Assembly (NCBI GenBank): GCA_963829055.1
Contig: CAWHHI010000003.1
Location: 352,001 to 416,000 of the forward strand
Length of the DNA: 64,000 bases
Source: an uncultured Gemmatimonadaceae bacterium
GTDB lineage: Bacteria > Gemmatimonadota > Gemmatimonadetes > Gemmatimonadales > Gemmatimonadaceae
Direction: 5' to 3'
Part shown: piece after piece, positions 1 to 64,000 of the stretch
How positions within the stretch are numbered: the first letter of the stretch is position 1
Layout of the letters: every line of letters begins with the position of its first letter
Notes under the pieces: generated by a model
The model's input: the letters and a program-made list of their open reading frames with translations, nothing else
Told to the model about the DNA's origin: nothing
The model's database searches: none
Position numbers and translations under genes: made by a program

Positions 1-33
1 TCCTCCGGCGTCGGGAGCTGGCTTGCGATGTCG

Positions 34-1146
34 TCATGCCGCCGCCCCCCAGTTGGTCGCGATGCACCAGCGCACGACGGCGTCGTAGTAGTCGAGAACA
101 TGCGGCGCCTCAATGCCGGCAGGCGCGAGCACCGCGCTCGCGTGACGGGCGTCGAAGATCTTCGGGTATGCCAGCTGGTACGCGAACGCCTGCACGGCGC
201 GCGTCGCCTGCAGCAGCACCTCGTTGCCCGCTTCCTCCACCGTGCGGACGAACAGCTCGTACGTCGTCGAGGTCCACGATCGCCGGCCGCGCGATGCTCC
301 GCTTGCGCCACGCAGGGCGGTGCCGCTCGAACGCCGCCGTGGTCGCATCGAGCAGTGCACCTAACGTGGCAGAGTTCGCCTGCGCCCGCGCACAGATGGT
401 ACGTGGCGCCGGCGCTGAACGCGTGCTCGAACAGGTGATGAGACGCGTCCGCCGCGAAGTCGACAGGAATGAGGTCCACGAGCGCCGACTCCTGTCCTGG
501 AACCATGGGCGCCAGGCCCTGGTACAGCAGGCGCAGCGCGTGGTGGACGGCGTTGAAACCGCTGACCGCGCCAGAGCGCGAGTCTCCGATGATGGTGCTC
601 AGGCGGTACAGCGCGATCGGCAGATCGCGCCATCGCGTCGCGCACCACCGCTTCCATCTCCGCCTTGGACTGCTCGTAGCTGTTGACGAACCCATCCTGC
701 GCCGCCGATGTCGCCCTCGCCGAAGCATCCCGTCGCTGCGCCCGGCAACGTAGACGGTGCTGAAGCACGCGATGCGCTCGAGGTTCGGGCACTCCTCGGC
801 GAAGGCGAGGAGCGCGCGCGTGCCCTCGACGTTCGTCGCGCGCGCGTCGGGCAGCGGCCGGTTGAACATCGTGTCCGCGGCGCAGTGGACGATGTCGGTG
901 ACACTCCCGCGAAGCGCCGCACGGTCGCCGGGAGCAATGCCTAACGTCGGACCCGCACGCAGATCGCCGGTCAGCGTGCTCACGCCTGGGCAGCGTTGCG
1001 CCGGCGCGGACGTCGAGATGCCGCGCGTCAGCACGACGACCGATGCGTCACCGGCGCTCGCGAAGCGGCGCGACGAGATCGCGACCTAACGTGCCGGTGC
1101 CGCCGGTCACGAGGATGGTACGTGGCTGATGCCGCGTCAGCGCCAT
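34..1146 (-). CDS. Extended SDR / fatty acyl-CoA (thioester) reductase-like protein, frameshifted
   Basis: ATG at 1146 gives MALTRHQPRTILVTGGTGTLG (Rossmann TGxxGxxG); pieces in several frames carry NVEGTRALL, FSTVYVAG and NSYEQSKAE (YxxxK); stop at 34 overlaps the ATG (37) of a further gene running off the window. Confidence 0.75.
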
Positions 1147-1159
1147 GACGCAACCACGG

Positions 1160-2130
1160 TCAGTGCTCGACGACCATGCAGCTCCAGTTCAGTCCGTAGC
1201 CGAACGTGAACAGGAGCAGCAGATCGCCTTTGCGCAGGAGCCCGGCGTCGGTCGCATCGCGCAGGTTGATGAAGTTGTCCGCCGCGATCGTGTGACCGAC
1301 CCGCCCGATGTTCGCGCTGAACAGCTTCTCGCGCGGACAGCCGATGAGGCCGAGCAGGATCTCCCAGCTGCGGAGCGAGACGTTATGCGGGATCACCCAC
1401 GCGATGTCATCGAGTGTCACGCCGGCCTTCCGGAGCGTCGTCTCGATCACCGTGCGGGCCGTGGGGAAGTACGCGGCGATGATCTCGTTCTCGAGCGAGC
1501 CGGAATCCCAGAACGCGCCCTTCGTCACCTGGTGCGTGGCGACGATGCGATTCCGCCCGGCTCTCGGCGCAGCAGCATTGCGCACGCGCCGTCGGACACG
1601 AGGTTGTAGACGACCTCGCGTGAGGCGTCGTGCGGCAGACGATCGGCGCTCACGCACAGCACGGTGCGCACGTCGGGCTCCGCGAGGAGCGTGGCGCGCG
1701 CGAGGCGGATGGCCGAGAAGATGGCGGCGCACCCTTGCTGGTCGATCCCGGCGACGGAGGCGCTCGTGAGATCGAACTCGCTCTGCAGCCGCGACACGGG
1801 ATACTTGAAGAAGTCCATGAACTCGCGCATGTGCAGCACGGAACCCGCGGGGCGGGCCGCGGTTTCCATGGTGGAGCTCGAGGTCAGTGCGCCCGCGTAG
1901 AGCACGAGGTCGATCTCGTCAGGCGACGTGCCCGTTTCTTCGAGCAGCGCGCGGACTGCGTGCATGGCCATGTCCACGTGACTGTCCGCTTCGGCCACGC
2001 GCGCCTGGCGGAAGCCGAAGCTCGCGAGCGCCGCCGCACCGCGGAGCGCACCGCGCTGTTCCAGCTCCGCGAGTGTCGGCGACGACGCCGGGAGCCAGTA
2101 CGTCAGCGCATCGATACCGACATCGGTCAC
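1160..2130 (-). CDS. 3-oxoacyl-ACP synthase III (FabH/KAS III-like) family protein, frameshifted near 1555
   Basis: QQGCAAIFSAI (catalytic Cys), VSDGACAMLL, VIPHNVS, GRVGHTIAAD, LFTFGYGLNWSC; probable GTG start at 2130. Confidence 0.8.
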
Positions 2131-2260
2131 ACCAGCTCTCGCTTGGGCCAAAAGGTTCGCGTAAGGTAGTAGCCGCATCGGCGAATTGGCGATAATGTCC
2201 GGCGCGAGCGACGCATCCACTATACGTCATCACACGTAGCAGAAATTTTCGGAGGGTTCG

Positions 2261-2695
2261 ATGGCCCGGGTAGCCAAGTCTGCTGTCATCAACGGCAACG
2301 CCGATCAGATCATCAACTACATCGCCGATGTGAAGAATCACCCCGCGTTCATCGGTCCGCTCAAGTCGATCGCGAACGTGAACGGCGATCCGAAGAAGTC
2401 CGGCACGTCGTGGGATTGGACGTTCGTCATGGCGGGCGTGGAGTTTTCAGGCCGCGCCGAGACGGTGGGCTTCGAGGCGGGCAAGACGTTCAGCTACAAA
2501 ACGACAACCGGCGTCGAGAGCACGTGGACGTACAGCGTCGAGCCGCAGGGCGGTGGGTCGAAGGTGACGGTGGACGTGTCGTACGAAGTACCGAAAACGC
2601 TGTTGTCGAAGATGCAGGCCGGTGTGGTCGAGAAGCTCAACGACGCCGAGGGGCTGCGCGCGGTGGAGAACCTGAAGGCGATTCTCGACCAGTAG
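2261..2695 (+). CDS. SRPBCC/START-fold (polyketide cyclase-like) protein
   Basis: 144 aa with GGAGG RBS; pattern INGNADQIINYIADVKNHPAF...WTYSVEPQGGGSKVTVDVSY...VENLKAIL. Confidence 0.8.
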   Translation: MARVAKSAVINGNADQIINYIADVKNHPAFIGPLKSIANVNGDPKKSGTSWDWTFVMAGVEFSGRAETVGFEAGKTFSYKTTTGVESTWTYSVEPQGGGSKVTVDVSYEVPKTLLSKMQAGVVEKLNDAEGLRAVENLKAILDQ

Positions 2696-2717
2696 ACTCC
2701 ACCAGTAGGCGAGAGTC

Positions 2718-3224
2718 GTGCTTGCCTGGGCGGCCGCGTACGTCGCGCTCGTGATCGTCGCGGCGGCGGTCGTCCTCGCTCGGCGCGAGCCGACGATCGT
2801 ACGCGGCGACTGGGTCTTTCTCCTCACATCGCTGTTCGTCCTCCTGGTGGCAATGGTCAGCGCGCTGCGCGGTAATCGCTTTTCGTTAGGCATGCTGCTC
2901 GCGACCATCGTCGTGCTGCTGGCGGGGTGGTTCGTACAGTCGCGCTGGTGGGTGATCGGCGCGCCGCCCGACGCCGTCACGACGACGATCGAGGAATGCG
3001 CGGCCCGACTCTGCGCGCCATCGGTGCGAGCGGCCGGTGCGTGTACCGTGACTGTGCCCGGCGGCGCCGTTCGGCTCCGCGTTGCGCCAGTCGGAGGCTC
3101 GACGGTGATCCAGTTCGTGGCGAGCAGCAGGCACAGGAAGGCGCATCTCTTCCGCCGGCTGCTGGCGAAACAGTATCGACCGGTGATGCCGACGCTGCGC
3201 GTCGGCGGGTCGAGCCATGGCTGA
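2718..3224 (+). CDS. Hypothetical membrane protein
   Basis: Three N-terminal hydrophobic segments; fills gap in operon. Confidence 0.55.
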   Translation: MLAWAAAYVALVIVAAAVVLARREPTIVRGDWVFLLTSLFVLLVAMVSALRGNRFSLGMLLATIVVLLAGWFVQSRWWVIGAPPDAVTTTIEECAARLCAPSVRAAGACTVTVPGGAVRLRVAPVGGSTVIQFVASSRHRKAHLFRRLLAKQYRPVMPTLRVGGSSHG

Positions 3225-3229
3225 CGACC

Positions 3230-4085
3230 ATGGCTGACGCGCGACGGCGCTGGATTCGGCTCGGCGTGCTGGTGGCGGTGCTCGCCATCGTCTTCGCCGG
3301 CATCCGCCGCCTCGCCTTCCTGGCGGTCGAGCGAGGCGGGATCGTCACCACGCCTAACGGGCCGGAGACGCCGGCGACGTTCGGCGCGCCGTTCACGCGA
3401 GTGGCGATCACGAGCGGCGACCGGATGCTCGACGCGACGCTCGTCCGTGCTGCGGGCGACTCCAGCCCGGCGCTGTTGATCTTTCACGGGACGGGCGAGG
3501 CCGTGTCGTTCTGGGCGGATACGCAGGCGCTGCTCTATCGCCACGGCGTCACGTCGATGGTCTTCGACTACTCCGGGTTTGGCCGCAGCACGGGCCGGCC
3601 CGACGGTGGCGCACCTCGAGGAAGACGCCGACGCCGCCTACGCCGAGTTCGTGCGGCAGGTCGGGCGACGGACGCGACCGTACGTGCTGGGGTACTCGTT
3701 AGGTACCGGCGTCGTGTTCGACGCCGTCGCTCGCTGGACGCCGCAACCCGCCGGCGTGGTCTTCGTTGCGTCGTACTCCTCGGCCCGCGAGGGCGCGGTC
3801 GCGTTCGGGCTCGTGCCGCACTGGGCGACGTTCCTCTTGCCCGACCTCTGGAACAACGTGCGCGACGCGCGGAACCTGCGTCAGCCGCTGCTGGTCATGC
3901 AGAGCGACGCCGACCAGCTCTTTCCGGTGAGCATGGCGAAGGCCGTCTACGACGCGGCGACGGTGCCCAAGCAGATGGTCGTGGTGCACGGCTATCGACA
4001 CGAGGACGGCCACCAGCGTCCGACCGACGACTACTGGGCGCCGGTCATTCGCTTTCTGACGACCGGCGTGCACTCAGGGGAGTGA
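3230..4085 (+). CDS. Alpha/beta hydrolase (ABHD-like), frameshifted near 3598
   Basis: N-terminal TM, LIFHGTGE, FDYSGFGRSTGRP, nucleophile elbow GYSLGTG, QSDADQL, GYRHED. Confidence 0.8.
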
Positions 4086-4558
4086 GCGGAGGAGCGACGG
4101 CGGCGGCGTGAAGCTTCCCCACGGCATCGAACGGCACGTTCGGGTCGCCGAGCGGCGTGTCGAGCGTGACGGTGCCCGTTAGGCGGTAGTCGACGGTGCC
4201 GTCCCGCGACGCGTCACGCGCCGCGGCGCGCAGACCCTGCCACGAGACGTCGACGGGCAGTTGCACCGTCGTGGAGTCGTGGGCGGGCAGCGTGAACGGG
4301 GCGGCGGATTCGTCCGCGCCCGACCTCGGTCGAGTCGGTGAGCACGAAGCGATACGTGGCGAGCTTGACCGGGAGCGGGTAGGGGTTCGGATTGCTGATG
4401 GACAGCGAGACCTCGATGGCCCCGCCAGTGAGGCCGACACTGTGGACCTTCACGCCACTCACGCCAATCACCGGCCTGCTGAACGCGCGCTCGGCGAGAC
4501 GGCTGCACGCCGGTATCGCCAGCAGGATCAGGAATGCAAGAGAACGTCGATTCATCAC
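4045..4558 (-). CDS. LEA type 2 (WHy) family lipoprotein, frameshifted near 4315
   Basis: Lipoprotein signal LLAIPAC, ISNPNPYPLP motif, TVQLPVDVSW, YRLTGTVTLDT; 3' end uncertain. Confidence 0.7.
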
Positions 4559-4624
4559 AGGAAAGTATCGCCGATCAATCGAGTGCAGGGATGCAGGCGA
4601 CGGTCATCGGATTTCCGCGCGGGC

Positions 4625-6598
4625 TTATCGGCCCCAGCGGTTGTTGGTCCGATCGATGTCCGGGAACGCGTTCTCTGGGTCGATCTCCACTTTCGTGATC
4701 TTCGGCGACGCCGCCACACGCAGCGTCGCGCGACGCTCGCCACGCAGCCACACGTCGACCGGAATTTCCCGCCGCTCCACGCGTGTCACGCCCTGACGGG
4801 TGATCGCCAGCCTAACGGGCATCGGGGCGAGGCCGCGATCCTCGACGGTGATCGTCGCGCTGTCGCCGCTCGACTGAACGTCCGTGATCGCCTGGTCGAG
4901 CGTCCACGTCTCGTAGAACCACGTGCGCCAGAACCACGACAGGTCGCGGCCACTCACGTCGTCGAACGTGTGGAAGAAGTCGTACGCCGTCGGATGCTTG
5001 CTTGATCCAGCGACGTCCGTACTCGCGGTACGCCTTCATGAACACGTCGTCCCCGAGCAGCGCGCGGAGCGCGACCATGTTCGTCGCCATCTTCTGGTAG
5101 CTCGCCACGCTGTACGCCGGCGTCCCCACGGGGTACAGATCGCCGTGACGCATGAGCTCCACCTCGTCGCCGCGTGCGCGCGAACCCGAGGTACGCGTCG
5201 CGCACGATGCGCTCGAGGTCGTAGCCGCCGAAGAACGAGCGCATCGCCTGCGCCTGATTGAAGCGCGTGAGCCCCTCGTCCTGCCAGGCGTGGCGCTTCT
5301 CGTCGGAGCCCACCTGCATCGGGAACCACATGTGCCCGAACTCGTGCACCGTCACCGAGTAGAGCGCCAGCGTGTCGCGCTGGCCACCGATGCACGTGAT
5401 CATCGGGTACTCCATCCCGCTGCACGACACGACGCCGTCGAGCGCCGTCATCTGCGGGTACGGGATACGGCCAGAGGAATCCCGACAGGAACTCGATGGC
5501 GTGCTGTGCATAACGCGCGGACTGGTCCCACGCCCACGCCACGCGCGACGGACGATAGAACGAGTTGATCGTCGCCGTGTCCCCGAACGCCGCCTGCGTC
5601 GCATCCCACAGGTACTTGTCCGACGTGCCCCACGCGAAGTCGCGCACGTTTCGGGCCTCGAACAGCCACGTGACCTTGCCGCCCGCGCCGAGCGTCGTCG
5701 ACTTGCCCGCACCGCGATCGCCTTCCGCGACGACATGCACGACCTCCGGCGAACGACGCGCTTCGGCGAGCCGCTCGCGCGTCGCGGGCGTCAACACCTC
5801 GTTCGCGTTCTTCAGCTTCGCCCGTCGCGCCGATGAGCCATCCGGCGGGAACGGTCAGCGCGACGTCGTAGTCCGCCCAGCCCATGTAGAACTCGGCGTT
5901 CCCCATGTACCGGTCGGTCTGCCAGCCGTTCACGTCGTCGTACACGGCGATCTGCGGATACCAGTACGAGATCATGAACACTTCACCGTCGGTGCCGGAG
6001 CGCGGTGCGCCGTCTGGCGGGATCGTGAACTTCCACGAGAACTCGAACTCCGCCGCGCCACCCGGGGCGAGCGGCAGTCGGCAGCTTGATCCATGCGATC
6101 GTGCCCTCGATCTGGAATCCCGCCTGCACGCTGGCGTCGACGTCGCGGAGCTGCGGCAGCGGGCGCCCCTGCGCCACCACGCGCGACAGCTCCATGCCAT
6201 TCGTCGGCGGCACCTCGACGTTCCGCGCCGCGCCCGGCGCGAACAGGTTCTGGTACAGGTGAACGGCAATGAGTCGGAGCGTGTCGGGCGACCGGTTCTG
6301 GTACCGCGATGCGCCCCTCGCCCGTTAGGCGCTTCGTCGCCGGGTCGAGCTCGGCCCGCAGCGCATAACGCGCGTACTGCGTCCAGTACTTCGGCCCCGG
6401 CTCACCCGTCCGCGTCCGCGTACCGCGCTCGACCGCGCGCCGGAACGCCGCCGTCTCGAACACCGGGTACGGAATGGGACGTCGCCCTGCGGCATCGCCC
6501 GGGTGTCCGCCGACAGGAGCTGGCGTTGGCCGGCGCGTGCCAGACGAGCACGCGAGCACCGTGGCGGACACGACCACGGCGATCATAACGCGCGGCAC
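4625..6598 (-). CDS. M1 family zinc aminopeptidase (lipoprotein), multiple frameshifts
   Basis: GMEYPM, HEFGH...WQDEG (HExxH plus downstream E), SYWYPQIAVYDD, ARNVRDFAW, DLSWFWRTWF. Confidence 0.85.
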
Positions 6599-6718
6599 AC
6601 GGCAGAGCTGGGCAGATGCGCGGGTGCAGCGGCTGTAGTCGTCATGACGCTCGGTCGGAGTTGACCCGGCGCGCATGCAGGCGGGCCAGAGGCCCGGGCA
6701 CCGGCAATCTACCGCCGG

Positions 6719-7897
6719 CTACCGTTTGCGGTACGTCACGCGGTCCCCGGTTCGGCTGTCGGTCAGGACGAGCGCATCCGCGCTCAACGATCCGCGTGCA
6801 TTCGTAGTCGTCGATTGGCCCGATCCGCTGGTGTCGAGGAAGTCGAGCCCGACAGCGTTCCCGTTGATCGAGCCGAACGCCTGCATGTTCCGCCCAGTCG
6901 ATGAGCGCCCGGATCCCGATACGGGGACGTCACCGGCGAACGTCGGCCCGGGGAAGAACGGCGACGAGTAGAGCGTCATCGTAAGCGGGCAGCGTCGACG
7001 AATTCCTGTCGCCGGTCCACGAGCCTTCGATCGGGGTGTCCACGTTCGCCGTGAGGTCGAGTGTCTTGGACATGATCGTCGCGACCGCGCCGAACAGGCC
7101 GACACCGCCCGTGAGCGTGTTGCCGCGCGTGTCATCGCCGAACGGATCGAAGCCGGCGACGTAGTAGTGGAAGTAGTTCGAGTCCACCGCGATGACGGCG
7201 AAGCTCTGCGGCACTCCGGGGAACATCGTACTCGCGCGCGAACGAGAATGACCACTCCGCGTCGTCGGGGTTTCCGGCGGCGCGCGCGAGGGGGAGGATG
7301 AGCTCCCGGTCGAGTGACACCGTGAACTGCTGGCGCCCGGTCCCGCTCCCCTCGTGCCGAAGCACGTAGCCGGCCGCGTTGCGGACCCCGGCGAGATTGA
7401 TGCGCAGCGTATCACGGTCCACGTTGAACGTGCGCCGCGCCGCGTCGACCGCTCCGCCCACCGGCACCGTCGTCTCACCGAGCACGACGCCGAGCGACGT
7501 CTCGATCCGCAACGTGTAGCGTTCGCCGGGCCGCACCCGGAGTACGTTAGGCGGCGCCGTCCCGGGCGAGCCGTTGGTGATGGTGACGCTCGTGACGCTG
7601 ATACACGCCGTCGTTCGCCACGCTCGGCACCGCGATGACCGAGTCCTGCCGCGGCCCGTAGATGACGACGCGCGCGTTCGTGATCGGCTCCCGCCCCGTC
7701 GGTGTGCCGGCCGCCGTCACGACCGAGCGCAGCGTGCGCTCGACGATGACGATCTGCTGCGTGGCCGTCGCGTTGAGCACCGCGTGCACGACCGCGCGCG
7801 GCTCGACGTCCGGCGCCGTCGTGTCCGCCAGCTCGCAGCCGGTCGCGAACGCGATGACGAGCGCGGCGCCACCCACGGTGGTCACGTTCCGGCGCAT
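6719..7897 (-). CDS. DUF4249-like lipoprotein partner of TonB receptor, frameshifted
   Basis: Lipobox FATGC, VVHAVLN, RPGERYTLRIET, DSNYFHYY, GGVGLFGAV; directly downstream of TonB receptor. Confidence 0.65.
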
Positions 7898-7899
7898 CG

Positions 7900-10280
7900 T
7901 CACCACTCCACCCGCATGCCGAACGACGGCAGGAACGGGAACTGCGACGCACCCTTCACGACCGGCGGGTCGACATTCGTCTCGAGCGTGTACAGGAACA
8001 CGTTCTTCCGGTTGAAGACGTTCACGACGTTGATGTACGGTCTCAGCGTCGCGCCTCCGACGTCGAACCGCCGCTCGGCGCTCAGGTCCAGGCGCCAGTA
8101 GAATGGAAATCGTTCCGTGTTTCGTCGCGCTGCGCACCATCTTCCTCGCCGTCGCTGCGCGGTCCGCCCCACGTGTTGCGGACGGGATCGTAGCGGTACC
8201 GGTTCATCACGCCGGCCCAGCCCGTGTACGGCGTCCCGGTGGCGACGCCGAGGTGGGTGCCTAACGCCCACCGGCTCTGCGGCCGCGCCTAGGCGGCGAC
8301 GACGTTCGCGTTATGCCGCCGGTCGTGCGCCGGCCAGTACGCCACATCGTCCCGCTCGCGCGTCGTCACGCCGTAGCTGTACGCGATCCAGCCGCTGAAG
8401 CCGTTGCGCTCGAGCTGCCGGAGGTAGACGTCCACGCCGTACGACCGGCCGTCGTAGTACCTGAGCAGCGACGGCCGGATGCGCGGGTCGACGGTGCTCG
8501 CCGGCTCCGAGAGGTTGTCGTACGTCTTGCCGTACGCCTCGACACGAAAGAAGCGCGAGCCCGACAGCCACCGCTCCGCTCCGAGTACCACCTGGTCCGA
8601 CGTCGATACCGGAATCGTCTTGTCGCTGCCTAACCAGAGATCGAACACACGGAGCGGCAGATCCTCGTTGCGCATGGCGCGCATCCACTGCGTGTAGCGG
8701 CCGCCGGCCGCCGTGATCGCCAGCTGCGGTGTCACGAAGTACTTCACCGACACACGTGGCGAGACGCCGAGCCAGTTCGCGCCGCCCACGTATTCACCGC
8801 GCAATCCGCCGCGCAGCGAGCCAGCGGTCGTTCGGCTTCCACACGTCTTCCGCGAACAGCGCGCCCATCGCCGGACGCTGGCGCATCGTCGTGTCGCCAT
8901 CGGTGGCGAGCGGGTCGGGGAACCCGATGTCGTCATTGTTGTCGCTCGTCACGGTCAGCTGCTCGCGATACGACGTGCGGTACGCGGACGCCTCGTACCC
9001 GGCGCTCAGCGTCTGATGATCGCGCGCGTGCGTGATCGAGCCCGCGAGCTGCACCTCGCTCACGCTCTGCGCGAGGTAGATCGTCTCGCCCGGCAGTCGA
9101 AGTGCGTGGCGAAGCGCGTGAACGCGAGCCGCTGCGACATCGTCGTGCGCGCGCCGAGCGGCTGATCCCACGTTAGGCCGACGACGCGATTGCCCCAGTC
9201 GAACGTGATCGTCTCGTCATCGTCGTCCACCGGGTCGAACGGCCCGCCGGGAATCGTGACCCTGCGGCGTCGACTCATCGATGTGGTAGAGCAGATCCTT
9301 CCCCGTGTATGCCGTCAGGCCGAGCGCGCCACCAGCGGGCAGCCGGAGCCGCGCGCGGAGCTGCGCGTCCTGGAAGTGATACGGAAAGTCGTTGTTCCCA
9401 CGAATCCACTCGATCGACCCTGTCGGCGTACGTGCGCCGCACGGCGACGTTCCACGACAGCTTGCCCTCGACCCGTCGCACCGCCCATGAACAGCGAGGA
9501 CGACAGGAGCGAGACCTCCGCGGTGCCGTGCGCGCCGTTCCGCGTCTCCTCGAGGCTCTTCACGTCGAGCACGCTCGAGAGTCGGCCGCCATAACGCGAC
9601 GGGAACGCGCCGGTGAGCACGTCCACGCCGCTCACGGCCTTGTCGATGAACGTCCCGAACAGACCGCCCAGATGGAACGGGTTGTAGATGGGGATGCCGT
9701 CGAGCAACACGAGGTTCTGATCCGCCTCGCCGCCGCGCACGTTGAAGCCGGCCGAGAAATCGTTGCGCGCGACGACGCCTGGCAGGAGCGCGACGGAACG
9801 GAGGACGTCGGCCTCGCCGATCGCCGGAACACGACGCACCTCCGCCCCGGAGATGCTCACGACACTCGGCGTCGCCTCCTCCTCGAACCGCACCCGCTCC
9901 GGCGATTTCGCCACCGTGCGCACGGGCGCGAGCGACTGGGGCAGCATGCGGACGCGGAGCGTGACGGTCACCGTGTCGTTCGAGCGAACGACGACGGCCG
10001 TGTCGACCGACTCGTAGCCCAGGAAGGTGGCGTGCAACTGGACGCGCCCCGCCGGCAGATCGGGAAACACGAAGTGGCCCGCGGAGTCAGCGCGCACGGC
10101 GCGGCGCGGGCGATCGATCCTGACAGTGGCGCGAATCGGAACGCCGGTCGCGACGTCCGTGATCGAGCCCATGAGCGCTCCGGTGGGCGCGGCCGCCTGA
10201 CGCGCGGCCGCGGGCTGCTGTGCAGCCGCGCCCGAAGCGGTAACAACGGCTATGACGAGCGCGACCGGAAATCGGTGCAT
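7900..10280 (-). CDS. TonB-dependent receptor with carboxypeptidase-like regulatory domain, multiple frameshifts
   Basis: Signal peptide, GEADVLRSVALLPGV, NVRGGEADQNLVLLDGIPIYNPFHLGG, YGGRLSSVLDV, C-terminal PSFGMRVEW. Confidence 0.85.
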
Positions 10281-10427
10281 GCGATGGACGCAGTGGGCGG
10301 CGGAGCGCGAGTCCTACCCGACGTACAACCCTTTGATCCGTCGATGCCCTTATGTACTTCCGCGAGGCGTGTGCGGCACGTGGTCACGTAATGCGGGCGT
10401 GATCTCGTCGGCTGTACATTCTTCCAC

Positions 10428-11117
10428 ATGTTCATCGGCCACTATGGCGTCGCCCTCGCCGCCAAGCGCGTGGCGCCACGTGTGTCGCTCGGGGTGCTCG
10501 TCGCAGCCGCGCAGCTCGCGGACCTCGTCTGGCCCATCCTGCTCATCCTCGGGGTCGAGCGCATCCGCATCACACCGAGCGACAATCCGTTTCTCGGCAT
10601 CACGTTCGAGTCGTATCCGTGGACGCACAGCCTTCTGGCCGCCATCGTCTGGGGCGCGCTCGCCGGCCTCGGCTACGCGGCGCTCCGGGGACGGCGCGCC
10701 GACGGCGTGGTCGTCGGTCTCGTGGTCGTGAGCCACTGGGTGCTCGACTGGATCACGCACGTGCCGGACCTGCCGCTGTATCCGGGCGGCGCCTCGCGTC
10801 GGGCTCGGGCTCTGGCGGTACCCCTCGGCCACCATGGTCGTCGAGGCGCTCGTGTTCCTGCTCGGTCTCGCTCTCTATTGGCGCTTTACCCGCCCGGTGG
10901 ACCGGACGGGAAGGTGGGCGTTGTGGGCGTTCGTCATCGTTGCTCGTCGTCCTGACCCTTGCGAAGCATCTACAGTCCTCCGCCCACGAGCGCGAACGCG
11001 ATCGGCTGGGCGGCGTTAGGCGGCTGGCTCATCCCCGTGTTCGGCTGGTGGGTGGATCGACACCGACAGCCGGTATCTTCGTCGCCCCTGGCCCCGCACC
11101 TCTCGTTGCACACATGA
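10428..11117 (+). CDS. Metal-dependent hydrolase-like membrane protein, frameshifted
   Basis: MFIGHYGVALAAK, QLADLVWP, YPWTHSL, SHWVLDWITHVPDLP, GLGLW; C-terminal WWVDRHR in another frame. Confidence 0.75.
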
Positions 11118-11195
11118 GCTACCTGCTCGCGCTCGTGCGTGGCGCTTTCGGCATCGTTGACCAGCGCGTGATGCTTCGCGCGTGACACGTCCCCT

Positions 11196-12407
11196 GTGAC
11201 GCGCCGCGACTCGCTCTCGCTCGGCGAAGCACGGCGTATCGCGCTCGCCGCGCAGGGCTTCGACCGCCCTCGGCCGACCGGTGCGGTGAACGCGGGACAT
11301 CTGCGTCGCCTGCTCCGCCAGATCGGGCTGCTGCAGATCGATTCCGTGAGCATACTGCTGCCGGCGCACTATCAGGTCCCGTTCTCGCGACTGGGTCCGT
11401 ACGACCGCGCGCGACTGGACGCGCTCATCTACAAGGAGCGCGAGTTCACGGAGCAGTGGGCGCACGAGGCGTGCATCCTTCCGGTCGAGCACTGGCCGCT
11501 CATCCGCCATCACCTCGGGCCGCACGAACGACGGTGGGGCGCGCTGGCGAAGTTCATGGAAGCGAACGCCAGCTACGCCGCGCGCGTGCTCGAGGAGGTG
11601 CGCGCGCGTGGACCAGTGGTCGCCGGCGACATCGATGAGCCGGATGGGACGCGCGGCCGCGGCGGCGGCTGGTGGGGATGGACCACGGCCAAGACGACCC
11701 TCGAAGGTCACTTCGCTCGCGGGGCCGTCGCGATCGCCGAGCGGCGGACCGCGGGGTTCGCGCGCGCGTACGACCTGGCCGAGCGCGTCGTGCCTAACGA
11801 GCATCACACGCGCGTGATGTCGCGTGAGGACGCCCAGCGCGAGCTGATCCGCCTCGCCAGCCGAGCGACCGGCATCGCGACCGCGAGTGATCTCGCCGAC
11901 TACTATCGTATGGCGCCGCGTGAAGCGCGGCAGCGCGCGGCAGAGCTGGCGTCGGCCGGCGAGTTACGCGAGGTGCGCGTGGATGGCTGGCGCGAGCCGG
12001 CGTACCTGCATCCGGACGCGCGGATTCCTCGCGCGATTGCCGCCGCCGCGCTGCTGTCGCCGTTCGACCCGGTGATCTGGTACCGTCCGCGCGCGGAGCG
12101 GCTGTTCGAGTTCGACTACCGCATCGAGATGTATGTCCCGCGCGAGAAACGGAAATACGGCTACTATGTGCTGCCCTTTCTTCTGGGCGACCGCATCGTG
12201 GCTCGTGTGGATCTCAAGGCGGATCGGGCGGAGGGATGCCTGCGCGTTCTGGGTGCCTACGTCGAGGCGCACGCGGACGCGGACGACGTGGCCGGCCCGC
12301 TGGCCAACGAGCTGCGGACGATGGCTCGTTGGCTCGCGCTGGACGATGTGTCGGTCGCGCGACGCGGTCCGTTGAGCCGAGCCCTCGGGTCCGCTATTCG
12401 AAGCTAG
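11196..12407 (+). CDS. ycaQ: YcaQ/AlkZ (HTH_42) family interstrand-crosslink DNA glycosylase
   Basis: ARRIALAAQGF, LQIDSV (QxD motif), EQWAHEA, LLSPFDP, FDYRIEMYVP, YGYYVLPFL. Confidence 0.85.
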   Translation: MTRRDSLSLGEARRIALAAQGFDRPRPTGAVNAGHLRRLLRQIGLLQIDSVSILLPAHYQVPFSRLGPYDRARLDALIYKEREFTEQWAHEACILPVEHWPLIRHHLGPHERRWGALAKFMEANASYAARVLEEVRARGPVVAGDIDEPDGTRGRGGGWWGWTTAKTTLEGHFARGAVAIAERRTAGFARAYDLAERVVPNEHHTRVMSREDAQRELIRLASRATGIATASDLADYYRMAPREARQRAAELASAGELREVRVDGWREPAYLHPDARIPRAIAAAALLSPFDPVIWYRPRAERLFEFDYRIEMYVPREKRKYGYYVLPFLLGDRIVARVDLKADRAEGCLRVLGAYVEAHADADDVAGPLANELRTMARWLALDDVSVARRGPLSRALGSAIRS

Positions 12408-12601
12408 ACCGGCGGGTTCCTGGCTGGTTGCCGCCGCGAGCAGCGAGCAGCGCGTGGTGTAATTGGCGGTATTGGCAGCAGCGGGCAGCGTGCGGCCGCA
12501 GCATGCAGCCGTCGGCAGATGTCCCCAGCGTGCAGCCGCTCGTGCTGGACGAGACTCGTGTCGCTTCGTAGTGTAGCGATAGGCAACGCCGCGAGGGATC
12601 C

Positions 12602-12973
12602 ATGGCTATTGTGTCCACGCACTATGACGAGCACGCTCCCGAGCCCACACTCGCGGCGCTCGCGACGCGCCTCGTCCGCACGACGGTGCTGCCGCGCCGT
12701 CTCTACCAGGTCTTCCACCTCGCGCTGCCGGTCGCGATCGATCTGGCAATGCGCGGCTGGTGGCGCGGTGCGGGCTGGTCACTAGCTATCGCGTCGTTCG
12801 GGGCGTGGGGACTCGCCGACCACTGGCTGGCCGAGTCCGCACGTGACAACCCGTCGCGCGCGCGGTGGGTCCGACTGGCTCGCGTTGTTACCGGCGGGCT
12901 CGCCATCACGCCGCCAGTCGTTCTCTTGCTCGAGGCGTTCCTCCGCTTGTTAGGCAACGCTCCCATTTCCTGA
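12602..12973 (+). CDS. Hypothetical membrane protein
   Basis: 123 aa, GAGG RBS, hydrophobic segments. Confidence 0.55.
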   Translation: MAIVSTHYDEHAPEPTLAALATRLVRTTVLPRRLYQVFHLALPVAIDLAMRGWWRGAGWSLAIASFGAWGLADHWLAESARDNPSRARWVRLARVVTGGLAITPPVVLLLEAFLRLLGNAPIS

Positions 12974-13003
12974 TTTCGCACCCGGAACCAGCCACGCCTT
13001 CTT

Positions 13004-13308
13004 ATGCCTGCTTACGTCGTCGTCGAAGTGGATGTGCACGACCGCGAGCGTTACGACCGGTACAAGCAGCTCGCGCCCCCTTCCATCTATCAGTACGGCG
13101 GGCGCTACATCGCCCGCGGCGGCACCTGCGAGGCGCTCGAAGGCGACTGGAACCCGCCGCGCTTCGTGATCCTCGAGTTCGAGAATGCCGACCGGCGCGC
13201 GCGTGGTGGGCGTCGCCGGAGTACGCCGAAGCGAAGAAGCTTCGTCACGCGACGGCAACGTCGAAGATGCTCCTCGTGGACGGCCTGCCGCCGGGCTGGA
13301 CGCCCTAG
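13004..13308 (+). CDS. DUF1330 domain protein, frameshifted near 13195
   Basis: MPAYVVVEVDVHD...YGGRYIARGG...LEGDW...VILEF then ARAWWASPEYAEAKKLR. Confidence 0.85.
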
Positions 13309-13357
13309 ACGCGAATGCGCCAGCGTTGCAACGGCCCGCCTGACGCGACGTCTCACG

Positions 13358-14790
13358 TCAGTCACTCGCCGCCTGCTCTGCCAGCTTCTCGATCGCGTCC
13401 GGCCCCGTCGCCCATCGCGCCAGACTCGGCAACGCGCGCAGCAGCGCTTCGCTGGAGAAGAACCGGCACCGCTTCTCGAGCCCGAGCGCGCGGAAGGTCG
13501 GTCGCGCGAGCTCGCGTCCGACCTTCGCCAGTCGCGCCGCGGGCGCGACAATGTAGAGCGGGAAGTTGAGGTTCGGCGAGAGCGCCGCGAGATCAGCCAT
13601 CCGCAGGAGTCCCGAGTACACCGACGTCGTGTGCTCCACCTCGAACGCCGCCGCCACCTGGTTCGAGCCGCTCAGCCACACGACGTCGATCAGCGAGACG
13701 AGCCGCTGCGAATCGGGCGACATCCCGAGCGGCGGCAGGCGCGGCACGCTGAGCGCACCGAGCGGCTCGCCTCCCCACTCGCGTCGTCGGTCGTTCGCGG
13801 CGATCCAGACGCGGCAGCCGAGGTGCTGGCCGACCTTCGCGAGCAGCCACTGGACGTGCGTATGGTCGAGCGGCGGCGGTTCGGTGAAGGGGACGTACGG
13901 CGGCGACGTCTCGCGCACCGCCGAGCGTACCCCCGAATGCACTCCCGTGCGCGCGGGGCGCGCCTGCCGGTCGACCAGCGTTAGGCTCGGCGTTTCGCGG
14001 ACCGGCTGGCGGGCTCGACGTCGCGCTCGGGGCGACACGCTCTCGTCGTACGGGAGCGGCTCGTCGCCCAAGGTCGGCAGCCGCTGGGCGTGCCACCAGC
14101 AAAGGTGCTCCAACTGCCAGACCGTGAGCGAGAGCGCCGCGGCGAGCGACAGGAACGACTCGCGGAACAGGAAGTAGTCGCGCATCGGGTCGCCGCTCGC
14201 CGTGAACAGCTCCTCTTCCTCGTGCAGCACCACGCGCGCGGACGGCTGGAAGCCCGGCCACTGATCCGGTTCCTGCAGATGCCAGCACATCGTGGCGAGG
14301 AAGACCGCGTGCGTGGGCTGCGCGACGGTCGGCTCGATGGTCGGCTCGACTGGCGTCCGGTCGGCCTGCGCTTTCACGCCGTCTCGAGCGCGAGCGACGG
14401 CGGCGCCACGTACGCGACAAGCTCGGCGAGCTGGACCGCCGCGGCCTCGATCCCGTCGGGAGCGCGGAACGCCGCGCGCAGACGCCGCGCAAGCTTCACC
14501 GGATGCTCAGTGTGCTTGACGAGCGCGTTCAGGTACATCGCGCCGGATGCTCCCTTGAGCGCGAACGCGTCCCAATCGGTGCGGGTACGCCGGTCGAACG
14601 TCGAGCGGAACTGCTCGAGCCCGACGTCGCCCGCGAGAAAGCGCCTGAGCCAGGCGAGCATCTGCGGCCGCACCTGTGCGCGACCCCGCTCCCAGGCCTC
14701 GTACTCCGCTCGCGCCGATGGGTCGGCGGACCATTCCTCGCGCAGGAGCCGCCACGACTCGGTCTCGAGGTCGGTGCGCGGACGCGGCAC
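13358..14790 (-). CDS. Putative restriction-endonuclease-like PD-(D/E)XK nuclease with helical N-terminal domain (probably one gene split by an indel near 14403)
   Basis: C-terminal QWLLAKVG..GCRVWIAAND...IDVVW...AFEVEHTTSVYSGLLRMADL...LYIVAP; the two ORFs join naturally with one base correction. Confidence 0.65.
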
Positions 14791-15013
14791 CGCGACGTAC
14801 GCGGCTCGCGTTGACTGTACTACCACAGCAAACTGCCCCGCTGAGTGTCGATGAGTGTCCAGCCCCAAGTCTAGAGGGCGGACACGCCGCGGGCGAGTGC
14901 GAGAGCGCATGGTCTGGCACATCGCGTCTCACGGCGCAATGCTATAGCGGATCGCTTTTCAGCCAGAATAGCGTCGTCACCCCGCGCACCCTTCCTCGCG
15001 CCCCGCCCCGCCT

Positions 15014-18000
15014 ATGCCTCGTACTCATCACATCACCCGCGGCGCAGCACTCGTCGCATCTCTGCTCGCGGCCGCCGTGCCCGCCGGCGCGCAGACACGG
15101 ATGCTGCGCAGTCCCACCGTCAGCGAGAAGAACATCGCGTTCGCGTACGCGAACAACGTCTGGATCGTCGATCGCGCCGGCGGCGCCGCACGTCGCCTAA
15201 CGAGCTTCCAGGGCGAAACGACGAACCCGAAGCTCTCACCCGACGGCAAGTGGCTCGCGTTCAGCGCCGAGTACGGTGGCAACACCGACGTCTACGTCGT
15301 CGCCACCGACCCGACGACCGCCGCGCAGACCGGCGGTCAGCCGAAGCGCCTGACGTGGCACCCGGGCGCTGACGTCGTGCAGGGATGGACGCCCGACGGC
15401 AAGCGGATCATGTTCTCGTCCGGACGCGCGGCCAACGCGCCTAACGGCGCGCCGCGCTTCTTCACCGTGGCGACCGAAGGTGGCGTGGAAGAAGCCATGC
15501 CGCTGCCGCGCGCGTATCAGGGCAAGATCTCGCCCGACGGCAAGCGCATCGCCTACCGCATGAACAACTCGTGGGACGAGGAGCGCCGTAACTACCGCGG
15601 CGGTCAGAACCGCCCCATCTGGATCGTCGACCTCAAAACGTTCGAGCTCGAGTCGCCGCCGTGGACGGATTCGAAGGACATGGATCCGGTCTGGTTAGGC
15701 GACGTCGTGTACTTCCTCTCCGACCGCGACGGCGTCTCCAACGTCTGGGGGTACGACTCGCGCACGAAGAAGCTCGGGCAGATCACGAACTACAACGACT
15801 TCGACGTGAAGACGCTCGATGCCGGCGCGGGCGTGCTCGTGTTCGAGCAGGCGGGCTACATCCACGAGATCGATCCCGGCTCGGAGCGCGACCGCGTCGT
15901 GAACATCACGGCGGTCGGCGACTTCCCGTGGATGATGGCGCAGTGGAAGGACGTCTCGAACCGCATGACGAACCTCGCGCTCTCGGCCACGGGCAAACGG
16001 GCCGCGGTGGAAGCGCGCGGCGAGATCTTCACGATTCCCGCCGAGAAGGGCGACATCCGCAACCTCACGAACTCGAGCGCGTCGGCCGAGATCGCGCCGG
16101 CGTGGTCGCCGGACGGCCGGTTCGTCTCGTACTTCAGCGACAAGTCCGGCGAGTACAAGCTGTACATCGCGTCGCAGGACGGCCTGACGCCGCCACGCGA
16201 GATCACGATCCCGGAGCCGAGTCACTTCTTCGTGCCCTCGTGGTCGCCGAACGGGCAGAAGATCACGTTCCAGGACACGCACTTCCGCGTGTGGCTCGTG
16301 GACGTCGCGAGCGGCAAGGCCGACATCGCCGACGGGGATCTCGTGTACAACGGCGATCGGTCGATCATTCCCGTGTGGAGCCCCGACTCGCGGTACATCG
16401 CGTATCCGAAACACCTGCCGTCGCTGTTCCGCGCGATCTTCCTCTACGACACGCAGACGGGCGAGAAGAAGCAGATCACCGACGGTCTCGCCGACGCGAC
16501 GTCGCCGACGTGGGACGCCAGCGGCAAGTACCTCTGGTTCTTCGGCTCCACGAACTACGGACTGAACTCGTCCGTGCTCGACATGTCGGCGTACGAGCGT
16601 TCGACCACGCGCGGTCTGTACCTGACGGTGTTGTCGAAGGCGGATTCGTCGCCGCTGCTGCCGGAGAGCGACGAGGAAGCCGCGCGCGCGGGCCGACCGC
16701 CGCGCGAGCCGGGCCGCGAGGTTCCGAACCGCCCCGACAGCGCCGCGCCGCCACGTGGTGGTGCGGCTCCCCGGCGCGCGCCGCCGCCCAGAACGCCGAG
16801 TCGCCGGACTCGATGCCTAACGTTCAGCGGGCCGCGGCCGGACGTCCGGTGCGCATCGACTTCGACGGCATCCAGCAACGCCTCATCGCGGTTCCGGACC
16901 TGGCGCTTCGCGACTACTCGCAGCTCCGCGCGGGTCCGCCTGGCACGGTGTTCTTCCTCGAGGCGATTCCGGCCACCGGTACCAACGACCGTCCCGGCGG
17001 AGGTCAGGGTGGTGTCCCTGTCGGCACGCTCCACCGCTATCAGCTCAACACCAGACGCGCCACGCCGTTCGCGCAGGGCGTCGCGCAGTACGTCGTGAGC
17101 GCCGACGGACACAAGCTGCTCTATCGCACGGCCGGTGGCGGCGGACAGGGCGGCGGTGGTGGACAGGGCGGCGGCGCCGGTGGCGCGCTGTTCCTCGTCG
17201 ACGCCGACAAGCAGCCGCCGACGGCGGGTCAGGGTCGCCTCAACACGCAGCTCCGCGCGTACGTGGACCCGAAGGCCGAGTTCCAGCAGATCTTCAACGA
17301 GGGATGGCGCAACGAGCGCAACAATCTCTACGTGAAGAACCTGCACGGCACCGACTGGCCGAAGATGAAGCAGATGTACAGCCAGCTCCTGCCGTACGTG
17401 AACCACCGCGCGGATCTGAATTACCTGATGGACATGATGGGCGCCGAGATCGCCATCGGGCACTCGTACGTGCGCGGCGGTGACATGCCCGAAGTCCCGC
17501 AGGCGAACGGCGGCTTGTTAGGCGCCGACTTCACGGTCGACAACGGCCGCTACCGCATCGCCCGCATCTACGACACGGAAGGCTGGAACCCGGAGCTCCG
17601 CGCGCCGCTCGCCATGCCGGGCCTGAACGTGAGCCGCGGCGACTACGTCGTGGCCATCAACGGCACCGAGCTGAAGACGCCGGACAACATCTACCGTCTG
17701 CTCGACGGCACGGCGAACCGTCAGACGGTGATCGCGGTCAACTCGCGCCCGACGCTCGAAGGCGCGCGACAGATCACGGTCATCCCCGTGGCGAACGAGC
17801 AGGGTCTGCGCACACGAGCGTGGGTGGAGCAGAGCCGCCGCATCGTGGATTCGCTGTCCAACGGCAAGCTCGCGTACGTCTACATCCCGAACACCGGGCA
17901 GCCGGGCTACACGAGCTTCAACCGCTACTACTTCGCGCAGCAGGACCGGAAGGGCGCCATCATCGACGAGCGCTACAACGGTGGTGGCTCCGCCGCCGAC

Positions 18001-18498
18001 TACATCGTCGACATCCTCGGCCGCGACTACGACGGGTACTTCAACAACCCGGCCGGTAACCGCGTGCCGTTCACGAGCCCCGCGTCAGGCATCTGGGGCC
18101 CGAAGGTGATGATCATCAATGAGATGGCCGGCTCCGGCGGCGATCTCATGCCCTACATGTTCAAGCACCGGAAGATCGGCCCGCTCGTCGGGAAGCGCAC
18201 GTGGGGCGGACTCGTCGCCACGAGTGACACGCCGCCGTTCGTGGATGGCGGATCGATGATCGCGCCGCGGTTCGGCTTCTTCGCCCGTGACAACAAGTGG
18301 GCGGTGGAGAACGAAGGCGTCGCGCCCGACGTGGACGTGGAGAACTGGCCGAAGGACGTCATAGCCGGCCACGATCCGCAGCTCGAGCGCGCGGTGCAGG
18401 AAGCGCTGAAGCTGCTCGCGGCGAACCCGGGCAATCGACTGATGCAGGAACCGCCCCCGCCGATGTGGGGCAAGCGCGTGAAGCCGCTCGATCGTTAG
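15014..18498 (+). CDS. Tricorn-like S41 family peptidase (PD40 propellers, PDZ), frameshifted near 16770
   Basis: Signal peptide, repeated SPDG propeller motifs, IIDERYNGGG, NEMAGSGGD (catalytic Ser), GKRTWGG, VENEGVAPD. Confidence 0.9.
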
Positions 18499-18612
18499 GC
18501 ACTCGGCAGCGCTGCACGGCAGGAGTTCGAGGGGCTGGGCGCCAGGAGTTGGGCGTCCAGCCCCTCGTGCATCGCGGGCCTACTGGCCTGCCCGCACCGG
18601 CGCCGAATGGCC

Positions 18613-18666
18613 TTGCGCGCCGCCCTGCACCGTTCTACCGTGTCCCATAGTCTTGCCAAGGGACAC
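18613..18666 (+). promoter_or_regulatory. Sigma70-like promoter and palindromic operator of padR-1
   Basis: TTGCGC(18613)-17bp-TACCGT(18636); inverted repeat GTGTCCC-N13-GGGACAC at 18640-18666 directly before ATG. Confidence 0.55.
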
Positions 18667-18668
18667 GC

Positions 18669-19013
18669 ATGCGCGCTGACACCGGGGATCTGCTCCAGGG
18701 CACTCTCGCCATTCTCATCCTCAAGGCCCTCCTCGGCGGGACGCAGCACGGCTATGGCATAGCCCGCTGGGTTGAAGGCACGACCGACGACGTCCTGCGC
18801 ATCGAGGAAGGCTCGCTCTACCCCGCGCTGCGACGCCTCGAGGACAACGGCTGGGTGACGTCCGAGTGGGGACTGTCCGAGAACAACCGGCGCGCGCGCT
18901 TCTACACCATCACGCGCGCCGGCCGGACGCACCTGCGCGCGGAAGCCACCGTGTGGTTCCGCTACGCGAGCGCCGTCACCCAGGTGCTCAGGTCTTCGCC
19001 CGCGCTGTCGTGA
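18669..19013 (+). CDS. padR: PadR family transcriptional regulator (acidobacterial type)
   Basis: LLQGTLAILILKAL, HGYGIARW, EEGSLYPALRRLE, NNRRARFY. Confidence 0.92.
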   Translation: MRADTGDLLQGTLAILILKALLGGTQHGYGIARWVEGTTDDVLRIEEGSLYPALRRLEDNGWVTSEWGLSENNRRARFYTITRAGRTHLRAEATVWFRYASAVTQVLRSSPALS

Positions 19014-19020
19014 CAAGGTC

Positions 19021-21741
19021 ATGAGCCCGGCGTCACACGGCGGCGACCCGCCCGCCAAGCCACCCCGCCAGCCGCCCACGTGGCGGCGCTACCTGCGCTT
19101 CTGGGGGCCTAACGTCGACGCGGACGTCGACGACGAGCTCCGCTTCCATCTCGAGATGCGCGCCCGTGACTACGCGGCGCGCGGCCTGACCTCCGACGAC
19201 GCCCTCCGGGCCGCCGCCGAACGGTTCGGCGACCTCCACGGTATCGGCGGCGCCCTGCGCGCCCACGATCGGCGCCGCGAGCGCGGCCGCCAGAGGAAAG
19301 AGTACATGAGTGACCTCACGAACGACCTCCGCTACGGGATGCGCGCGTTCACCCGCGCGCCGGCGTTCACCACCGTGGCGCTCCTCACCATCGCGTTAGG
19401 TATCGGGGCCACCACCGCGATCTTCAGCGTCGTCAACGCCGTCATCCTCCGCCCGCTCCCCTACCCCGATGCCGACCGCATCGTGCAGGTGTGGATGGAC
19501 AACCGACGCCAGGGTCTGAAAGAAGACCTGCACTCGTGGCCGAACTACGCCGACCTGCGCGAGCAGAACCACGTCTTCTCCGCCATGGCCGCGTACACCA
19601 CCGGCGGATACAACATCACGGCCGGCTGCAAGGAAAGCGACTGCGAGCCGCAGCGCATCAAAGCACTGTTCGCGACGCCCGACATCTTCCGCGTCCTCGG
19701 CCTAACGCCAGCAATGGGCCGAGCGTTCACGGTCGAGGAGGATCAACCGGGCAAGGATGGCGTCGTCATCATCAGTCACGGGCTGTGGACTGGGCTTTTC
19801 GCCGCCGATCGCGGCATCATCGGCCGCACCGTTCGACTGAACGGGCGCGAGCGCACGGTCATTGGCGTGCTGCCGCCGTGGTTCGCGTTCCCGAACCGCG
19901 ACACCGACGTGCTGGTGCCACTCGCCATGGACGCCGACGACAAGCAGTACCGCTCCTCGTTCGGTCTCTACTCCGTCGCCCGCCTCGAGCCCGGCATCAC
20001 GTTCGAGCGCGCCGTGGCCGACCTGAACGCCATCGGCCGGCGGCTCGAGCAGCAGTACCCGACGAACCGCGACTACGGCGTCTACCTCGTGCCGCTTCCG
20101 GAACAGGTCGTCGGACGCACGCTCCGCACGTCGCTGTGGGTGATGATGGCCGCCGTCGGCGCCGTGCTGCTCATCGCCTGCGCGAACGTCGCGAACCTGA
20201 TGCTGTCGCGGGCCGCCGTCCGCGAGCGCGAGATCAGCGTCCGCGTCGCCCTCGGCGCCGCTCGCACGCGCCTCGTCCGGCAACTCCTCACCGAGAGCAT
20301 CCTCCTGTCCGTGCTGGGTGGCGCGTTAGGTACCGCACTGGCGTGGGTCGGGCTGCGCGTGCTCACGCGCATGGCGCCAGAAGACATCCCGCGAATGGAC
20401 CAGGTCCGCATCGATCTCCCGGTGCTCGGCGTCGCGCTCGTACTCGCGGTCTTCACCGGCATCGCGTTCGGGCTCGCGCCGGCATTGCAGTCGTCACGCG
20501 TGGCCGTCGGAGGCGCGCTGCGCGAGGGCATTCGCGGCGGCACCGGCGGACGAAGAGCGCAGCGCATGCGTCGCACGCTCGTCGCCGCGCAGATCGCGCT
20601 CGTGGTCATGCTGCTCACCGGCGCGGGGCTGCTCATCAAGAGCTTCATGCATCTGCAGCGCGTCGACCTCGGGTTCCGCCCCGACCATCTGCTGACGATG
20701 CGCTTCTCGTTGCCGGGCGCGAAGTACCCGACGCCGCAGGCGCGCGCGGCATTCCAGGAGACGCTGCTCGAGCGCACCCGGCAGATCCCTGGCGTTCAGG
20801 GCGCGGCGTTCATCTCCGACATCTTCCTCAGCGCGACCCCGAACTCCACGACCATCACGATCGACGGGCGTGAGATGACCCCCGAGGAACAGAACGTCGA
20901 GGTGCCGCTCGACGCCGTATCGCCCGACTACTTCAAGGTCATGGGCATCCCGCTCCGCAGCGGGCGCACGTTCGCCGCTACCGACAATCTCGAGGCGCCG
21001 CAGGTCGTCATCGTCAACGAGAGCCTGGCGCGACACTTCTGGCCTAACGAGGACGCGGTCGGCAAGCGCTTCAAGTACGGCAACGCCACGAGCACCGGCC
21101 CGGTCATGACCGTCGTCGGCGTGGTCGCCGACATGCGCCGCACCGGCTTCGACGCGCCGGTGCGCTACGAGACGTTCCGCCCGTACACGCAGCGCGTCGT
21201 CGGCTACCTCACGCTCGTGGTCCGAACCGCCGGCGATCCGCTCGCGATGGTCGCACCGGTGCGCGCGCAGTTCCGCGCCCTCGACCCCGAGCAGCCTGTC
21301 TTCGCGGTCGAGTCGATGGATCAGCTGCTTTCCTCCATGGTCGCCCAGCGCCGCTTCAGCATGGCGCTGCTCGGCACGTTCGCCGCGCTCGCGCTCGTGC
21401 TCGGCGTCGTGGGTGTGTACGGCGTCACGTCGTACCTCGTAGCCCAACGCACGCGCGAAGTCGGCGTGCGGCTCGCGCTCGGTGCGCAGCCGCGGCAGGT
21501 GGTCGGCATGGTCGTCCGCCAGGGAATGCTGGTGGCGGCTGCCGGACTCGCGGTTGGTCTGGTGGGCGCTCTCGCTACCGGCCGGCTCATTACCGGTTTG
21601 CTCTATGGCGTCAGCCCGTACGACGTCGCGACGCTGGCAGTCGTGACCGTCGCGATCGGCCTCGCCACCCTCGTGGCGAACTGGCTGCCCGCCCTGCGCG
21701 CCGCTCACGTCGATCCGTTGATTGCGTTGCGAAGCGATTGA
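19021..21741 (+). CDS. ADOP duplicated ABC permease (MacB/FtsX x2) with N-terminal prefix domain
   Basis: DVDDELRFHLEMR prefix, ALGIGATTAIFSVVNAV, LLIACANVANL, RTREVGVRLALGA, VDPLIALRSD. Confidence 0.92.
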   Translation: MSPASHGGDPPAKPPRQPPTWRRYLRFWGPNVDADVDDELRFHLEMRARDYAARGLTSDDALRAAAERFGDLHGIGGALRAHDRRRERGRQRKEYMSDLTNDLRYGMRAFTRAPAFTTVALLTIALGIGATTAIFSVVNAVILRPLPYPDADRIVQVWMDNRRQGLKEDLHSWPNYADLREQNHVFSAMAAYTTGGYNITAGCKESDCEPQRIKALFATPDIFRVLGLTPAMGRAFTVEEDQPGKDGVVIISHGLWTGLFAADRGIIGRTVRLNGRERTVIGVLPPWFAFPNRDTDVLVPLAMDADDKQYRSSFGLYSVARLEPGITFERAVADLNAIGRRLEQQYPTNRDYGVYLVPLPEQVVGRTLRTSLWVMMAAVGAVLLIACANVANLMLSRAAVREREISVRVALGAARTRLVRQLLTESILLSVLGGALGTALAWVGLRVLTRMAPEDIPRMDQVRIDLPVLGVALVLAVFTGIAFGLAPALQSSRVAVGGALREGIRGGTGGRRAQRMRRTLVAAQIALVVMLLTGAGLLIKSFMHLQRVDLGFRPDHLLTMRFSLPGAKYPTPQARAAFQETLLERTRQIPGVQGAAFISDIFLSATPNSTTITIDGREMTPEEQNVEVPLDAVSPDYFKVMGIPLRSGRTFAATDNLEAPQVVIVNESLARHFWPNEDAVGKRFKYGNATSTGPVMTVVGVVADMRRTGFDAPVRYETFRPYTQRVVGYLTLVVRTAGDPLAMVAPVRAQFRALDPEQPVFAVESMDQLLSSMVAQRRFSMALLGTFAALALVLGVVGVYGVTSYLVAQRTREVGVRLALGAQPRQVVGMVVRQGMLVAAAGLAVGLVGALATGRLITGLLYGVSPYDVATLAVVTVAIGLATLVANWLPALRAAHVDPLIALRSD

Positions 21742-22044
21742 CGGATTTCCCCATCGCCCGGGATGCTCAGCCGGTCGGGGATGGCGTACACGTCCGCAGG
21801 GTGTGACTCGACGAGCCGTCGCCGCGATTGACAAGCTTTGGTCTGGTGGTCTGACACTAACCTGACCACTTCAGGTCGGCATTGCGCCGTTTCGCCTAAC
21901 GTACGGCGTGTTCCCGATCTAACTGGTCTGGTTCCCCTTGACCCGCCATCTGCGCGCGGTGATGATAGCGCGCAATTGTTCCCTCCGATCGCTGGCCATG
22001 CTATCGAGCACGGTCAGCCATTGCCCACCGCTGGAGGACCCTTC

Positions 22045-25000
22045 ATGATTGTCGCACGTGTACTACGCGGCACCGCCCTCGCCGCCATCGCGCTCGCCGC
22101 GTCGGCGCTCACGCAACGCGCCCACGCCCAACAGACCGGCACCGTCCGCGGGACGGTCACCGACTCGGCTTCGGCCCGCGGCATCGCGGGCGCGCAGGTC
22201 ACCATTACCGGCTCTACCCGCGGCGGCCTAACGAACGACGTCGGCCAGTACACCATCCGCGACGTCCCACCCGGCACCATCACGGTCCGCGCGCAGCGCA
22301 TCGGCTTCACGCCCGTGGACCGGACCGTGACCGTCACCGCGAATGGGACCGTCGTCGCCGACTTCACGCTCGCGACATCCGCTCGCACGCTGTCCGAGGT
22401 CGTCGTCGTCGGTTACGGCACGAGCAGCCGGCAGAACGTCAGTAGCGCCATCAGCTCGGTCACCGCCGCGGACATCGCGAACACGCCGGCCGCCGGCCTC
22501 GACGCGGCGCTCCAGGGCAAGGCGCCCGGCGTGCAGGTGATGCAGAACGCCGGCAATCCCGGGAACGGCATCTCCGTCCGCGTCCGCGGGCCCGCGTCGA
22601 TCAACGCCGGCAATCAGCCACTGTACGTCGTCGACGGCGTGCCGATCCTGCAGGAGAATTTCTCGCAGCTCGGACTCGGCGGCCAGGACGTCACGGCCGT
22701 CACCGGCATCAACCCGGACGAGATCGAGACCATCGACATTCTGAAGGACGCCGCCGCCTCCGCGATCTACGGCTCGCGCGGCTCCAACGGCGTCGTGATG
22801 ATCACCACGAAGCGCGGCCGCGCCGGTAAGTCGCACATCACCTTCAGCGGCTACAACGGATGGCAGGCCACGTCGGAGACGATCCCGATGCTGAACGCGC
22901 AGCAGTACGTCGAGATCTTCAACGAGAGCGCGAAGAACGACGGCTACGACCCCGACGACTACGACTTCACGCCGGGCGTGGACGACAGCGCCAACTACGA
23001 CTGGCAGAAGGCCGTGTTCCGCAACGCCCCTGTGCGCGACCTGCAGCTCGGCGCCAGCGGCGGCAGCGAGCGCGTGCTCTACTACCTCTCGGGTTCGTAC
23101 TTCGACCAGAGCGGCATCGTGATTGGCTCGAAGTACACGCGCGCCGCGGGCCGCGTGAACCTCGACTTCAACGCGAACAGCAAGCTGTCCGTGCGCACGT
23201 CGCTCGGACTCGACGCGCGAGGACAATGACCGCATTCAGGGCGACGGGAGCCTCGACGGCATCGTCACGAATGCGATCGGCATGCAGCCCATGCGCCCTG
23301 TCTATCGGGCGGATGGTAGCTTCGCTGGCCGCGCCCAGGGGCTCCGCTACTCGAACCCGGTCGCCCTCGCCAACCTGAATTCCTCCGAGCTCGAGACGCA
23401 GCGCGCGTTCGGCAACATCGAAGCGAACTACCAGCTCACACACAGCCTGCGCCTAACGGGCCGCGGCGGCTTCGACGCGCTCGGTCTCGACGAGACGGCC
23501 TGGGACTCACCGACCGTCGATCGCACGTACGCCGCGAGCGCGAACGGCGTCGGCAAGTCGGGCCACACGGGAGCGACCAAGTATCTCGGTGAGGGCTACC
23601 TGACGATCGAGCCGTTCTCGTCGGCGACGAGTCACCTCTCGCTCGTCGGCGGCGCCAGTGTCGAGTACAACAAGAGCACGCTGAACTTCGTCCGCGGCGA
23701 AGGTTTCACGAGCGGCTTCCACACCTACGTGCGCAACGCGTCCAACGTCACCGAGTACGACGGCTCGTCGACGACGAACAACCTCGTCGGCTTCTTCACG
23801 CGTGCCGACTACTCGCTCCGCGATCGCTACCTCCTCTCGGCGAGCCTGCGCTCCGACGGCTCGTCGCGCTTCGGCGAGGAGAATCGGTACGGCCTGTTCC
23901 CCGCCGCGTCCGTCGGGTGGGTGTTGAGTGAAGAGTCGTTCGCGAGCAGCCTTCGGAAGTTCGCGAACGTGAAGCTCCGCGCGAGCTACGGCGCCACCGG
24001 CAACCAGGGCATCGGCGATTTCGCGGCGCGGGCACTCGCCACCGGCTCTCCGTACAGCGGCACACCTGGTATCTCGGTCTCGCAGCTCGGCAATCCTGAT
24101 CTCCGTTGGGAAACGACGCGAGAGTTCGACACCGGTGCCGACCTGTCGATGTTCAACGGCCGCGTGAACCTGATCGCCGACTACTACGTGCGCCAAACGT
24201 CCGATCTGCTCGTGCAGCGCCCGATCCCCGCGACCACGGGCCTCACGACTTACTGGGGCAACATCGGCGACATCGACAACCGCGGCGTCGACCTCGGTCT
24301 CAACACCACGAATATCGAGACGGGCGGTACCGACGGCTTCGCATGGCGCAGCACGCTCACCATGACATTTAATCGCAACAAGGTGACGTCGCTGTTCAAC
24401 GATCAGCCGTTCACGACGGGTATCAACGGACGAGAGACGAGCATCGCGACGGTCGGCAAGCCGTTAGGCTCGTTCTTCATGTACAAGTTCGACGGCGTCG
24501 ACCCGCAGACCGGCAGACGCGATTCTGCGCGACGTGGACGGCGATGGCGACATCACCGACCGCTGACCGCATGATCGTCGGCAACCCGCAGCCCGAATTA
24601 CTTCGGCGGCTTCACGAACACGTTCAGCCTGAAGAGCTTCGAGCTCAACACGCTTCCTCCAGTTCAGCAAGGGGAACGACGTGTTCAACATGATGCGCAT
24701 CTTCGCCGATGACGGCGCCTGCACGTACGACAACAAGTTCACCGACGTCCTCAGTCGCTGGCAGAAGCCGGGCGACATCACCGACGTGCCGCGCATGAGC
24801 TACGACTGCGCCTCGGGCGCGGACGCGATCTCGAGCCGCTTCATCGAAGACGGCTCGTACCTCCGCATCCGGGAGATCACGCTCGGCTACCGCTTCCCGT
24901 CGCGCCTCTCGGGCAAGGCGGGGCTCGACAACGCGCGGCTGTACGTGTCCGGGCGCAACCTGGCCACGTTCACGAAGTACTCGGGCTACAACCCCGACGT

Positions 25001-25101
25001 GAACAGCGCCGGCTCCGACTCGAACGTCATCATCGGCACCGACTACTACGCGTATCCGCTCGCCGCGAACGTTCACCATCGGTATCACCGCTGGCTGGTG
25101 A
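22045..25101 (+). CDS. susC: SusC/RagA family TonB-dependent receptor, multiple frameshifts
   Basis: GGAGG RBS, EVVVVGYG, LQGKAPGV, PLYVVDGVP, LKDAAASAIYGSRGSNGVVMITTKRG, GNPDLRWE, C-terminal TFTIGITAGW. Confidence 0.9.
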
Positions 25102-25143
25102 CCGGCATCCCAGCCACCGTGACCCTTCATTGAGACTTCATAC

Positions 25144-26469
25144 ATGAAACTTCGACTGCTGATGCCGGCCGTGCTGCTCGTCGCCGCCGCCGGATGCGAT
25201 TCCGCCCTCACGACCGACCCCGTCGACCGCGTTCCGGCCGAACAGGCGATCGTCGACGCGCCCACCGCACGCGCTGCTCTCGTCGGCGCGTACGACGCGC
25301 TTCAGAGCCTGAGCTACTACGGGCGCACGTTCCAGGTCCTTGGCGATCTCTCCGCCGACAACGCCGAGCACGTCGGCACCTTTCAGTACCTCGGCCAGGT
25401 GGACCGCAACCAGCTCCAGGCCGACAACACCGCCGTCACGAACGTCTGGATCGCCATCTACGATGCGGTGGCGCGCGTCAACCTGATCCTGCGCGAGGTG
25501 CCTAACGTCCCTGGCCTCACCGCCGCCCAGAAGAACCAGATCCTCGGCGAGGCCCACTTTCTGCGCGCGCTCCACTATCACAACCTCGTGAAGTTCTGGG
25601 GCGACGTTCCCATGCCGCTCGAGCCGCTCGAGAGCCCGGCCGAAGCAGCGCAGCTGACGCGCACGCCCAAGGCGCAGGTGTACACCCAGATCCTGAGCGA
25701 CCTGACGCAGGCCGAGCAGCTCATGACCACGGCCAAGCAGGCGCGTCAGGCGTCACTGGGTGCCGCACGAGCGCTCCGCGCGCGTGTCATGCTGTACATG
25801 GAGAATTATCAGGGTGCGCTCGACGCCGCGAACACGGTCCAGGCGATGAGCTACTCCCTCGCTCCGGCGTTCGAGTCCCTCTTCACGGATGAAGGAACCG
25901 ACACGCCGGAAGACGTCTTCCGCGTGAGCTTCACGGCCACCGAGTACAACGAGATGGGCTACTACTATCTCTTCGACGGCCGGTGGGAAGTCGCCCCGAC
26001 CGCCAACCTGTACGCGGCCTACAGCGCCACCGACGCTCGGCGCAGCCGCACCGTCGGGAAGGACGGCAGTGACTACGAGGGCACGAAGTTCCCGACGACG
26101 ATCGGTGCGGAAGACCTGCACGTGATCCGGTTCGCGGAAGTCGTGCTCACCAAGGCCGAGGCGCTCGCGCGGCTGAACCGCCTGCCGGAGGCGATCACGG
26201 AGTACAACAAGACCCGCGTTAGGGCCAAGCTCGCGCCACACGTCCTCGGCGTCGATGTCACGTCGCAGGCGGACGTGTTGAACGCGATCGCGAACGAGCG
26301 TCGCCTGGAGCTCGCGCTCGAAGGCGATCGGTTCCCCGATCTCGTTCGCACCGGGCGAGCCCTTGCGGTGCTCGGCCTGCCGGCGAATCGCGCGTTCCAG
26401 TTGCTGTATCCGATTCCGTCGCGTGAGCTGATCGTGTCGCCCGCGCTCACGCAGAACCCCGGCTACTGA
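25144..26469 (+). CDS. susD: RagB/SusD family nutrient-binding lipoprotein
   Basis: Lipobox AAAGC, GEAHFLRALHY, IRFAEVVLTKAEA, ERRLELALEGDRFPDLVR, QNPGY. Confidence 0.92.
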   Translation: MKLRLLMPAVLLVAAAGCDSALTTDPVDRVPAEQAIVDAPTARAALVGAYDALQSLSYYGRTFQVLGDLSADNAEHVGTFQYLGQVDRNQLQADNTAVTNVWIAIYDAVARVNLILREVPNVPGLTAAQKNQILGEAHFLRALHYHNLVKFWGDVPMPLEPLESPAEAAQLTRTPKAQVYTQILSDLTQAEQLMTTAKQARQASLGAARALRARVMLYMENYQGALDAANTVQAMSYSLAPAFESLFTDEGTDTPEDVFRVSFTATEYNEMGYYYLFDGRWEVAPTANLYAAYSATDARRSRTVGKDGSDYEGTKFPTTIGAEDLHVIRFAEVVLTKAEALARLNRLPEAITEYNKTRVRAKLAPHVLGVDVTSQADVLNAIANERRLELALEGDRFPDLVRTGRALAVLGLPANRAFQLLYPIPSRELIVSPALTQNPGY

Positions 26470-26478
26470 TTTCACGCG

Positions 26479-26608
26479 GTCATTCCGAGCGGCCTTGTCA
26501 TCCGAGCGAAGCGGCGCGAGTCGAGGAATCCTCGAGCTGTCCCGACAGAGGGCCTCTCTACCGGTATGAGCACGATTCCTCGACTCGCTATCGCTCGCTC
26601 GGAATGAC
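26479..26608. repeat. CGTC-type REP-like palindromic element, copy 1
   Basis: GTCATTCCGAGCG...GTCGAGGAATC...GATTCCTCGAC...CGCTCGGAATGAC. Confidence 0.85.
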
Positions 26609-26625
26609 ACGTGATCCCAATGGGG

Positions 26626-26667
26626 ACGACCCCGGCGGCCACAGGCCGCCGGGGTCGTTTCTTTGTT
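26626..26667 (+). terminator. Rho-independent terminator after susD
   Basis: 15-bp stem ACGACCCCGGCGGCC / GGCCGCCGGGGTCGT followed by TTCTTTGTT. Confidence 0.8.
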
Positions 26668-26763
26668 GCTTCAGACGCGGCGCCGTGTCGATGCGAGTGC
26701 GCGATCCGATAGCTTCCGGGTCATCAGTTCGATCGTTGTTCAGCCGTTCGGTCGCAGATCTGG

Positions 26764-27423
26764 ATGATGACCGTCGCCAGCCCGCCAATCGTTCTGCTCC
26801 ACGGCCTCGGCCGCACGCGCCATTCGCTGTGGCCGGTTGCTCGCGAGGCCGCGCGGCGAGGCTATCGCGTACACAACTTCGGCTACCCCTCGCGACGCGC
26901 GCCGATCGAGCAACTCGCCGAGACCGTCGGACGGCGCATCACCGAGATCGCCACCACAGGGATCGTCGACGTCGTCACGCACTCGATGGGCGGAATCATC
27001 ATCCGGGCGGCCGTCGCCTTCGGCGCGCTACCCGCCGAGGCCGTCCGGCGCGTCGTGATGCTCGCGCCGCCTAACCATGGCAGCGAGCTCGCCGATCGAC
27101 TCCGGGATTTCCGAGCCTATCGCCTCGCCACCGGGCCGGCCGGCCAGCAGATCGGCACGAATGATGACAGTGTTCCACGACGCCTGCCTCCACCGCCGTT
27201 CGAGGTCGGCATCATCGCCGGCCGGCGAAGCACGAACCCACTCTTCTCCCACCTCCTCGGCGCGGAGGGCGATGGCAAGGTGACCGTGGAGAGTACGCGC
27301 CTCGAGGGCATGCGCGAGATCGTCGTCGTGGATCGCTCACACACGTTCATCATGTGGGCACCGGATGTGCTCGCCCATACGTTTGCCTTCCTCGAGAATG
27401 GACGGTTCGCAACGGACGTGTGA
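26764..27423 (+). CDS. Alpha/beta-fold esterase/lipase
   Basis: VLLHGLGR, VTHSMGG, LAPPNHGS, DGKVTV, HTFIM. Confidence 0.88.
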   Translation: MMTVASPPIVLLHGLGRTRHSLWPVAREAARRGYRVHNFGYPSRRAPIEQLAETVGRRITEIATTGIVDVVTHSMGGIIIRAAVAFGALPAEAVRRVVMLAPPNHGSELADRLRDFRAYRLATGPAGQQIGTNDDSVPRRLPPPPFEVGIIAGRRSTNPLFSHLLGAEGDGKVTVESTRLEGMREIVVVDRSHTFIMWAPDVLAHTFAFLENGRFATDV

Positions 27424-27890
27424 TGACCCTGCTCACGATGACGCTGCTCGAGGACACTGGTGTTCTGCGAGAGCGCGACCTCTGGCTCGAGCTGCGCGCC
27501 CGGGAGCCGGCCTATCCCCCGCGCGGCTGGGTGCCCGCCTATCGGTTCGCCATGCGCCTCGACGGAGTCGATGAGGCCGTGGGCCGACTCAGCTTTCGCG
27601 TGGGAAGCACCCACACGATCGAGCACTACGCCGGCCACATCGGCTACGAGGTGACGCCGGAGTTTCGCGGGGCTCGTCTTGCGGAGCGCTCGTGCCGTCT
27701 CGTGCTGCCGCTCGCGCGGCGCCATGGCTTTCGTGAGCTGTGGATCACGTGTAACCCGGACAACCTGCCGTCGCGGCGCACGTGCGAGCGACTCGGCGCC
27801 GAGTTGGTCGATATCGTCAATGTCCCCCGTGACAACAATGTGTACGGTCCGGGGAGTGAGCGCAAATGCCGCTATCGGCTGACGCTGTGA
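27423..27890 (+). CDS. GNAT family N-acetyltransferase
   Basis: GHIGYEVTPEFRGARLA, ITCNPDNLPSRRTCERLGA; ATG overlaps upstream TGA. Confidence 0.88.
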   Translation: MTLLTMTLLEDTGVLRERDLWLELRAREPAYPPRGWVPAYRFAMRLDGVDEAVGRLSFRVGSTHTIEHYAGHIGYEVTPEFRGARLAERSCRLVLPLARRHGFRELWITCNPDNLPSRRTCERLGAELVDIVNVPRDNNVYGPGSERKCRYRLTL

Positions 27891-27936
27891 TGCGCGATCC
27901 GCGGTCACGTTAGGCAACCGCTCCTTACAAGCGCCT

Positions 27937-28296
27937 GTGGCCCGAACGTTTCTCGAATCGGCACTGGGAAGCACGCTGCCGTCGTTCACGTCCGAGTGGG
28001 CGGCGCTCCGGCGGACGTATCCTCCCACATCTCCACCCACCGACGCCGATTTTCTCGCGGCGCTGCGTGCGCACGTGCTGCGGTTGCTCGGTGAAGGCCG
28101 CGTCGCGGAGACGACGCGGTTCTTCTACGCGCTCGAGCGGCTGCTCGAGGAGGCGGACCCAATTCTGCACGAGTTGATCGCGCGCGATCTCGTCGCCGCG
28201 CTCGCCACCGAGTGTCGGCTCGCGGCGATCGACGCGCGTCGTGTCGAGCCCTACCTCGGGACGCGCACCCGCGCAGCGTGGATGAACACGGCGTGA
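27937..28296 (+). CDS. Hypothetical helical protein
   Basis: 119 aa ORF with typical codon usage; no family recognised. Confidence 0.6.
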   Translation: MARTFLESALGSTLPSFTSEWAALRRTYPPTSPPTDADFLAALRAHVLRLLGEGRVAETTRFFYALERLLEEADPILHELIARDLVAALATECRLAAIDARRVEPYLGTRTRAAWMNTA

Positions 28297-28303
28297 CAAC
28301 TAC

Positions 28304-28405
28304 GTCATCCCGAGCGCTCAGCGAGGGACCTTCTGTGACGCATTCGTGCCGGACGGCCACGATCACGTCCGAGGGGCTCCTTCGCTGACGGCCTCGTCGG
28401 ATGAC
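28304..28405. repeat. Degenerate CGTC-type REP-like element, copy 2
   Basis: GTCATCCCGAGCG..GCGAGGGACC ... CCTTCGCT..TCGGATGAC between convergent genes. Confidence 0.65.
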
Positions 28406-28450
28406 ACGCTTTTTCCCCGTCCGCTCCGCCCTCCGAAGGCCGTCCTTCAG

Positions 28451-31186
28451 CTATTCCCGCAACGCAATGATCGGGTCCACACGCGTGGCCCGCACCGCCG
28501 GAATCAACGTCGCCAACACGCCAGCCACGCCGACTACCGCCACGATCACCACGTACGTCGGCACGTCGGTGCGCTGGACGCCGTACAGGAAGTTCGACAG
28601 CAGCCGCGTCGCCGCGAACGCCCCACCGACCCCGATCACGAGCCCGGCCACCGTCAACACCACGCCCTGCCGGACCACCAGCGCCAGCACCGACGACGGC
28701 TGCGCGCCGATGGCCATCCGTACGCCGAACTCCCGCCTGCGCTGCGTCACGAGATACGCCAGCACGCCGTAGACGCCTAACGCGGCAAGCAGCGCGGCGG
28801 CGAGCCCGAAGCCGGACAGCAGCATCGTCACGAACCGCGTGCCCGACGCCGCCCGCGCCACCATCTCGTCACCAGTCGCCACTCCGTACACCGCGATCGT
28901 CGGATCCGTTTCGGTGATCGCCCGGCGGATCGCCGGCATCGTCTCCGCGGGGCTGGTACGCGTCCGCGCGACGATCACCGACCCGCCAGGCGCCGAGAAC
29001 TGGCCAGCGTCGTAGTAGACGGCCGGCCGAGAAGGGGCGTCGATCGCCTCGTACTTCACGTCCGCGACGACGCCCACGACTTCCATGGGCGGGGTCGAGT
29101 CTCCCAACGTCGAGAGCCGGCGGCCAATGGGAGATTGCCCCCGCCAGAGGAGACGCGCCGCCGACTCGTTCACGATGACCGCCGTCGGCCGGCCCGGTGC
29201 CTCGCGCGAGTCGAACACACGCCCACGCCGCAACGGCACGCGCAGCGTGCGCAGGAAATCACGCGAAACGACGTGAATCTCCATCGGCGGGTACTCGCCA
29301 CGCGTCGTCGCACGTGAGTCCACTCGCGACACCGGCATGAAGACACAGTCGCTGCCGAGTGGCGGACAGTTCGACGAAGCGGCGGACTCCATGCCGGGCA
29401 GTGCCGCGATCCGCGCGACCATCTCCGCGCGGCGGTCCGGCGTCGCGAGCGTTGAGTCACCGCCCGACAGCCGGAGTGTCACGAGATGGTCCGCGGCGAA
29501 TCCGATGTCGCTCGCGAGCAACGCGCGGAAGCTGCGCACCATGAGACCCGCGCCGACCAGCAACGCCGTCGCGAGTCCCACCTGTCCGATGACCAGCAGG
29601 CGACGGCCGCGAGCCCGTGTCGTTCCGCCTCTGCTACCCGCGACTTTGATGATGTCCGCGATGTTCGTCCGCGACGCGGCGAGCGCGGGCGCGGCGCCGA
29701 ACAGCATGCCCACGGCCAGGGTCAGCACGGTCACGAACGCCAGGACGCGCCAGTCGGGCGCGAGCGAGACGCCCTGCAGGATATCCACGTTGCGAAGCAG
29801 CACGAAGTTGGGCGGCAGCGTCGGTCGAACGCGCGCCAGCGCGGCCGCGCCGCCGTAGGCGATCAGCACGCCCGGAATCCCGCCGGCGAGCGCCAGCACG
29901 ACGCTCTCGGTGAGCATCTGCCTAACGAGCCTGCCGCGGCCGGCACCGAGCGCGATGCGCACTCCCATCTCGGACTCACGGGCGCGGGCGCGGGCCAGCA
30001 ACAACCCGGCGAGGTTCGCGCACACGATCAGCAACACGCCCCCTACCGCGATCGAGAGCACCGTCAGCAGCGGACGGATCAGCGGGTGACGCCTCGCCTC
30101 GGCGAAGCCGACCACGCCGCCACTCCACTCCGCCTTCCGACTGCCGAACGCCGGCGGCGGGAAGATCGCGTTCAGAGCCCGGGCGGCGGTCTTGATTTGA
30201 GCGTTCGCGGTCGCGAGCGACGCGTTAGGCGCGAGACGTGCGACCACGGCGCCCATCTCGTTCGCCATCTGCTCGCGCCGCTCTCGCGGGCCCAACTCGG
30301 CGAGCGCCTTGATCGGCACCCACATCTCCGCGCTCTCGCGAATGCCGGTGAAGCTCGCCGGCATGACGCCGATGATCGTCACGGGCAGCTTGTCCAGAAC
30401 GGCGGTCGTCCCGATCACGGCGGTGTCGCCGCCGAAGTGTCGCCGCCAGAGCGGCTCGGACAATACCGCGACGGCGCCCGACGCCGATGGCATCGAGTCG
30501 GCCGCGGCAATGGTGCGGCCAATGAGAGCCCGCGCCCCGAGCGTCGAGAACAGACTCGTAGTCACGAGTTCCGCCCGCACGCGCTCCGCTGATTGCGCGG
30601 GCGCGCCGGCCGGGAGCCCGGTGCGTCGGAGGTTGTACTCGTCCCAGCTCGAGAAGCCGGCGTCCGCGAAGGCAGGGACCATCTCGCGCAGCCGGACGTA
30701 CTTGTTGTACGTCCACGGCATGGAGTCCACGGCGAAGAAGAAGCCGGGCGTGACCGTCTGGGCTGTGACCACCAACCGCTCGGCGGCCGGAAACGGGAGC
30801 GGCCGGAGGAGGATGACGTTCACGAGCGTGAAGACCGCCGTTGTGGCCCCGATACCTAACGCGAGCGACGTAATGGCGACGGCGGTGAACGCTGGTGCCT
30901 GGCGGAGCGACCGGAGCGCGTAGCGCGCGTCCTGTATCGCCGCCTCGACCCACCCGACAGCCATCACGTCGCCGGTCTGGTCCCGCAATCGCGCCGCGTT
31001 GCCGAACTGGCGACGCGCGGCCCACGCCGCCTCGTCCGCGCTCATGCCGGCTTGCTCGTGGTCCCGTGCATTCATCTCGACGTGGAACCGCATTTCCTCG
31101 GCGAGCTCGCGCTCGAAGCGCTCGCGGTTGAGATAGAATCGGATGCGGCGCGCGAGCTCGGCCACGTACTCAATCGGGTTTCGCAT
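28451..31186 (-). CDS. ADOP duplicated ABC permease with N-terminal prefix domain
   Basis: ELAEEMRFHVEM...ARRQFGN prefix, ALGIGATTAVF, LLIVCANLAGL, RREFGVRMAIGA, VDPIIALRE. Confidence 0.92.
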   Translation of the reverse strand: MRNPIEYVAELARRIRFYLNRERFERELAEEMRFHVEMNARDHEQAGMSADEAAWAARRQFGNAARLRDQTGDVMAVGWVEAAIQDARYALRSLRQAPAFTAVAITSLALGIGATTAVFTLVNVILLRPLPFPAAERLVVTAQTVTPGFFFAVDSMPWTYNKYVRLREMVPAFADAGFSSWDEYNLRRTGLPAGAPAQSAERVRAELVTTSLFSTLGARALIGRTIAAADSMPSASGAVAVLSEPLWRRHFGGDTAVIGTTAVLDKLPVTIIGVMPASFTGIRESAEMWVPIKALAELGPRERREQMANEMGAVVARLAPNASLATANAQIKTAARALNAIFPPPAFGSRKAEWSGGVVGFAEARRHPLIRPLLTVLSIAVGGVLLIVCANLAGLLLARARARESEMGVRIALGAGRGRLVRQMLTESVVLALAGGIPGVLIAYGGAAALARVRPTLPPNFVLLRNVDILQGVSLAPDWRVLAFVTVLTLAVGMLFGAAPALAASRTNIADIIKVAGSRGGTTRARGRRLLVIGQVGLATALLVGAGLMVRSFRALLASDIGFAADHLVTLRLSGGDSTLATPDRRAEMVARIAALPGMESAASSNCPPLGSDCVFMPVSRVDSRATTRGEYPPMEIHVVSRDFLRTLRVPLRRGRVFDSREAPGRPTAVIVNESAARLLWRGQSPIGRRLSTLGDSTPPMEVVGVVADVKYEAIDAPSRPAVYYDAGQFSAPGGSVIVARTRTSPAETMPAIRRAITETDPTIAVYGVATGDEMVARAASGTRFVTMLLSGFGLAAALLAALGVYGVLAYLVTQRRREFGVRMAIGAQPSSVLALVVRQGVVLTVAGLVIGVGGAFAATRLLSNFLYGVQRTDVPTYVVIVAVVGVAGVLATLIPAVRATRVDPIIALRE

Positions 31187-31522
31187 TCAGGTCGTCCCCA
31201 TGACGCGTTGAATGGCCACCAACAATCGGTCGAAGTCCGCCACTTCCTGCGCGAGCTGCTTCTTCCCGAGCGGCGTCAGCTTGTAGTAGCGCGCGCGGCG
31301 CTTGGTCGGCGTCTGTCCCCACTCCGATGACACCCATCCCTTGAGCTGCATCCGCTGCAGCGCGGGATAGAGCGAGCCCTCCTCCACCTGGAGCACGTCC
31401 TGCGAGAGCTGCTGCAGATGCTGAGCGATCCCGTACCCGTGCATCGGGGCGATCGTGAGCGTCTTGAGGATCAGCATCTCGAGCGTCCCGGGCAGGATCT
31501 CGCTGCGTTCGTTCTTTGCCAT
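31187..31522 (-). CDS. padR: PadR family transcriptional regulator (acidobacterial type)
   Basis: ILPGTLEMLILKTL, HGYGIAQHL, EEGSLYPALQRM, KRRARYY; ATG at 31522. Confidence 0.92.
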   Translation of the reverse strand: MAKNERSEILPGTLEMLILKTLTIAPMHGYGIAQHLQQLSQDVLQVEEGSLYPALQRMQLKGWVSSEWGQTPTKRRARYYKLTPLGKKQLAQEVADFDRLLVAIQRVMGTT

Positions 31523-31575
31523 AGATAGTCTATAGGTAGTCTGTCTATGGTAGAACACCGTGCCGCCACCGTCAA
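31521..31575 (-). promoter_or_regulatory. Sigma70-like promoter and operator of padR-2
   Basis: Minus strand TTGACG(31575-31570)-17bp-TACCAT(31552-31547); ATAGAC repeats and palindrome ATAGA-N3-TCTAT touching the ATG. Confidence 0.65.
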
Positions 31576-31671
31576 GAGCGGCCTCCTGCTACGTCGCGCG
31601 ACGTATGCCTCGTCGCGCCGCGAGGTTGTACCCTCACGTCGACGCTCACGCCGACGCTCACGGAGACTCCC

Positions 31672-32313
31672 ATGACCTCTCGATCTGCCGCCACCGTACT
31701 CGCACTGTGCCTGGCAAGTGGCTGCCTTCCTTACACTGTCGGGTCCACGGCGCGAACGCTGCCCGCCGGACAGTCGACCAAGGCGGCCATCGTCTATTAC
31801 ATCCCCGACGCGGTCGACGTCCTCGGCGATTCGGTGTCGGCCCCCATGCGCGGCACTGACCTCGAGCTCCGCTACGGCCTCGATGACAAGTCGGACCTCG
31901 GCGTCCGCTTACCCTCTTACAGCGGCGCCGTGTTCACGTACAAGCGACGGCTCGCTGGCACCTCAGCGCCGGAGAGCGGTGCTGTCTCCGTCATGGCCGG
32001 CGGAGGATTCGTGAACTGGGGCGAGCACGCCGAGACGGAGCTCACGATGCTGGCGTCGGGACGCGAAGCGAGCGTGGTCACGCCCTACGGCGGCCTTCGC
32101 GTGATGCAGGTGATCCCCATGTCGCGGAATGCCGTGCACGACACGCCGACCGCCGGCGGCTTCCTCGGCATGCGCCTGCGCTTCGGCGATGTCGATGTGA
32201 TTCCCGAGATCGGCGTCTACTACGATCGCTCCGCACTCGACCTGCGCCGCACGAACTACATCGTCGTCCCAGGCGTGAGCTTCGCACCGCGCAGAGGAAA
32301 GCCGGTCGGGTAA
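31672..32313 (+). CDS. Hypothetical lipoprotein / outer-membrane beta-rich protein
   Basis: GGAG RBS, lipobox LASGC, alternating beta-strand pattern. Confidence 0.7.
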   Translation: MTSRSAATVLALCLASGCLPYTVGSTARTLPAGQSTKAAIVYYIPDAVDVLGDSVSAPMRGTDLELRYGLDDKSDLGVRLPSYSGAVFTYKRRLAGTSAPESGAVSVMAGGGFVNWGEHAETELTMLASGREASVVTPYGGLRVMQVIPMSRNAVHDTPTAGGFLGMRLRFGDVDVIPEIGVYYDRSALDLRRTNYIVVPGVSFAPRRGKPVG

Positions 32314-32392
32314 GCCACTGTCAGGTAAGTGGCTTGCATCACCCCGTCCTCGCCTGCTGCTTTCGGTTCAAAGCAATCAGCGGGGAACAACC

Positions 32393-33340
32393 ATGCCGCG
32401 CGCGAAGAAGAAAAAACCCGAGGTCACGCCCGCCTCACGCGGGCTCGACGCCCGACGCCTCGCCACCGCCGCTCCACCCGCGAGTGTCGTCAACGTCGCG
32501 GCCGCGATCGAGGAGAACGGTGGCTCCGCCCTCGCGACGTACCGCGACCCACTTGGCGGACACTGGCAGATCCTCGCGGCACTCCCCATCGACCGCGTCG
32601 AGCCCACACCCTATCAGCGCGATCTATCCGAGGCACACGTCGACCGGCTGACCGTCGCCATCGACAAGCTCGACCGCTTCCTCGATCCCGTCATCGCCGT
32701 CCCCGCCGGCGACGGCAAGTACTGGTCGCCTAACGGGTATCACCGACTCGGCGCCATGAAGCAGCTCGGCGCAAAGTCCATCGTCGCGCTCGTCGTGCCC
32801 GAGCCCGAAGTCGCGCATCACATCCTGCTGCTCAACACCGAGAAGGCGCACAACCTCCGCGAGCGCGCGCTCGAAGTGGCGAGGCTGGCCGAAGCGCTGG
32901 CGGAGATCGATGATCGTCCTGAGCGCGAGTTCGCGGTGCAGTTCGAGGAGGCGGCGCTCGTCACGCTCGGCTTCTGCTATCAGCAGAACGGTCGATTCGC
33001 CGGCGGCGCTTTCCACCCGGTGCTCAAGCGATGCGACAAGTTCCTGGGCTCCAGGCTGCCGAGGGCGCTCGAGACGCGGCGCGAGCGCGCGGCCAAGCTG
33101 CTCGAGCTGAACGACGCCGTGAACGCCGCGGTGGCGAGCCTCAAGGAGCGCGGGTTCGAGAGTCCGTACCTCAAGGCATTCGTCGTTGCCCGGATCAACC
33201 CGCTTCGCTTTCAGCGGAAGCCCACCGCCGATTTCGACGAGACGATCGACAAGATGATCGGCTCCGCGACGCGGTTCGACGCCACGCGGATCAGGGTGGA
33301 CCAGGTCGCCCGCAGCGGCGGCGCTCCCGAAGAGTCGTGA
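32393..33340 (+). CDS. ParB/Srx N-terminal domain protein (orphan)
   Basis: LPIDRVEPTPYQRDLS, FLDPVIAV, SPNGYHRLGAM, LNTEKAHNLRE. Confidence 0.8.
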   Translation: MPRAKKKKPEVTPASRGLDARRLATAAPPASVVNVAAAIEENGGSALATYRDPLGGHWQILAALPIDRVEPTPYQRDLSEAHVDRLTVAIDKLDRFLDPVIAVPAGDGKYWSPNGYHRLGAMKQLGAKSIVALVVPEPEVAHHILLLNTEKAHNLRERALEVARLAEALAEIDDRPEREFAVQFEEAALVTLGFCYQQNGRFAGGAFHPVLKRCDKFLGSRLPRALETRRERAAKLLELNDAVNAAVASLKERGFESPYLKAFVVARINPLRFQRKPTADFDETIDKMIGSATRFDATRIRVDQVARSGGAPEES

Positions 33341-33434
33341 GCGCCGCTTCACTCCGATGCAACTATTGACTTCATTTCGGGTTCACAGCCTCTTACCCGG
33401 ACTTCTCGCCTTACCTGTCTTCCCCGTTCCCAGC

Positions 33435-33980
33435 ATGCGTCGTTTTTTCGTTCCCATCTTTTTCAGTGCTATCGCGAGTACCGCTGCTACCGCGCAGACG
33501 CCGGACTCGACGGCAGCACTTCCCGGAAAATCGGCACTGCAGGGCGTGTACACCGATGCCCAGGCATCCCGCGGCGACAACGAGCACGCATCGAACTGCA
33601 CGTCCTGTCACTCGACGACGAACTACGCTGGCCCCGCTTTCGTGAAGACCTGGGTCGGCCGGACCGCGTTCGACCTGTTCGAGCAGTTGAGGACGACGAT
33701 GCCCGACGACAGCCCGGGCAGCCTGTCGCAGCAGCAGTACGTGGACATCGTCGCCTACATCCTCAAGATCAACGGCTATCCGGCGGGCGCCGATTCGCTG
33801 TCGACGGACCCCGAGGCGTTGCGCCTCATCAGACTCGAGGCGAAGAAGGACTCGCAGACGGCGCGCGTTCCGCACCCGTCGAGCCGTGTATCGGCGAGCG
33901 TGCTCCAAGCCGCAGGCCTTCGCCCGCTGCACCCAATGTATCATGCTCACGCCGTCATGGCGCCAGCGACCACGCGATAG
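33435..33980 (+). CDS. Monoheme cytochrome c
   Basis: Signal peptide, GVYTDAQASRG, heme motif CTSCH, TMPDDSPGSL, DIVAYILKINGYPAG. Confidence 0.88.
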   Translation: MRRFFVPIFFSAIASTAATAQTPDSTAALPGKSALQGVYTDAQASRGDNEHASNCTSCHSTTNYAGPAFVKTWVGRTAFDLFEQLRTTMPDDSPGSLSQQQYVDIVAYILKINGYPAGADSLSTDPEALRLIRLEAKKDSQTARVPHPSSRVSASVLQAAGLRPLHPMYHAHAVMAPATTR

Positions 33981-34007
33981 CCGCCAGCTCCTTCTCATTT
34001 CCCCACG

Positions 34008-35495
34008 ATGAAGGACGACGACCGCAACACCCTCGACCGCCGACGCTTTCTCAAGGTCGCCGGCGCACAGACCGGATTGCTCGTCGCGGCCGCACAGGGT
34101 GCGGGGGCGATCGCGCAGCAACAACAGCCGACTCCAGCACCCCGGCGCGCGCCGGCCGTCGTCACGCAGAAGTCGCCCGACATCGCGGTGATCGGTGCAG
34201 GTGCCTTCGGCGGCTGGACCGCGTACCATCTGCGGAAGATGGGCGCGCGCGTCACGCTCGTGGACACGTGGGGCCCAGGCAATTCGCGGTCGACCTCCGG
34301 CGAGGAGACGCGCGGCGTGCGGTCGTCCTACGGCGATCGACCGCACGGAGAACTGTGGGCGCGCTGGGCGACCGAAGCCGCGAAGCGGTGGAAGGCCTGG
34401 GATGAAGAATTCGACCGCACGTCGCAGGAGCGCGTCTTCCACACCACCGGCGACCTCATCTTCCGAAAGGACTGGGAGCCGTTCCTCAAGGACACGCGCA
34501 AGAATTGGGACACGGTCGGCATCAAGTACGAGGTGCTGACGCCTAACGACGTTCGGTCGCAATACCCGGTCATCGATCTCAAGGAGATCGGTGTGATACT
34601 CTACGAGCCGGGTGCGGGCGTGGTGCGTGCGCGCCGAGCGTGCGAGACCGTGGCCGAGGCGTTCAAGCAGCGCGGCGGCGACATCGTCGTCGCGCGAGCG
34701 CAGCCGTCGCTCGCGCAGGGCGATCGCCTGCAGGACATCGCGCTGTCCACCGGTGAGACGCTCAAGGCCGGCCAGTTCGTGTTCGCCTGCGGGCCGTGGC
34801 TCCCGAAGATCTTCCCCGAGTTCCTGCGGACGCGACTCCGCACGCCGATGGGGAACGTCTACTACTACGGCACGCCCATCGGCGACAACCGGTTCGTCGC
34901 GCCGCACATGCCGAGCTTCAACTTCACCGGCATCACCGGGTGGCCGTCGCTGCCTAACGACGCGCGCGGCTTCCGCGTGCGGGTGGGCGGCGGCACGCAG
35001 ACCGACCCCGACACGAGCCAGCGCTGGATCGACCCGAGCAACTTCACTCGGCCGCGCGCGTTTCTCATGGAGCGCTTCCCGCTGCTCATCGACGCGCCGC
35101 TGCTCGAGACGCGCTCCTGCCACTACGAGCTGTCCGTCACGCGCAACTTCTACATCGACACCCACCCCGAGTGGGCGAACGTCTGGATCTGCGGTGGCGG
35201 ATCGGCGGAGGGCTTCAAGTTCGGCCCGATGGTCGGTGACTACACGGCGAAACGCGTGATGGGCATCGCGGGCGACCCGGCGATCGCGAAGGGGTTCCGC
35301 ATCCCGAAGGAAGAGTTCGAGGAGCCGCCGCGCACAGCCGCCGACTCCGCGCGGGTCAAGGCGCGCGCCGACTCCGTCGCGAAGCTGAAGGCCGATTCGG
35401 CCAGGGCAGATTCCGCGAAGCGCGTGATCCCGAACGGTGCGTCATCCACCACCAGGCCCGACGGAGCAGCGAAGAAGCCATCGCTCTTCGAGTGA
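34008..35495 (+). CDS. Tat-exported FAD-dependent oxidoreductase (sarcosine oxidase/DAO family)
   Basis: DRRRFLK Tat motif, VIGAGAFGGW, STSGEETRGVR, SCHYE, GGSAEGFKFGP. Confidence 0.88.
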   Translation: MKDDDRNTLDRRRFLKVAGAQTGLLVAAAQGAGAIAQQQQPTPAPRRAPAVVTQKSPDIAVIGAGAFGGWTAYHLRKMGARVTLVDTWGPGNSRSTSGEETRGVRSSYGDRPHGELWARWATEAAKRWKAWDEEFDRTSQERVFHTTGDLIFRKDWEPFLKDTRKNWDTVGIKYEVLTPNDVRSQYPVIDLKEIGVILYEPGAGVVRARRACETVAEAFKQRGGDIVVARAQPSLAQGDRLQDIALSTGETLKAGQFVFACGPWLPKIFPEFLRTRLRTPMGNVYYYGTPIGDNRFVAPHMPSFNFTGITGWPSLPNDARGFRVRVGGGTQTDPDTSQRWIDPSNFTRPRAFLMERFPLLIDAPLLETRSCHYELSVTRNFYIDTHPEWANVWICGGGSAEGFKFGPMVGDYTAKRVMGIAGDPAIAKGFRIPKEEFEEPPRTAADSARVKARADSVAKLKADSARADSAKRVIPNGASSTTRPDGAAKKPSLFE

Positions 35496-35519
35496 CGTGA
35501 TGCGTGGGCCGATGAAGGC

Positions 35520-36408
35520 GTGAGCGATTCGCCACGACGCTTCGGCCGCGCGCTGCGCCTGAGCGCGCGTAAGCGGCGGATGGAACGCCTGTACGACGTC
35601 ATGTATTTCGGCGGCTGGCCCTCGTGGCTCGCCCGCCCGCTCGGCTTGCAGGGCCGCCTTCGACTCGAGACGCATCAGTTCTCGGTCGACGCCGGTGAAG
35701 GGCCGCCGGTTCCTCCGCTCCGCATCGCATTTGCCTCTGACCTCCACGGCGGTCCCGGCACGCATTCGGCCACGATTCGCCGGGCGTGTCGCCTGTTGGC
35801 CGAGTCGAAGCCTGACCTGCTGCTGTTAGGCGGCGACTTCGTGTCGTTCCACGCCCGCCACGTCGAGGGCGTTCTCGAGGCGATCGACGGCATCGACGCG
35901 CCGTTAGGCAGGCTCGCGGTGCTCGGGAACCATGACCTCATCGCTGACGACGCCTACCTCGTGCGCCGCCTCGCGACGATCGGCGTACGCACGCTCGTGA
36001 ACGAGAACGTGCGGTTGCCGCCGCCGTACGATCGGCTGTGGGTCTGCGGGCTCGACAACACTGAGCAGGGCACCCCGGACGGCCGCGCGCGCGGTCGCGG
36101 GGGCGGATGGCATTCGTCTCATGCTCATGCACTCGCCGGACGGCCTGTCAGCGTTAGGCGACGAGCCGTTCGCCGTCGGGTTCACGGGCCACGTGCACGG
36201 CGGCCAGTTCGTGCTGCCGGGCGGCAAGTCGCTGATCTCCTCCAAGGGCCCGTTCAGCCAGCGCTACCTCTATGGCGGTGTGTTCGAGCTCGGGCCGCCG
36301 GGCCAGCGCATCCTGCTCGTCAGCCGAGGCATCGGCCAGGGCTCGCTGCCGATGCGCTTCAACGCGGACCCGGAAGTCCACGTGTGTGACCTGTCATTCC
36401 GAGCGTAG
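35520..36408 (+). CDS. Metallophosphoesterase (YkuE-like), frameshifted near 36080
   Basis: SDLH, GGDFV, LGNHD, LMHSPD, TGHVHGGQ, VSRGIG. Confidence 0.88.
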
Positions 36409-36541
36409 TTGTCATTCCGACCGTAGTTGTCATTCCGAGCCGAAGTCGAGGAATCGAGATCGTCTTGGTAGAGGGGCCCGCCAACCGTCAGGATGGTCAT
36501 TCCGGAGCGGCGGTTTGTCATTCCGAGCGTAGCGAGGAATC
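36392..36541. repeat. CGTC-type REP-like cluster, copy 3 (tandem left arms)
   Basis: Five GTCATTCCG(A/G) arms in the same orientation plus GTCGAGGAATC and GGTAGAGGGGCCC core. Confidence 0.85.
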
Positions 36542-36603
36542 ATTTGACGTAAGACGTTATCAGTTATGGCGATAGGTACTCCGCTCGGGCCCTCAACCGG
36601 CTC

Positions 36604-36632
36604 TTGTTTTCGGCGTTTGTTCGGTATATTCT
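36604..36632 (+). promoter_or_regulatory. Putative promoter with SOS-box-like direct repeat
   Basis: TTGTTT-17bp-TATTCT with TTCGG-N6-TTCGG (TTTC-N7-GTTC) in the spacer. Confidence 0.4.
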
Positions 36633-36681
36633 GTTTCCCCGCCGTCGCCTGTCGCGTCGGCGCTGACGACGGGAGGTGCCA

Positions 36682-37380
36682 GTGCCGAAGCACGAGTTGG
36701 TGTTGGACGCAGGCGAGTACGCGCCGGTTGCCGACCGCATCACGCTGTTCTACGCCCGCTACCCCACTGGGCGCATCCTCACTCGGCTCATCTCGCGAAC
36801 CCGGTACGAGATCACCGTGCAGGCGTTCGTCTTCCGGTCGGTAAGCGAGGAGCGACCGTCCGCCACCGGTCTCGCGTCCGAACGCATCGGTGACGGCGAC
36901 ATCAACACCGTCGCCTGTCTCGAGAACACCGAGACGTCCGCCATTGGCCGCGCGCTCGCGAACCTCGGTCTCACGGCGTCGTCGCATCGGCCGAGTCGCG
37001 AGGAGATCGACAAGGCGAATCGCGAGCGCGTTCGTCGCGTTTCGGAGCCTGCGCCGGCCCCGCGATCGCCAGTCTCGCCGCGTGGCGGATCGGCGCAGCC
37101 TCCTGCGGAGAAGCCCGCACCACCTTCGCCGAGCCTAACGAGGCGTGCAGCTGGGGTGAGTGCGGCGGGTAGCAACTCGATGCAGCGCCGCGCCGATCGC
37201 GTGATGGACGCGCTCGATCTGCTCGATCAGGCCGAGCGCGCCGGCCTCCCGCACAAGCGCGCGCGGCGACTTCGCGATGCGCTCACCGAGCCGGCGGCGA
37301 GCGTCGTCACCGTCGAGCGTGTGGAGCGGATGATCCGCGCCTGGACCGCCGCCCGTCACGCCACGCATCTGCGCCTGTAA
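36682..37380 (+). CDS. Phage-type Rad52/Sak-like single-strand annealing protein (putative)
   Basis: GGGAGG RBS; YAPVADRITLFYARYPTGRI...ATGLASE...LENTETSAIGRALANLG...RPSREEI; Pro-rich linker and helical tail. Confidence 0.6.
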   Translation: MPKHELVLDAGEYAPVADRITLFYARYPTGRILTRLISRTRYEITVQAFVFRSVSEERPSATGLASERIGDGDINTVACLENTETSAIGRALANLGLTASSHRPSREEIDKANRERVRRVSEPAPAPRSPVSPRGGSAQPPAEKPAPPSPSLTRRAAGVSAAGSNSMQRRADRVMDALDLLDQAERAGLPHKRARRLRDALTEPAASVVTVERVERMIRAWTAARHATHLRL

Positions 37381-37407
37381 CACCCCGGTGTCAGTAGGAA
37401 GAGAAGG

Positions 37408-37575
37408 TGTCATTCCGAGCGATGCGCGCGGCGAGTCGAGGAGCGTTGTCATTCCGAGCGGCGCCGCGAAGCGGCGCAGTCGAGGAATCGAGTCCCTGCC
37501 GAGTAGAGGGCCCTCTACCCGGACGATCGCGATTCCTCGACTGCGCGCCTGCTCGGCGCTCCGCTCGGAATGACA
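37408..37575. repeat. CGTC-type REP-like palindromic element, copy 4
   Basis: TGTCATTCCGAGCG x2 ... GTCGAGGAATCG ... GTAGAGGGCCCTCTAC ... CGATTCCTCGAC ... CGCTCGGAATGACA. Confidence 0.88.
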
Positions 37576-37601
37576 CTGACAACCAGGCGGAAGCGCGAGC
37601 G

Positions 37602-38402
37602 ATGCGAATCGAGAGGCAGCAGCACGTGGAGAACGCCGAGTCGTGGACCGATCACGAGCTGTTGCAGCGAATGCGCCGCGACGATGCGGTCGCCATCCGG
37701 GAGTTCTACCGGCGTTTCACTCCCGTGCTCTGGAAGGAGGCGCGTCGCGCGCACGTGCAGCCCGCGCTGCGTGACGACCTCGCCATCGACTGTCTGAGCG
37801 ATTCCGCCATTCATCTCATGCAAGCGACCGTCGCCGTTCCGTCGAACCTGACGGGCTATCTCGTCGCCGCGTTCCGCCACCGGCTGGCGAACGATCGCCG
37901 CGCGACGAAGCGCCGTCTCGATGCTGGCGCCGCCGCGGTCTCGTACGGCTTCGACGAGCGGGTCGTGCGCGAGGTCTGCTCCGAGGCATCACTGCGCGCG
38001 AGCGCGGGGCCGGCCGCCGAAGCGCCCCCGCTATCACCCGTGCTCGAGCGGCTGTCGCGCGTCATCGACGCCGGCATCACCGACCAGGAGCGGCAGATCC
38101 TGCGCTGGATCAGCGCGGGCATCCCACAGCGTCTCATCGGTGAATGGTTGGGGATCACGCATAACGCGGCGCGTGTGCGCGTGCTGCGGTTGCGCGATCG
38201 TCTCATCGAGGTCGCGCTTCGATACGACGGCCCGTGGCTGCCCGGCGAGCGAGACGAGTTGTACGCGTTCTTCCGCCGCTGTGGTCTGTCGGAGCGCGCC
38301 CTCCGTGCAAGCCAGGCACGCGAGCAAGGAGCGCCGAGTGGCGGCGCACCGGAACGGAGCCGGCCGCAGGCTGGCCGCAAGTCACCAGAGGAGGACCAGT
38401 GA
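37602..38402 (+). CDS. Divergent ECF-like sigma-70 factor with C-terminal extension
   Basis: Region-2-like DHELLQRMRRDDAVAIREFYRRFTPVLWKEARR and LTGYLVAAFRHRLANDRR; region-4 HTH ITDQERQILRWISAGIPQRLIGEWLGITHNAARVRVLRLRDRL. Confidence 0.7.
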   Translation: MRIERQQHVENAESWTDHELLQRMRRDDAVAIREFYRRFTPVLWKEARRAHVQPALRDDLAIDCLSDSAIHLMQATVAVPSNLTGYLVAAFRHRLANDRRATKRRLDAGAAAVSYGFDERVVREVCSEASLRASAGPAAEAPPLSPVLERLSRVIDAGITDQERQILRWISAGIPQRLIGEWLGITHNAARVRVLRLRDRLIEVALRYDGPWLPGERDELYAFFRRCGLSERALRASQAREQGAPSGGAPERSRPQAGRKSPEEDQ

Positions 38403-39142
38403 GATACGACGACACCACGCCCCCCGCGTCCGAGCGCGCCGGTATCGAGCGCGCGAAGGACCTTCTCGTTCGCGTCGCGGGTGACCGCGCCATGGAGCGG
38501 CTCGATCCACTGGACCCGTCGGAGGCCCCGTTTCTCGAGTGGTACGCGCGCGAGGCGCGGTTGACGTTGTCGGCGGCGGACCAGCAGAAGCTCGAAGCCG
38601 GCGCCGATCGGTTCGTGCGTGCCGTGCTCGCTCGCCGCGGCGTCGAGCGGACGCGTGTGCGAGAGGTCGCGGCCGAACCGGAGAGCGCCCCGGCGTGGGA
38701 GGAGGGGACGCTGGCGCAGGTGGTCGCGGCGGCAGCTCGCGTTAGGCACGCACCGGCGCTGGAGCTGTCAGTTGCGGCTGGCGTCGGGCGCGAGCTCTGG
38801 GATGAACCGTGCGAACGCTGGATTCCACTGCCGGACGGCGCGCCGGACGGGCGCTACGTCGCGCTGCGAGTGACGGGCGACAGCATGGTGCCGCTGCTGC
38901 ATGACGGCGACACGATCCTCGTGAAGCTGGGAGATGAGCTCGTGCCTGACGCGGTAGTCGTAGCGCGTGTGCCGGATGGCGGGTACGTGGTGAAGCGAGT
39001 CGGCGGACTCGCGGGCTCGCGGGTAGAGCTGGAGTCGTTCAACCCGGACTATCCACCCATTGTCATCCCGCGCGATCCGTCGCTCGTGTTAGGCACCGTG
39101 CTGCTGCGCTGGTGCTCCCACGGCGATCGCTCGGTGCACTGA
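38399..39142 (+). CDS. S24 (LexA/UmuD/CI-type) autopeptidase lacking an HTH domain
   Basis: GAGGAGG RBS, GTG start overlapping the sigma TGA; cleavage site SVAAG, catalytic RVTGDSM and VVKR, LESFNPDYPPI. Confidence 0.85.
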   Translation: MRYDDTTPPASERAGIERAKDLLVRVAGDRAMERLDPLDPSEAPFLEWYAREARLTLSAADQQKLEAGADRFVRAVLARRGVERTRVREVAAEPESAPAWEEGTLAQVVAAAARVRHAPALELSVAAGVGRELWDEPCERWIPLPDGAPDGRYVALRVTGDSMVPLLHDGDTILVKLGDELVPDAVVVARVPDGGYVVKRVGGLAGSRVELESFNPDYPPIVIPRDPSLVLGTVLLRWCSHGDRSVH

Positions 39143-39257
39143 GACGCAGAGCCGAGCCGTCGAGTGACCATCGAGTAACAGGGCGGTGTCACTCCAGACA
39201 GAGGGGAGCGCGTCATTCCGACGCACTCGAGGTGTCCCGAGGTTCTGGAGGATGAAG

Positions 39258-39539
39258 ATGCGTCGCTTCATTGAGCTCGTCATTCGTGTTCGTCGGCTCG
39301 TCGCCCGCACCCCAGGAGGCGAGGCGGTCATCAAGGGACGCGCACAACGGACGACGAAGCGTCGGTTGGGCGGGAGGCTCACGGAATTCTCCTTCCGCCT
39401 CGCCTTCATGATCGACCTCGCGTACGTCGGCATCGGAGCACTTGGCGGCACGGCGGTCGGGCGAGCGCTTCCTGCGGCGCCGCCGCCCAGCGACCGTAGC
39501 GCGATGATCTGCAGCGCCTACCCGACGCCGGGCCGCTGA
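39258..39539 (+). CDS. Small basic hypothetical membrane protein
   Basis: GGAGG 6 nt before ATG; Arg-rich N-terminus then hydrophobic segment LAFMIDLAYVGIGALGGTAVG; followed by a hairpin. Confidence 0.5.
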   Translation: MRRFIELVIRVRRLVARTPGGEAVIKGRAQRTTKRRLGGRLTEFSFRLAFMIDLAYVGIGALGGTAVGRALPAAPPPSDRSAMICSAYPTPGR

Positions 39540-39545
39540 TGCTCC

Positions 39546-39577
39546 AACGCTCCGCTCGTCGCGACGAGCGGAGCGTT
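39546..39577. terminator. Perfect 32-bp palindrome between convergent genes (probable bidirectional terminator)
   Basis: AACGCTCCGCTCGTCG followed directly by CGACGAGCGGAGCGTT. Confidence 0.6.
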
Positions 39578-39610
39578 CGTTCATGAAATCAGTGTCGCCG
39601 TTGCGAGGAA

Positions 39611-41959
39611 CTACCGCCGCCACTGATACGCCACCTTCACGAAGAACCCGTCACTCCGCCGCTCGAGATCCGAGAAGCTCGACGGTTCGAGCCCTGCCCG
39701 CGTATCGCCATACCCGAAGAACGCCACCGTGCCCGGAGTCGGCTCGTACGACACCAGCCAGTCCGTCTGCAACGACCCGACGTCGCCGCCTGACACCGGC
39801 GACCCGGTTGATAGAAAGATCTGCTCCCCCGTCGGCGTCCGGAGCCCCGTGGTCCGCTGCGCCTGGTACTGGCTCACCACCCGGAAGAACAACGCCCGCG
39901 TCGGCTGATACTCCACCTTCGCGCGCGGGATGACCGTCCGCGCGTACTCCGACCCGTCGAACGCGCGGTCGAGCTGAGACAGTATCAAGCTCGCCTCGGC
40001 GCGCACACTCTTCGTCGGCCGCGTCGTTAGGGTCCCCGTCGCCCGCCACTCTCGCCCCTCCGACCCCTCGGCGAAAATTGGGACCTCGTTCCGCGCCACC
40101 GTCGCCGTCGCATTGAACTGGCGGAACGTCGGCGTCGTCAACGTCACCGACGCATTGATCAACCCCGCGAGCTGATCGTCGGGCGGCACGTACGGCTCGA
40201 GACCGTCCGGGCCGACGATCGCCAGTCTGCTGTAGGCCTGCTGGTCGAACGTGAAGAAGTTCCGCGACGTGTTGATGGATGCATTCCACCCGCCGCGGAG
40301 CCTGAACATCCCGCTGATCGACTCCTGCCCCTCGTACGCGTCACGCAGCCCGAAGTTGTTGTACAACCAGATCCGCGTCGGGCCGAAGAATGCCGTGATG
40401 TTCTCGAAGCGCGCTCCCGGCTTCCCGTAGTACGAGAACCGGTTGAAGCCGCTCGCGTTGATGATGCCCGTCCGCGGCACGAAGCCCGAGCGGCTCACGA
40501 ACTCCTCACCGAGTCCGCTGAACTTGTAGTTGAAGCCCCAGAGTCGGCCGGTGCGGTCGAGCTCCGCCTTCCATACCGGCGACGTCTTCGCCTCGGACGT
40601 GCCTAACAACAGGGAATCCTTCGTGTACGAACCGCCGACCTGCGTCTCGAAGTAGTACATGCGTCCGAACACGTAGCGGAGATCGGTGGCGACAACGGTG
40701 TTCGTCGTGTCGCCGGCGCGGCGATCCGTCAGCGTCAACGCGATCGTCGAGTTACCACCGAAGTCTCGACGCAGTCGCGCGACGTTGAACAGCGCCTTGT
40801 CGCAGTCCCGCCCGATCTCGACGCCGTTCACGAACCGCGTCGGGCACGACACATCGTCCAGCGCGGAGAGATACGCCACGCTCACCGGGCCAAGCTTGCC
40901 GGTGACCTTCGCGCCCGCGATCGGCCGCGTGATCTGCCGCGTGTAGACGAGCTGGTTCGGCGTGTTGAACAGCTCGATCCCCTCGAGGAAGAACGGCCGC
41001 TTCTCGGCGAAGAACAGGGCGAATCGCTCGTTCACCGTCACCAGACTGGCGTCGGACTCGACCTGCGAGAAGTCGGGCTTCACCGTGCCGTCGAGCGTGA
41101 CGGAGGGCAGCGCGACCTTGAAGTTCACGCCGGCATCGGGATTGATGTCCTCTCGTTCGAACGAGCCCGCCGCGTTCTGCGCGCCGTTCCACTGCGCGGT
41201 GATGAACGGCTGCACCTCGGTGGTGATGCCGCGCTCGATGTTCGCGATCCCCGTCAGCGTCCCCGACTCGCTGAGAAAGCTCGCCGTCGCCCGGCGTGCG
41301 TCGGTCCACGTGTCCTCGAAGCCGGTGGACTGCACGTTTCGCACGACGTTGATCCCCCACGTCTGCGGATCGCCCGCGGGAAATCGGAGACTCTTGAATG
41401 GGATCCGGACCTCGACGACATACCCGCTGTCCGTCAGCTGCCCTTTGGACTCGAAGCGGAAGTCCGGGTTCGCGTCGATGTTGCCGCCGAACATGCTGCC
41501 GGCGCTCGCCGCGCCCTCGGTGCGTACGCCATCACCCTGCGAGCCTAACGGGTTGACGATGAAGAAGTACGCGCGCCGATGATCGTTGAACGTGTCGAGG
41601 TAGATCGTGACGCGGTCCTCGTTCCCGAGCTTGTCGCGGTCGGCGACGGTGGCGCGGATCGACCCCGGATTCTTCGCGTTCGCGATGATGGCGAAATAAA
41701 TCGCATCCTGCGAATAAAAAACCCGCGTCTCGGTGCGGTCCTCGGCAGGACGGTTATCGAGCGGCTGATACTGATGAAAGCCGGTGAGCCTCGCGGCCTG
41801 GGACCATGCTGGGTCGGTGAGCGACCCATCGATGGTGGCGGTCGTGGTCAGCCGCGGAATGGCGACGGCGGGTCGACCAGCTCCATCATAGGACTGACCC
41901 GGCGTGGCAGGACCCTGCGCGCCGGCTATTTGTAGTAGAAGAAAGGCGGTTGCAAACAT
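39611..41959 (-). CDS. CBM9-like + DUF5916 domain outer-membrane protein
   Basis: IDGSLTDPAW, YLDTFND, VNPLGSQGD, EVRIPFKSLRF, PDFSQVESD, EKRPFFLEG, C-terminal FFVKVAYQWRR. Confidence 0.85.
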   Translation of the reverse strand: MFATAFLLLQIAGAQGPATPGQSYDGAGRPAVAIPRLTTTATIDGSLTDPAWSQAARLTGFHQYQPLDNRPAEDRTETRVFYSQDAIYFAIIANAKNPGSIRATVADRDKLGNEDRVTIYLDTFNDHRRAYFFIVNPLGSQGDGVRTEGAASAGSMFGGNIDANPDFRFESKGQLTDSGYVVEVRIPFKSLRFPAGDPQTWGINVVRNVQSTGFEDTWTDARRATASFLSESGTLTGIANIERGITTEVQPFITAQWNGAQNAAGSFEREDINPDAGVNFKVALPSVTLDGTVKPDFSQVESDASLVTVNERFALFFAEKRPFFLEGIELFNTPNQLVYTRQITRPIAGAKVTGKLGPVSVAYLSALDDVSCPTRFVNGVEIGRDCDKALFNVARLRRDFGGNSTIALTLTDRRAGDTTNTVVATDLRYVFGRMYYFETQVGGSYTKDSLLLGTSEAKTSPVWKAELDRTGRLWGFNYKFSGLGEEFVSRSGFVPRTGIINASGFNRFSYYGKPGARFENITAFFGPTRIWLYNNFGLRDAYEGQESISGMFRLRGGWNASINTSRNFFTFDQQAYSRLAIVGPDGLEPYVPPDDQLAGLINASVTLTTPTFRQFNATATVARNEVPIFAEGSEGREWRATGTLTTRPTKSVRAEASLILSQLDRAFDGSEYARTVIPRAKVEYQPTRALFFRVVSQYQAQRTTGLRTPTGEQIFLSTGSPVSGGDVGSLQTDWLVSYEPTPGTVAFFGYGDTRAGLEPSSFSDLERRSDGFFVKVAYQWRR

Positions 41960-42027
41960 CCGCCCAATCTAGCCACGATGGCCCAGCCCGGCTCACCTAA
42001 ACGGTGTGCGAATGATGTGAGGCGCTC

Positions 42028-42233
42028 GTCATTCCGAGCGGGTCGTCATTCCGAGCGAACGACGTGAGTCGAGGAGTGCCACTCTGGGCGCATCGAGGAA
42101 TCCTTGACGTCCCGATCGAGGGGCCGTCCTCTACCCCGTGAGGCCGAGGATTCCTCGACTCACTTCGTTCGCTCGGAATGACGACGACTGCCGCTCGGAA
42201 TGACACGGCTCGGCACAGTCCGCTCGGAATGAC
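42028..42233. repeat. CGTC-type REP-like palindromic element, copy 5
   Basis: GTCATTCCGAGCG x2 ... TCGAGGAATCC ... GAGGGGCC/CCTCTACC ... GGATTCCTCGAC ... CGCTCGGAATGAC x3. Confidence 0.88.
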
Positions 42234-42234
42234 A

Positions 42235-42651
42235 ATGATCAACCGCGTTCTCGAAGCCTGCCTCTACGCCACCGATCTCGACGCCGCCGAGCGGTTTTAC
42301 GTCGACGTCCTCGGACTCGAGCGGTTCTCGAGCTCGCCCGGCCGCCACGTGTTCTTTCGCTGCGGAGACGGAATGTTTCTCGTCTTCAATCCGCTGAGAA
42401 CGAGCGCGGAAGCATCCAGCGTTGGCGGAGCGGTCGTGCCGACGCATGGCGCGACCGGCCCCGGACACGTGGCGTTCGCCATCCCCGATGCGGACATTCC
42501 AGCATGGCGCGCGAGACTCGATGCCGCTGGCGTCGCGATCGAATCGGAAGTGACCTGGCCGCGCGGCGGTCGCTCGATCTACGTGCGCGACCCCGCCAGC
42601 AACTGCGTGGAGCTGGCGTCGCCAAAGCTCTGGGGATTCCCGGATGAGTGA
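42235..42651 (+). CDS. VOC family (glyoxalase/bleomycin resistance) protein
   Basis: VLEACLYATDLDAAERFYVDVLGL, HGATGPGHVAF, WPRGGRSIYVRDPASNCVEL. Confidence 0.9.
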   Translation: MINRVLEACLYATDLDAAERFYVDVLGLERFSSSPGRHVFFRCGDGMFLVFNPLRTSAEASSVGGAVVPTHGATGPGHVAFAIPDADIPAWRARLDAAGVAIESEVTWPRGGRSIYVRDPASNCVELASPKLWGFPDE

Positions 42652-42669
42652 CCACGGAATTGGTCGCTC

Positions 42670-42895
42670 CTAGTCTTTCTTCTTGTCCGGCTTCCGCTTG
42701 TCGATCACCGAGCCGCCTGACGCCTGATCGCCCCAGCCCGCGTCGCCACGAGTGCCACTGCTCTCGGTGTCTGCCGTCATGTCGGGCTCGACATTCTGCG
42801 TCGTCGACGCGCTGCTCCTGCCCAAACCCACTGGTTCCGTGGGCGCCGTGTCCCTTCTTATCCGCGCTGTCGTTGTCGGTGCGCCGTTCCGCCAT
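42670..42895 (-). CDS. Small hydrophilic hypothetical protein, probably frameshifted
   Basis: GAGG RBS before ATG 42895 (MAERRTDND...), continues in another frame to DAGWGDQASGGSVIDKRKPDKKKD. Confidence 0.4.
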
Positions 42896-43018
42896 CTGTG
42901 CCTCGCTGAAATGAGAGACGTCGCCATGAAGCACACGCCGTACCGAACAGCCACGCGACTTCCCTCTGTCGGCGACACCGCCGACGCTGCTATTGTCGCA
43001 AGCACCGGTCGCTGACCG

Positions 43019-43510
43019 TTGCCGTCACTGCTCGCCGTCGATGTTGGCGTCCGCACCGGACTCGCGGTGTATCGCGATGACGGCCGCCTCATCTGGTATC
43101 GCTCGCGGAATTTCGGCGCCGCCGCCCGACTCAAGCGCGCCATTCCCGCGCTGCTGCACGAAGCGTTCGACCCTGAATACGTCGTGCTCGAAGGAGGCGG
43201 ACCACTCGCGGACCACTGGGCGACGGCGTCAGAGAAACACGGCTCGCATGTCAGGCGCGTGAGCGCTGAGGAATGGCGCTCCGCCTTCCTGCTCCCGCGC
43301 GATCAGCGCTCCGGCGAGCAGGCCAAGCGCGTCGCCGACGGCCTCGCGCGCCGCGTCGTCGAGTGGTCCGACGCCGCCCGCCCTACCTCGCTCCGCCACG
43401 ATGCGGCGGAGGCGATCCTGATCGGGCTCTGGGGCGTGATCGACGTGGGCTGGCTACCCGGTGTGCCAAGAGCGTTAGGCGGCGCGCCGCTACCCCAGCG
43501 GAAGCCGTAG
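43019..43510 (+). CDS. RNase H-fold (RuvC/YqgF-like) hypothetical protein
   Basis: LLAVDVGVRTGLAVY, VVLEGG, VSAEEWR, HDAAEAILIG acidic pattern. Confidence 0.6.
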   Translation: MPSLLAVDVGVRTGLAVYRDDGRLIWYRSRNFGAAARLKRAIPALLHEAFDPEYVVLEGGGPLADHWATASEKHGSHVRRVSAEEWRSAFLLPRDQRSGEQAKRVADGLARRVVEWSDAARPTSLRHDAAEAILIGLWGVIDVGWLPGVPRALGGAPLPQRKP

Positions 43511-44881
43511 CCGAGCGCGAACGCCCGGGCGATCCTCGCGGTTCTCCAGCGCCAACACACCCCCGTGCGCTTCGGCGATCTGCCGGCTGAGCGCGAGCCC
43601 GATTCCCGTCCCGTTAGGCTTCGTCGTGAAGAACGGCACGAACAGGTTCGCCGTGTCGGAGAGCCCCGGCCCTTCGTCCTCGACCGTCACGACGACCGCG
43701 GCATCGTCGCTGGCCCACGATACCTTCACGCCGCCTCCGGTATCCAACGCGGCATCGACTGCGTTGCGCACGATGTTGATGAGAAGCTGATCGAGCTGAT
43801 CCCGGTCGGCGAGAATCGACGTCGGCGGTCCGGGACACAGCACAACGGGCATTCGCTCCTCGAGCTCCACGGCGCGCCTCACCCACGCGTCGACGTCGAC
43901 GGCGCGGCGGATCGGCTTCGGCAGCTGCGCGAGTCTCGCGTACGCCTGGAGAAATCGGCTCAGCGATCCCGATCGCCCTTCGATCACATCGAGCCCATGC
44001 AGTGCCTCCTGTTCCCAGTCCGCGGATCGTGGCTCGCGCTTGAGTACACGCTGCAAGCTCCGCGCGATGGACTTGATGGGCGCGAGCGAGTTGTTGATCT
44101 CGTGGCTCAATACGCGCACGATGCGCTGCCACGCGAGTCGCTCCTCCTCGCGCAGGACGTGACTCACGTCGGTGAGGACGAGCAGCCGATGCGGCAAGCC
44201 GTCCTGGCGAAACGCGCGCCGCCGCACTTCCCACCGCGTATTCCGCCCATCGTGCGCCATCTCCAGCGTGCGTGGCGCGTCGTCCCGCAGGTAGACGTCG
44301 AGGCCTAACGTTTCCGCGCCGCGCCCGAGCAGCCGCTCGAGCGGCTGACCGAGGAGGCGTTCGCCTTCCCGGTTCACGAGCCGGAGCGTGCCGTCCGCGT
44401 CGAACGCGAAAATGGCCGAGTCGATCTCGCCTATGACCGTCCGCAGCAGCGCCGTCGCTTCCATCGCGCCAAACCGCTGCGCCTGGAGCGTATTGCCGAG
44501 CGCGTTGATCTCGGCCACGGCGACGCCTAACGCATCATTCTCGTCGGCGCCAGCGCCGCGCACGGAGTAGTCGCCTTCGCGCAGCCCGGACAGCAGGTTG
44601 GATAGTGTCTGGAGCGGCCGGATGACCCGCTCCCGCGCGAGCGCGGCCGCACCAAGCCAGGCGACGATGACGAGAACGGTGAGCGTCCATCGTACTTCGA
44701 TGCCATGCTCACCGGTCCACAACCAGATGAGCGAGATGGTGACTGCCGGAAGCCCGCCGCCGAGAACGATCAGGGGAATTCTCGATTCCAGCGCAACGCG
44801 CCCGGACTCCCGCTGGGGTCGCTGAGTCCCCAGTCCCGAATCCCCAGTCCCCAGTGGGTCCGTCCCGGTTTCAGAGTCCAT
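43490..44881 (-). CDS. Sensor histidine kinase (TM-HAMP-PAS-HisKA-HATPase)
   Basis: VLSHEINNSLAPI, INIVRNAVDA, DEGPG, FVPFFTTKPNGTGIGL. Confidence 0.92.
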   Translation of the reverse strand: MDSETGTDPLGTGDSGLGTQRPQRESGRVALESRIPLIVLGGGLPAVTISLIWLWTGEHGIEVRWTLTVLVIVAWLGAAALARERVIRPLQTLSNLLSGLREGDYSVRGAGADENDALGVAVAEINALGNTLQAQRFGAMEATALLRTVIGEIDSAIFAFDADGTLRLVNREGERLLGQPLERLLGRGAETLGLDVYLRDDAPRTLEMAHDGRNTRWEVRRRAFRQDGLPHRLLVLTDVSHVLREEERLAWQRIVRVLSHEINNSLAPIKSIARSLQRVLKREPRSADWEQEALHGLDVIEGRSGSLSRFLQAYARLAQLPKPIRRAVDVDAWVRRAVELEERMPVVLCPGPPTSILADRDQLDQLLINIVRNAVDAALDTGGGVKVSWASDDAAVVVTVEDEGPGLSDTANLFVPFFTTKPNGTGIGLALSRQIAEAHGGVLALENREDRPGVRARLRLPLG

Positions 44882-46250
44882 GCTGCTGGATCCGGCGGTA
44901 CAGCGCACTCCGGCTCATGCCTAACGCTTCGGCCGCCTGGACCACGTTCCCGCCACTCCGCGCGAGCGCCTGTTGAATGAGATACTTCTCGGCGTCATCC
45001 ATCGTCATCGCCGCGATGTCGGACGCGCCTGACGGCGCCGCACCGCGGAGACCGAGGTCGTCGCTCGTGATGAGCCCCCCGCGTGCCATGAGGATCGATC
45101 GCTCGACCGCATGCTGCAGCTCGCGCACGTTTCCCGGCCAGCCGTGCGCCTGCATCGCGGCGGTGGCCCCATCATCGAAGCCGTGAATCGTCTTGCGGTA
45201 ACGCGCGGCGTATTCGCCGAGGAAGTGCGTGGCGAGGCGAGGAATGTCTTCGCGCCGGTCGCGGAGCGGGGGCAGGCGGATCTCGACCGTGTTCAGTCGG
45301 TAGAGCAGATCCTCGCGAAACCGCCCGGCGGCGATCTCGGCGCGGATGTCCGCGTTCGTGGCGGCGAGCACGCGCACGTCGGCGCGCAGTGTGCGGGACG
45401 AGCCGACGCGCTGGAACTCGCCCGTCTGCAGCACGCGCAGCAGCTTCGCCTGAAGCTTCGGCGCCATGTTCGCGATCTCGTCGAGGAAGAGCGTGCCGCC
45501 ATCGGCGAGCTCGAAGCATCCGACGCGGTCGGCCTTCGCGTCCGTGAACGCGCCTTTCACGTGGCCAAAGAGCTCGCTCTCCGCCACACCCTCGGACAGT
45601 CCGCCGGCGTTCACGGTGATGAGCGGCCGCGACGCGCGGTTCGAGGCGGCGTGCAACTGCTGCGCGACGACCTCCTTGCCGGTGCCGTGCTCGCCCGTGA
45701 TGAGGACGTTCGCGTCGGACGCCGCCACCCGGTCGATGAGCTCGAGCACGGACTGCATTGCGCGTGAGCCCGCGATGAGCGCTGGAACGTTAGGCGCGAG
45801 GCGCCGGTTCTCGGTTGCCAGCCGCTCGTTCGCGCGCCGCGCGCGCGACAGCTCGATCTGGGTGCGGAGGATCGCAACGAGGCGCTCGTCATCCCACGGC
45901 TTCTCGATGTAGTCCGCAGCGCCGCGCCGCATGGCTTCGACGGCGCCCTGCACGCTGCCGTACGCCGTCATGACGATGATCGGCAGCGTCGCGTCGAGCG
46001 CGCGCACGCGGGCCAGCACGTCGAGCCCTTCACGTCCCGACGTCGTGTCGCGGGCGTAGTTGAGATCCATGATGACGGCGTCGAGCGTGTTCGATTCGAC
46101 GGCCTTCAGAATCTCGACCGGCCGCGCCGCCTGCACGATGCGGTATCCCTCTTCCTTGAGCATGAGCCGCAGCGCGTCCAGCACGGCAGGCTGGTCATCG
46201 GCGATCAGTACTTCGGGACTGGGGGCTGGGGACTGGGGACTGGGCGGCAT
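44871..46250 (-). CDS. Sigma54-dependent (NtrC-type) response regulator
   Basis: LIADD receiver, [37 protein letters not shown], Fis HTH. Confidence 0.93.
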
Positions 46251-46353
46251 CTCTGCAATGAATTGGACTCAGTGCGCGATGTACGGATGCCGCACGTCTA
46301 TGAAACGTGGGCAGCTTCCTCGTCGTCCAACACGAGTCAGTCGACGAGTGGCC

Positions 46354-46884
46354 ATGGGAATCCGCAGTTACCAGGATCTCGACGTGTGGAAGCTGAGTGT
46401 CGAGCTGGCAGTGCAGGCCGATCTGCTCGCGGACGTCCTCGTTTCCGTGCGCCGTTATGCGATGGCAAACCAGCTACTCCGAGCCTCCCTATCCGTACCG
46501 TCGAATATTGCCGAAGGCAACGGCAGAGTGCACCGGGCAGAGTACGCGCATCACGTTTCGATGGCGCGCGGCTCGCTCTACGAGGTGCAATCGGTGCTGT
46601 ACGTCGCAATGCGCGCGAACCGCTTGACCGAAGCGCAATGCGCGGAGTCGCTGAAGCTGATCAACTCCATAGGGAGAATGCTGACAAGGCTTCTGCGCGC
46701 ACTCTACCGGAAACCGCCTAGCGACTCGCGGCGAGTAGCGACTCGTGTTCCCGGACGCGCAGCGCTGTTCCCAGTCCCCAGTCCCCAATCCCCAGTCCCC
46801 GCTATTCTCCTCTCAGCGCTCCCAGTAGATCGGTTCGCGCGGCGCGGCGGGCCGGGATCCAACTCGCGAGTGCCGCCACGGTGA
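46354..46884 (+). CDS. Four-helix-bundle protein (23S rRNA IVS / bAvd-like family)
   Basis: MGIRSYQDLDVWKLS, QLLRASLSVPSNIAEGNGR, ARGSLYEVQS, IGRMLTRL; conserved part ends near 46720, tail probably read-through. Confidence 0.88.
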   Translation: MGIRSYQDLDVWKLSVELAVQADLLADVLVSVRRYAMANQLLRASLSVPSNIAEGNGRVHRAEYAHHVSMARGSLYEVQSVLYVAMRANRLTEAQCAESLKLINSIGRMLTRLLRALYRKPPSDSRRVATRVPGRAALFPVPSPQSPVPAILLSALPVDRFARRGGPGSNSRVPPR

Positions 46885-49201
46885 TGAGAATGGCCGATAC
46901 GCTGACGAGTGTTGGTACGTGAATCGGGCCGACGCCGAACAGCATACTCCGAATCGCGCGTCCGACCAGAACGGCGCCCACGAGCCCGACGCCAACGCCC
47001 GCGAGCGTCAGCCGCACACCCTGCCCCACCACCAGGCGCCGCACGTCCCGCCCCTGCGCCCCGAGCGCAAGCCGAATTCCGATCTCATGCCGCCGCTCGG
47101 CCACCGAATACGCGATGAGCCCGTAGACGCCCACGGTCGCGAGCACCAACGCCATGAGCGCGAACACCCCGATCATCGACCCGCTCAGGCGCTGCGCGAG
47201 GATCGACTTCGACACCTGCTCCTGCATCGTCGAGATGTCGTACACTGGAATCGTGGCGTCCACACTCCGCACCGCTTCACGCACCGCTCCGGTCATCGCC
47301 GCGGCGTCACCTGCCGAGCGAACGACCATCGTCATGCCGCCGTCAGAGTGCTGGGCGAAGGGAAGGAACAACGTCGGCTGCACCGGCTCGTTGAGCGCGT
47401 CGTGCCGCACGTCGCCGACGACGCCCACGATCGTCGTCTCCTGGTCCGATCCGCCTAACCGGATGACGCGCCCTGTGACGTCACGATCGCCCGGGAAAAA
47501 CGTGCGCGCCCACGACTCCGATACGATGGCGACCTTCGGCGCGTCCGCCTTGTCGCGTGCGTCGAACTCGCGTCCCGCCTTGACCGGGATGCCGAGCGCG
47601 CGGAAGTAGTCCGGCGTCACTCGCTCCCATCGAGACGTGGGTCCCTGGCCGTCCGCGGGCTCGGGGCGCCCGATGAGATGGAAGTTCGACGTGTTCGACG
47701 ATCCGCTCAGCGGCAGTGCGCCGGCCGCGCCCGCAGCCTCGACGCCCGGCGTTGCCCGCAGCCGATTCAGCACGTCGTCGTAGAACCGCACCATCGCCTC
47801 ACGCGACTGGTAACGCGGCCCGGCCAGCGTTAGGCGAGATACCAGCACGCCTCCGGGCGAGAAGCCGGGCGGAACGGCCTCGAGTCGGGCGAGACTCGTC
47901 AGCAGGAGGCCAGCGCCCGAGAGCAATACAACGGCCAACGAGACTTCGGCGACGACGAGTCCCCGCTGCGTCCGGTTCCGCCGCGCCGAACCCGATCCGC
48001 GAACTCCCGTTGCGAGCGACTCGCGCACGCCGCCGCGCGCGAGCCGGAGCGCAGGGACGATCCCGGCGATGACACCGGTCAGCACCGCGAGTACGATCGT
48101 GAACGCGAGCGAACGACCGCTCACCTGGATCGACAGCCACGGCGGAAGCGGAATCGGCACGATGGATCTGAGCAGCCGCACTTCCCAGAGCGACAGCAGA
48201 ACACCCAGCACGGCACCACCCAGCGCCAGCACCACGCTCTCGGTGAGCAGCTGGCGCGTTAGGCGCCAGGTCGACGCGCCGAGCGCCTTGCGCACCGCGA
48301 CCTCGCGCTCCCGTCCCGAGGCGCGGGCGAGCAAGAGATTCGCGACGTTCGCGCAGGCGATGAGCAGCACGAAGCCGACGGCGGCAAGGAACGTGTAGAG
48401 GATCGTGGGTGCCTGCCCCACCAACACCTCCCGGATCGGCCGGGCGTTCGCGCGCCAGCCCGTGTTCGACCCCGGGTACGTCTGCTCGAGCCGCTTCGCT
48501 ACCGCATTGAGCTCGGCTTTCCCCTTCTCCACCGTCGCGCCTAACGCTAGACGTCCCACGGCGCGAACGAACCGGCTGCCGCGCTGCAACGCTTGGGAGT
48601 CCACCGCGAACGGCGACCACGCCTCCGCGTCCGGCGGATAGGCGAATCCCTTGGGCATGACGCCCACCACCGTGTACTGCCAGCCGTTCAGCAGCAGTTG
48701 ACGTCCGACGACGGCAGAATCCGCCGCGAACCGCCGCCGCCAGTACGCATCGCTCAACACTATTACGCGATCCCGCCCCGGGGTCTCTTCTTCAGGCAGG
48801 AACGCTCGACCGAGTTGCGGCCGAACGCCGAACACGCGGAAGTAGTTCGTGGAAACGCGCACGCCGTTCACGCGCTCCGCGCGCTCGTCACCGGCGACGT
48901 TGTACGTCGCGTGACGCACGATCGCGATCTCCTCGAACGCGCGCGCGTCCGCCCGCCATTGCAGAACGTCGGGATACGCGACGCTCGACCCCGTGAGCCC
49001 CTGCGCCTTGTTCTCGCTCTCGATCGACACGATGCGCTCTGGCGCGTCGAACGGCGGCTGCGTGAGCAGCACGGAGTCGATGACGCTGAAGATTGCGGTG
49101 TTCACGCTGATCCCGAGCGCCAGCGTGGCCAGGGCAGTGATCGTGAACGTGCGACTGCGCGCGAGCGCACGCAGAGCGAAGCGAATGTCGTTGATCACCA
49201 T
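46802..49201 (-). CDS. ADOP duplicated ABC permease (no prefix domain)
   Basis: MVINDIRFALRAL, ALGISVNTAIFS, LLIACANVANL, RRHEIGIRLALGA. Confidence 0.92.
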   Translation of the reverse strand: MVINDIRFALRALARSRTFTITALATLALGISVNTAIFSVIDSVLLTQPPFDAPERIVSIESENKAQGLTGSSVAYPDVLQWRADARAFEEIAIVRHATYNVAGDERAERVNGVRVSTNYFRVFGVRPQLGRAFLPEEETPGRDRVIVLSDAYWRRRFAADSAVVGRQLLLNGWQYTVVGVMPKGFAYPPDAEAWSPFAVDSQALQRGSRFVRAVGRLALGATVEKGKAELNAVAKRLEQTYPGSNTGWRANARPIREVLVGQAPTILYTFLAAVGFVLLIACANVANLLLARASGREREVAVRKALGASTWRLTRQLLTESVVLALGGAVLGVLLSLWEVRLLRSIVPIPLPPWLSIQVSGRSLAFTIVLAVLTGVIAGIVPALRLARGGVRESLATGVRGSGSARRNRTQRGLVVAEVSLAVVLLSGAGLLLTSLARLEAVPPGFSPGGVLVSRLTLAGPRYQSREAMVRFYDDVLNRLRATPGVEAAGAAGALPLSGSSNTSNFHLIGRPEPADGQGPTSRWERVTPDYFRALGIPVKAGREFDARDKADAPKVAIVSESWARTFFPGDRDVTGRVIRLGGSDQETTIVGVVGDVRHDALNEPVQPTLFLPFAQHSDGGMTMVVRSAGDAAAMTGAVREAVRSVDATIPVYDISTMQEQVSKSILAQRLSGSMIGVFALMALVLATVGVYGLIAYSVAERRHEIGIRLALGAQGRDVRRLVVGQGVRLTLAGVGVGLVGAVLVGRAIRSMLFGVGPIHVPTLVSVSAILITVAALASWIPARRAARTDLLGALRGE

Positions 49202-49261
49202 AGTCGTGTCAGAGAAGAACTCGCTGCAGCCCGGTTTCCTCGTTCTGGTTCCCGTCGTTTT

Positions 49262-49294
49262 TCCGCCTTCCTCCGTCCTCCTTCCTCCTTCCTC
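49262..49294. repeat. Heptamer tandem repeat (TCCTCCT-like)
   Basis: TCCGCCT TCCTCCG TCCTCCT TCCTCCT TCCTC between the two permease genes. Confidence 0.7.
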
Positions 49295-51713
49295 TATGAG
49301 TCGCGCAACGCGATGACTGGATCGACGGCCGCCGCCCGCCGCGCCGGGAGCCAGCTGCCGAGCAACGCGACAGCCGCGAGAATCACCGCCACCAGGCTGA
49401 ACGTCAGCGGGTCGGTCGGACTCACCTCGTGGAGCAGCGTCGCAAGGCTGCTCGTCATCGCCAGCGACCCCGCCGTGCCTATCGCGATGCCCAGGGTGGC
49501 GAGCACCAGCCCACGACGCAGAATGCGCCTAACGACATCACCCTGCTGCGCGCCAAGCGCCATGCGGATGCCGATCTCGTGCGTCCGCTGACTCACGGTG
49601 TAGGACATCACACCGTAGATCCCGATCACCGCCAGCAGCAGCGCGATACCGGCGAACACGCTCAACATCCCGGCCGTGAGCCGCTGCGGAGACAGCGATG
49701 ACGACAGCATGCGCTCGAGCGTGAGCACGTTGCCCGCGGCGAGCGCAGGGTCGATCGAGCCGATGACCTTCTGCAGGTCGATGGCGCTGGCGGCCGGGTC
49801 GCCTGCCGTTCGCACGACGAGCGTCATCGTGCTCCATGGCACCTGCGTGCACCGGGATGTATACGATCGGCGCCAGCGGCTCACGACCGACGTTCGGATT
49901 GTGCCGGGCGTCGCCGACGACGCCGACGATCGTCGTTAGGCTCATCGAGTCCGCTAGCGTCGAGATCCGCTTGCCGATCGCGTCCTGGCCCGGCCAGTAC
50001 CGCCGCGCGAACGCCTCGCTGACGATGGCGACGTTCGGACTCGTCTTGTCGTCATGGCGGTCGAACTCGCGACCACGCTTCACCGGGATACCGAGCGTCG
50101 CGAAGAACCCATCCGAGACGACCCGCAGACGTTCCCGGTGCGCGGGATCCCCGCGCTGCGGCTTCGGTTCGCCTTCCAGGATGAACCGCGTCGAGTTGTC
50201 CTGCCAGTCTGGTGGCGGGGAGCTCGTCATCGCGGCACGTACGACGCCCGGTCGCTCGCGCACGCGGTCCAGCAGCGTCGTGTAGAACGCGGCCATCTTC
50301 GCATCGGTCTCGTACCGCGCGCCCGGCAAGCGTGAGCTGCAGCGTGAGCGCTTGCTTGACAGTGTATCCCTGGTCGGTCTCGATGAGGCCGACGAAGCTT
50401 CGCACCATGAGACCAGTGCCCACGAGCAGCACGAGCGCCAGCGCGACTTCGGCGACGACGAGCGCGCTCCGCAGCCGCTGGCGTCCGCCGGTCCCCGTCG
50501 ACGTACGTCCACTGTCCTTGAGCGCCTGCTGCGGATCCGCACGTGACGCGATGATCGCCGGGATGAGTCCGACCACAACCGCCGTCGCGACCGAGACGAG
50601 CGCCGTGAACACGAGCGCATCGCCGCTCACCGCGATGCGCGTCCACCCGGGATTGAACCGCACCAGCTCCGCCGGGAGCGCGCCCCGCATGAGACGCACG
50701 CCCCACAACGCGAGCAGCGCGCCGAGTGCGCCACCAATGGAGGCGATGACCATGCTCTCAGCCAGCATCTGGCGTATGAGATCGCCGCGGGTGGCGCCTA
50801 ACGCCACCCGCACCGCGAGCTCGCGGCCGCGCGTCGTCGCGCGAGCGAGCAACAGGTTGGCAACGTTCGCGCATCCGATCAGCAGCACGAACGCGACGGA
50901 TGCGAGCATCACCACCATGTACGGACGCGAGTGCCGTCCGTAGAACACCTGCGCCGGCGGCCACCCGCATGCCCCACTTCGCGTTCTTGTCCGGATACTG
51001 CATCTCCAGCCGCTTCGCGATCGTCGTCGCCTCGGCCCGCGCGTCGCGCGAGCGTCGCGGTTGGGCGCAGCCGCGCGATCGCGCCTACCCAGCGGCCATC
51101 GCGATCAGCAGCGACGCTACCCTCGAGCGCGAGCGGCTTCCACAGCTCCGCACCAGGCGGGAAGATGAAGTCGTCACCCATCACGCCGACGATCGTGTGC
51201 GGCGTTCCGTTCAACTGTACGGTGCGACCGATGACGGCCGGGTCGCTACCGAACCGACGCTTCCACAGCGGATGGCTGAGAATCACGCGATCAGTGTTGC
51301 CTTCCAGCCCTTCGTCGTGCCGTGAACGCCCGCCCGAGTACCGGGGCTTCTCCCAGCGTGCTGAAGAATCCGGGCGATACTCGAAATCCCGTGACGCTCT
51401 CGGGCTCGTCGATGCCAGTCATGTTCACGTCCCACCACGCGAACGCCGCGACCTGCTCGAGCGTGCGCGTCTGGCGCGTCCAGTCCACGAGATTCGCCGG
51501 CGCGATCCGGTCGAAGTCGGGATCATCGGGATTTCGCGGTGAGACCTCGGCCAGCATCACGAGGCCGTCGCTGTTCGGAGTCGGTACGGGCGCGATGACG
51601 ATGGCCCGCATGGCCGTGTAGACGGTGGTGTTCGCGCCAATACCGATCGCGAGGCAGGCAACGGCGGCCAGCGTCCATGTCGGATTTTTTGCGAGCGTTC
51701 GAAGTGCGTACAT
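49294..51713 (-). CDS. ADOP duplicated ABC permease (no prefix domain), multiple frameshifts
   Basis: [56 protein letters not shown]. Confidence 0.88.
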
Positions 51714-51804
51714 CGGCACCGGGGACTGGGGACTCGGGACTGGGAAACGCGTAATTCCGATATCGATCGCGTTCACCAACCGCGTTCGTTCACTCACCCG
51801 TTAG

Positions 51805-51932
51805 GCGAGCCCAGTGCCACCACCGCCCGATTCCATAACGCATGCTCGCCGCGTGACTTAGCCATCCACCCGACACCCTGCGAGGGTTCGAGTCCTCCCG
51901 ACTCCGGGACACGCACCATCCCAATGTCGGGA
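51805..51932 (-). promoter_or_regulatory. Sigma54 -24/-12 promoter with two upstream palindromic activator sites
   Basis: TGGCAC-N5-TCGC (GG-N10-GC) at 51819-51805; TCCCR-N4-CGGGA at 51896-51909 and 51919-51932. Confidence 0.65.
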
Positions 51933-51974
51933 TCGCGCGCCGTTATCCCCAGTCCCCAGTCCCAGTCCGTCCCG

Positions 51975-52667
51975 CTATGGCAGAAACCGATACCCTGTTT
52001 TCCAGACGGTAGTGATGTGCCGCGGCGACGCCGGATTCGGCTCGAGCTTCCGGCGAAGCTCGGCGATGTGCGTATCGATCGTCCGGCTCACCACTGATGC
52101 ATGATAGCCCCACACCGTCTTCAACAGCTCGGCGCGCGAGACCACCTGCCCCGGCCGCTGCACGAGCGCGAGCAACAGTTCGTACTCCTTGGGCGAGAGC
52201 TCCACCGGACGCCCGTTGCGCCTCACTACGCGCGCCACCGGCTGGATCTCGATATCGCCGAACCGTGACGCGTCCGCGGCCTGGCCTTTCACCCCCGTCG
52301 AGGGCGCCGCGCGTCGAAGCACCGCCTCCACCCGCGCCACCAGCTCCAGCACGCCGAACGGCTTCGTCACGTAATCGTCCGCGCCGAGCCGGAACCCCGT
52401 GACCTTGTCCGCCTCCTCGCCGCGCGCGGTGAGAATCAGCACCGGCACCTGCGAGCCGTCCTCCCGGACCGCGCGCAGCACGCGATACCCATCCATTCCC
52501 GGCAACATCAAGTCGAGGATGATCAGGTCGGGCGACACGGTCCGCGCTTCGCGCAGCCCCGACGGGCCGTCGCTCGCCACGACCACCTCGTAGGACGCGA
52601 TCTCGAGACTGTTGCGGAGCCCGAACGCGAGATCGGCGTTGTCTTCGACGATCAGAATCCGTTTCAT
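51975..52667 (-). CDS. OmpR-family response regulator
   Basis: ILIVEDN, DLMLPGMDG, GADDYVTKPF, SRTIDTHIAELRRKLE, GYRF. Confidence 0.95.
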   Translation of the reverse strand: MKRILIVEDNADLAFGLRNSLEIASYEVVVASDGPSGLREARTVSPDLIILDLMLPGMDGYRVLRAVREDGSQVPVLILTARGEEADKVTGFRLGADDYVTKPFGVLELVARVEAVLRRAAPSTGVKGQAADASRFGDIEIQPVARVVRRNGRPVELSPKEYELLLALVQRPGQVVSRAELLKTVWGYHASVVSRTIDTHIAELRRKLEPNPASPRHITTVWKTGYRFLP

Positions 52668-52685
52668 GACAGCATCATCGCAAAG

Positions 52686-54410
52686 TCATCCCAACAACGA
52701 ATGCGCCCGCGCCCGTACCCGCGTGTACGGTGAGGAATCCTTCTCGCGCGCGTCGCCCGGCTGACCACCCGCCACGGCGGCCTGCAGCGTCACCACGAAG
52801 CTCGCACCGCCGCCCGGGGCGTCATGTACGGTCACGGTGCCACCCTGCGCAGTGACGAGCTCACGCACGACAGCCAGCCCGATGCCGTTGCCGGAAATTC
52901 CCGCTTCCACCGCGTGATCGAGGCGGCGGAACGGCTCCCAGATGCGTGCCTTGTCACGGGTGGGAATGCCCGTCCCCTGATCGTCGACCCACACCTGTAC
53001 GCGGCCGTCGGCAGCCACGCGCGTTCCGGCGGTGATCGTCTGTCCGGCAGGTCCGTACTTCACCGCGTTGTCCAACAGATTGAGCAACACCTGACGCAGC
53101 GCGTCACGATCGCCAAGCGCGACGACGTCACCGCCGTGCGCCGTGCGCACCGTCGCGCCCCGCGCGGCAGCGAGCGGCGCGAAGCTCTCGACGACCTCGT
53201 CGACCAACACCGTCAGGTCGAGCGACTCCAGCGACACCCGCGGCGCCAGTCGCTCGGCCCGGGAGAATTGCAGGATGTTCTCGACCAGATGCGAGAGCCG
53301 CCGCGCCTCCTGGTCGATGATCGCCACCGACCGCTGGCGCTCGTCGTCACTCCGTACCCAGCCGAGTCGCAGCATCTCGGCGAACATGCGGATCTGCGCG
53401 AGTGGCGTCCGCAACTCGTGCGACACGCCCGACACCAGCTCGCTCTTGACCCGTGCCAGTTGCCGCTCGCGGTGTAGCTGCAACAACGAGACGATGACGA
53501 GCCCCGCGCTGAGCGTGATGAGCGCGAGCACGAATTGCGACCGGTTCCACGTCCAGTTGCCGATGGCCACCCGCGACGCGAACGCCGGCCGCATGGCCAC
53601 GCGCACGGCGAAGCCCGTGAACGCGCCGGTCATGCCTAACGTCGCAGCCGGCCGCAACGCCTTCGTGACCCCCGAGCGGAACACGAGGCGATCGCCGGCG
53701 CCGGTAACGCTCAGCGCGAGCGCGGAGTCCACGGGCATCGCGGTCGATGCCGTCGGGGGAAGCAGCGCGCGCGATGCGAGCACCGCCGGGAATACGGCGC
53801 GGCCCGCGGACGCGACGTCGAACGCATACCCGTACGCGTTCCGCGGCGCGCCCGTGCTATCCATCTCAGCACCGCCGGCGAGCATGTAGGCGATCGCCAT
53901 CGTTCCGTCACCGGGCAGGCGCGCGATGACCGGGTCGCCGATCACTGCGCCCTCGGCGATGCCAGCGCGGATTCTTCCGAGTACCACCTCGCCAGTGTTC
54001 CCCGCCGGCGGTTCTGGCATCTCGTCCCCCACGGCCCCGATTACCACGTTTCCGCCCGCGATGTCCACGGCGAACGTGAAGCGAACGTCGGGTACCGCCA
54101 CGCATCCGCAGCGACGCGCGCTACGAATACCCTCGGCAACGAGGAGGGACGGTGCCGTCGCCGTGGTGTGTCCGGCCGCGAAGGAAACGGTTGGCGCGAG
54201 AACGCGCCGAGCGGCGCGCTCCAGTTCCGCGTTGGCCTCCCGCGCGAACGTCCACGCCGCGAACCGCGCATGTGAGAGCAGCGCCCGCTGCGCCGCGGAC
54301 TCCTGCGCACACACGGCGTAGTAGACCTGATAGGCGGCGACCGACGCGGCGGTGAACGTGCACACCACGACCGCTATCGTCGCCCGCGACCGGCGGATGC
54401 CTGCAAGCAC
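52686..54410 (-). CDS. Membrane sensor histidine kinase
   Basis: Two TM segments, VSHELRTPL, NLLDNAVKY, DQGTGI, GNGIGL. Confidence 0.9.
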   Translation of the reverse strand: MLAGIRRSRATIAVVVCTFTAASVAAYQVYYAVCAQESAAQRALLSHARFAAWTFAREANAELERAARRVLAPTVSFAAGHTTATAPSLLVAEGIRSARRCGCVAVPDVRFTFAVDIAGGNVVIGAVGDEMPEPPAGNTGEVVLGRIRAGIAEGAVIGDPVIARLPGDGTMAIAYMLAGGAEMDSTGAPRNAYGYAFDVASAGRAVFPAVLASRALLPPTASTAMPVDSALALSVTGAGDRLVFRSGVTKALRPAATLGMTGAFTGFAVRVAMRPAFASRVAIGNWTWNRSQFVLALITLSAGLVIVSLLQLHRERQLARVKSELVSGVSHELRTPLAQIRMFAEMLRLGWVRSDDERQRSVAIIDQEARRLSHLVENILQFSRAERLAPRVSLESLDLTVLVDEVVESFAPLAAARGATVRTAHGGDVVALGDRDALRQVLLNLLDNAVKYGPAGQTITAGTRVAADGRVQVWVDDQGTGIPTRDKARIWEPFRRLDHAVEAGISGNGIGLAVVRELVTAQGGTVTVHDAPGGGASFVVTLQAAVAGGQPGDAREKDSSPYTRVRARAHSLLG

Positions 54411-54513
54411 AGGGCGAGTGGTTGAGGTCCGGACGCCTCCGCGACGTCACCGCCGCCTGGCGCCCCGATCGGCAATGTACAGCGAGTTACGGCTGGATGC
54501 GGACTACCACGGA

Positions 54514-56772
54514 CTACATGCGCACCCGGTGACGGGGGATGGCGTCGTGGGGAACCGCGATCATGGAGGCCCGCGGCGTCACCGACGGCCCGCCATCGAC
54601 CACGACCGGCGCCTCGATCGGTAAGGTAAGTGTGAAGATCGACCCGCGGCCAACATCGCTTCGCGCCGTGAGGTCACCGTTCATCGCGCGAGCGAGATGG
54701 CGACTGATCGCGAGACCGAGCCCGGTGCCTTCCGTCGTACGCGTCAGGTCCATCTCCACGCGGGTGAACGGCTCGAAGATCGACTCGAGCTTCTCGGGCG
54801 GAATGCCGTGCCCGGTGTCGCTCACGCGGACCTCCACGTGGCCGTCCCGGAGATCGCTCGCCAGCCCAACCCGACCGCCCGGCGCCGTGTACTTGATCGC
54901 GTTCGAGAGCAGGTTGAGCACGATCTGCTCCACCCGCGCACGGTTGCTGTAGGCCATGAGCTCGACGGCGGCGGGGTTGTAGATGTACGTGAGGTTCCGC
55001 GCCCTGAGCTGCGGCGCGATCAGCGCCTCGAGACTGCCTAACGTCTCGTGCACCGGCATCGGACCGAGGTCGATGTCGGCGGGCACGCCGTGCTCGAGCC
55101 GCGAGAGATCCAGCAGGTCCTCGATGATCCCGAGGAGATGGCGCTGGCTGCGACGGATGCGCCCGAGCTGCTCGCGCTGCATGTCGCTCACCGGTCCGCT
55201 GATGCCGAGCTCCAGCAGCTCCGTGTATCCCGCAATGGCGTTGAGCGGCGTCCGCAGCTCGTGCGACATCATCGCCAGAAACTCCGTCTTCGCACGATTC
55301 GCCGCCTCGGCGTCCGCGCGCGCCGATTGCTCGGCCGCGAAGAGCCGCGCGCGTTCGAGCGCCTGCGCGCACTGCTGGCCGAGCGTGCGGGTAAACGTGA
55401 CATCGTTCTCGTCGAACCCGCGACTGCTGTTGAAGCTGAAGCTCAGCGACCCGAGCGGCTTCCCGTCGACGACCATTGGGGTCACGATCATCGCGCGCAC
55501 GTTCACGCGCTCGAGGACGCTGGAGAGATCCGGATATCGGCTGGCGATCTCGGCGGATGACGCGAGCAACACCGGCTCGGTGCCGCGTACCGCATCGGCG
55601 AGCGGCACGCGGCTGGTCACCGGAAAGCGACGCCACGCGTCGGCGACGTCGGCTGGCAATCCGCTTACCGCCATGAGATCGAGCATCACCGCGTCCGGCG
55701 TCAGCACCGCGATCTCGCTCCCCGTCGCGCCGAGCGCCGGGAGGCCTTCGGATACGATCACGCGCGCGACCGCGATAGGCGTCAACGCACTCGAGAGCGC
55801 CTCTGCCGTGCGCCGCAGACGACCTGCGCGATCGGCGGCACGCTCCGCCACCGCCCGCGCCGACTCGGCGCGCACCAGCAATTCGTTGCGCTCGGCGTCG
55901 GTCTTTCGTACCACCGAAGCCGCACGCATGACGAGCAGGAGGAATGTGATCACGACCGCGCCGACGAACGCGCTGACGCCGCCCTCGCGACTTACCCAGT
56001 TCGTGTCGCTCGCGAGCAGCCATAACGCGCCCAATCCGATCGGCACAATGAGCGCGGCAGGAATGAGGCGCCTCACCATCGCACCGCTTGGATCGGCGAC
56101 TGCGATGTACGAGACAGCGCCCTGGCTCGGCCGAACGAACAGGATCCCGACGCTCAGAATGCAGAGCATGATGGCCGTGAGCAGCGCCATGCCCGTTCGC
56201 GGCCCGAAGCTGTACAACCCGCGCACGCCGTACATGTAGCCCACGATCGCGATGAACGCGATCACCGCGCCGACCGCACTCAGCCCTTCCGACGGTCGGC
56301 GGTCCCGCTCGGTCTTCACATCCAGGAGGAGCAGCGCCAGCCCGTCGACCATCATCACGACCGCCGAGTTGATCGCCGGACGTCCCGGTGATGTCCCCTC
56401 CCATCCCTTCACGCTGTTTCCGAACAGCAGCAGATCAATGCCGAGGTCGACAGTGAGTGCGCGCTCGATCACGAACAGAGTACCTAACACCGTGAGCGCG
56501 GCTGCGAGCCAAAGTGTCACGGTGTTGAACCGCGCGTCCCGCTCGGCGCGAACAGCGGTCAGGACCGCCAGGCCGCCCAGAATGGCGGCGACGGCGGTAT
56601 TGGGGATCGTCGGGATCAGCCCGGGAATGATCGTCCGGAGCGCGTCGATGTCGCGCCACCAGCCGATCAGCACGAGAACGCCGATGACCGCCGACAACAG
56701 GCCGGCGACGATCGATACCAGTTCGAAGGCGGCGACCGCGCGTAACGGACGCTGTGCTGGCACTGATTTCAT
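54514..56772 (-). CDS. Multi-TM GAF-domain sensor histidine kinase
   Basis: Several TM helices, GAF (QQCAQALERARL), MSHELRTPLNAI, NLLSNAIKYT, GTGLGL. Confidence 0.9.
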   Translation of the reverse strand: MKSVPAQRPLRAVAAFELVSIVAGLLSAVIGVLVLIGWWRDIDALRTIIPGLIPTIPNTAVAAILGGLAVLTAVRAERDARFNTVTLWLAAALTVLGTLFVIERALTVDLGIDLLLFGNSVKGWEGTSPGRPAINSAVVMMVDGLALLLLDVKTERDRRPSEGLSAVGAVIAFIAIVGYMYGVRGLYSFGPRTGMALLTAIMLCILSVGILFVRPSQGAVSYIAVADPSGAMVRRLIPAALIVPIGLGALWLLASDTNWVSREGGVSAFVGAVVITFLLLVMRAASVVRKTDAERNELLVRAESARAVAERAADRAGRLRRTAEALSSALTPIAVARVIVSEGLPALGATGSEIAVLTPDAVMLDLMAVSGLPADVADAWRRFPVTSRVPLADAVRGTEPVLLASSAEIASRYPDLSSVLERVNVRAMIVTPMVVDGKPLGSLSFSFNSSRGFDENDVTFTRTLGQQCAQALERARLFAAEQSARADAEAANRAKTEFLAMMSHELRTPLNAIAGYTELLELGISGPVSDMQREQLGRIRRSQRHLLGIIEDLLDLSRLEHGVPADIDLGPMPVHETLGSLEALIAPQLRARNLTYIYNPAAVELMAYSNRARVEQIVLNLLSNAIKYTAPGGRVGLASDLRDGHVEVRVSDTGHGIPPEKLESIFEPFTRVEMDLTRTTEGTGLGLAISRHLARAMNGDLTARSDVGRGSIFTLTLPIEAPVVVDGGPSVTPRASMIAVPHDAIPRHRVRM

Positions 56773-57386
56773 GAGCGGCCGAGCTCTTCCCCATGCCGAG
56801 AGCGGACGCCTCGGTCTGCCAACAGTCGTCACATCGGTGAGAGCGCGCAAGGCACGTAACCGGGAGCCCAATGTTTGCGGACCCCGTGTGCGATAAGCGT
56901 GACACTGCGCACACTGCGATTGTCACGGATCGCATGATTCTTTGGTAAAACGCTTCACCGTCGGTCGGCGTCACACATCACAACACATCACAGGGCGCGG
57001 CAAACCAGTTTTCCGCCCCAGTCGGGCGAGAGTGGACTGATGGGCATCACGTTCCACCCTGACTTTGCACTGCGGCGAGCAGCGCGGTCGATCACGGCGT
57101 GGTGAGCGGAATCCCTGCATCCCAACGTTGATTCTGCGCGGATCGGATCCGGGCTTTCGTCGCGGGTCGGCTCGCTGCAGCACGTCGGGTCATCGATAGG
57201 TCGATTTACCCACGCGCCGCAGTCGGTGTCGTCGCGATCATAGTCATAGATCGCGGCCGGTCTCGGGGAGCTCCCGACACTCCGCGCGCCAGTCCACCGC
57301 ACGAACTCCTCACAAGCCGCGGCTGACTTCCGTTCGAACGCTGAGTCACCCGCTGCAAATCGTCGGACGCCAATCGGAGCCTCGTC

Positions 57387-58335
57387 ATGAGTCACGCTCT
57401 TTCCCATCGCGCGCACGCTGCCTCGCGCCGCGGTATCGCTATCGTCGCCGTCGCCGCTCTGTCCCTGCCAATTCACACCGTCTCGGCCCAATTCGGTGGG
57501 CTCGTGAAGAAGGCCCGCGACAAGGCCGTCGAGCAGCAGATCGAGAAGCGCGTCCCTGGCGCGTCCGCGTCGAATCCCGGTGCGCCTCCAAAGTTCGATG
57601 ACGTAACCGTCGAGCTCACGGCCGATCGCGTCGGACAGATTCTTCGCGGTTTCGCGGCCGGCCGCGCGATTCTCGACGGCACGAATGGCGGCGCGAGCCG
57701 CGCATCACTCGTCGCCCGCCGCGATGAGGCAAGCCGCAAGCGAGAGGCACTCAACGACGCGAACATGAAGGCGTTCAACGCCTACACCAACAAGCGCGAC
57801 GAGAGCCAGCGCTGCCGCAGCGACGCCATGTACAAGTCGCGCGAACAGCGTCAGAAAGGTGAGGAAGAACGAAACAAGCAGATGGCGTCTAAAGCGATGA
57901 ACGACCCGGCGTTCCGCGACAAGGCGATTAGCCATCGGTCAGAAGATGGCTGCCGCGCAACAGCGCGGTGACACGGCGGAACTCCGTCGCCTCGGCGCGG
58001 AGTTGGGGATTGAGCAGTACGATCCGAAGCCGGATACGCTCGCTGCCGACAAGGCGTGCGGACGCGAGCCCGCCAAGCCCGCGGCCATGGTGGAGGTGGA
58101 GCAGCTCGACGCGCAGATGAACACGCTGAGCGATCAGATCCGCCAGCTCGAGGAGAAGTCGGCCGCGACTGAACAGAAAGAGAGTGGGCTCAACGAGCGC
58201 CAGTTCTTCATGGCCCGCGAGCGCATCGAGGCGTACCTCTCCGCGATGAAGTACAAGTCGCAGCCGCGTGGCTTCAGCGGTCCGGAGCTCGAGGCGTTAG
58301 GCGCCCGGCGTGCCGATCTCGAGAAGGTGATGTAA
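57387..58335 (+). CDS. Secreted helical hypothetical protein, frameshifted near 57935
   Basis: Signal peptide then AQFGGLVKKARDK; coiled-coil-like; two ORF halves. Confidence 0.65.
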
Positions 58336-59316
58336 TGCCCTTCGGGGCCGTGTACCGAGCCACTCGCGTTGCGGCGATCGCCCTCGTGGCCGTCGCCGCA
58401 ACGCCGCCGCGGACGGAGCCAGGTCTCCTGTCCCGCGGCGGGCTCCACGTCTTCGCTCCCACCCTCGGCGCTCTCGGTGTGGACCGGACGCGCCTGGCGT
58501 GAGTGGTGGCGCTCGGATGCGGCTCCGGATCGATGGACCGCGCCGCATAACGCGATCGCTGACGCCATTCAGTGGAAGCGGGCGGCCGACGGCGTCGAGT
58601 GGGGAGAGCTCCGCCTCGCCGGCGCCGGAGAGGCCCGCCGTCTCCGCGCAGTCGCGGTGCGCATTGACCCGCACCTGGTGCGGCTCCGCCTCGACACCGC
58701 GTTCACTGCGGGCGGCGAGCGCGCCGCCTGGACGGTCGAGGGCGCGCGCGCCGATGCGATTGTCGCCGTGAACGTCGGTCAGTTCATCCGGACGCTGCCG
58801 TGGGGCTGGGTCGTGCTTGACGGGCGGGAGTTCCTCGCGCCCGGCCGCGGCCCGCTGTCCACCGCGGTCGTTGTCGACTCGTCAGGCGGCGTTCGCTGGA
58901 TCGGCCCGGACGGGCTCGCGGATCCAGCCGTTAGGCGCGGCGTCGCCGCGGCGTTCCAATCGTACCCGACGCTGCTCACGGCCAACGGCGACGTGCCGGA
59001 CGCGCTCCGATCCCCCGGACGCGGCATCGATGTCGAGCACCGGGACGCGCGACTCGGCATTGGCGCCCTCGCCGACGGACGCCTGCTCATCGTCCTCACC
59101 CGCTTCGATGCGTTCGGCGAATCGTTAGGCTCGATCCCGTTCGGCCCGACGATCCCCGAATTCGCGGCCCTGATGGGCGCCCTCGGCGCCCGACAAGCCG
59201 TGGCGCTCGACGGCGGCATCTCCGGCCAGATGCTGGTGCGCGAACAGAATGGCACCACTCACGCCTGGCGCGGCATGCGCCGCGTCCCGATGGCGCTGGT
59301 CGCGCTCCCCCGCTGA
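58335..59316 (+). CDS. Phosphodiester glycosidase (NAGPA/DUF2233) family protein, frameshift near 58430
   Basis: AVNVGQF, FQSYPTLL, HRDARLGIG, LGARQAVALDGGISGQM. Confidence 0.78.
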
Positions 59317-59322
59317 GTCCTT

Positions 59323-59448
59323 CGTCGTGTCGTCGTGTCGTCGTGTCGTCGTGTCGTCGTGTCGTCGTGTCGCCGTGTCGCCGTGTCGCCGTGTCGCTGA
59401 TGGCTGATGGCTGATGGCTGATGGCTGATGGCTGATGGCTGATGGCTG
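59323..59448. repeat. Compound tandem array: (CGYCGTGT)x9 followed by (GCTGATG)x7
   Basis: Directly visible between convergent stop codons. Confidence 0.95.
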
Positions 59449-59452
59449 TTTC

Positions 59453-60812
59453 CTAGTACTTCAGCAGATAGTTGTCCACTTCCCAGCGAGTGACTTGTGT
59501 GATGTAATCGCGCCACTCCTGCCGCTTCGCCTCGATGAAGTTCGTCGCGATGTGCGGGCCTAACGCGGCAGTGATCACGTCGTCCTTCTCCAGCTCGTCC
59601 AGCGCCTCGTTCAGGTCGTGCGGGAGATCGTCGATCCGCAGCCGCCGCTTCTCGCGGAAGCTCATATCCCAGATGTTCGTGTTCACCGGCTCACGGTGGT
59701 CCGCCGCCGTCTCCACCCCGTCGATCCCCGCCGCCAGCATCACCGCGAGCGCCAGATAGGGATTCGCCGCCGGGTCGGGCATCCGCAGCTCGACTCGCGT
59801 GCCGAGTCCGCGCCGGTCCGGCACGCGGATGAGCGGCGACCGGTTCCGCATCGACCACGCGACGTTCACCGGCGCCTCGTACCCCGGCACCAACCGCTTG
59901 TACGAGTTCACGAGCGGATTCGTCACCGCGCACATGCCGCGCGCGTGACGCAGAAGCCCGCCGATGTAGTGCAGCGCCACGGGTGACAGCTGCCACTCGG
60001 CTTGTGGCTCCCAGAACGCGTTCTGGTCTCCACGGAAGAGCGACTGGTGCGTGTGCATCCCGCTGCCGTTCTGTCCGAAGATCGGCTTCGGCATGAACGA
60101 CGCGACGCAGCCCGAACTGCCGCGCCACGTGCTTCACCACGAACCGGAACGTCGCGATGTTGTCCGCCGTCTTGAGCGCGTCGGCGTACCGGAAGTCGAT
60201 CTCGTGCTGGCCGTGTGCGACCTCGTGGTGCGCCGCCTCGACCTCGAAGCCCATCTGCTCGAGAACGTCCACCATCGCCCGCCGCGCATCCTCGCCGAGA
60301 TCTGCCGGCGCGAGGTCGAAATAGCCGCCGACGTCGTTGGTGATCGTCGCCGCCTCGCCCTCGGCACCTGGCTTGAACATGAAGAACTCGGCTTCCATCC
60401 CCGCGTTCATCGTGTAGCCCATCTCCGAGGCACGCGCGATCTGCCGCTTGAGCGCCGCCCGTGGGTCACCGTCGAACGGCTGCCCGTCCGGCCGGTTGAT
60501 GTCACAGATGACCCGCGCGACGCGATTCTCGGCGTCACCCCACGGGAACAGCTGAAACGTCGAGAGGTCGGGCGCGAGCAACATGTCCGACTCCTCGATG
60601 CGCACGAACCCTTCGATCGACGACCCATCGAACATGATGTCCCCGTCGAGCGCCTTCTCGAACTGCGACGCGGGCAGCTCGACGTTCTTGTTCACGCCGA
60701 GAATGTCGGTGAACTGCAGACGAAGGAATCGCACGTTGTTCTCGCGCGCGAGCACGAGGATGTCGGCCTTCGTCGCGCCATTCAGGTCGCGCAGCGGTGA
60801 GCGATGTGTCAA
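59453..60812 (-). CDS. glnA: Glutamine synthetase type I, frameshifted near 60105
   Basis: [73 protein letters not shown]. Confidence 0.95.
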
Positions 60813-61015
60813 CTGGGGACTGGGGACTGGGGACTGGGGACTCGTCTAACGACTCAATACTGAATGACTGACTCAATACTGAATGACTGATGGACTCGTG
60901 ACTGATGACTGACTGATTGTGCGCGCCGCTCTCACAGCGCAAGCCCTCCCAGTCCCCAGTCCCCAGTCCCCAGTTCCCGATTCCCGATTCCCGATTCCCG
61001 ATTCCCGATTCCCGA
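60812..61015. repeat. Inverted heptamer arrays in the glnA / CBS divergent region
   Basis: (ACTGGGG)x4 at 60812-60842; GACTCAATACTGAATGACT x2 at 60851-60888; (CCCAGTY)x4 then (CCCGATT)x5 at 60948-61015. Confidence 0.92.
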
Positions 61016-61065
61016 CAACTGGCCCATCCCTTGCCCCCTGCTCGTCGCTCTACTCCGGGGGATCC

Positions 61066-61509
61066 ATGAAAGCGCGCGAAATCATGTCCAGGAACCCGAC
61101 GTGCGTGACACCAGATACGCCGCTCGTCGACGCAGCACGACTCATGAAAGACGAGAACATCGGCGTGGTCCCTGTTGTCGAGTCGTCAGACTCACGCCGC
61201 CTCGTCGGCGTCCTCACCGACCGCGACATTGCCATCCGCGCTGTCGCTGAAGGTCGAGACGGAGCCACGACGTCCGTCGGCCACGTCATGACATCCGACG
61301 TTCGCACCAGCGCGCCTGACGACTCGGTGAACGACGTGATGGCGCTGATGGGAAGCGAACAGGTTCGGCGTATCCCCATCGTCGACGATCGCGGCGACTT
61401 GGTCGGCATCATCGCGCAGGCCGACATCGTTCTCGAAGGCGAGGACAACAAGAAGGCCGAAGAGACAATCGAGAAGATCTCCGAGCCAAGCGGCAAGCAT
61501 TCACAGTAG
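61066..61509 (+). CDS. CBS domain protein
   Basis: MKAREIMSRNP, GVLTDRDIAIR, QVRRIPIVD, GIIAQADI. Confidence 0.92.
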   Translation: MKAREIMSRNPTCVTPDTPLVDAARLMKDENIGVVPVVESSDSRRLVGVLTDRDIAIRAVAEGRDGATTSVGHVMTSDVRTSAPDDSVNDVMALMGSEQVRRIPIVDDRGDLVGIIAQADIVLEGEDNKKAEETIEKISEPSGKHSQ

Positions 61510-61603
61510 CACAGCGCAGAGTCGCCACGGACGTTCGGACGACGAACCACGACCGGCATTTCGCGCGGTACGAAGTTCGTCGTCCGTCGTTAACTTTGGG
61601 CGC

Positions 61604-62401
61604 ATGTCCTCTGCACCCACCGCCAAAGTCTGCCCGAACTGCTCTGCGGCAACGACCGGCCGCTACTGCGCCGAATGCGGCGCCGCTGTCACCGACGCGA
61701 TCTGCGCCGGATGCCGCTCGCTCCTCTCACCCGGCGCGAAGTTCTGCCACCGCTGCGGCACCGCAGTCGGAACACGACCCGTCGGAACCGCCGAGCCACG
61801 CATCACGGCATCCGCCCTCCCGTGGGCAGTCGCCGCGATCGCGATGCTCGCACTCGTCGCACTCGTCGCCGGACAGCGCTTCGGCGGAACCCGGGTCGCA
61901 TCAGCGCCGGCGCTCCCTTCGGCTGACGGCGGAGCCGGCGCGAGCGCGCCAACCCCCGAAGGCGGCCGCGCACCTGACATCTCCAATCTGTCGCCACGAG
62001 AGCGCGCTGATCGCCTCTACGACCGCGTGATGCGCCTCAGCTCGGAGGGGAAGACCGACAGCGTGCAGTTCTTCTCGCCGATGGCCCTCTCGGTCTACCA
62101 GAGCCTCGGCCCGCTGGATGCGGATCTCCGCTACGACTTCGGCCGGGTCGCCGAGGTTGCTGGCGCCGCCGGCATCGCTCGCGCGCAGGCCGACACCATC
62201 CTCGCTGCGGATTCGACTCACCTCCTGGGTCTCGTGCTCGGCGTCCGCGCCTCGCAGCTCACCGGTGATTCGGCCGCCGCGCGCGGTTTCGCTCGTCGGC
62301 TCCTCGCCGCGGAGCCGACGGAATCCGCGAAGCGACTCCCCGAATACGAACGCCACCAGGGTGACATCCTCGAGGCACTCGCGGAGGCTCGGCGGAAGTA
62401 A
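61604..62401 (+). CDS. Double zinc-ribbon membrane protein
   Basis: CPNC, CAEC, CAGC, CHRC; one TM; helical C-terminal domain. Confidence 0.8.
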   Translation: MSSAPTAKVCPNCSAATTGRYCAECGAAVTDAICAGCRSLLSPGAKFCHRCGTAVGTRPVGTAEPRITASALPWAVAAIAMLALVALVAGQRFGGTRVASAPALPSADGGAGASAPTPEGGRAPDISNLSPRERADRLYDRVMRLSSEGKTDSVQFFSPMALSVYQSLGPLDADLRYDFGRVAEVAGAAGIARAQADTILAADSTHLLGLVLGVRASQLTGDSAAARGFARRLLAAEPTESAKRLPEYERHQGDILEALAEARRK

Positions 62402-62466
62402 TCCGCCTCGCCGCCTTCGCGTCACACCGCCTCACCGAGGCCCTTCTCTCGAATCCGCTTTCCGCA

Positions 62467-63297
62467 ATGAAGATCCACGTCGCCCACAGCCCCGACTCCG
62501 ACGACGCGTTCATGTTCTACGCGCTCGCCGACGGGTTGATCGATACCGAAGGACTCGAATACGTCCACGAGCTCCAGGACATCGAATCGCTCAACCAGCG
62601 CGCCATGCGCGGCGAGCTCGAAGTCACGGCGGTGTCCATACATGCTTACGCGTACCTCAGCGATCGCTACGCCCTGCTCCCGCACGGTGCATCCATGGGT
62701 GATCGCTATGGACCTCGGCTGGTTGGCCGCTCACCGGCGAGTCGCGCCGACGTGAAGGGAAAACGGGTCGCGATCCCGGGACCACTCACCAGCGCGTACC
62801 TCGCCCTCAGGCTCTACGAGCCGGATTTTCACCCTGTCCCGACGCCATTCGACGAGATCGAGGACCGCGTCGCTGATGGGGATGTCGATCTCGGACTCCT
62901 CATCCACGAAGGCCAGCTCACCTTCGCCGAACGCGGGCTTCACCTCGTCGTCGATCTGGGCGAATGGTGGTTCTCTGAGACCGGATTGCCCCTCCCACTC
63001 GGCGGCAACGTTGTGCGGAAGGACCTCGGAGCAGACCTGACGAAGAAGATATCCAAGCACCTTCGAGCCAGCATAGCGTATGGATTGGAACACAGGACGA
63101 AGGCTCTCGATCACGCCATGCAGTATGCACGCGGCCTCGACCGCTCGAAGGCGGACACCTTCGTCGGCATGTACGTCAATGACTGGACGCTCGACTACGG
63201 CCAGCGTGGACGTGATGCGGTACGGTTGTTCTTGGAACGGGGCGTTGCCGCAGGCGTCATCGGCCGCAACGTTACCATCGAGTTCGTAGACGATTGA
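62467..63297 (+). CDS. mqnD: 1,4-dihydroxy-6-naphthoate synthase (futalosine menaquinone pathway)
   Basis: HSPDSDDAFMFYAL, DIESLN, LLIHEGQLT, DLGEWW, LPLPLGGN, GMYVN. Confidence 0.88.
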   Translation: MKIHVAHSPDSDDAFMFYALADGLIDTEGLEYVHELQDIESLNQRAMRGELEVTAVSIHAYAYLSDRYALLPHGASMGDRYGPRLVGRSPASRADVKGKRVAIPGPLTSAYLALRLYEPDFHPVPTPFDEIEDRVADGDVDLGLLIHEGQLTFAERGLHLVVDLGEWWFSETGLPLPLGGNVVRKDLGADLTKKISKHLRASIAYGLEHRTKALDHAMQYARGLDRSKADTFVGMYVNDWTLDYGQRGRDAVRLFLERGVAAGVIGRNVTIEFVDD

Positions 63298-63465
63298 TTC
63301 TGGCTGAGCCCGGTGAGCTTACCATATTGCGGGACACGGTGTTGCGGCCCGACATTCGAGTGAGGGTTGCACGCGGCCGTAATCAGGCGTCACCGCTATG
63401 CGGCCTCAGCGCTCCACTCGTGCGGCCCAGGCCGCTGCTCGTCGTCCCGGCTCGTCGGTAGATCC

Positions 63466-64000
63466 GTGTCGCCACCGCGTCGCTCCAACCTCGCGCTCGA
63501 GAACGCCCATCGCAGTGGTGGGTCAGCCAGGCATCCCCTGGTGTCCGTCGCCGCCATTGGCGACTACCTCGCGGAAGGCGCGATCACGGTCAACGCGCGC
63601 GGCGCCGTCACGTACGCCAACCGCGTCGCCACCGGCCTTCTCGGCCTGCGGGCCGAGTCCCTGCTCGGCCGGGATGTGCTCTCACTTGCCGGGCCCACTC
63701 ACGGCGACGCCACCTCGCAGTTTGCGCGTGCGCTCAGCGAAGTTCTGGAGCGCGGACTCGAGCAGATCCTGACGGTCAACGACACGGACGCCGCGCCCGT
63801 GTTCAACGTCGACTACTGCCGGCTGCTGCCCATCGCCGACGGCGGCGCGTTGATCCTCCTCGGCGAGACCATGTCGCCGAGTGTCTCCGAGCAGCTGTCC
63901 CGGGCGCGAGCCCTGGCCGAGATCCTCCAGAGCATCAACCAGTCGCTCGAGGTCGAGCGCGTTCTGCAGCTTCTCGCCAAGCATTCGGCCGAGCTGCTCG
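63466..64000 (+). CDS. PAS/GAF-domain signalling protein, truncated at window end
   Basis: Open frame EGAITVNARGAVTYANRVATGLLG (PAS-like) then INQSLEVERVLQLL (GAF start); start codon uncertain. Confidence 0.7.
   Translation, partial: MSPPRRSNLALENAHRSGGSARHPLVSVAAIGDYLAEGAITVNARGAVTYANRVATGLLGLRAESLLGRDVLSLAGPTHGDATSQFARALSEVLERGLEQILTVNDTDAAPVFNVDYCRLLPIADGGALILLGETMSPSVSEQLSRARALAEILQSINQSLEVERVLQLLAKHSAELL

Follow-up and report, generated by a model that had tools for sequence, protein, structure and literature searches.

The genome of this uncultured Gemmatimonadaceae bacterium from soil (G000) carries a short word of the form (C)GTTAGG(C/T) about once per kb throughout, and we think that this word may well be the binding site of a small basic, predicted AP2-like protein that would act as a sequence-directed nucleoid protein. 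CCTAAC occurs 7,103 times genome-wide and the octamer GCCTAACG 5,004 times. In the window, by which we mean the whole 64,000-nucleotide stretch analysed, the two strands together hold 73 copies of CCTAAC (39 + 34), 63 of CCTAACG, 64 of GCCTAAC and 55 of GCCTAACG (31 + 24), where 2.4 octamers are expected from a zero-order model and 2.6 from an order-3 Markov model. The initial annotation, made by eye, had given about 70, 60 and 55 copies against a rough expectation of 2, and these figures, its coordinates (to within one base) and the stop codon that it attributed to one copy (table 1) all hold; what it overlooked was the genome- and family-wide reach of the word and its identity with the core box of integron attC sites. 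It had also seen no copy after 59.6 kb. The window copies do run only from 360 to 59559, but the next one lies 591 bases beyond the window end and 107 of the 7,082 gaps between genome copies are at least 4.4 kb, so this silence is no boundary. The flanks carry no information beyond −2/+7 other than codon phase, and thus no longer hidden element. Rfam gave no match to a structured RNA. GTTAGG is also the telomere unit of vertebrates in rotated form, which we take as coincidence. A basecalling artefact, named at the outset as a possible refutation, was rejected, as fragmented assemblies of relatives and the finished plasmids on record for the cultured Gemmatirosa kalamazoonensis strain KBS708 are equally rich in the word; contigs assembled from the short reads of four runs on soil or sediment span the stretch, and one-base indels of the assembly are visible among the differences listed.

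Table 1. Positions in the window of the dispersed word, its variant and two genes that contain it
Feature	Positions	Strand	Remarks
Dispersed GTTAGG/CCTAAC, 73 copies, 55 of them full CGTTAGGC/GCCTAACG	360..59566	both	Counted; about 1 per 0.9 kb, mostly within ordinary genes; a sample of the genome-wide pattern
CGTTAGGC supplying the stop codon of ORF 15661-18498	18493..18500	+	TAG at 18496-18498
ADOP-family permease gene, an ordinary host	19021..21741	+	Five copies: 19108, 19395, 19701, 20325, 21043
Tolerated variant CGTTATGC/GCATAACG, 7 copies	1381..58552		Starts 1381, 5508, 6363, 8309, 38159, 46453, 58545

The gene calls used cover 73% of the genome, and 52 of the 73 window copies lie wholly within called genes, as 27 TTA-GGN, 11 CCT-AAC, 8 CTA-ACN and 6 GTT-AGG. 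This placement in four reading frames, on both strands and in otherwise rare codons is as first described, and together with the conservation given below it supports the original view that the force acts on DNA rather than protein. Genome-wide, 242 of the 1,771 TAG and 310 of the 854 TAA stop codons of called genes fall in the word. Synonymous-codon shuffling, a check that the initial annotation had called for, leaves the counts unexplained (4,441 hexamers observed versus 492–588, and 3,156 octamers versus 131–173, an 8- to 20-fold excess), and the Pro-Asn dipeptide has an observed/expected ratio of 1.38–1.98 in word-rich genomes and 1.10 in word-poor ones. At orthologous positions, 88 of 149 sites are common to the genus at a fourfold-site identity of 0.51–0.53, in a comparison that leaves out the pooled word-poor group. 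Copies arise by substitution, only 6 of 217 unshared sites being near a gap (background 1.4–4.5%).

The copies avoid one another whatever their orientation (g is 0.27 below 50 bp and climbs to about 1 by 350–400 bp), opposite-strand pairs closer than 50 bp are at 0.16–0.22 of expectation, and there is no helical phasing near 10.5 bp. The variant CGTTATGC, 5.8-fold enriched genome-wide, is held apart from the canonical copies. Autocorrelation in 1-kb bins over contigs longer than 400 kb of this draft genome, unlike the published HIP1 method, gave three weak negative lags and no positive long-range period. Chi and KOPS, which are strongly skewed with replication direction, were rightly put aside from the start, since 1,942 of 3,703 copies (52.4%) are on the leading strand as defined by GC skew, almost no polarity; a dif-like site is located at the GC-skew switch. 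Two foreign-looking blocks, 48 and 37 kb long, lack the word; both lie at the ends of contigs and may be chimeric assemblies. Phage structural regions carry it at 0.7–1.8 hexamers per kb.

The candidate reader is encoded outside the window, 80 kb upstream on the same contig (G000 C3:271467-271769). It is a small basic protein of 100 amino acids with a 67-residue core, a net charge of +18 and Lys/Ala-rich tails, and no signal or pilin motif is visible in its sequence. The genome's sole GTTAGG-NN-GTTAGG tandem is about 50 bp before this gene, and the 260 bp upstream of it hold four copies (variant included), the most among 6,826 called genes. Six congeners have 3–5 copies upstream of the homologous gene, and the hexamer lies within 400 bp upstream in 69 of the 80 best homologue loci, at 4.7 per kb versus 0.58 in the rest; mean copy numbers are 1.91 upstream of homologues and 0.25 for other genes of the same loci. 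An unbiased k-mer scan of these promoters ranks CCTAAC first (68 of 78 loci, against a background of 21% of windows). Where the flanks have fewer than 0.3 copies per kb the hexamer is still kept in 18 of 25 loci, with 23 sites found and 1.2 expected, and a phage-borne homologue has two copies upstream. The surrounding genes are variable and ordinary. The possibility that the gene is an integron cassette was discarded, 1 of 125 loci being cassette-like. The promoter cluster shows a response of the gene to the word, and a different reader could equally be its cause.

The protein is predicted to be AP2-like. Its core model (pLDDT 94.5) has three strands followed by a helix, and, like AP2/ERF and ApiAP2 domains, it has a predicted three-stranded antiparallel sheet packed on a helix, with an invariant Gly and Arg. 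Among its structural matches are the AP2 domain of PfSIP2 (Z 6.5, 55 residues aligned with rmsd 2.6) and the HPI integrase arm domain (Z 4.3), all Z-scores being under 8. A paralogue matches Pfam AP2 with E 0.0008 and 20.1 bits, below the cut-off of 33.3, and PF00847 is present in 10–15% of the members of Atlas neighbours. The candidate itself has no Pfam match, no profile match among solved structures and no Foldseek match under E 0.001. It differs from AP2 domains in being a stand-alone bacterial protein of 65–120 amino acids with Lys/Ala/Arg-rich tails, below the Pfam AP2 cut-off, and to our knowledge its target word is unrelated to known AP2 sites. The best Foldseek TM-scores were to chains of the Toxoplasma mitoribosome (E not under 0.001), a complex that holds AP2 proteins according to the available part of PMC11652630.

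Word density forms a series across genomes, with octamer counts that range from zero to 1,250 per Mb. Among 24 relatives in family f1 the gene was found in all 12 that have 37 octamers per Mb or more and in none of the 12 with 14 or fewer; in the phylum sample of f1 it is in 10 of 14 rich genomes, with two strong and one weak match in 80 poor ones (hand tally), and in f2 it is in all seven rich genomes (hand tally) and 30 of 159 word-poor ones. Searches with two profiles and Pfam AP2 did not find it in four of the richest genomes, G240, G297, G401 and G304 (the last 100% complete, with 150 of 170–250 candidates scored) or in three intermediate f3 genomes. Not found in these word-rich genomes and present in word-poor f2 ones, it is neither necessary nor sufficient. 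The rpoB alignment had 31 rows, with 9 in wrong-strand frames left out, and gave a quick tree. Samples of 40–60 kb from seven poor genomes contain no substitute word, and cassette arrays were rejected as the source of the intermediate counts (one close box pair in five genomes, at spacings of 40–70 only).

Of the rich genomes tested, 17 have the gene, and in every one of them CGTTAGGT is found at 0.08–0.42 and CGTTATGC at 0.05–0.39 of the canonical count, while in the four rich f1 genomes that lack it, which are kin from two genera and thus not independent, the variant ratio is 0.003–0.007. KBS708 also uses this strict spelling, and two of the three intermediate f3 genomes clearly use the tolerant one. 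The strict spelling in the four gene-less genomes hints at a second reader. Profiles A1 and A2 and Pfam AP2 gave no convincing match for it; the genes adjoining tandem clusters in these four genomes are mutually unrelated among the matches listed, and a ParB-like gene that adjoins one such cluster, of five copies, in G304 is without a close match in G000 and in four other genomes.

Among the options first listed for the word, a nucleoid-protein site has the most evidence (promoter clustering and gene distribution). The candidate would read the word with its β-sheet, grip the flanking DNA with its Lys/Ala-rich tails and repress its own promoter. Copies would be created by point substitution and kept through weak selection for a site every few hundred bases, a nearby second one adding little, and resident phages would copy the mark. 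Rich lineages without the candidate would probably have a second, stricter reader. The match to the attC box is a feature that this binding-site model does not explain. A larger and only tentative reading would have several Gemmatimonadales lineages domesticate an AP2-fold chromatin protein and rewrite thousands of codons for sites about 1 kb apart, a second group of lineages reach the word through a stricter reader, both converge on the attC box because it was the original target, and phages mimic the mark. If the candidate is the reader, bacteria would have a means of marking and packaging the chromosome that has not been described before, and their nucleoid proteins would gain a member with an AP2 fold. 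We know of few bacterial groups with a genome full of a short word (DUS/USS, HIP1, Chi), and no paper on this word in Gemmatimonadota was found in the literature searched, whose coverage leaves subscription journals mostly outside. Selection for sites versus molecular drive becomes directly testable here, as there are a named candidate for the reader, genomes that form a natural series, two spellings that divide with the presence of that candidate, phage mimics and a cultured strain.

Molecular drive is the essence of the main rival, a less probable explanation in which the word represents a third family of DNA-uptake sequences, preferred by a surface receptor and spread by biased uptake and recombination, perhaps begun as foraging for integron cassettes with two copies each. 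Like the DUS of Neisseriaceae and the USS of Pasteurellaceae, which occur at 0.8–0.9 copies per kb, the word (~0.9 per kb) is non-palindromic, present in both orientations, more evenly spaced than random, made by substitution and enriching for particular peptides (PMC2817400, in excerpt). G000 has comEC and three prepilin-like genes, its foreign-looking blocks lack the word, and transformation supplies cassettes to Vibrio chromosomal integrons (PMC12614218, in the part available). However, comEC is present in 67 of 69 genomes whatever their word density, and no receptor specific to the word was found; the dyad pairs frequent in DUS/USS, as described in the same excerpt of PMC2817400, have no counterpart in inverted pairs at gene ends or in the scarce close opposite-strand pairs; and an exclusion range of ~350 bp would need very short fragments. 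Uptake does not predict promoter clustering or phage carriage, nor does the candidate reader look like an exported or pilin-like protein.

More doubtful still is an intracellular self-tag, by which a nuclease or silencer would leave bound DNA alone, or recombinational repair would favour it, with the AP2-like protein perhaps its reader in a protective role. The diminishing-return spacing, the word-free blocks and the phage mimicry, with one phage carrying its own homologue, all agree with it, but the blocks may be chimeric as noted above, Chi-type polarity is missing, no partner nuclease was found, and the candidate gene's neighbours are ordinary.

The attC R box has the consensus GTTRRRY/RYYYAAC, and we regard as very unlikely the idea that an integron integrase or other tyrosine recombinase writes the word, the copies being either footprints left by cassettes inserted at secondary sites or targets kept for it. 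In its favour, attC hairpins have the word as their R box (at three loci in word-poor relatives, 22 of 28, 6 of 6 and 9 of 10 box pairs fold into hairpins), and the G000 intI gene (C20:208041-208958) adjoins attC-like sites. IntI inserts cassettes genome-wide at GWT sites, and the attC box contains an AAC cleavage triplet (10.1101/2022.09.11.507474, in the portion available). The footprint version is largely refuted, since the copies lie within intact core genes with no indel excess. Moreover, box pairs closing hairpins were found only in the G027 and G025 arrays and at G000 C20, none of the seven window pairs folds like attC (45 candidates genome-wide), intI exceeds the cut-off in 24 of 41 relatives whatever their word count, other GTTRRRY words are not enriched, and the reader gene is scarcely ever cassette-like.

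Least probable of all is that the word is made without selection, through biased repair together with a DNA methyltransferase or some other modification, as has been proposed for HIP1; some one-off neighbours are depleted (0.16–0.26 at position 2), and the word, as a non-palindromic hexamer whose fifth base is A, is similar to the target sites of BREX and type IIG systems. Against this, N6_Mtase, N6_N4_Mtase and C5 methylase (the three families sought) were not found in G000, which is 86% complete, a C5 methylase was found in none of four of the richest genomes, six motif-picked candidates turned out to be other proteins, and the SMRT methylome of KBS708, which has the word in its strict spelling, lists only RGATCY, ATGCAC and CCAGN7TCA (PMC3974934), so the modification target suggested in the initial annotation found no methylase evidence.

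The word has several known parallels. The attC hairpins of this order start with GCCTAAC and end with CGTTAGGC, letters identical to the word, whereas each dispersed copy is a lone box that lacks a partner arm, a hairpin and a cassette. DUS and USS are unrelated to it in sequence; the word is shorter (6–8 nt), lacks dyad pairs, is found in phage structural genes and clusters before a gene for a small cytoplasmic-type DNA-binding protein. HIP1 of cyanobacteria, GCGATCGC, is likewise a hyperabundant octamer conserved at orthologous sites with a proposed role in nucleoid structure, but it is palindromic and periodic at 10–90 kb, while CGTTAGGC is not its own reverse complement and, in the 1-kb-bin analysis of the draft genome, showed no positive long-range period; the reader and purpose of HIP1 remain open in the part of PMC5861425 available, and the word, for which a methylase link was not found, does have a candidate reader. 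A further parallel is Pseudomonas aeruginosa ParB, a sequence-specific nucleoid-associated protein that occupies hundreds of dispersed short non-palindromic words, the heptamer half-sites of parS (PMC5961200, in part); here the copies number thousands, and the candidate has an AP2-like rather than a ParB fold.

The window contains 73 copies of the hexamer CCTAAC/GTTAGG (the word) and 55 of the full octamer GCCTAACG/CGTTAGGC, for which the expectation is 2.4; the initial annotation's claim of ~70, ~55 and ~2, respectively, is thus confirmed. The G000 assembly (an uncultured Gemmatimonadaceae genome of 7.78 Mb in 20 contigs, 86% complete, with the window in contig C3) carries 7,103 hexamers and 5,004 octamers, with hexamer densities of 0.75–1.22 per kb on 20/20 contigs. 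The excess survives the codon-preserving shuffle which that annotation proposed: called genes contain 4,441 hexamers and 3,156 octamers, against 492–588 and 131–173 in five within-gene synonymous shuffles, and a model trained on word-free codons predicts 25.5 octamers where 3,141 are observed. The word accounts for 68% of the TTA codons in G000 and for 39% of its Pro-Asn pairs. Names borne by its protein's nearest relatives place the organism in Gemmatimonadaceae, and soil, rhizosphere and sediment metagenomes contain DNA near-identical to this genome. The word is real, strongly kept and genome-wide, and a library search, with most subscription journals outside its coverage, found no published description of it.

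The signal is Y-GTTAGG-Y, with C favoured at either end, and the flanks of the G000 copies show no further sequence signal. CGTTATGC is the only one-base core variant in G000 that acts like the word, being 5.8-fold enriched and held apart from the canonical ones; CGTCAGGC, at 2.4-fold enrichment, shows no such exclusion. Copies avoid one another in either orientation (at <50 bp pairs have 0.27 of the background density, a value that is back to ~1 by 350–400 bp), and control hexamers give no dip. The leading strand holds 52.4% of copies, which bears out the previously noted absence of strand polarity. Density is flat over codon-bias classes (0.69–0.92 per kb) and two- to three-fold higher at stop codons and directly downstream. 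G000 also has a dif-like site at the GC-skew switch, ~19 kb from an xer-type recombinase gene; GACTGGGG/CCCCAGTC in short tandem runs between genes, with which the 10-mer AGTCCCCAGT (n=212) belongs; and often clustered, REP-like palindromic elements that start with GTCATTCCGAGC or GTCATCCCGAG (~700 core copies).

Across 40 relatives and 400 genomes sampled from the phylum, octamer-rich genomes (~35 to 1,250 per Mb) form a minority of genera within one order, and in most others the octamer is rarer than its reversed control. Plasmid records of G. kalamazoonensis KBS708, not taken as independent of the sampled genomes, have 0.72–0.80 hexamers per kb. Five viral contigs (63–72% GC) carry 14–36 dispersed hexamers each in 13–20 kb, and 4/5 have terminase and portal genes; four were chosen by a two-copy pattern, and rich loci were a minority of the 80 counted. 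On one viral contig, L400, the TAA stops of several consecutive genes lie inside GCCTAAC and one strand bears 16/19 copies. The word-rich genome G304 has 20 copies in 20 kb on a 21-kb contig, four apparently within a duplicated part. Same-strand tandem clusters of 3–7 copies are common in this genome, mostly just past gene ends, and close pairs number 84, compared with 26 in G000.

The word arises through base changes within aligned codons of rpoB and other orthologues (for example, CCG CTC GGC to CCG TTA GGC); only 6/217 unshared sites are near a gap, the same as background. At orthologous positions, which the initial annotation proposed to check, 88/149 copies are common to genus members, where four-fold sites are only 51–53% identical. 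Within the genus TTA is kept in 40/50 cases, against 141/197 for CTC and 7/42 for CTT. All of these genus-level counts are non-independent, since regions overlap between relatives. Pro-Asn enrichment is 1.38–1.98 in rich proteomes and 1.10 in poor ones. Some force holds the copies in place.

We put at about even the chance that the word is the site of an AP2-like nucleoid protein, the candidate reader, a small basic protein encoded on C3. The only GTTAGG-NN-GTTAGG tandem in G000 lies in its promoter, and 69 of the 80 best homologue loci (of 213 found) have a hexamer ≤400 bp upstream. The hexamer is 8-fold more frequent there than in the flanks and 7.5-fold more frequent than upstream of other genes; this enrichment persists where flanks are poor and holds across the order, and the hexamer ranks first in an unbiased scan of reader-gene upstream regions. 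Upstream of the gene at loci L252–L331, GCCTTACG and GCCTGAC are also strongly enriched and are perhaps weaker, putative sites. One viral contig with terminase and portal genes has its own reader homologue with two word copies upstream. The core is confidently predicted to fold as three strands and a helix; in structure it best resembles three chains of the Toxoplasma mitoribosome (Z 7.0–7.8) and the PfSIP2 AP2 domain (Z 6.5), all below the tool's caution line of 8. A paralogue matches Pfam AP2 below cut-off.

In family f1 the gene was found in 12/12 rich and 0/12 poor relatives, or 0/11 without G013, the only one of four word-poor genomes flagged unpublished (G013, G085, G203 and G124) that affects a claim. 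It was found in 30/159 poor f2 genomes (hand tally) and not in G304, G240, G297 or G401 (600–970 octamers per Mb). All 17 rich genomes with the gene tolerate CGTTAGGT and CGTTATGC, whereas the four rich f1 genomes without it, from two genera only, keep strictly to GTTAGGC, and neither variant rises above background in them. Lack of the protein thus goes with a different word spectrum, as would be expected from a second reader. That idea does not cover three f3 genomes (G036, G038 and G040), which have tolerant spelling, clearly so in two, and no reader match.

An uptake sequence spread by molecular drive is the foremost, though unlikely, alternative to the nucleoid-protein site: the pattern is similar and the upkeep of copies is predicted by both drive and selection, but the word fails the dyad-pair test. 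A protective intracellular self-tag is less probable still. That an integron integrase writes the word, or keeps it as a target, is improbable; many copies listed in word-poor relatives are the ends of attC hairpins (GCCTAAC...CGTTAGGC, one per cassette) and C20 of G000 carries intI together with attC-like sites, but dispersed copies are unpaired, no insertion scars were found at them, and intI occurs in 24/41 genomes, rich and poor alike (4/5 rich in a further check). Creation of the word by DNA methylation or modification is the least credible, as searches of G000 for three methylase families gave no match, C5 methylases were found in 0/4 of the richest genomes, and the KBS708 methylome list (PMC3974934) is without the word; this negative is weaker for G000, because KBS708 spelling is strict (plasmid 1 has C at the end in 72/72) and G000 is 86% complete.

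Two contig-end blocks of 48 and 37 kb lack the word. They look foreign or chimeric by sequence, since they hold second copies of aroC, ftsK and folD (46–59% identity) and deviate in composition, and are likely chimeric contig ends or recent transfers; the word so serves as a contamination marker. Frameshifts break two window genes, and those in the SusC-type gene are likely assembly errors, since single bases are missing from short-read contigs at 22031, 23215 and 24515–24653.

Coordinates of features in the window, G000 and other contigs
Feature	Location	Remarks
Candidate reader gene	G000 C3:271467-271769	100 aa, net charge +18; found by scan for word clusters
Viral reader homologue	L364:3453-3756	
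Chromosomal integron	G000 C20:119000-209000 (L072)	intI at 208041-208958; attC-like hairpins over 90 kb
Perfect 52-bp hairpin	G000 C20, position 163143	
Word-free blocks	G000 C6:1-55000 and C11:1-44000	both end at a repeated gene
Tandem clusters, examples	G304 L365:2021-2072 and L367:1970-2035	strict spelling
dif-like site	G000 C16:560788-560817 (L201)	
Short tandem runs	window 46231, 46770, 51947, 60818, 60948	
REP-like elements	window 26479-26610, 28304, 36393-36530, 37409-37575, 42028-42235	
SusC-type receptor gene	window 21838-24574	broken by frameshifts
Glutamine-synthetase-like gene	window 59453-60812	broken by frameshifts

In pattern the word is like both the DUS/USS uptake sequences and HIP1; it differs from the former by the dyad-pair test, as set out in PMC2817400, and from the latter, as described in PMC5861425, in not being palindromic.

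Follow-up and report, generated by a model that had tools for sequence, protein, structure and literature searches.

An ECF-type sigma factor and a LexA-type S24 protein encoded directly behind it form a real, conserved and SOS-linked system in Gemmatimonadales, built from known parts. New here are the placement of their operon under a LexA-type box, a compact motif with a 7-bp spacer that tracks the sigma, and the non-repair genes behind this motif. In the window, a stretch of 64,000 nucleotides from an uncultured Gemmatimonadaceae bacterium, the sigma-like gene (37602..38402, + strand, 266 aa) and the partner gene (38399..39142, + strand, 247 aa) overlap by GTGA (38399-38402). A GAGGAGG stretch lies at 38389-38395, with its last G, the end of the core RBS, 4 nt before the partner GTG. 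Both genes, the overlap and the GAGGAGG are thus confirmed as originally predicted.

Sigma homologs are patchily distributed. They were found in 15/61 relatives, one of them (E 8e-4) outside this family, and in 23/401 genomes of the phylum, from two families of one order. In 40 distinct sigma loci, the partner is directly downstream in 34, the contig ends in 4, and 2 (L026 and L051) are without a partner in cis, which leaves 34/36 complete loci with the pair. A search started from the partner yielded 80 genome loci (79 titled Gemmatimonadota, one unidentified), with sigma directly upstream in 71, no room in 9 and sigma missing in none. A scan of metagenome contigs with the partner alignment gave 80 more, with sigma directly upstream in 70 and no room in 10. 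The conserved pairing proposed as a check of the original prediction therefore holds in 71/71 genome and 70/70 metagenome loci with room, and the pair is near-obligate in Gemmatimonadales. The reading frames overlap in 65/69 measured junctions. As the locus sets overlap, loci were clustered on sigma identity for the pooled analyses.

The first gene of the operon (36676..37380, + strand) is upstream of sigma in 55/63 loci with room. It is Slr1353_N (PF27148)-like: the matching ESM Atlas clusters (0.96-0.97) are Slr1353_N, one with 10% SSAP_Sak members, and phrog_11717, a family with no assigned function, is matched with E 7e-25. No Pfam match was found. The proposal that it belongs to the module together with the small gene downstream of the partner is supported, but its description as an annealing protein, of the Sak/Rad52 type, is only a lead from these clusters.

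The sigma (37602..38402, + strand) has sigma2 at 17-114, a linker with S127 and E128, a sigma4 HTH at 161-207 and C-terminal helices at 216-241, the last accounting for the C-terminal extension noticed earlier. In the model it folds as sigma2 plus sigma4 with a conserved linker and the extra C-terminal helices. This model matches ECF sigmas (Foldseek best E 8.6e-3) and region 2 of SigW (VIA Z 10.6, rmsd 2.6, 94 aligned), and TIGR02937 is matched only below its cut-off (E 3e-8, 33.5 against 42.9), in agreement with a divergent ECF-like sigma. The core-binding stretch is divergent, and sigma4 is also similar to LuxR/NarL HTHs. The original prediction had reported that a DAED motif was absent; the letters of this stretch do differ, but they are LRDD, so the acidic pair is retained. 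A kinase-activated ECF type was considered and rejected, as the acidic pair is not replaced by Ser/Thr. Residues 191, 192 and 196 align with sigma-E R171, S172 and R176, which are -35 base readers (PMC1540707, in part), and R196 is invariant (142/142 rows). Residue 97 takes the D position of a DxxR-type motif, whose R100 is kept in 136/142 rows; this position reads the -10 element (PMC3397946 and PMC12019637, both in part). By predicted fold, with sigma2 and sigma4 domains only, and by its residue code the protein is ECF-type, with a promoter spacing that departs from that type.

The partner (38399..39142, + strand) carries PF00717 (S24) at 124-233 (E 2.7e-19, 69.4 bits against a cut-off of 23.3). 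The intact self-cleavage machinery claimed for it is borne out: A127-G128 (38777-38782), S162 (38882-38884) and K199 (38993-38995) are invariant in 40 aligned homologs. In a 136-row alignment S162 is present in 134/136 and K199 in 131/136, the remainder being gaps, and xAA|G in 136/136, a count that is partly selected because many rows come from a scan whose pattern contains AAG. The AF2 model (pLDDT 85.7) has a LexA-type C-domain behind a three-helix N-domain (10-84), with long helices at 10-34, 40-55 and 59-84, each spanning 16-26 residues. The match to LexA (3k2z; VIA Z 14.3, rmsd 2.6, 123 aligned) covers 101-241 only, structural alignments to full-length LexA and lambda CI start only at residue 99-101, and UmuD is among the structural matches. 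By domain, predicted fold, Ala-Gly site and Ser-Lys dyad the partner is a member of Peptidase S24, and would be expected to cleave itself.

The N-terminus, described earlier as ~120 aa, helical and without a recognisable HTH, is indeed helical, but the helical domain is ~85 aa plus a linker. No HTH profile was found in 33 partner N-domains with Pfam and PHROG, and the three long helices of the model agree with this. Lacking an N-terminal (winged) HTH, the partner is not a LexA/CI-type repressor. The N-domain, searched by sequence and within the whole-protein model, had no ESM Atlas, Pfam or PHROG match and no PDB sequence match better than E 0.8; these blanks show neither a new fold nor the absence of a known one. 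Known anti-sigma domains (ASD, ZAS, RseA_N and others) gave no Pfam or PDB sequence match, such domains being highly divergent (PMC7826278, in part). A profile of the N-domain found 152 proteins among 1.84 billion, and 80 of the 86 listed that are at least 195 aa long have an S24 domain. Helices 1-2 are acidic (median -3) and helix 3 is basic (median +3). No membrane helix is visible by eye in the model, and the partner appears soluble. It occupies the +1 position, coupled to sigma, that is characteristic of anti-sigma factors, and may well act as one.

The operon has a sigma70-type promoter, recognised by eye, at 36604..36632 (+ strand; -35 TTGTTT, 17-bp spacer, -10 TATTCT), with a LexA-type SOS box, TTCGG-N6-TTCGG, within the spacer (36609..36624, + strand). 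Most orthologous promoters repeat a TTG before the box and a TAnnnT-like hexamer after it. The box was seen in 14/14 upstream regions examined first and then in 52/57 testable loci, and where the first gene is missing, it directly precedes sigma in several loci. A PSSM built on 10 sites taken from other genomes places the operon box first genome-wide. Further high-ranking sites precede an HTH gene, an Rv2578c-like radical SAM gene, two TIGR03916-like genes, an imuA-like gene, gyrB, a DUF3072 gene, ruvB and one lexA; the recA box scores 16.5 (rank 24). There are 13 sites with scores of at least 19, against 3-4 in shuffles.

The same box was searched for in 29 genomes without the partner (two weak partner-search matches in this set are lexA ORFs, and one unpublished genome was left out). 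The strict box precedes the same lexA in 29/29 (control windows 0/58), and recA has a PSSM score of at least 12 in 27/29 and a strict box in 16/29 (control windows 0/58). The box precedes lexA and recA where there is no module, and so belongs to LexA and not to the module; the partner and the sigma were rejected as its binders for this reason. Judged from its operator, which is common to lexA and recA and overlaps the promoter, the operon is a probable member of the LexA (SOS) regulon. The module is therefore a second tier under LexA, and the SOS-like output of the original prediction keeps its link to DNA damage but loses its "repressor-independent" character. The box shares with the alphaproteobacterial GTTC-N7-GTTC (PMC3323433, in part) an 11-bp-period direct repeat at lexA, recA and imuA, whereas the core conserved in Gemmatimonadales is TTCGG-N6-TTCGG. 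No LexA box of Gemmatimonadota was found in the works searched. One low-coverage metatranscriptome (0.09 of words) gave a depth of 0-7 over 14 contigs, with no ends or strand.

A second, compact motif, GTAAC-N7-TGTCA, flanks the pair. Putative sigma-specific promoter A (37377..37393, + strand) lies before sigma, overlaps the upstream stop codon and is putatively autoregulatory, and putative sigma-specific promoter B (39175..39191, + strand) lies after the partner and before the downstream gene. The bare pattern is not enriched, with 3 matches in the genome at spacer 7 and 0-3 at other spacers. With a PSSM from six related loci, the three motif sites score 26.6-28.2 and the next-best site 20.0. 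A locus-specific 20-mer is shared before sigma and after the partner in 27/66 loci (above the 99th shuffle percentile), 2 of the 27 being tandem-repeat artefacts, and 39/66 loci are without a shared A/B motif. With only the upstream pentamer used to pair the sites, positions +5 to +13 show an identity of 0.47-0.66, as against mostly 0.2-0.45 in the remainder of the downstream sequence. The elements vary between loci; upstream variants include GTAAC, GTCAC, GTCCC, GTGAC and GCGAC, and downstream variants TGTCA, CGTCT, CATCT, TGTGC and CACCT. The genus pattern has 14 sites, found in 5/5 same-genus genomes and in 0/5 module-less genomes, and two other lineage patterns have matches in 5/5 genomes each. 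L026 keeps both motif copies without a partner in cis, in a genome that has other copies, an observation counted for the anti-sigma model below.

Covariation with the motif was scored over the 445 columns of sigma and partner together, and sites were selected with the base under test masked. Base 3 covaries most strongly with sigma residue 192 (z 15.9, top of 445): clusters with V/L have A in 22/22 cases and those with K/Q/R have C in 19/22, after 4/48 clusters with other bases were dropped. The first downstream base covaries most strongly with residue 97 (z 9.7, top of 445): N goes with T in 18/20 and other residues with C in 20/21, with 5/46 clusters dropped. Residue 191 is the top column for motif base 5. 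The sigma in the window has N97 and V192. Other motif positions reach z values of up to 10.6 with implausible, unrelated partner columns, and the residue-base code was first noticed by eye on the same data on which it was later tested. Phylogenetic independence is weak: the best tree has 7 and 9 state changes, but only 2 contrasts fall on supported branches, too few for a sign test to reach significance. The covariation indicates that the sigma reads the compact motif, GTAAC through sigma4 and TGTCA through sigma2.4. With the reservation of few independent contrasts, the sigma would thus have the autoregulatory promoter, read by sigma4.2 and sigma2.4 residues, that is expected of an ECF sigma.

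The spacing is another matter. When both elements were predicted from residues 192 and 97 and the spacer was left free (11/70 clusters with residues outside the code excluded), the spacer was 7 bp in 33/59 clusters, with 1-3 clusters each at 15-18 bp. Swapped upstream or downstream elements gave a 7-bp spacer in only 1 and 3 clusters. A series of 9, 11 and 13-bp spacers was rejected as a mis-parse, since the uniform 7-bp parse fits. Of the 33 promoter-A sites with 7 bp, 10 overlap the upstream stop codon and 23 stand apart. No fixed element was found at the usual -10 distance (+16 to +22), where there is only a weak GTG/T-purine signal. A T-purine step at +19/+20 is present in 18/33 sites, against 0-9 in windows away, and fits the +1 position expected if the downstream element is a -10 element.

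Very similar -35-like and -10-like words, with the same reader residue positions, are known from the promoters of Tt-RpoE1 (tGTTAC-N16-CGTC; PMC3397946, in part) and Mtb sigma-H (10.1101/534826, in part), but with spacers of 16 and 17 bp. The shortest sigma70-family spacer in the excerpts compared is ~14 bp, that of S. aureus sigma-B being about 14 bp (PMC11156646, in part). The same source states that RNAP holds sigma2 and sigma4 in fixed positions, with which a 7-bp spacer conflicts. Seven bp is 9 bp short of N16, almost one helical turn, so that sigma4 would face much the same side of the DNA, now at about -25. Candidates for the remodelling that this would take are the conserved linker (S127, E128) and the C-terminal helices.

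The genes behind the motif are varied. The 95-aa small protein behind promoter B (39252..39539, + strand), a putative output gene, has a hydrophobic C-terminal stretch and no Pfam or PHROG match; homologs are present in 6/80 loci, all with partners 83-86% identical, and so in close relatives only. A secreted-looking protein of ~180 aa without a Pfam match follows the partner in 18/80 loci (70 with room), and the large ORFs behind it carry RHS repeats in 7/7 tested. Of two further ORFs examined, one encodes an RCC1-repeat protein and the other, judged by eye, an AAA-type regulator. Farther from the locus, a Ser/Thr kinase gene lies behind a motif site in three genomes of this genus, and in another lineage the motif precedes a 62-aa hydrophobic peptide at six sites. 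Behind the third site in the genome of the window lie a short ORF, a thioesterase gene and NRPS/PKS genes, which a transcript from this site may reach. No repair genes were found behind the motif among the sites examined. Rather than repair genes, the outputs are probably RHS-repeat cassettes of a secreted-toxin-like kind, small proteins, a kinase and an NRPS/PKS cluster.

Taken as a whole, a second-tier SOS switch, gated by LexA and RecA* and with the partner as anti-sigma, is narrowly probable. LexA, presumably the product of the lexA that carries two TTCGG-N6-TTCGG-type boxes, would repress the sigma70-type promoter of the Slr1353_N-sigma-S24 operon through a box recognised by comparison. 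The co-translated partner would hold sigma inactive through its three-helix N-domain until RecA-ssDNA filaments, as the S24 fold and invariant residues suggest, cause its self-cleavage at A127-G128. VAA-type ClpX tags occur in LexA and RseA, and all 136 partner N-fragments end in xAA (VAA, AAA or IAA), a likely tag for removal by ClpXP; recA and clpX are both present in the genome. The RseA N-domain is removed by ClpXP (PMC7593790, in part). Freed sigma would recognise the lineage-specific compact motif, as the observed covariation suggests, and, acting at promoter A, raise the expression of itself and of the partner. Its further targets would be promoter B and a few distant genes (RHS-repeat cassettes, small proteins, the Ser/Thr kinase and the NRPS/PKS cluster), and after repair uncleaved partner would close the loop. 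In its operation the switch would resemble sigma-E/RseA or PrtR/PrtN, but triggered by RecA*. The lack of similarity of the N-domain to known anti-sigma domains and the two loci without a partner in cis, L026 and L051, count against this model.

The S24 fold, Ala-Gly site and Ser-Lys dyad are shared with LexA, lambda CI and UmuD, but the partner has a family-specific three-helix N-domain in place of an HTH, is translationally coupled behind a sigma gene and is itself under a LexA-type box. With sigma-E/RseA and AlgU/MucA (PMC7593790, in part) the system shares an ECF fold, a +1 partner, a putatively autoregulatory promoter and a cytoplasmic N-fragment that ClpXP may remove. It differs from them in that the partner is seemingly soluble and would cut itself on DNA damage without DegS/RseP, in that no known anti-sigma domain was detected, and in the 7-bp spacer. 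In Pseudomonas PrtR/PrtN-pyocin and AlpR (PMC9578287, in part) an S24 protein likewise gates a positive regulator, with antagonistic outputs after DNA damage; PrtR is a DNA-binding repressor, whereas in the present system a sigma is the positive regulator, apparently under post-translational control in addition to LexA. No such system was found in the literature searched, with subscription papers outside its scope, or in the portions consulted of the ECF classification (PMC7826278), including part of one supplement, where S24 is mentioned only for the context of ECF02.

A bolder claim is that this is the first RecA-filament-cleaved anti-sigma, paired with a sigma class using "-25/-10" promoters on which sigma4 sits almost one turn closer than in any described holoenzyme. 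The module would then be an SOS branch that is AND-gated and amplifies itself, with a readable, fast-diversifying specificity code, and it would fire RHS-toxin-like, small-protein and NRPS/PKS genes when DNA is damaged. This is put forward tentatively, at somewhat less than an even chance. If true, RecA-triggered self-cleavage would be joined to anti-sigma release, a combination not found in the literature searched, and the spacing rule of sigma70-family promoters would be broken. The two-residue code would provide a natural set of orthogonal, damage-inducible sigma/promoter pairs. A silent NRPS/PKS cluster could be awakened by this route, and DNA damage would be tied to competition in a soil phylum that is abundant and hardly studied.

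The abnormal spacer can also be read as a call for help from the partner. The partner or its fragment would then be a required co-factor that remodels the holoenzyme and so lets sigma4 reach an element lying one turn closer, and cleavage would activate rather than release. UmuD is a precedent as an HTH-less S24 protein activated by cleavage, and the obligate pairing of sigma and partner fits as well. This is nevertheless unlikely: the compact motif is retained at L026, where no partner stands in cis, though other copies exist in its genome, and the sigma's own conserved linker and C-terminal helices could do the remodelling. The xAA ends of 136/136 N-fragments fit destruction, and equally any LexA-type site.

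Alternatively, the sigma-like protein could be a stand-alone DNA-binding activator or repressor that enters no holoenzyme and is controlled by the partner as in the anti-sigma model. A sigma4 on the beta-flap cannot span 7 bp (PMC11156646, in part), the core-binding stretch is divergent, and sigma4 resembles LuxR/NarL HTHs. But the downstream element obeys the sigma2.4 code and is followed by the T-purine start signal at ECF distance, and no sigma70-type promoter adjoining the motif sites is apparent by eye, which makes a stand-alone regulator distinctly unlikely.

That the partner is instead a non-canonical LexA-like repressor, binding the compact motif or the SOS box with its helical N-domain, is improbable. 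Repression is the role of almost every characterised S24 protein that has an N-domain (PMC9578287, in part), PrtR/PrtN or Bacteroidetes S24 repressors being possible likenesses, and in this genus the motif is near-palindromic and helix 3 basic. However, the SOS box is present in all 29 partner-less genomes, the two informative bases track columns of sigma and not of the partner, the motif is asymmetric in most lineages, helices 1-2 are acidic, and there is no HTH. The phage homologs of the first gene and the patchy distribution (23/401) could suggest a degenerate prophage-derived remnant kept by synteny, with two functionally uncoupled proteins, but this is very improbable, as catalytic residues, gene overlap, SOS box and co-evolving promoter code are all held at 30-45% protein identity and no partner relative was found in IMG/VR.

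The sigma leader additionally contains a REP-like repeat (37409..37575, no strand assigned), which is missing from most orthologous spacers; with ~400 blastn matches in its own genome, it is a genome-wide repeat outside the conserved module.

Three proteins of approximately 196 aa (P0313, P0356 and P0374) carry the N-domain of the partner, the proposed anti-sigma factor, followed by a degenerate C-terminal part that is not scored as S24, and these are possible uncleavable paralogs. In the protein records P0267 and P0372, the N-domain continues the sigma sequence in frame within a single record, and these are either natural fusions or frameshift artefacts. At L018 (2868-3392), the partner is followed immediately by a second, truncated sigma copy and an N-domain fragment. 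At L022 (about 2256-2880, - strand) and L098, the first gene of the operon is replaced by a catalytically dead S24-like gene, located downstream of the SOS box.

Two lexA genes are found in the genome (G000:C16:430587, - strand, and C16:988864, + strand; loci L003 and L001). One has a TTCGG box upstream and is frameshifted in the assembly; the upstream region of the other carries no TTCGG box. The trpD and NRPS/PKS genes are likewise frameshifted, and all of these frameshifts are probably long-read indels. SOS-box matches also precede an XRE-HTH gene (G000:C16:358627, +), a DUF3072 gene (C3:162871, +), gyrB (C19:88574, +) and, more weakly than these three, rex (C16:333958, -).

A palindromic variant of the putative sigma-specific promoter, GTGACA-N6-TGTCAC (G000:C16:726901, + strand, PSSM 20.0), lies ahead of an unannotated ORF and may be a fourth sigma target. 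At loci L304-L309, a conserved gene for a 62-aa hydrophobic peptide lies ~55 nt downstream of the motif, here a putative CGTCT-type promoter; genome G152 has three copies of this gene, and in L305 it is followed by an RHS-like fragment.

REP-like GTCATTCCGAGC repeats occur at 36390-36540 and 37409-37575 of the window, with ~150 and ~400 blastn matches genome-wide, respectively. One copy separates promoter A from the sigma start, and could influence the sigma transcript.
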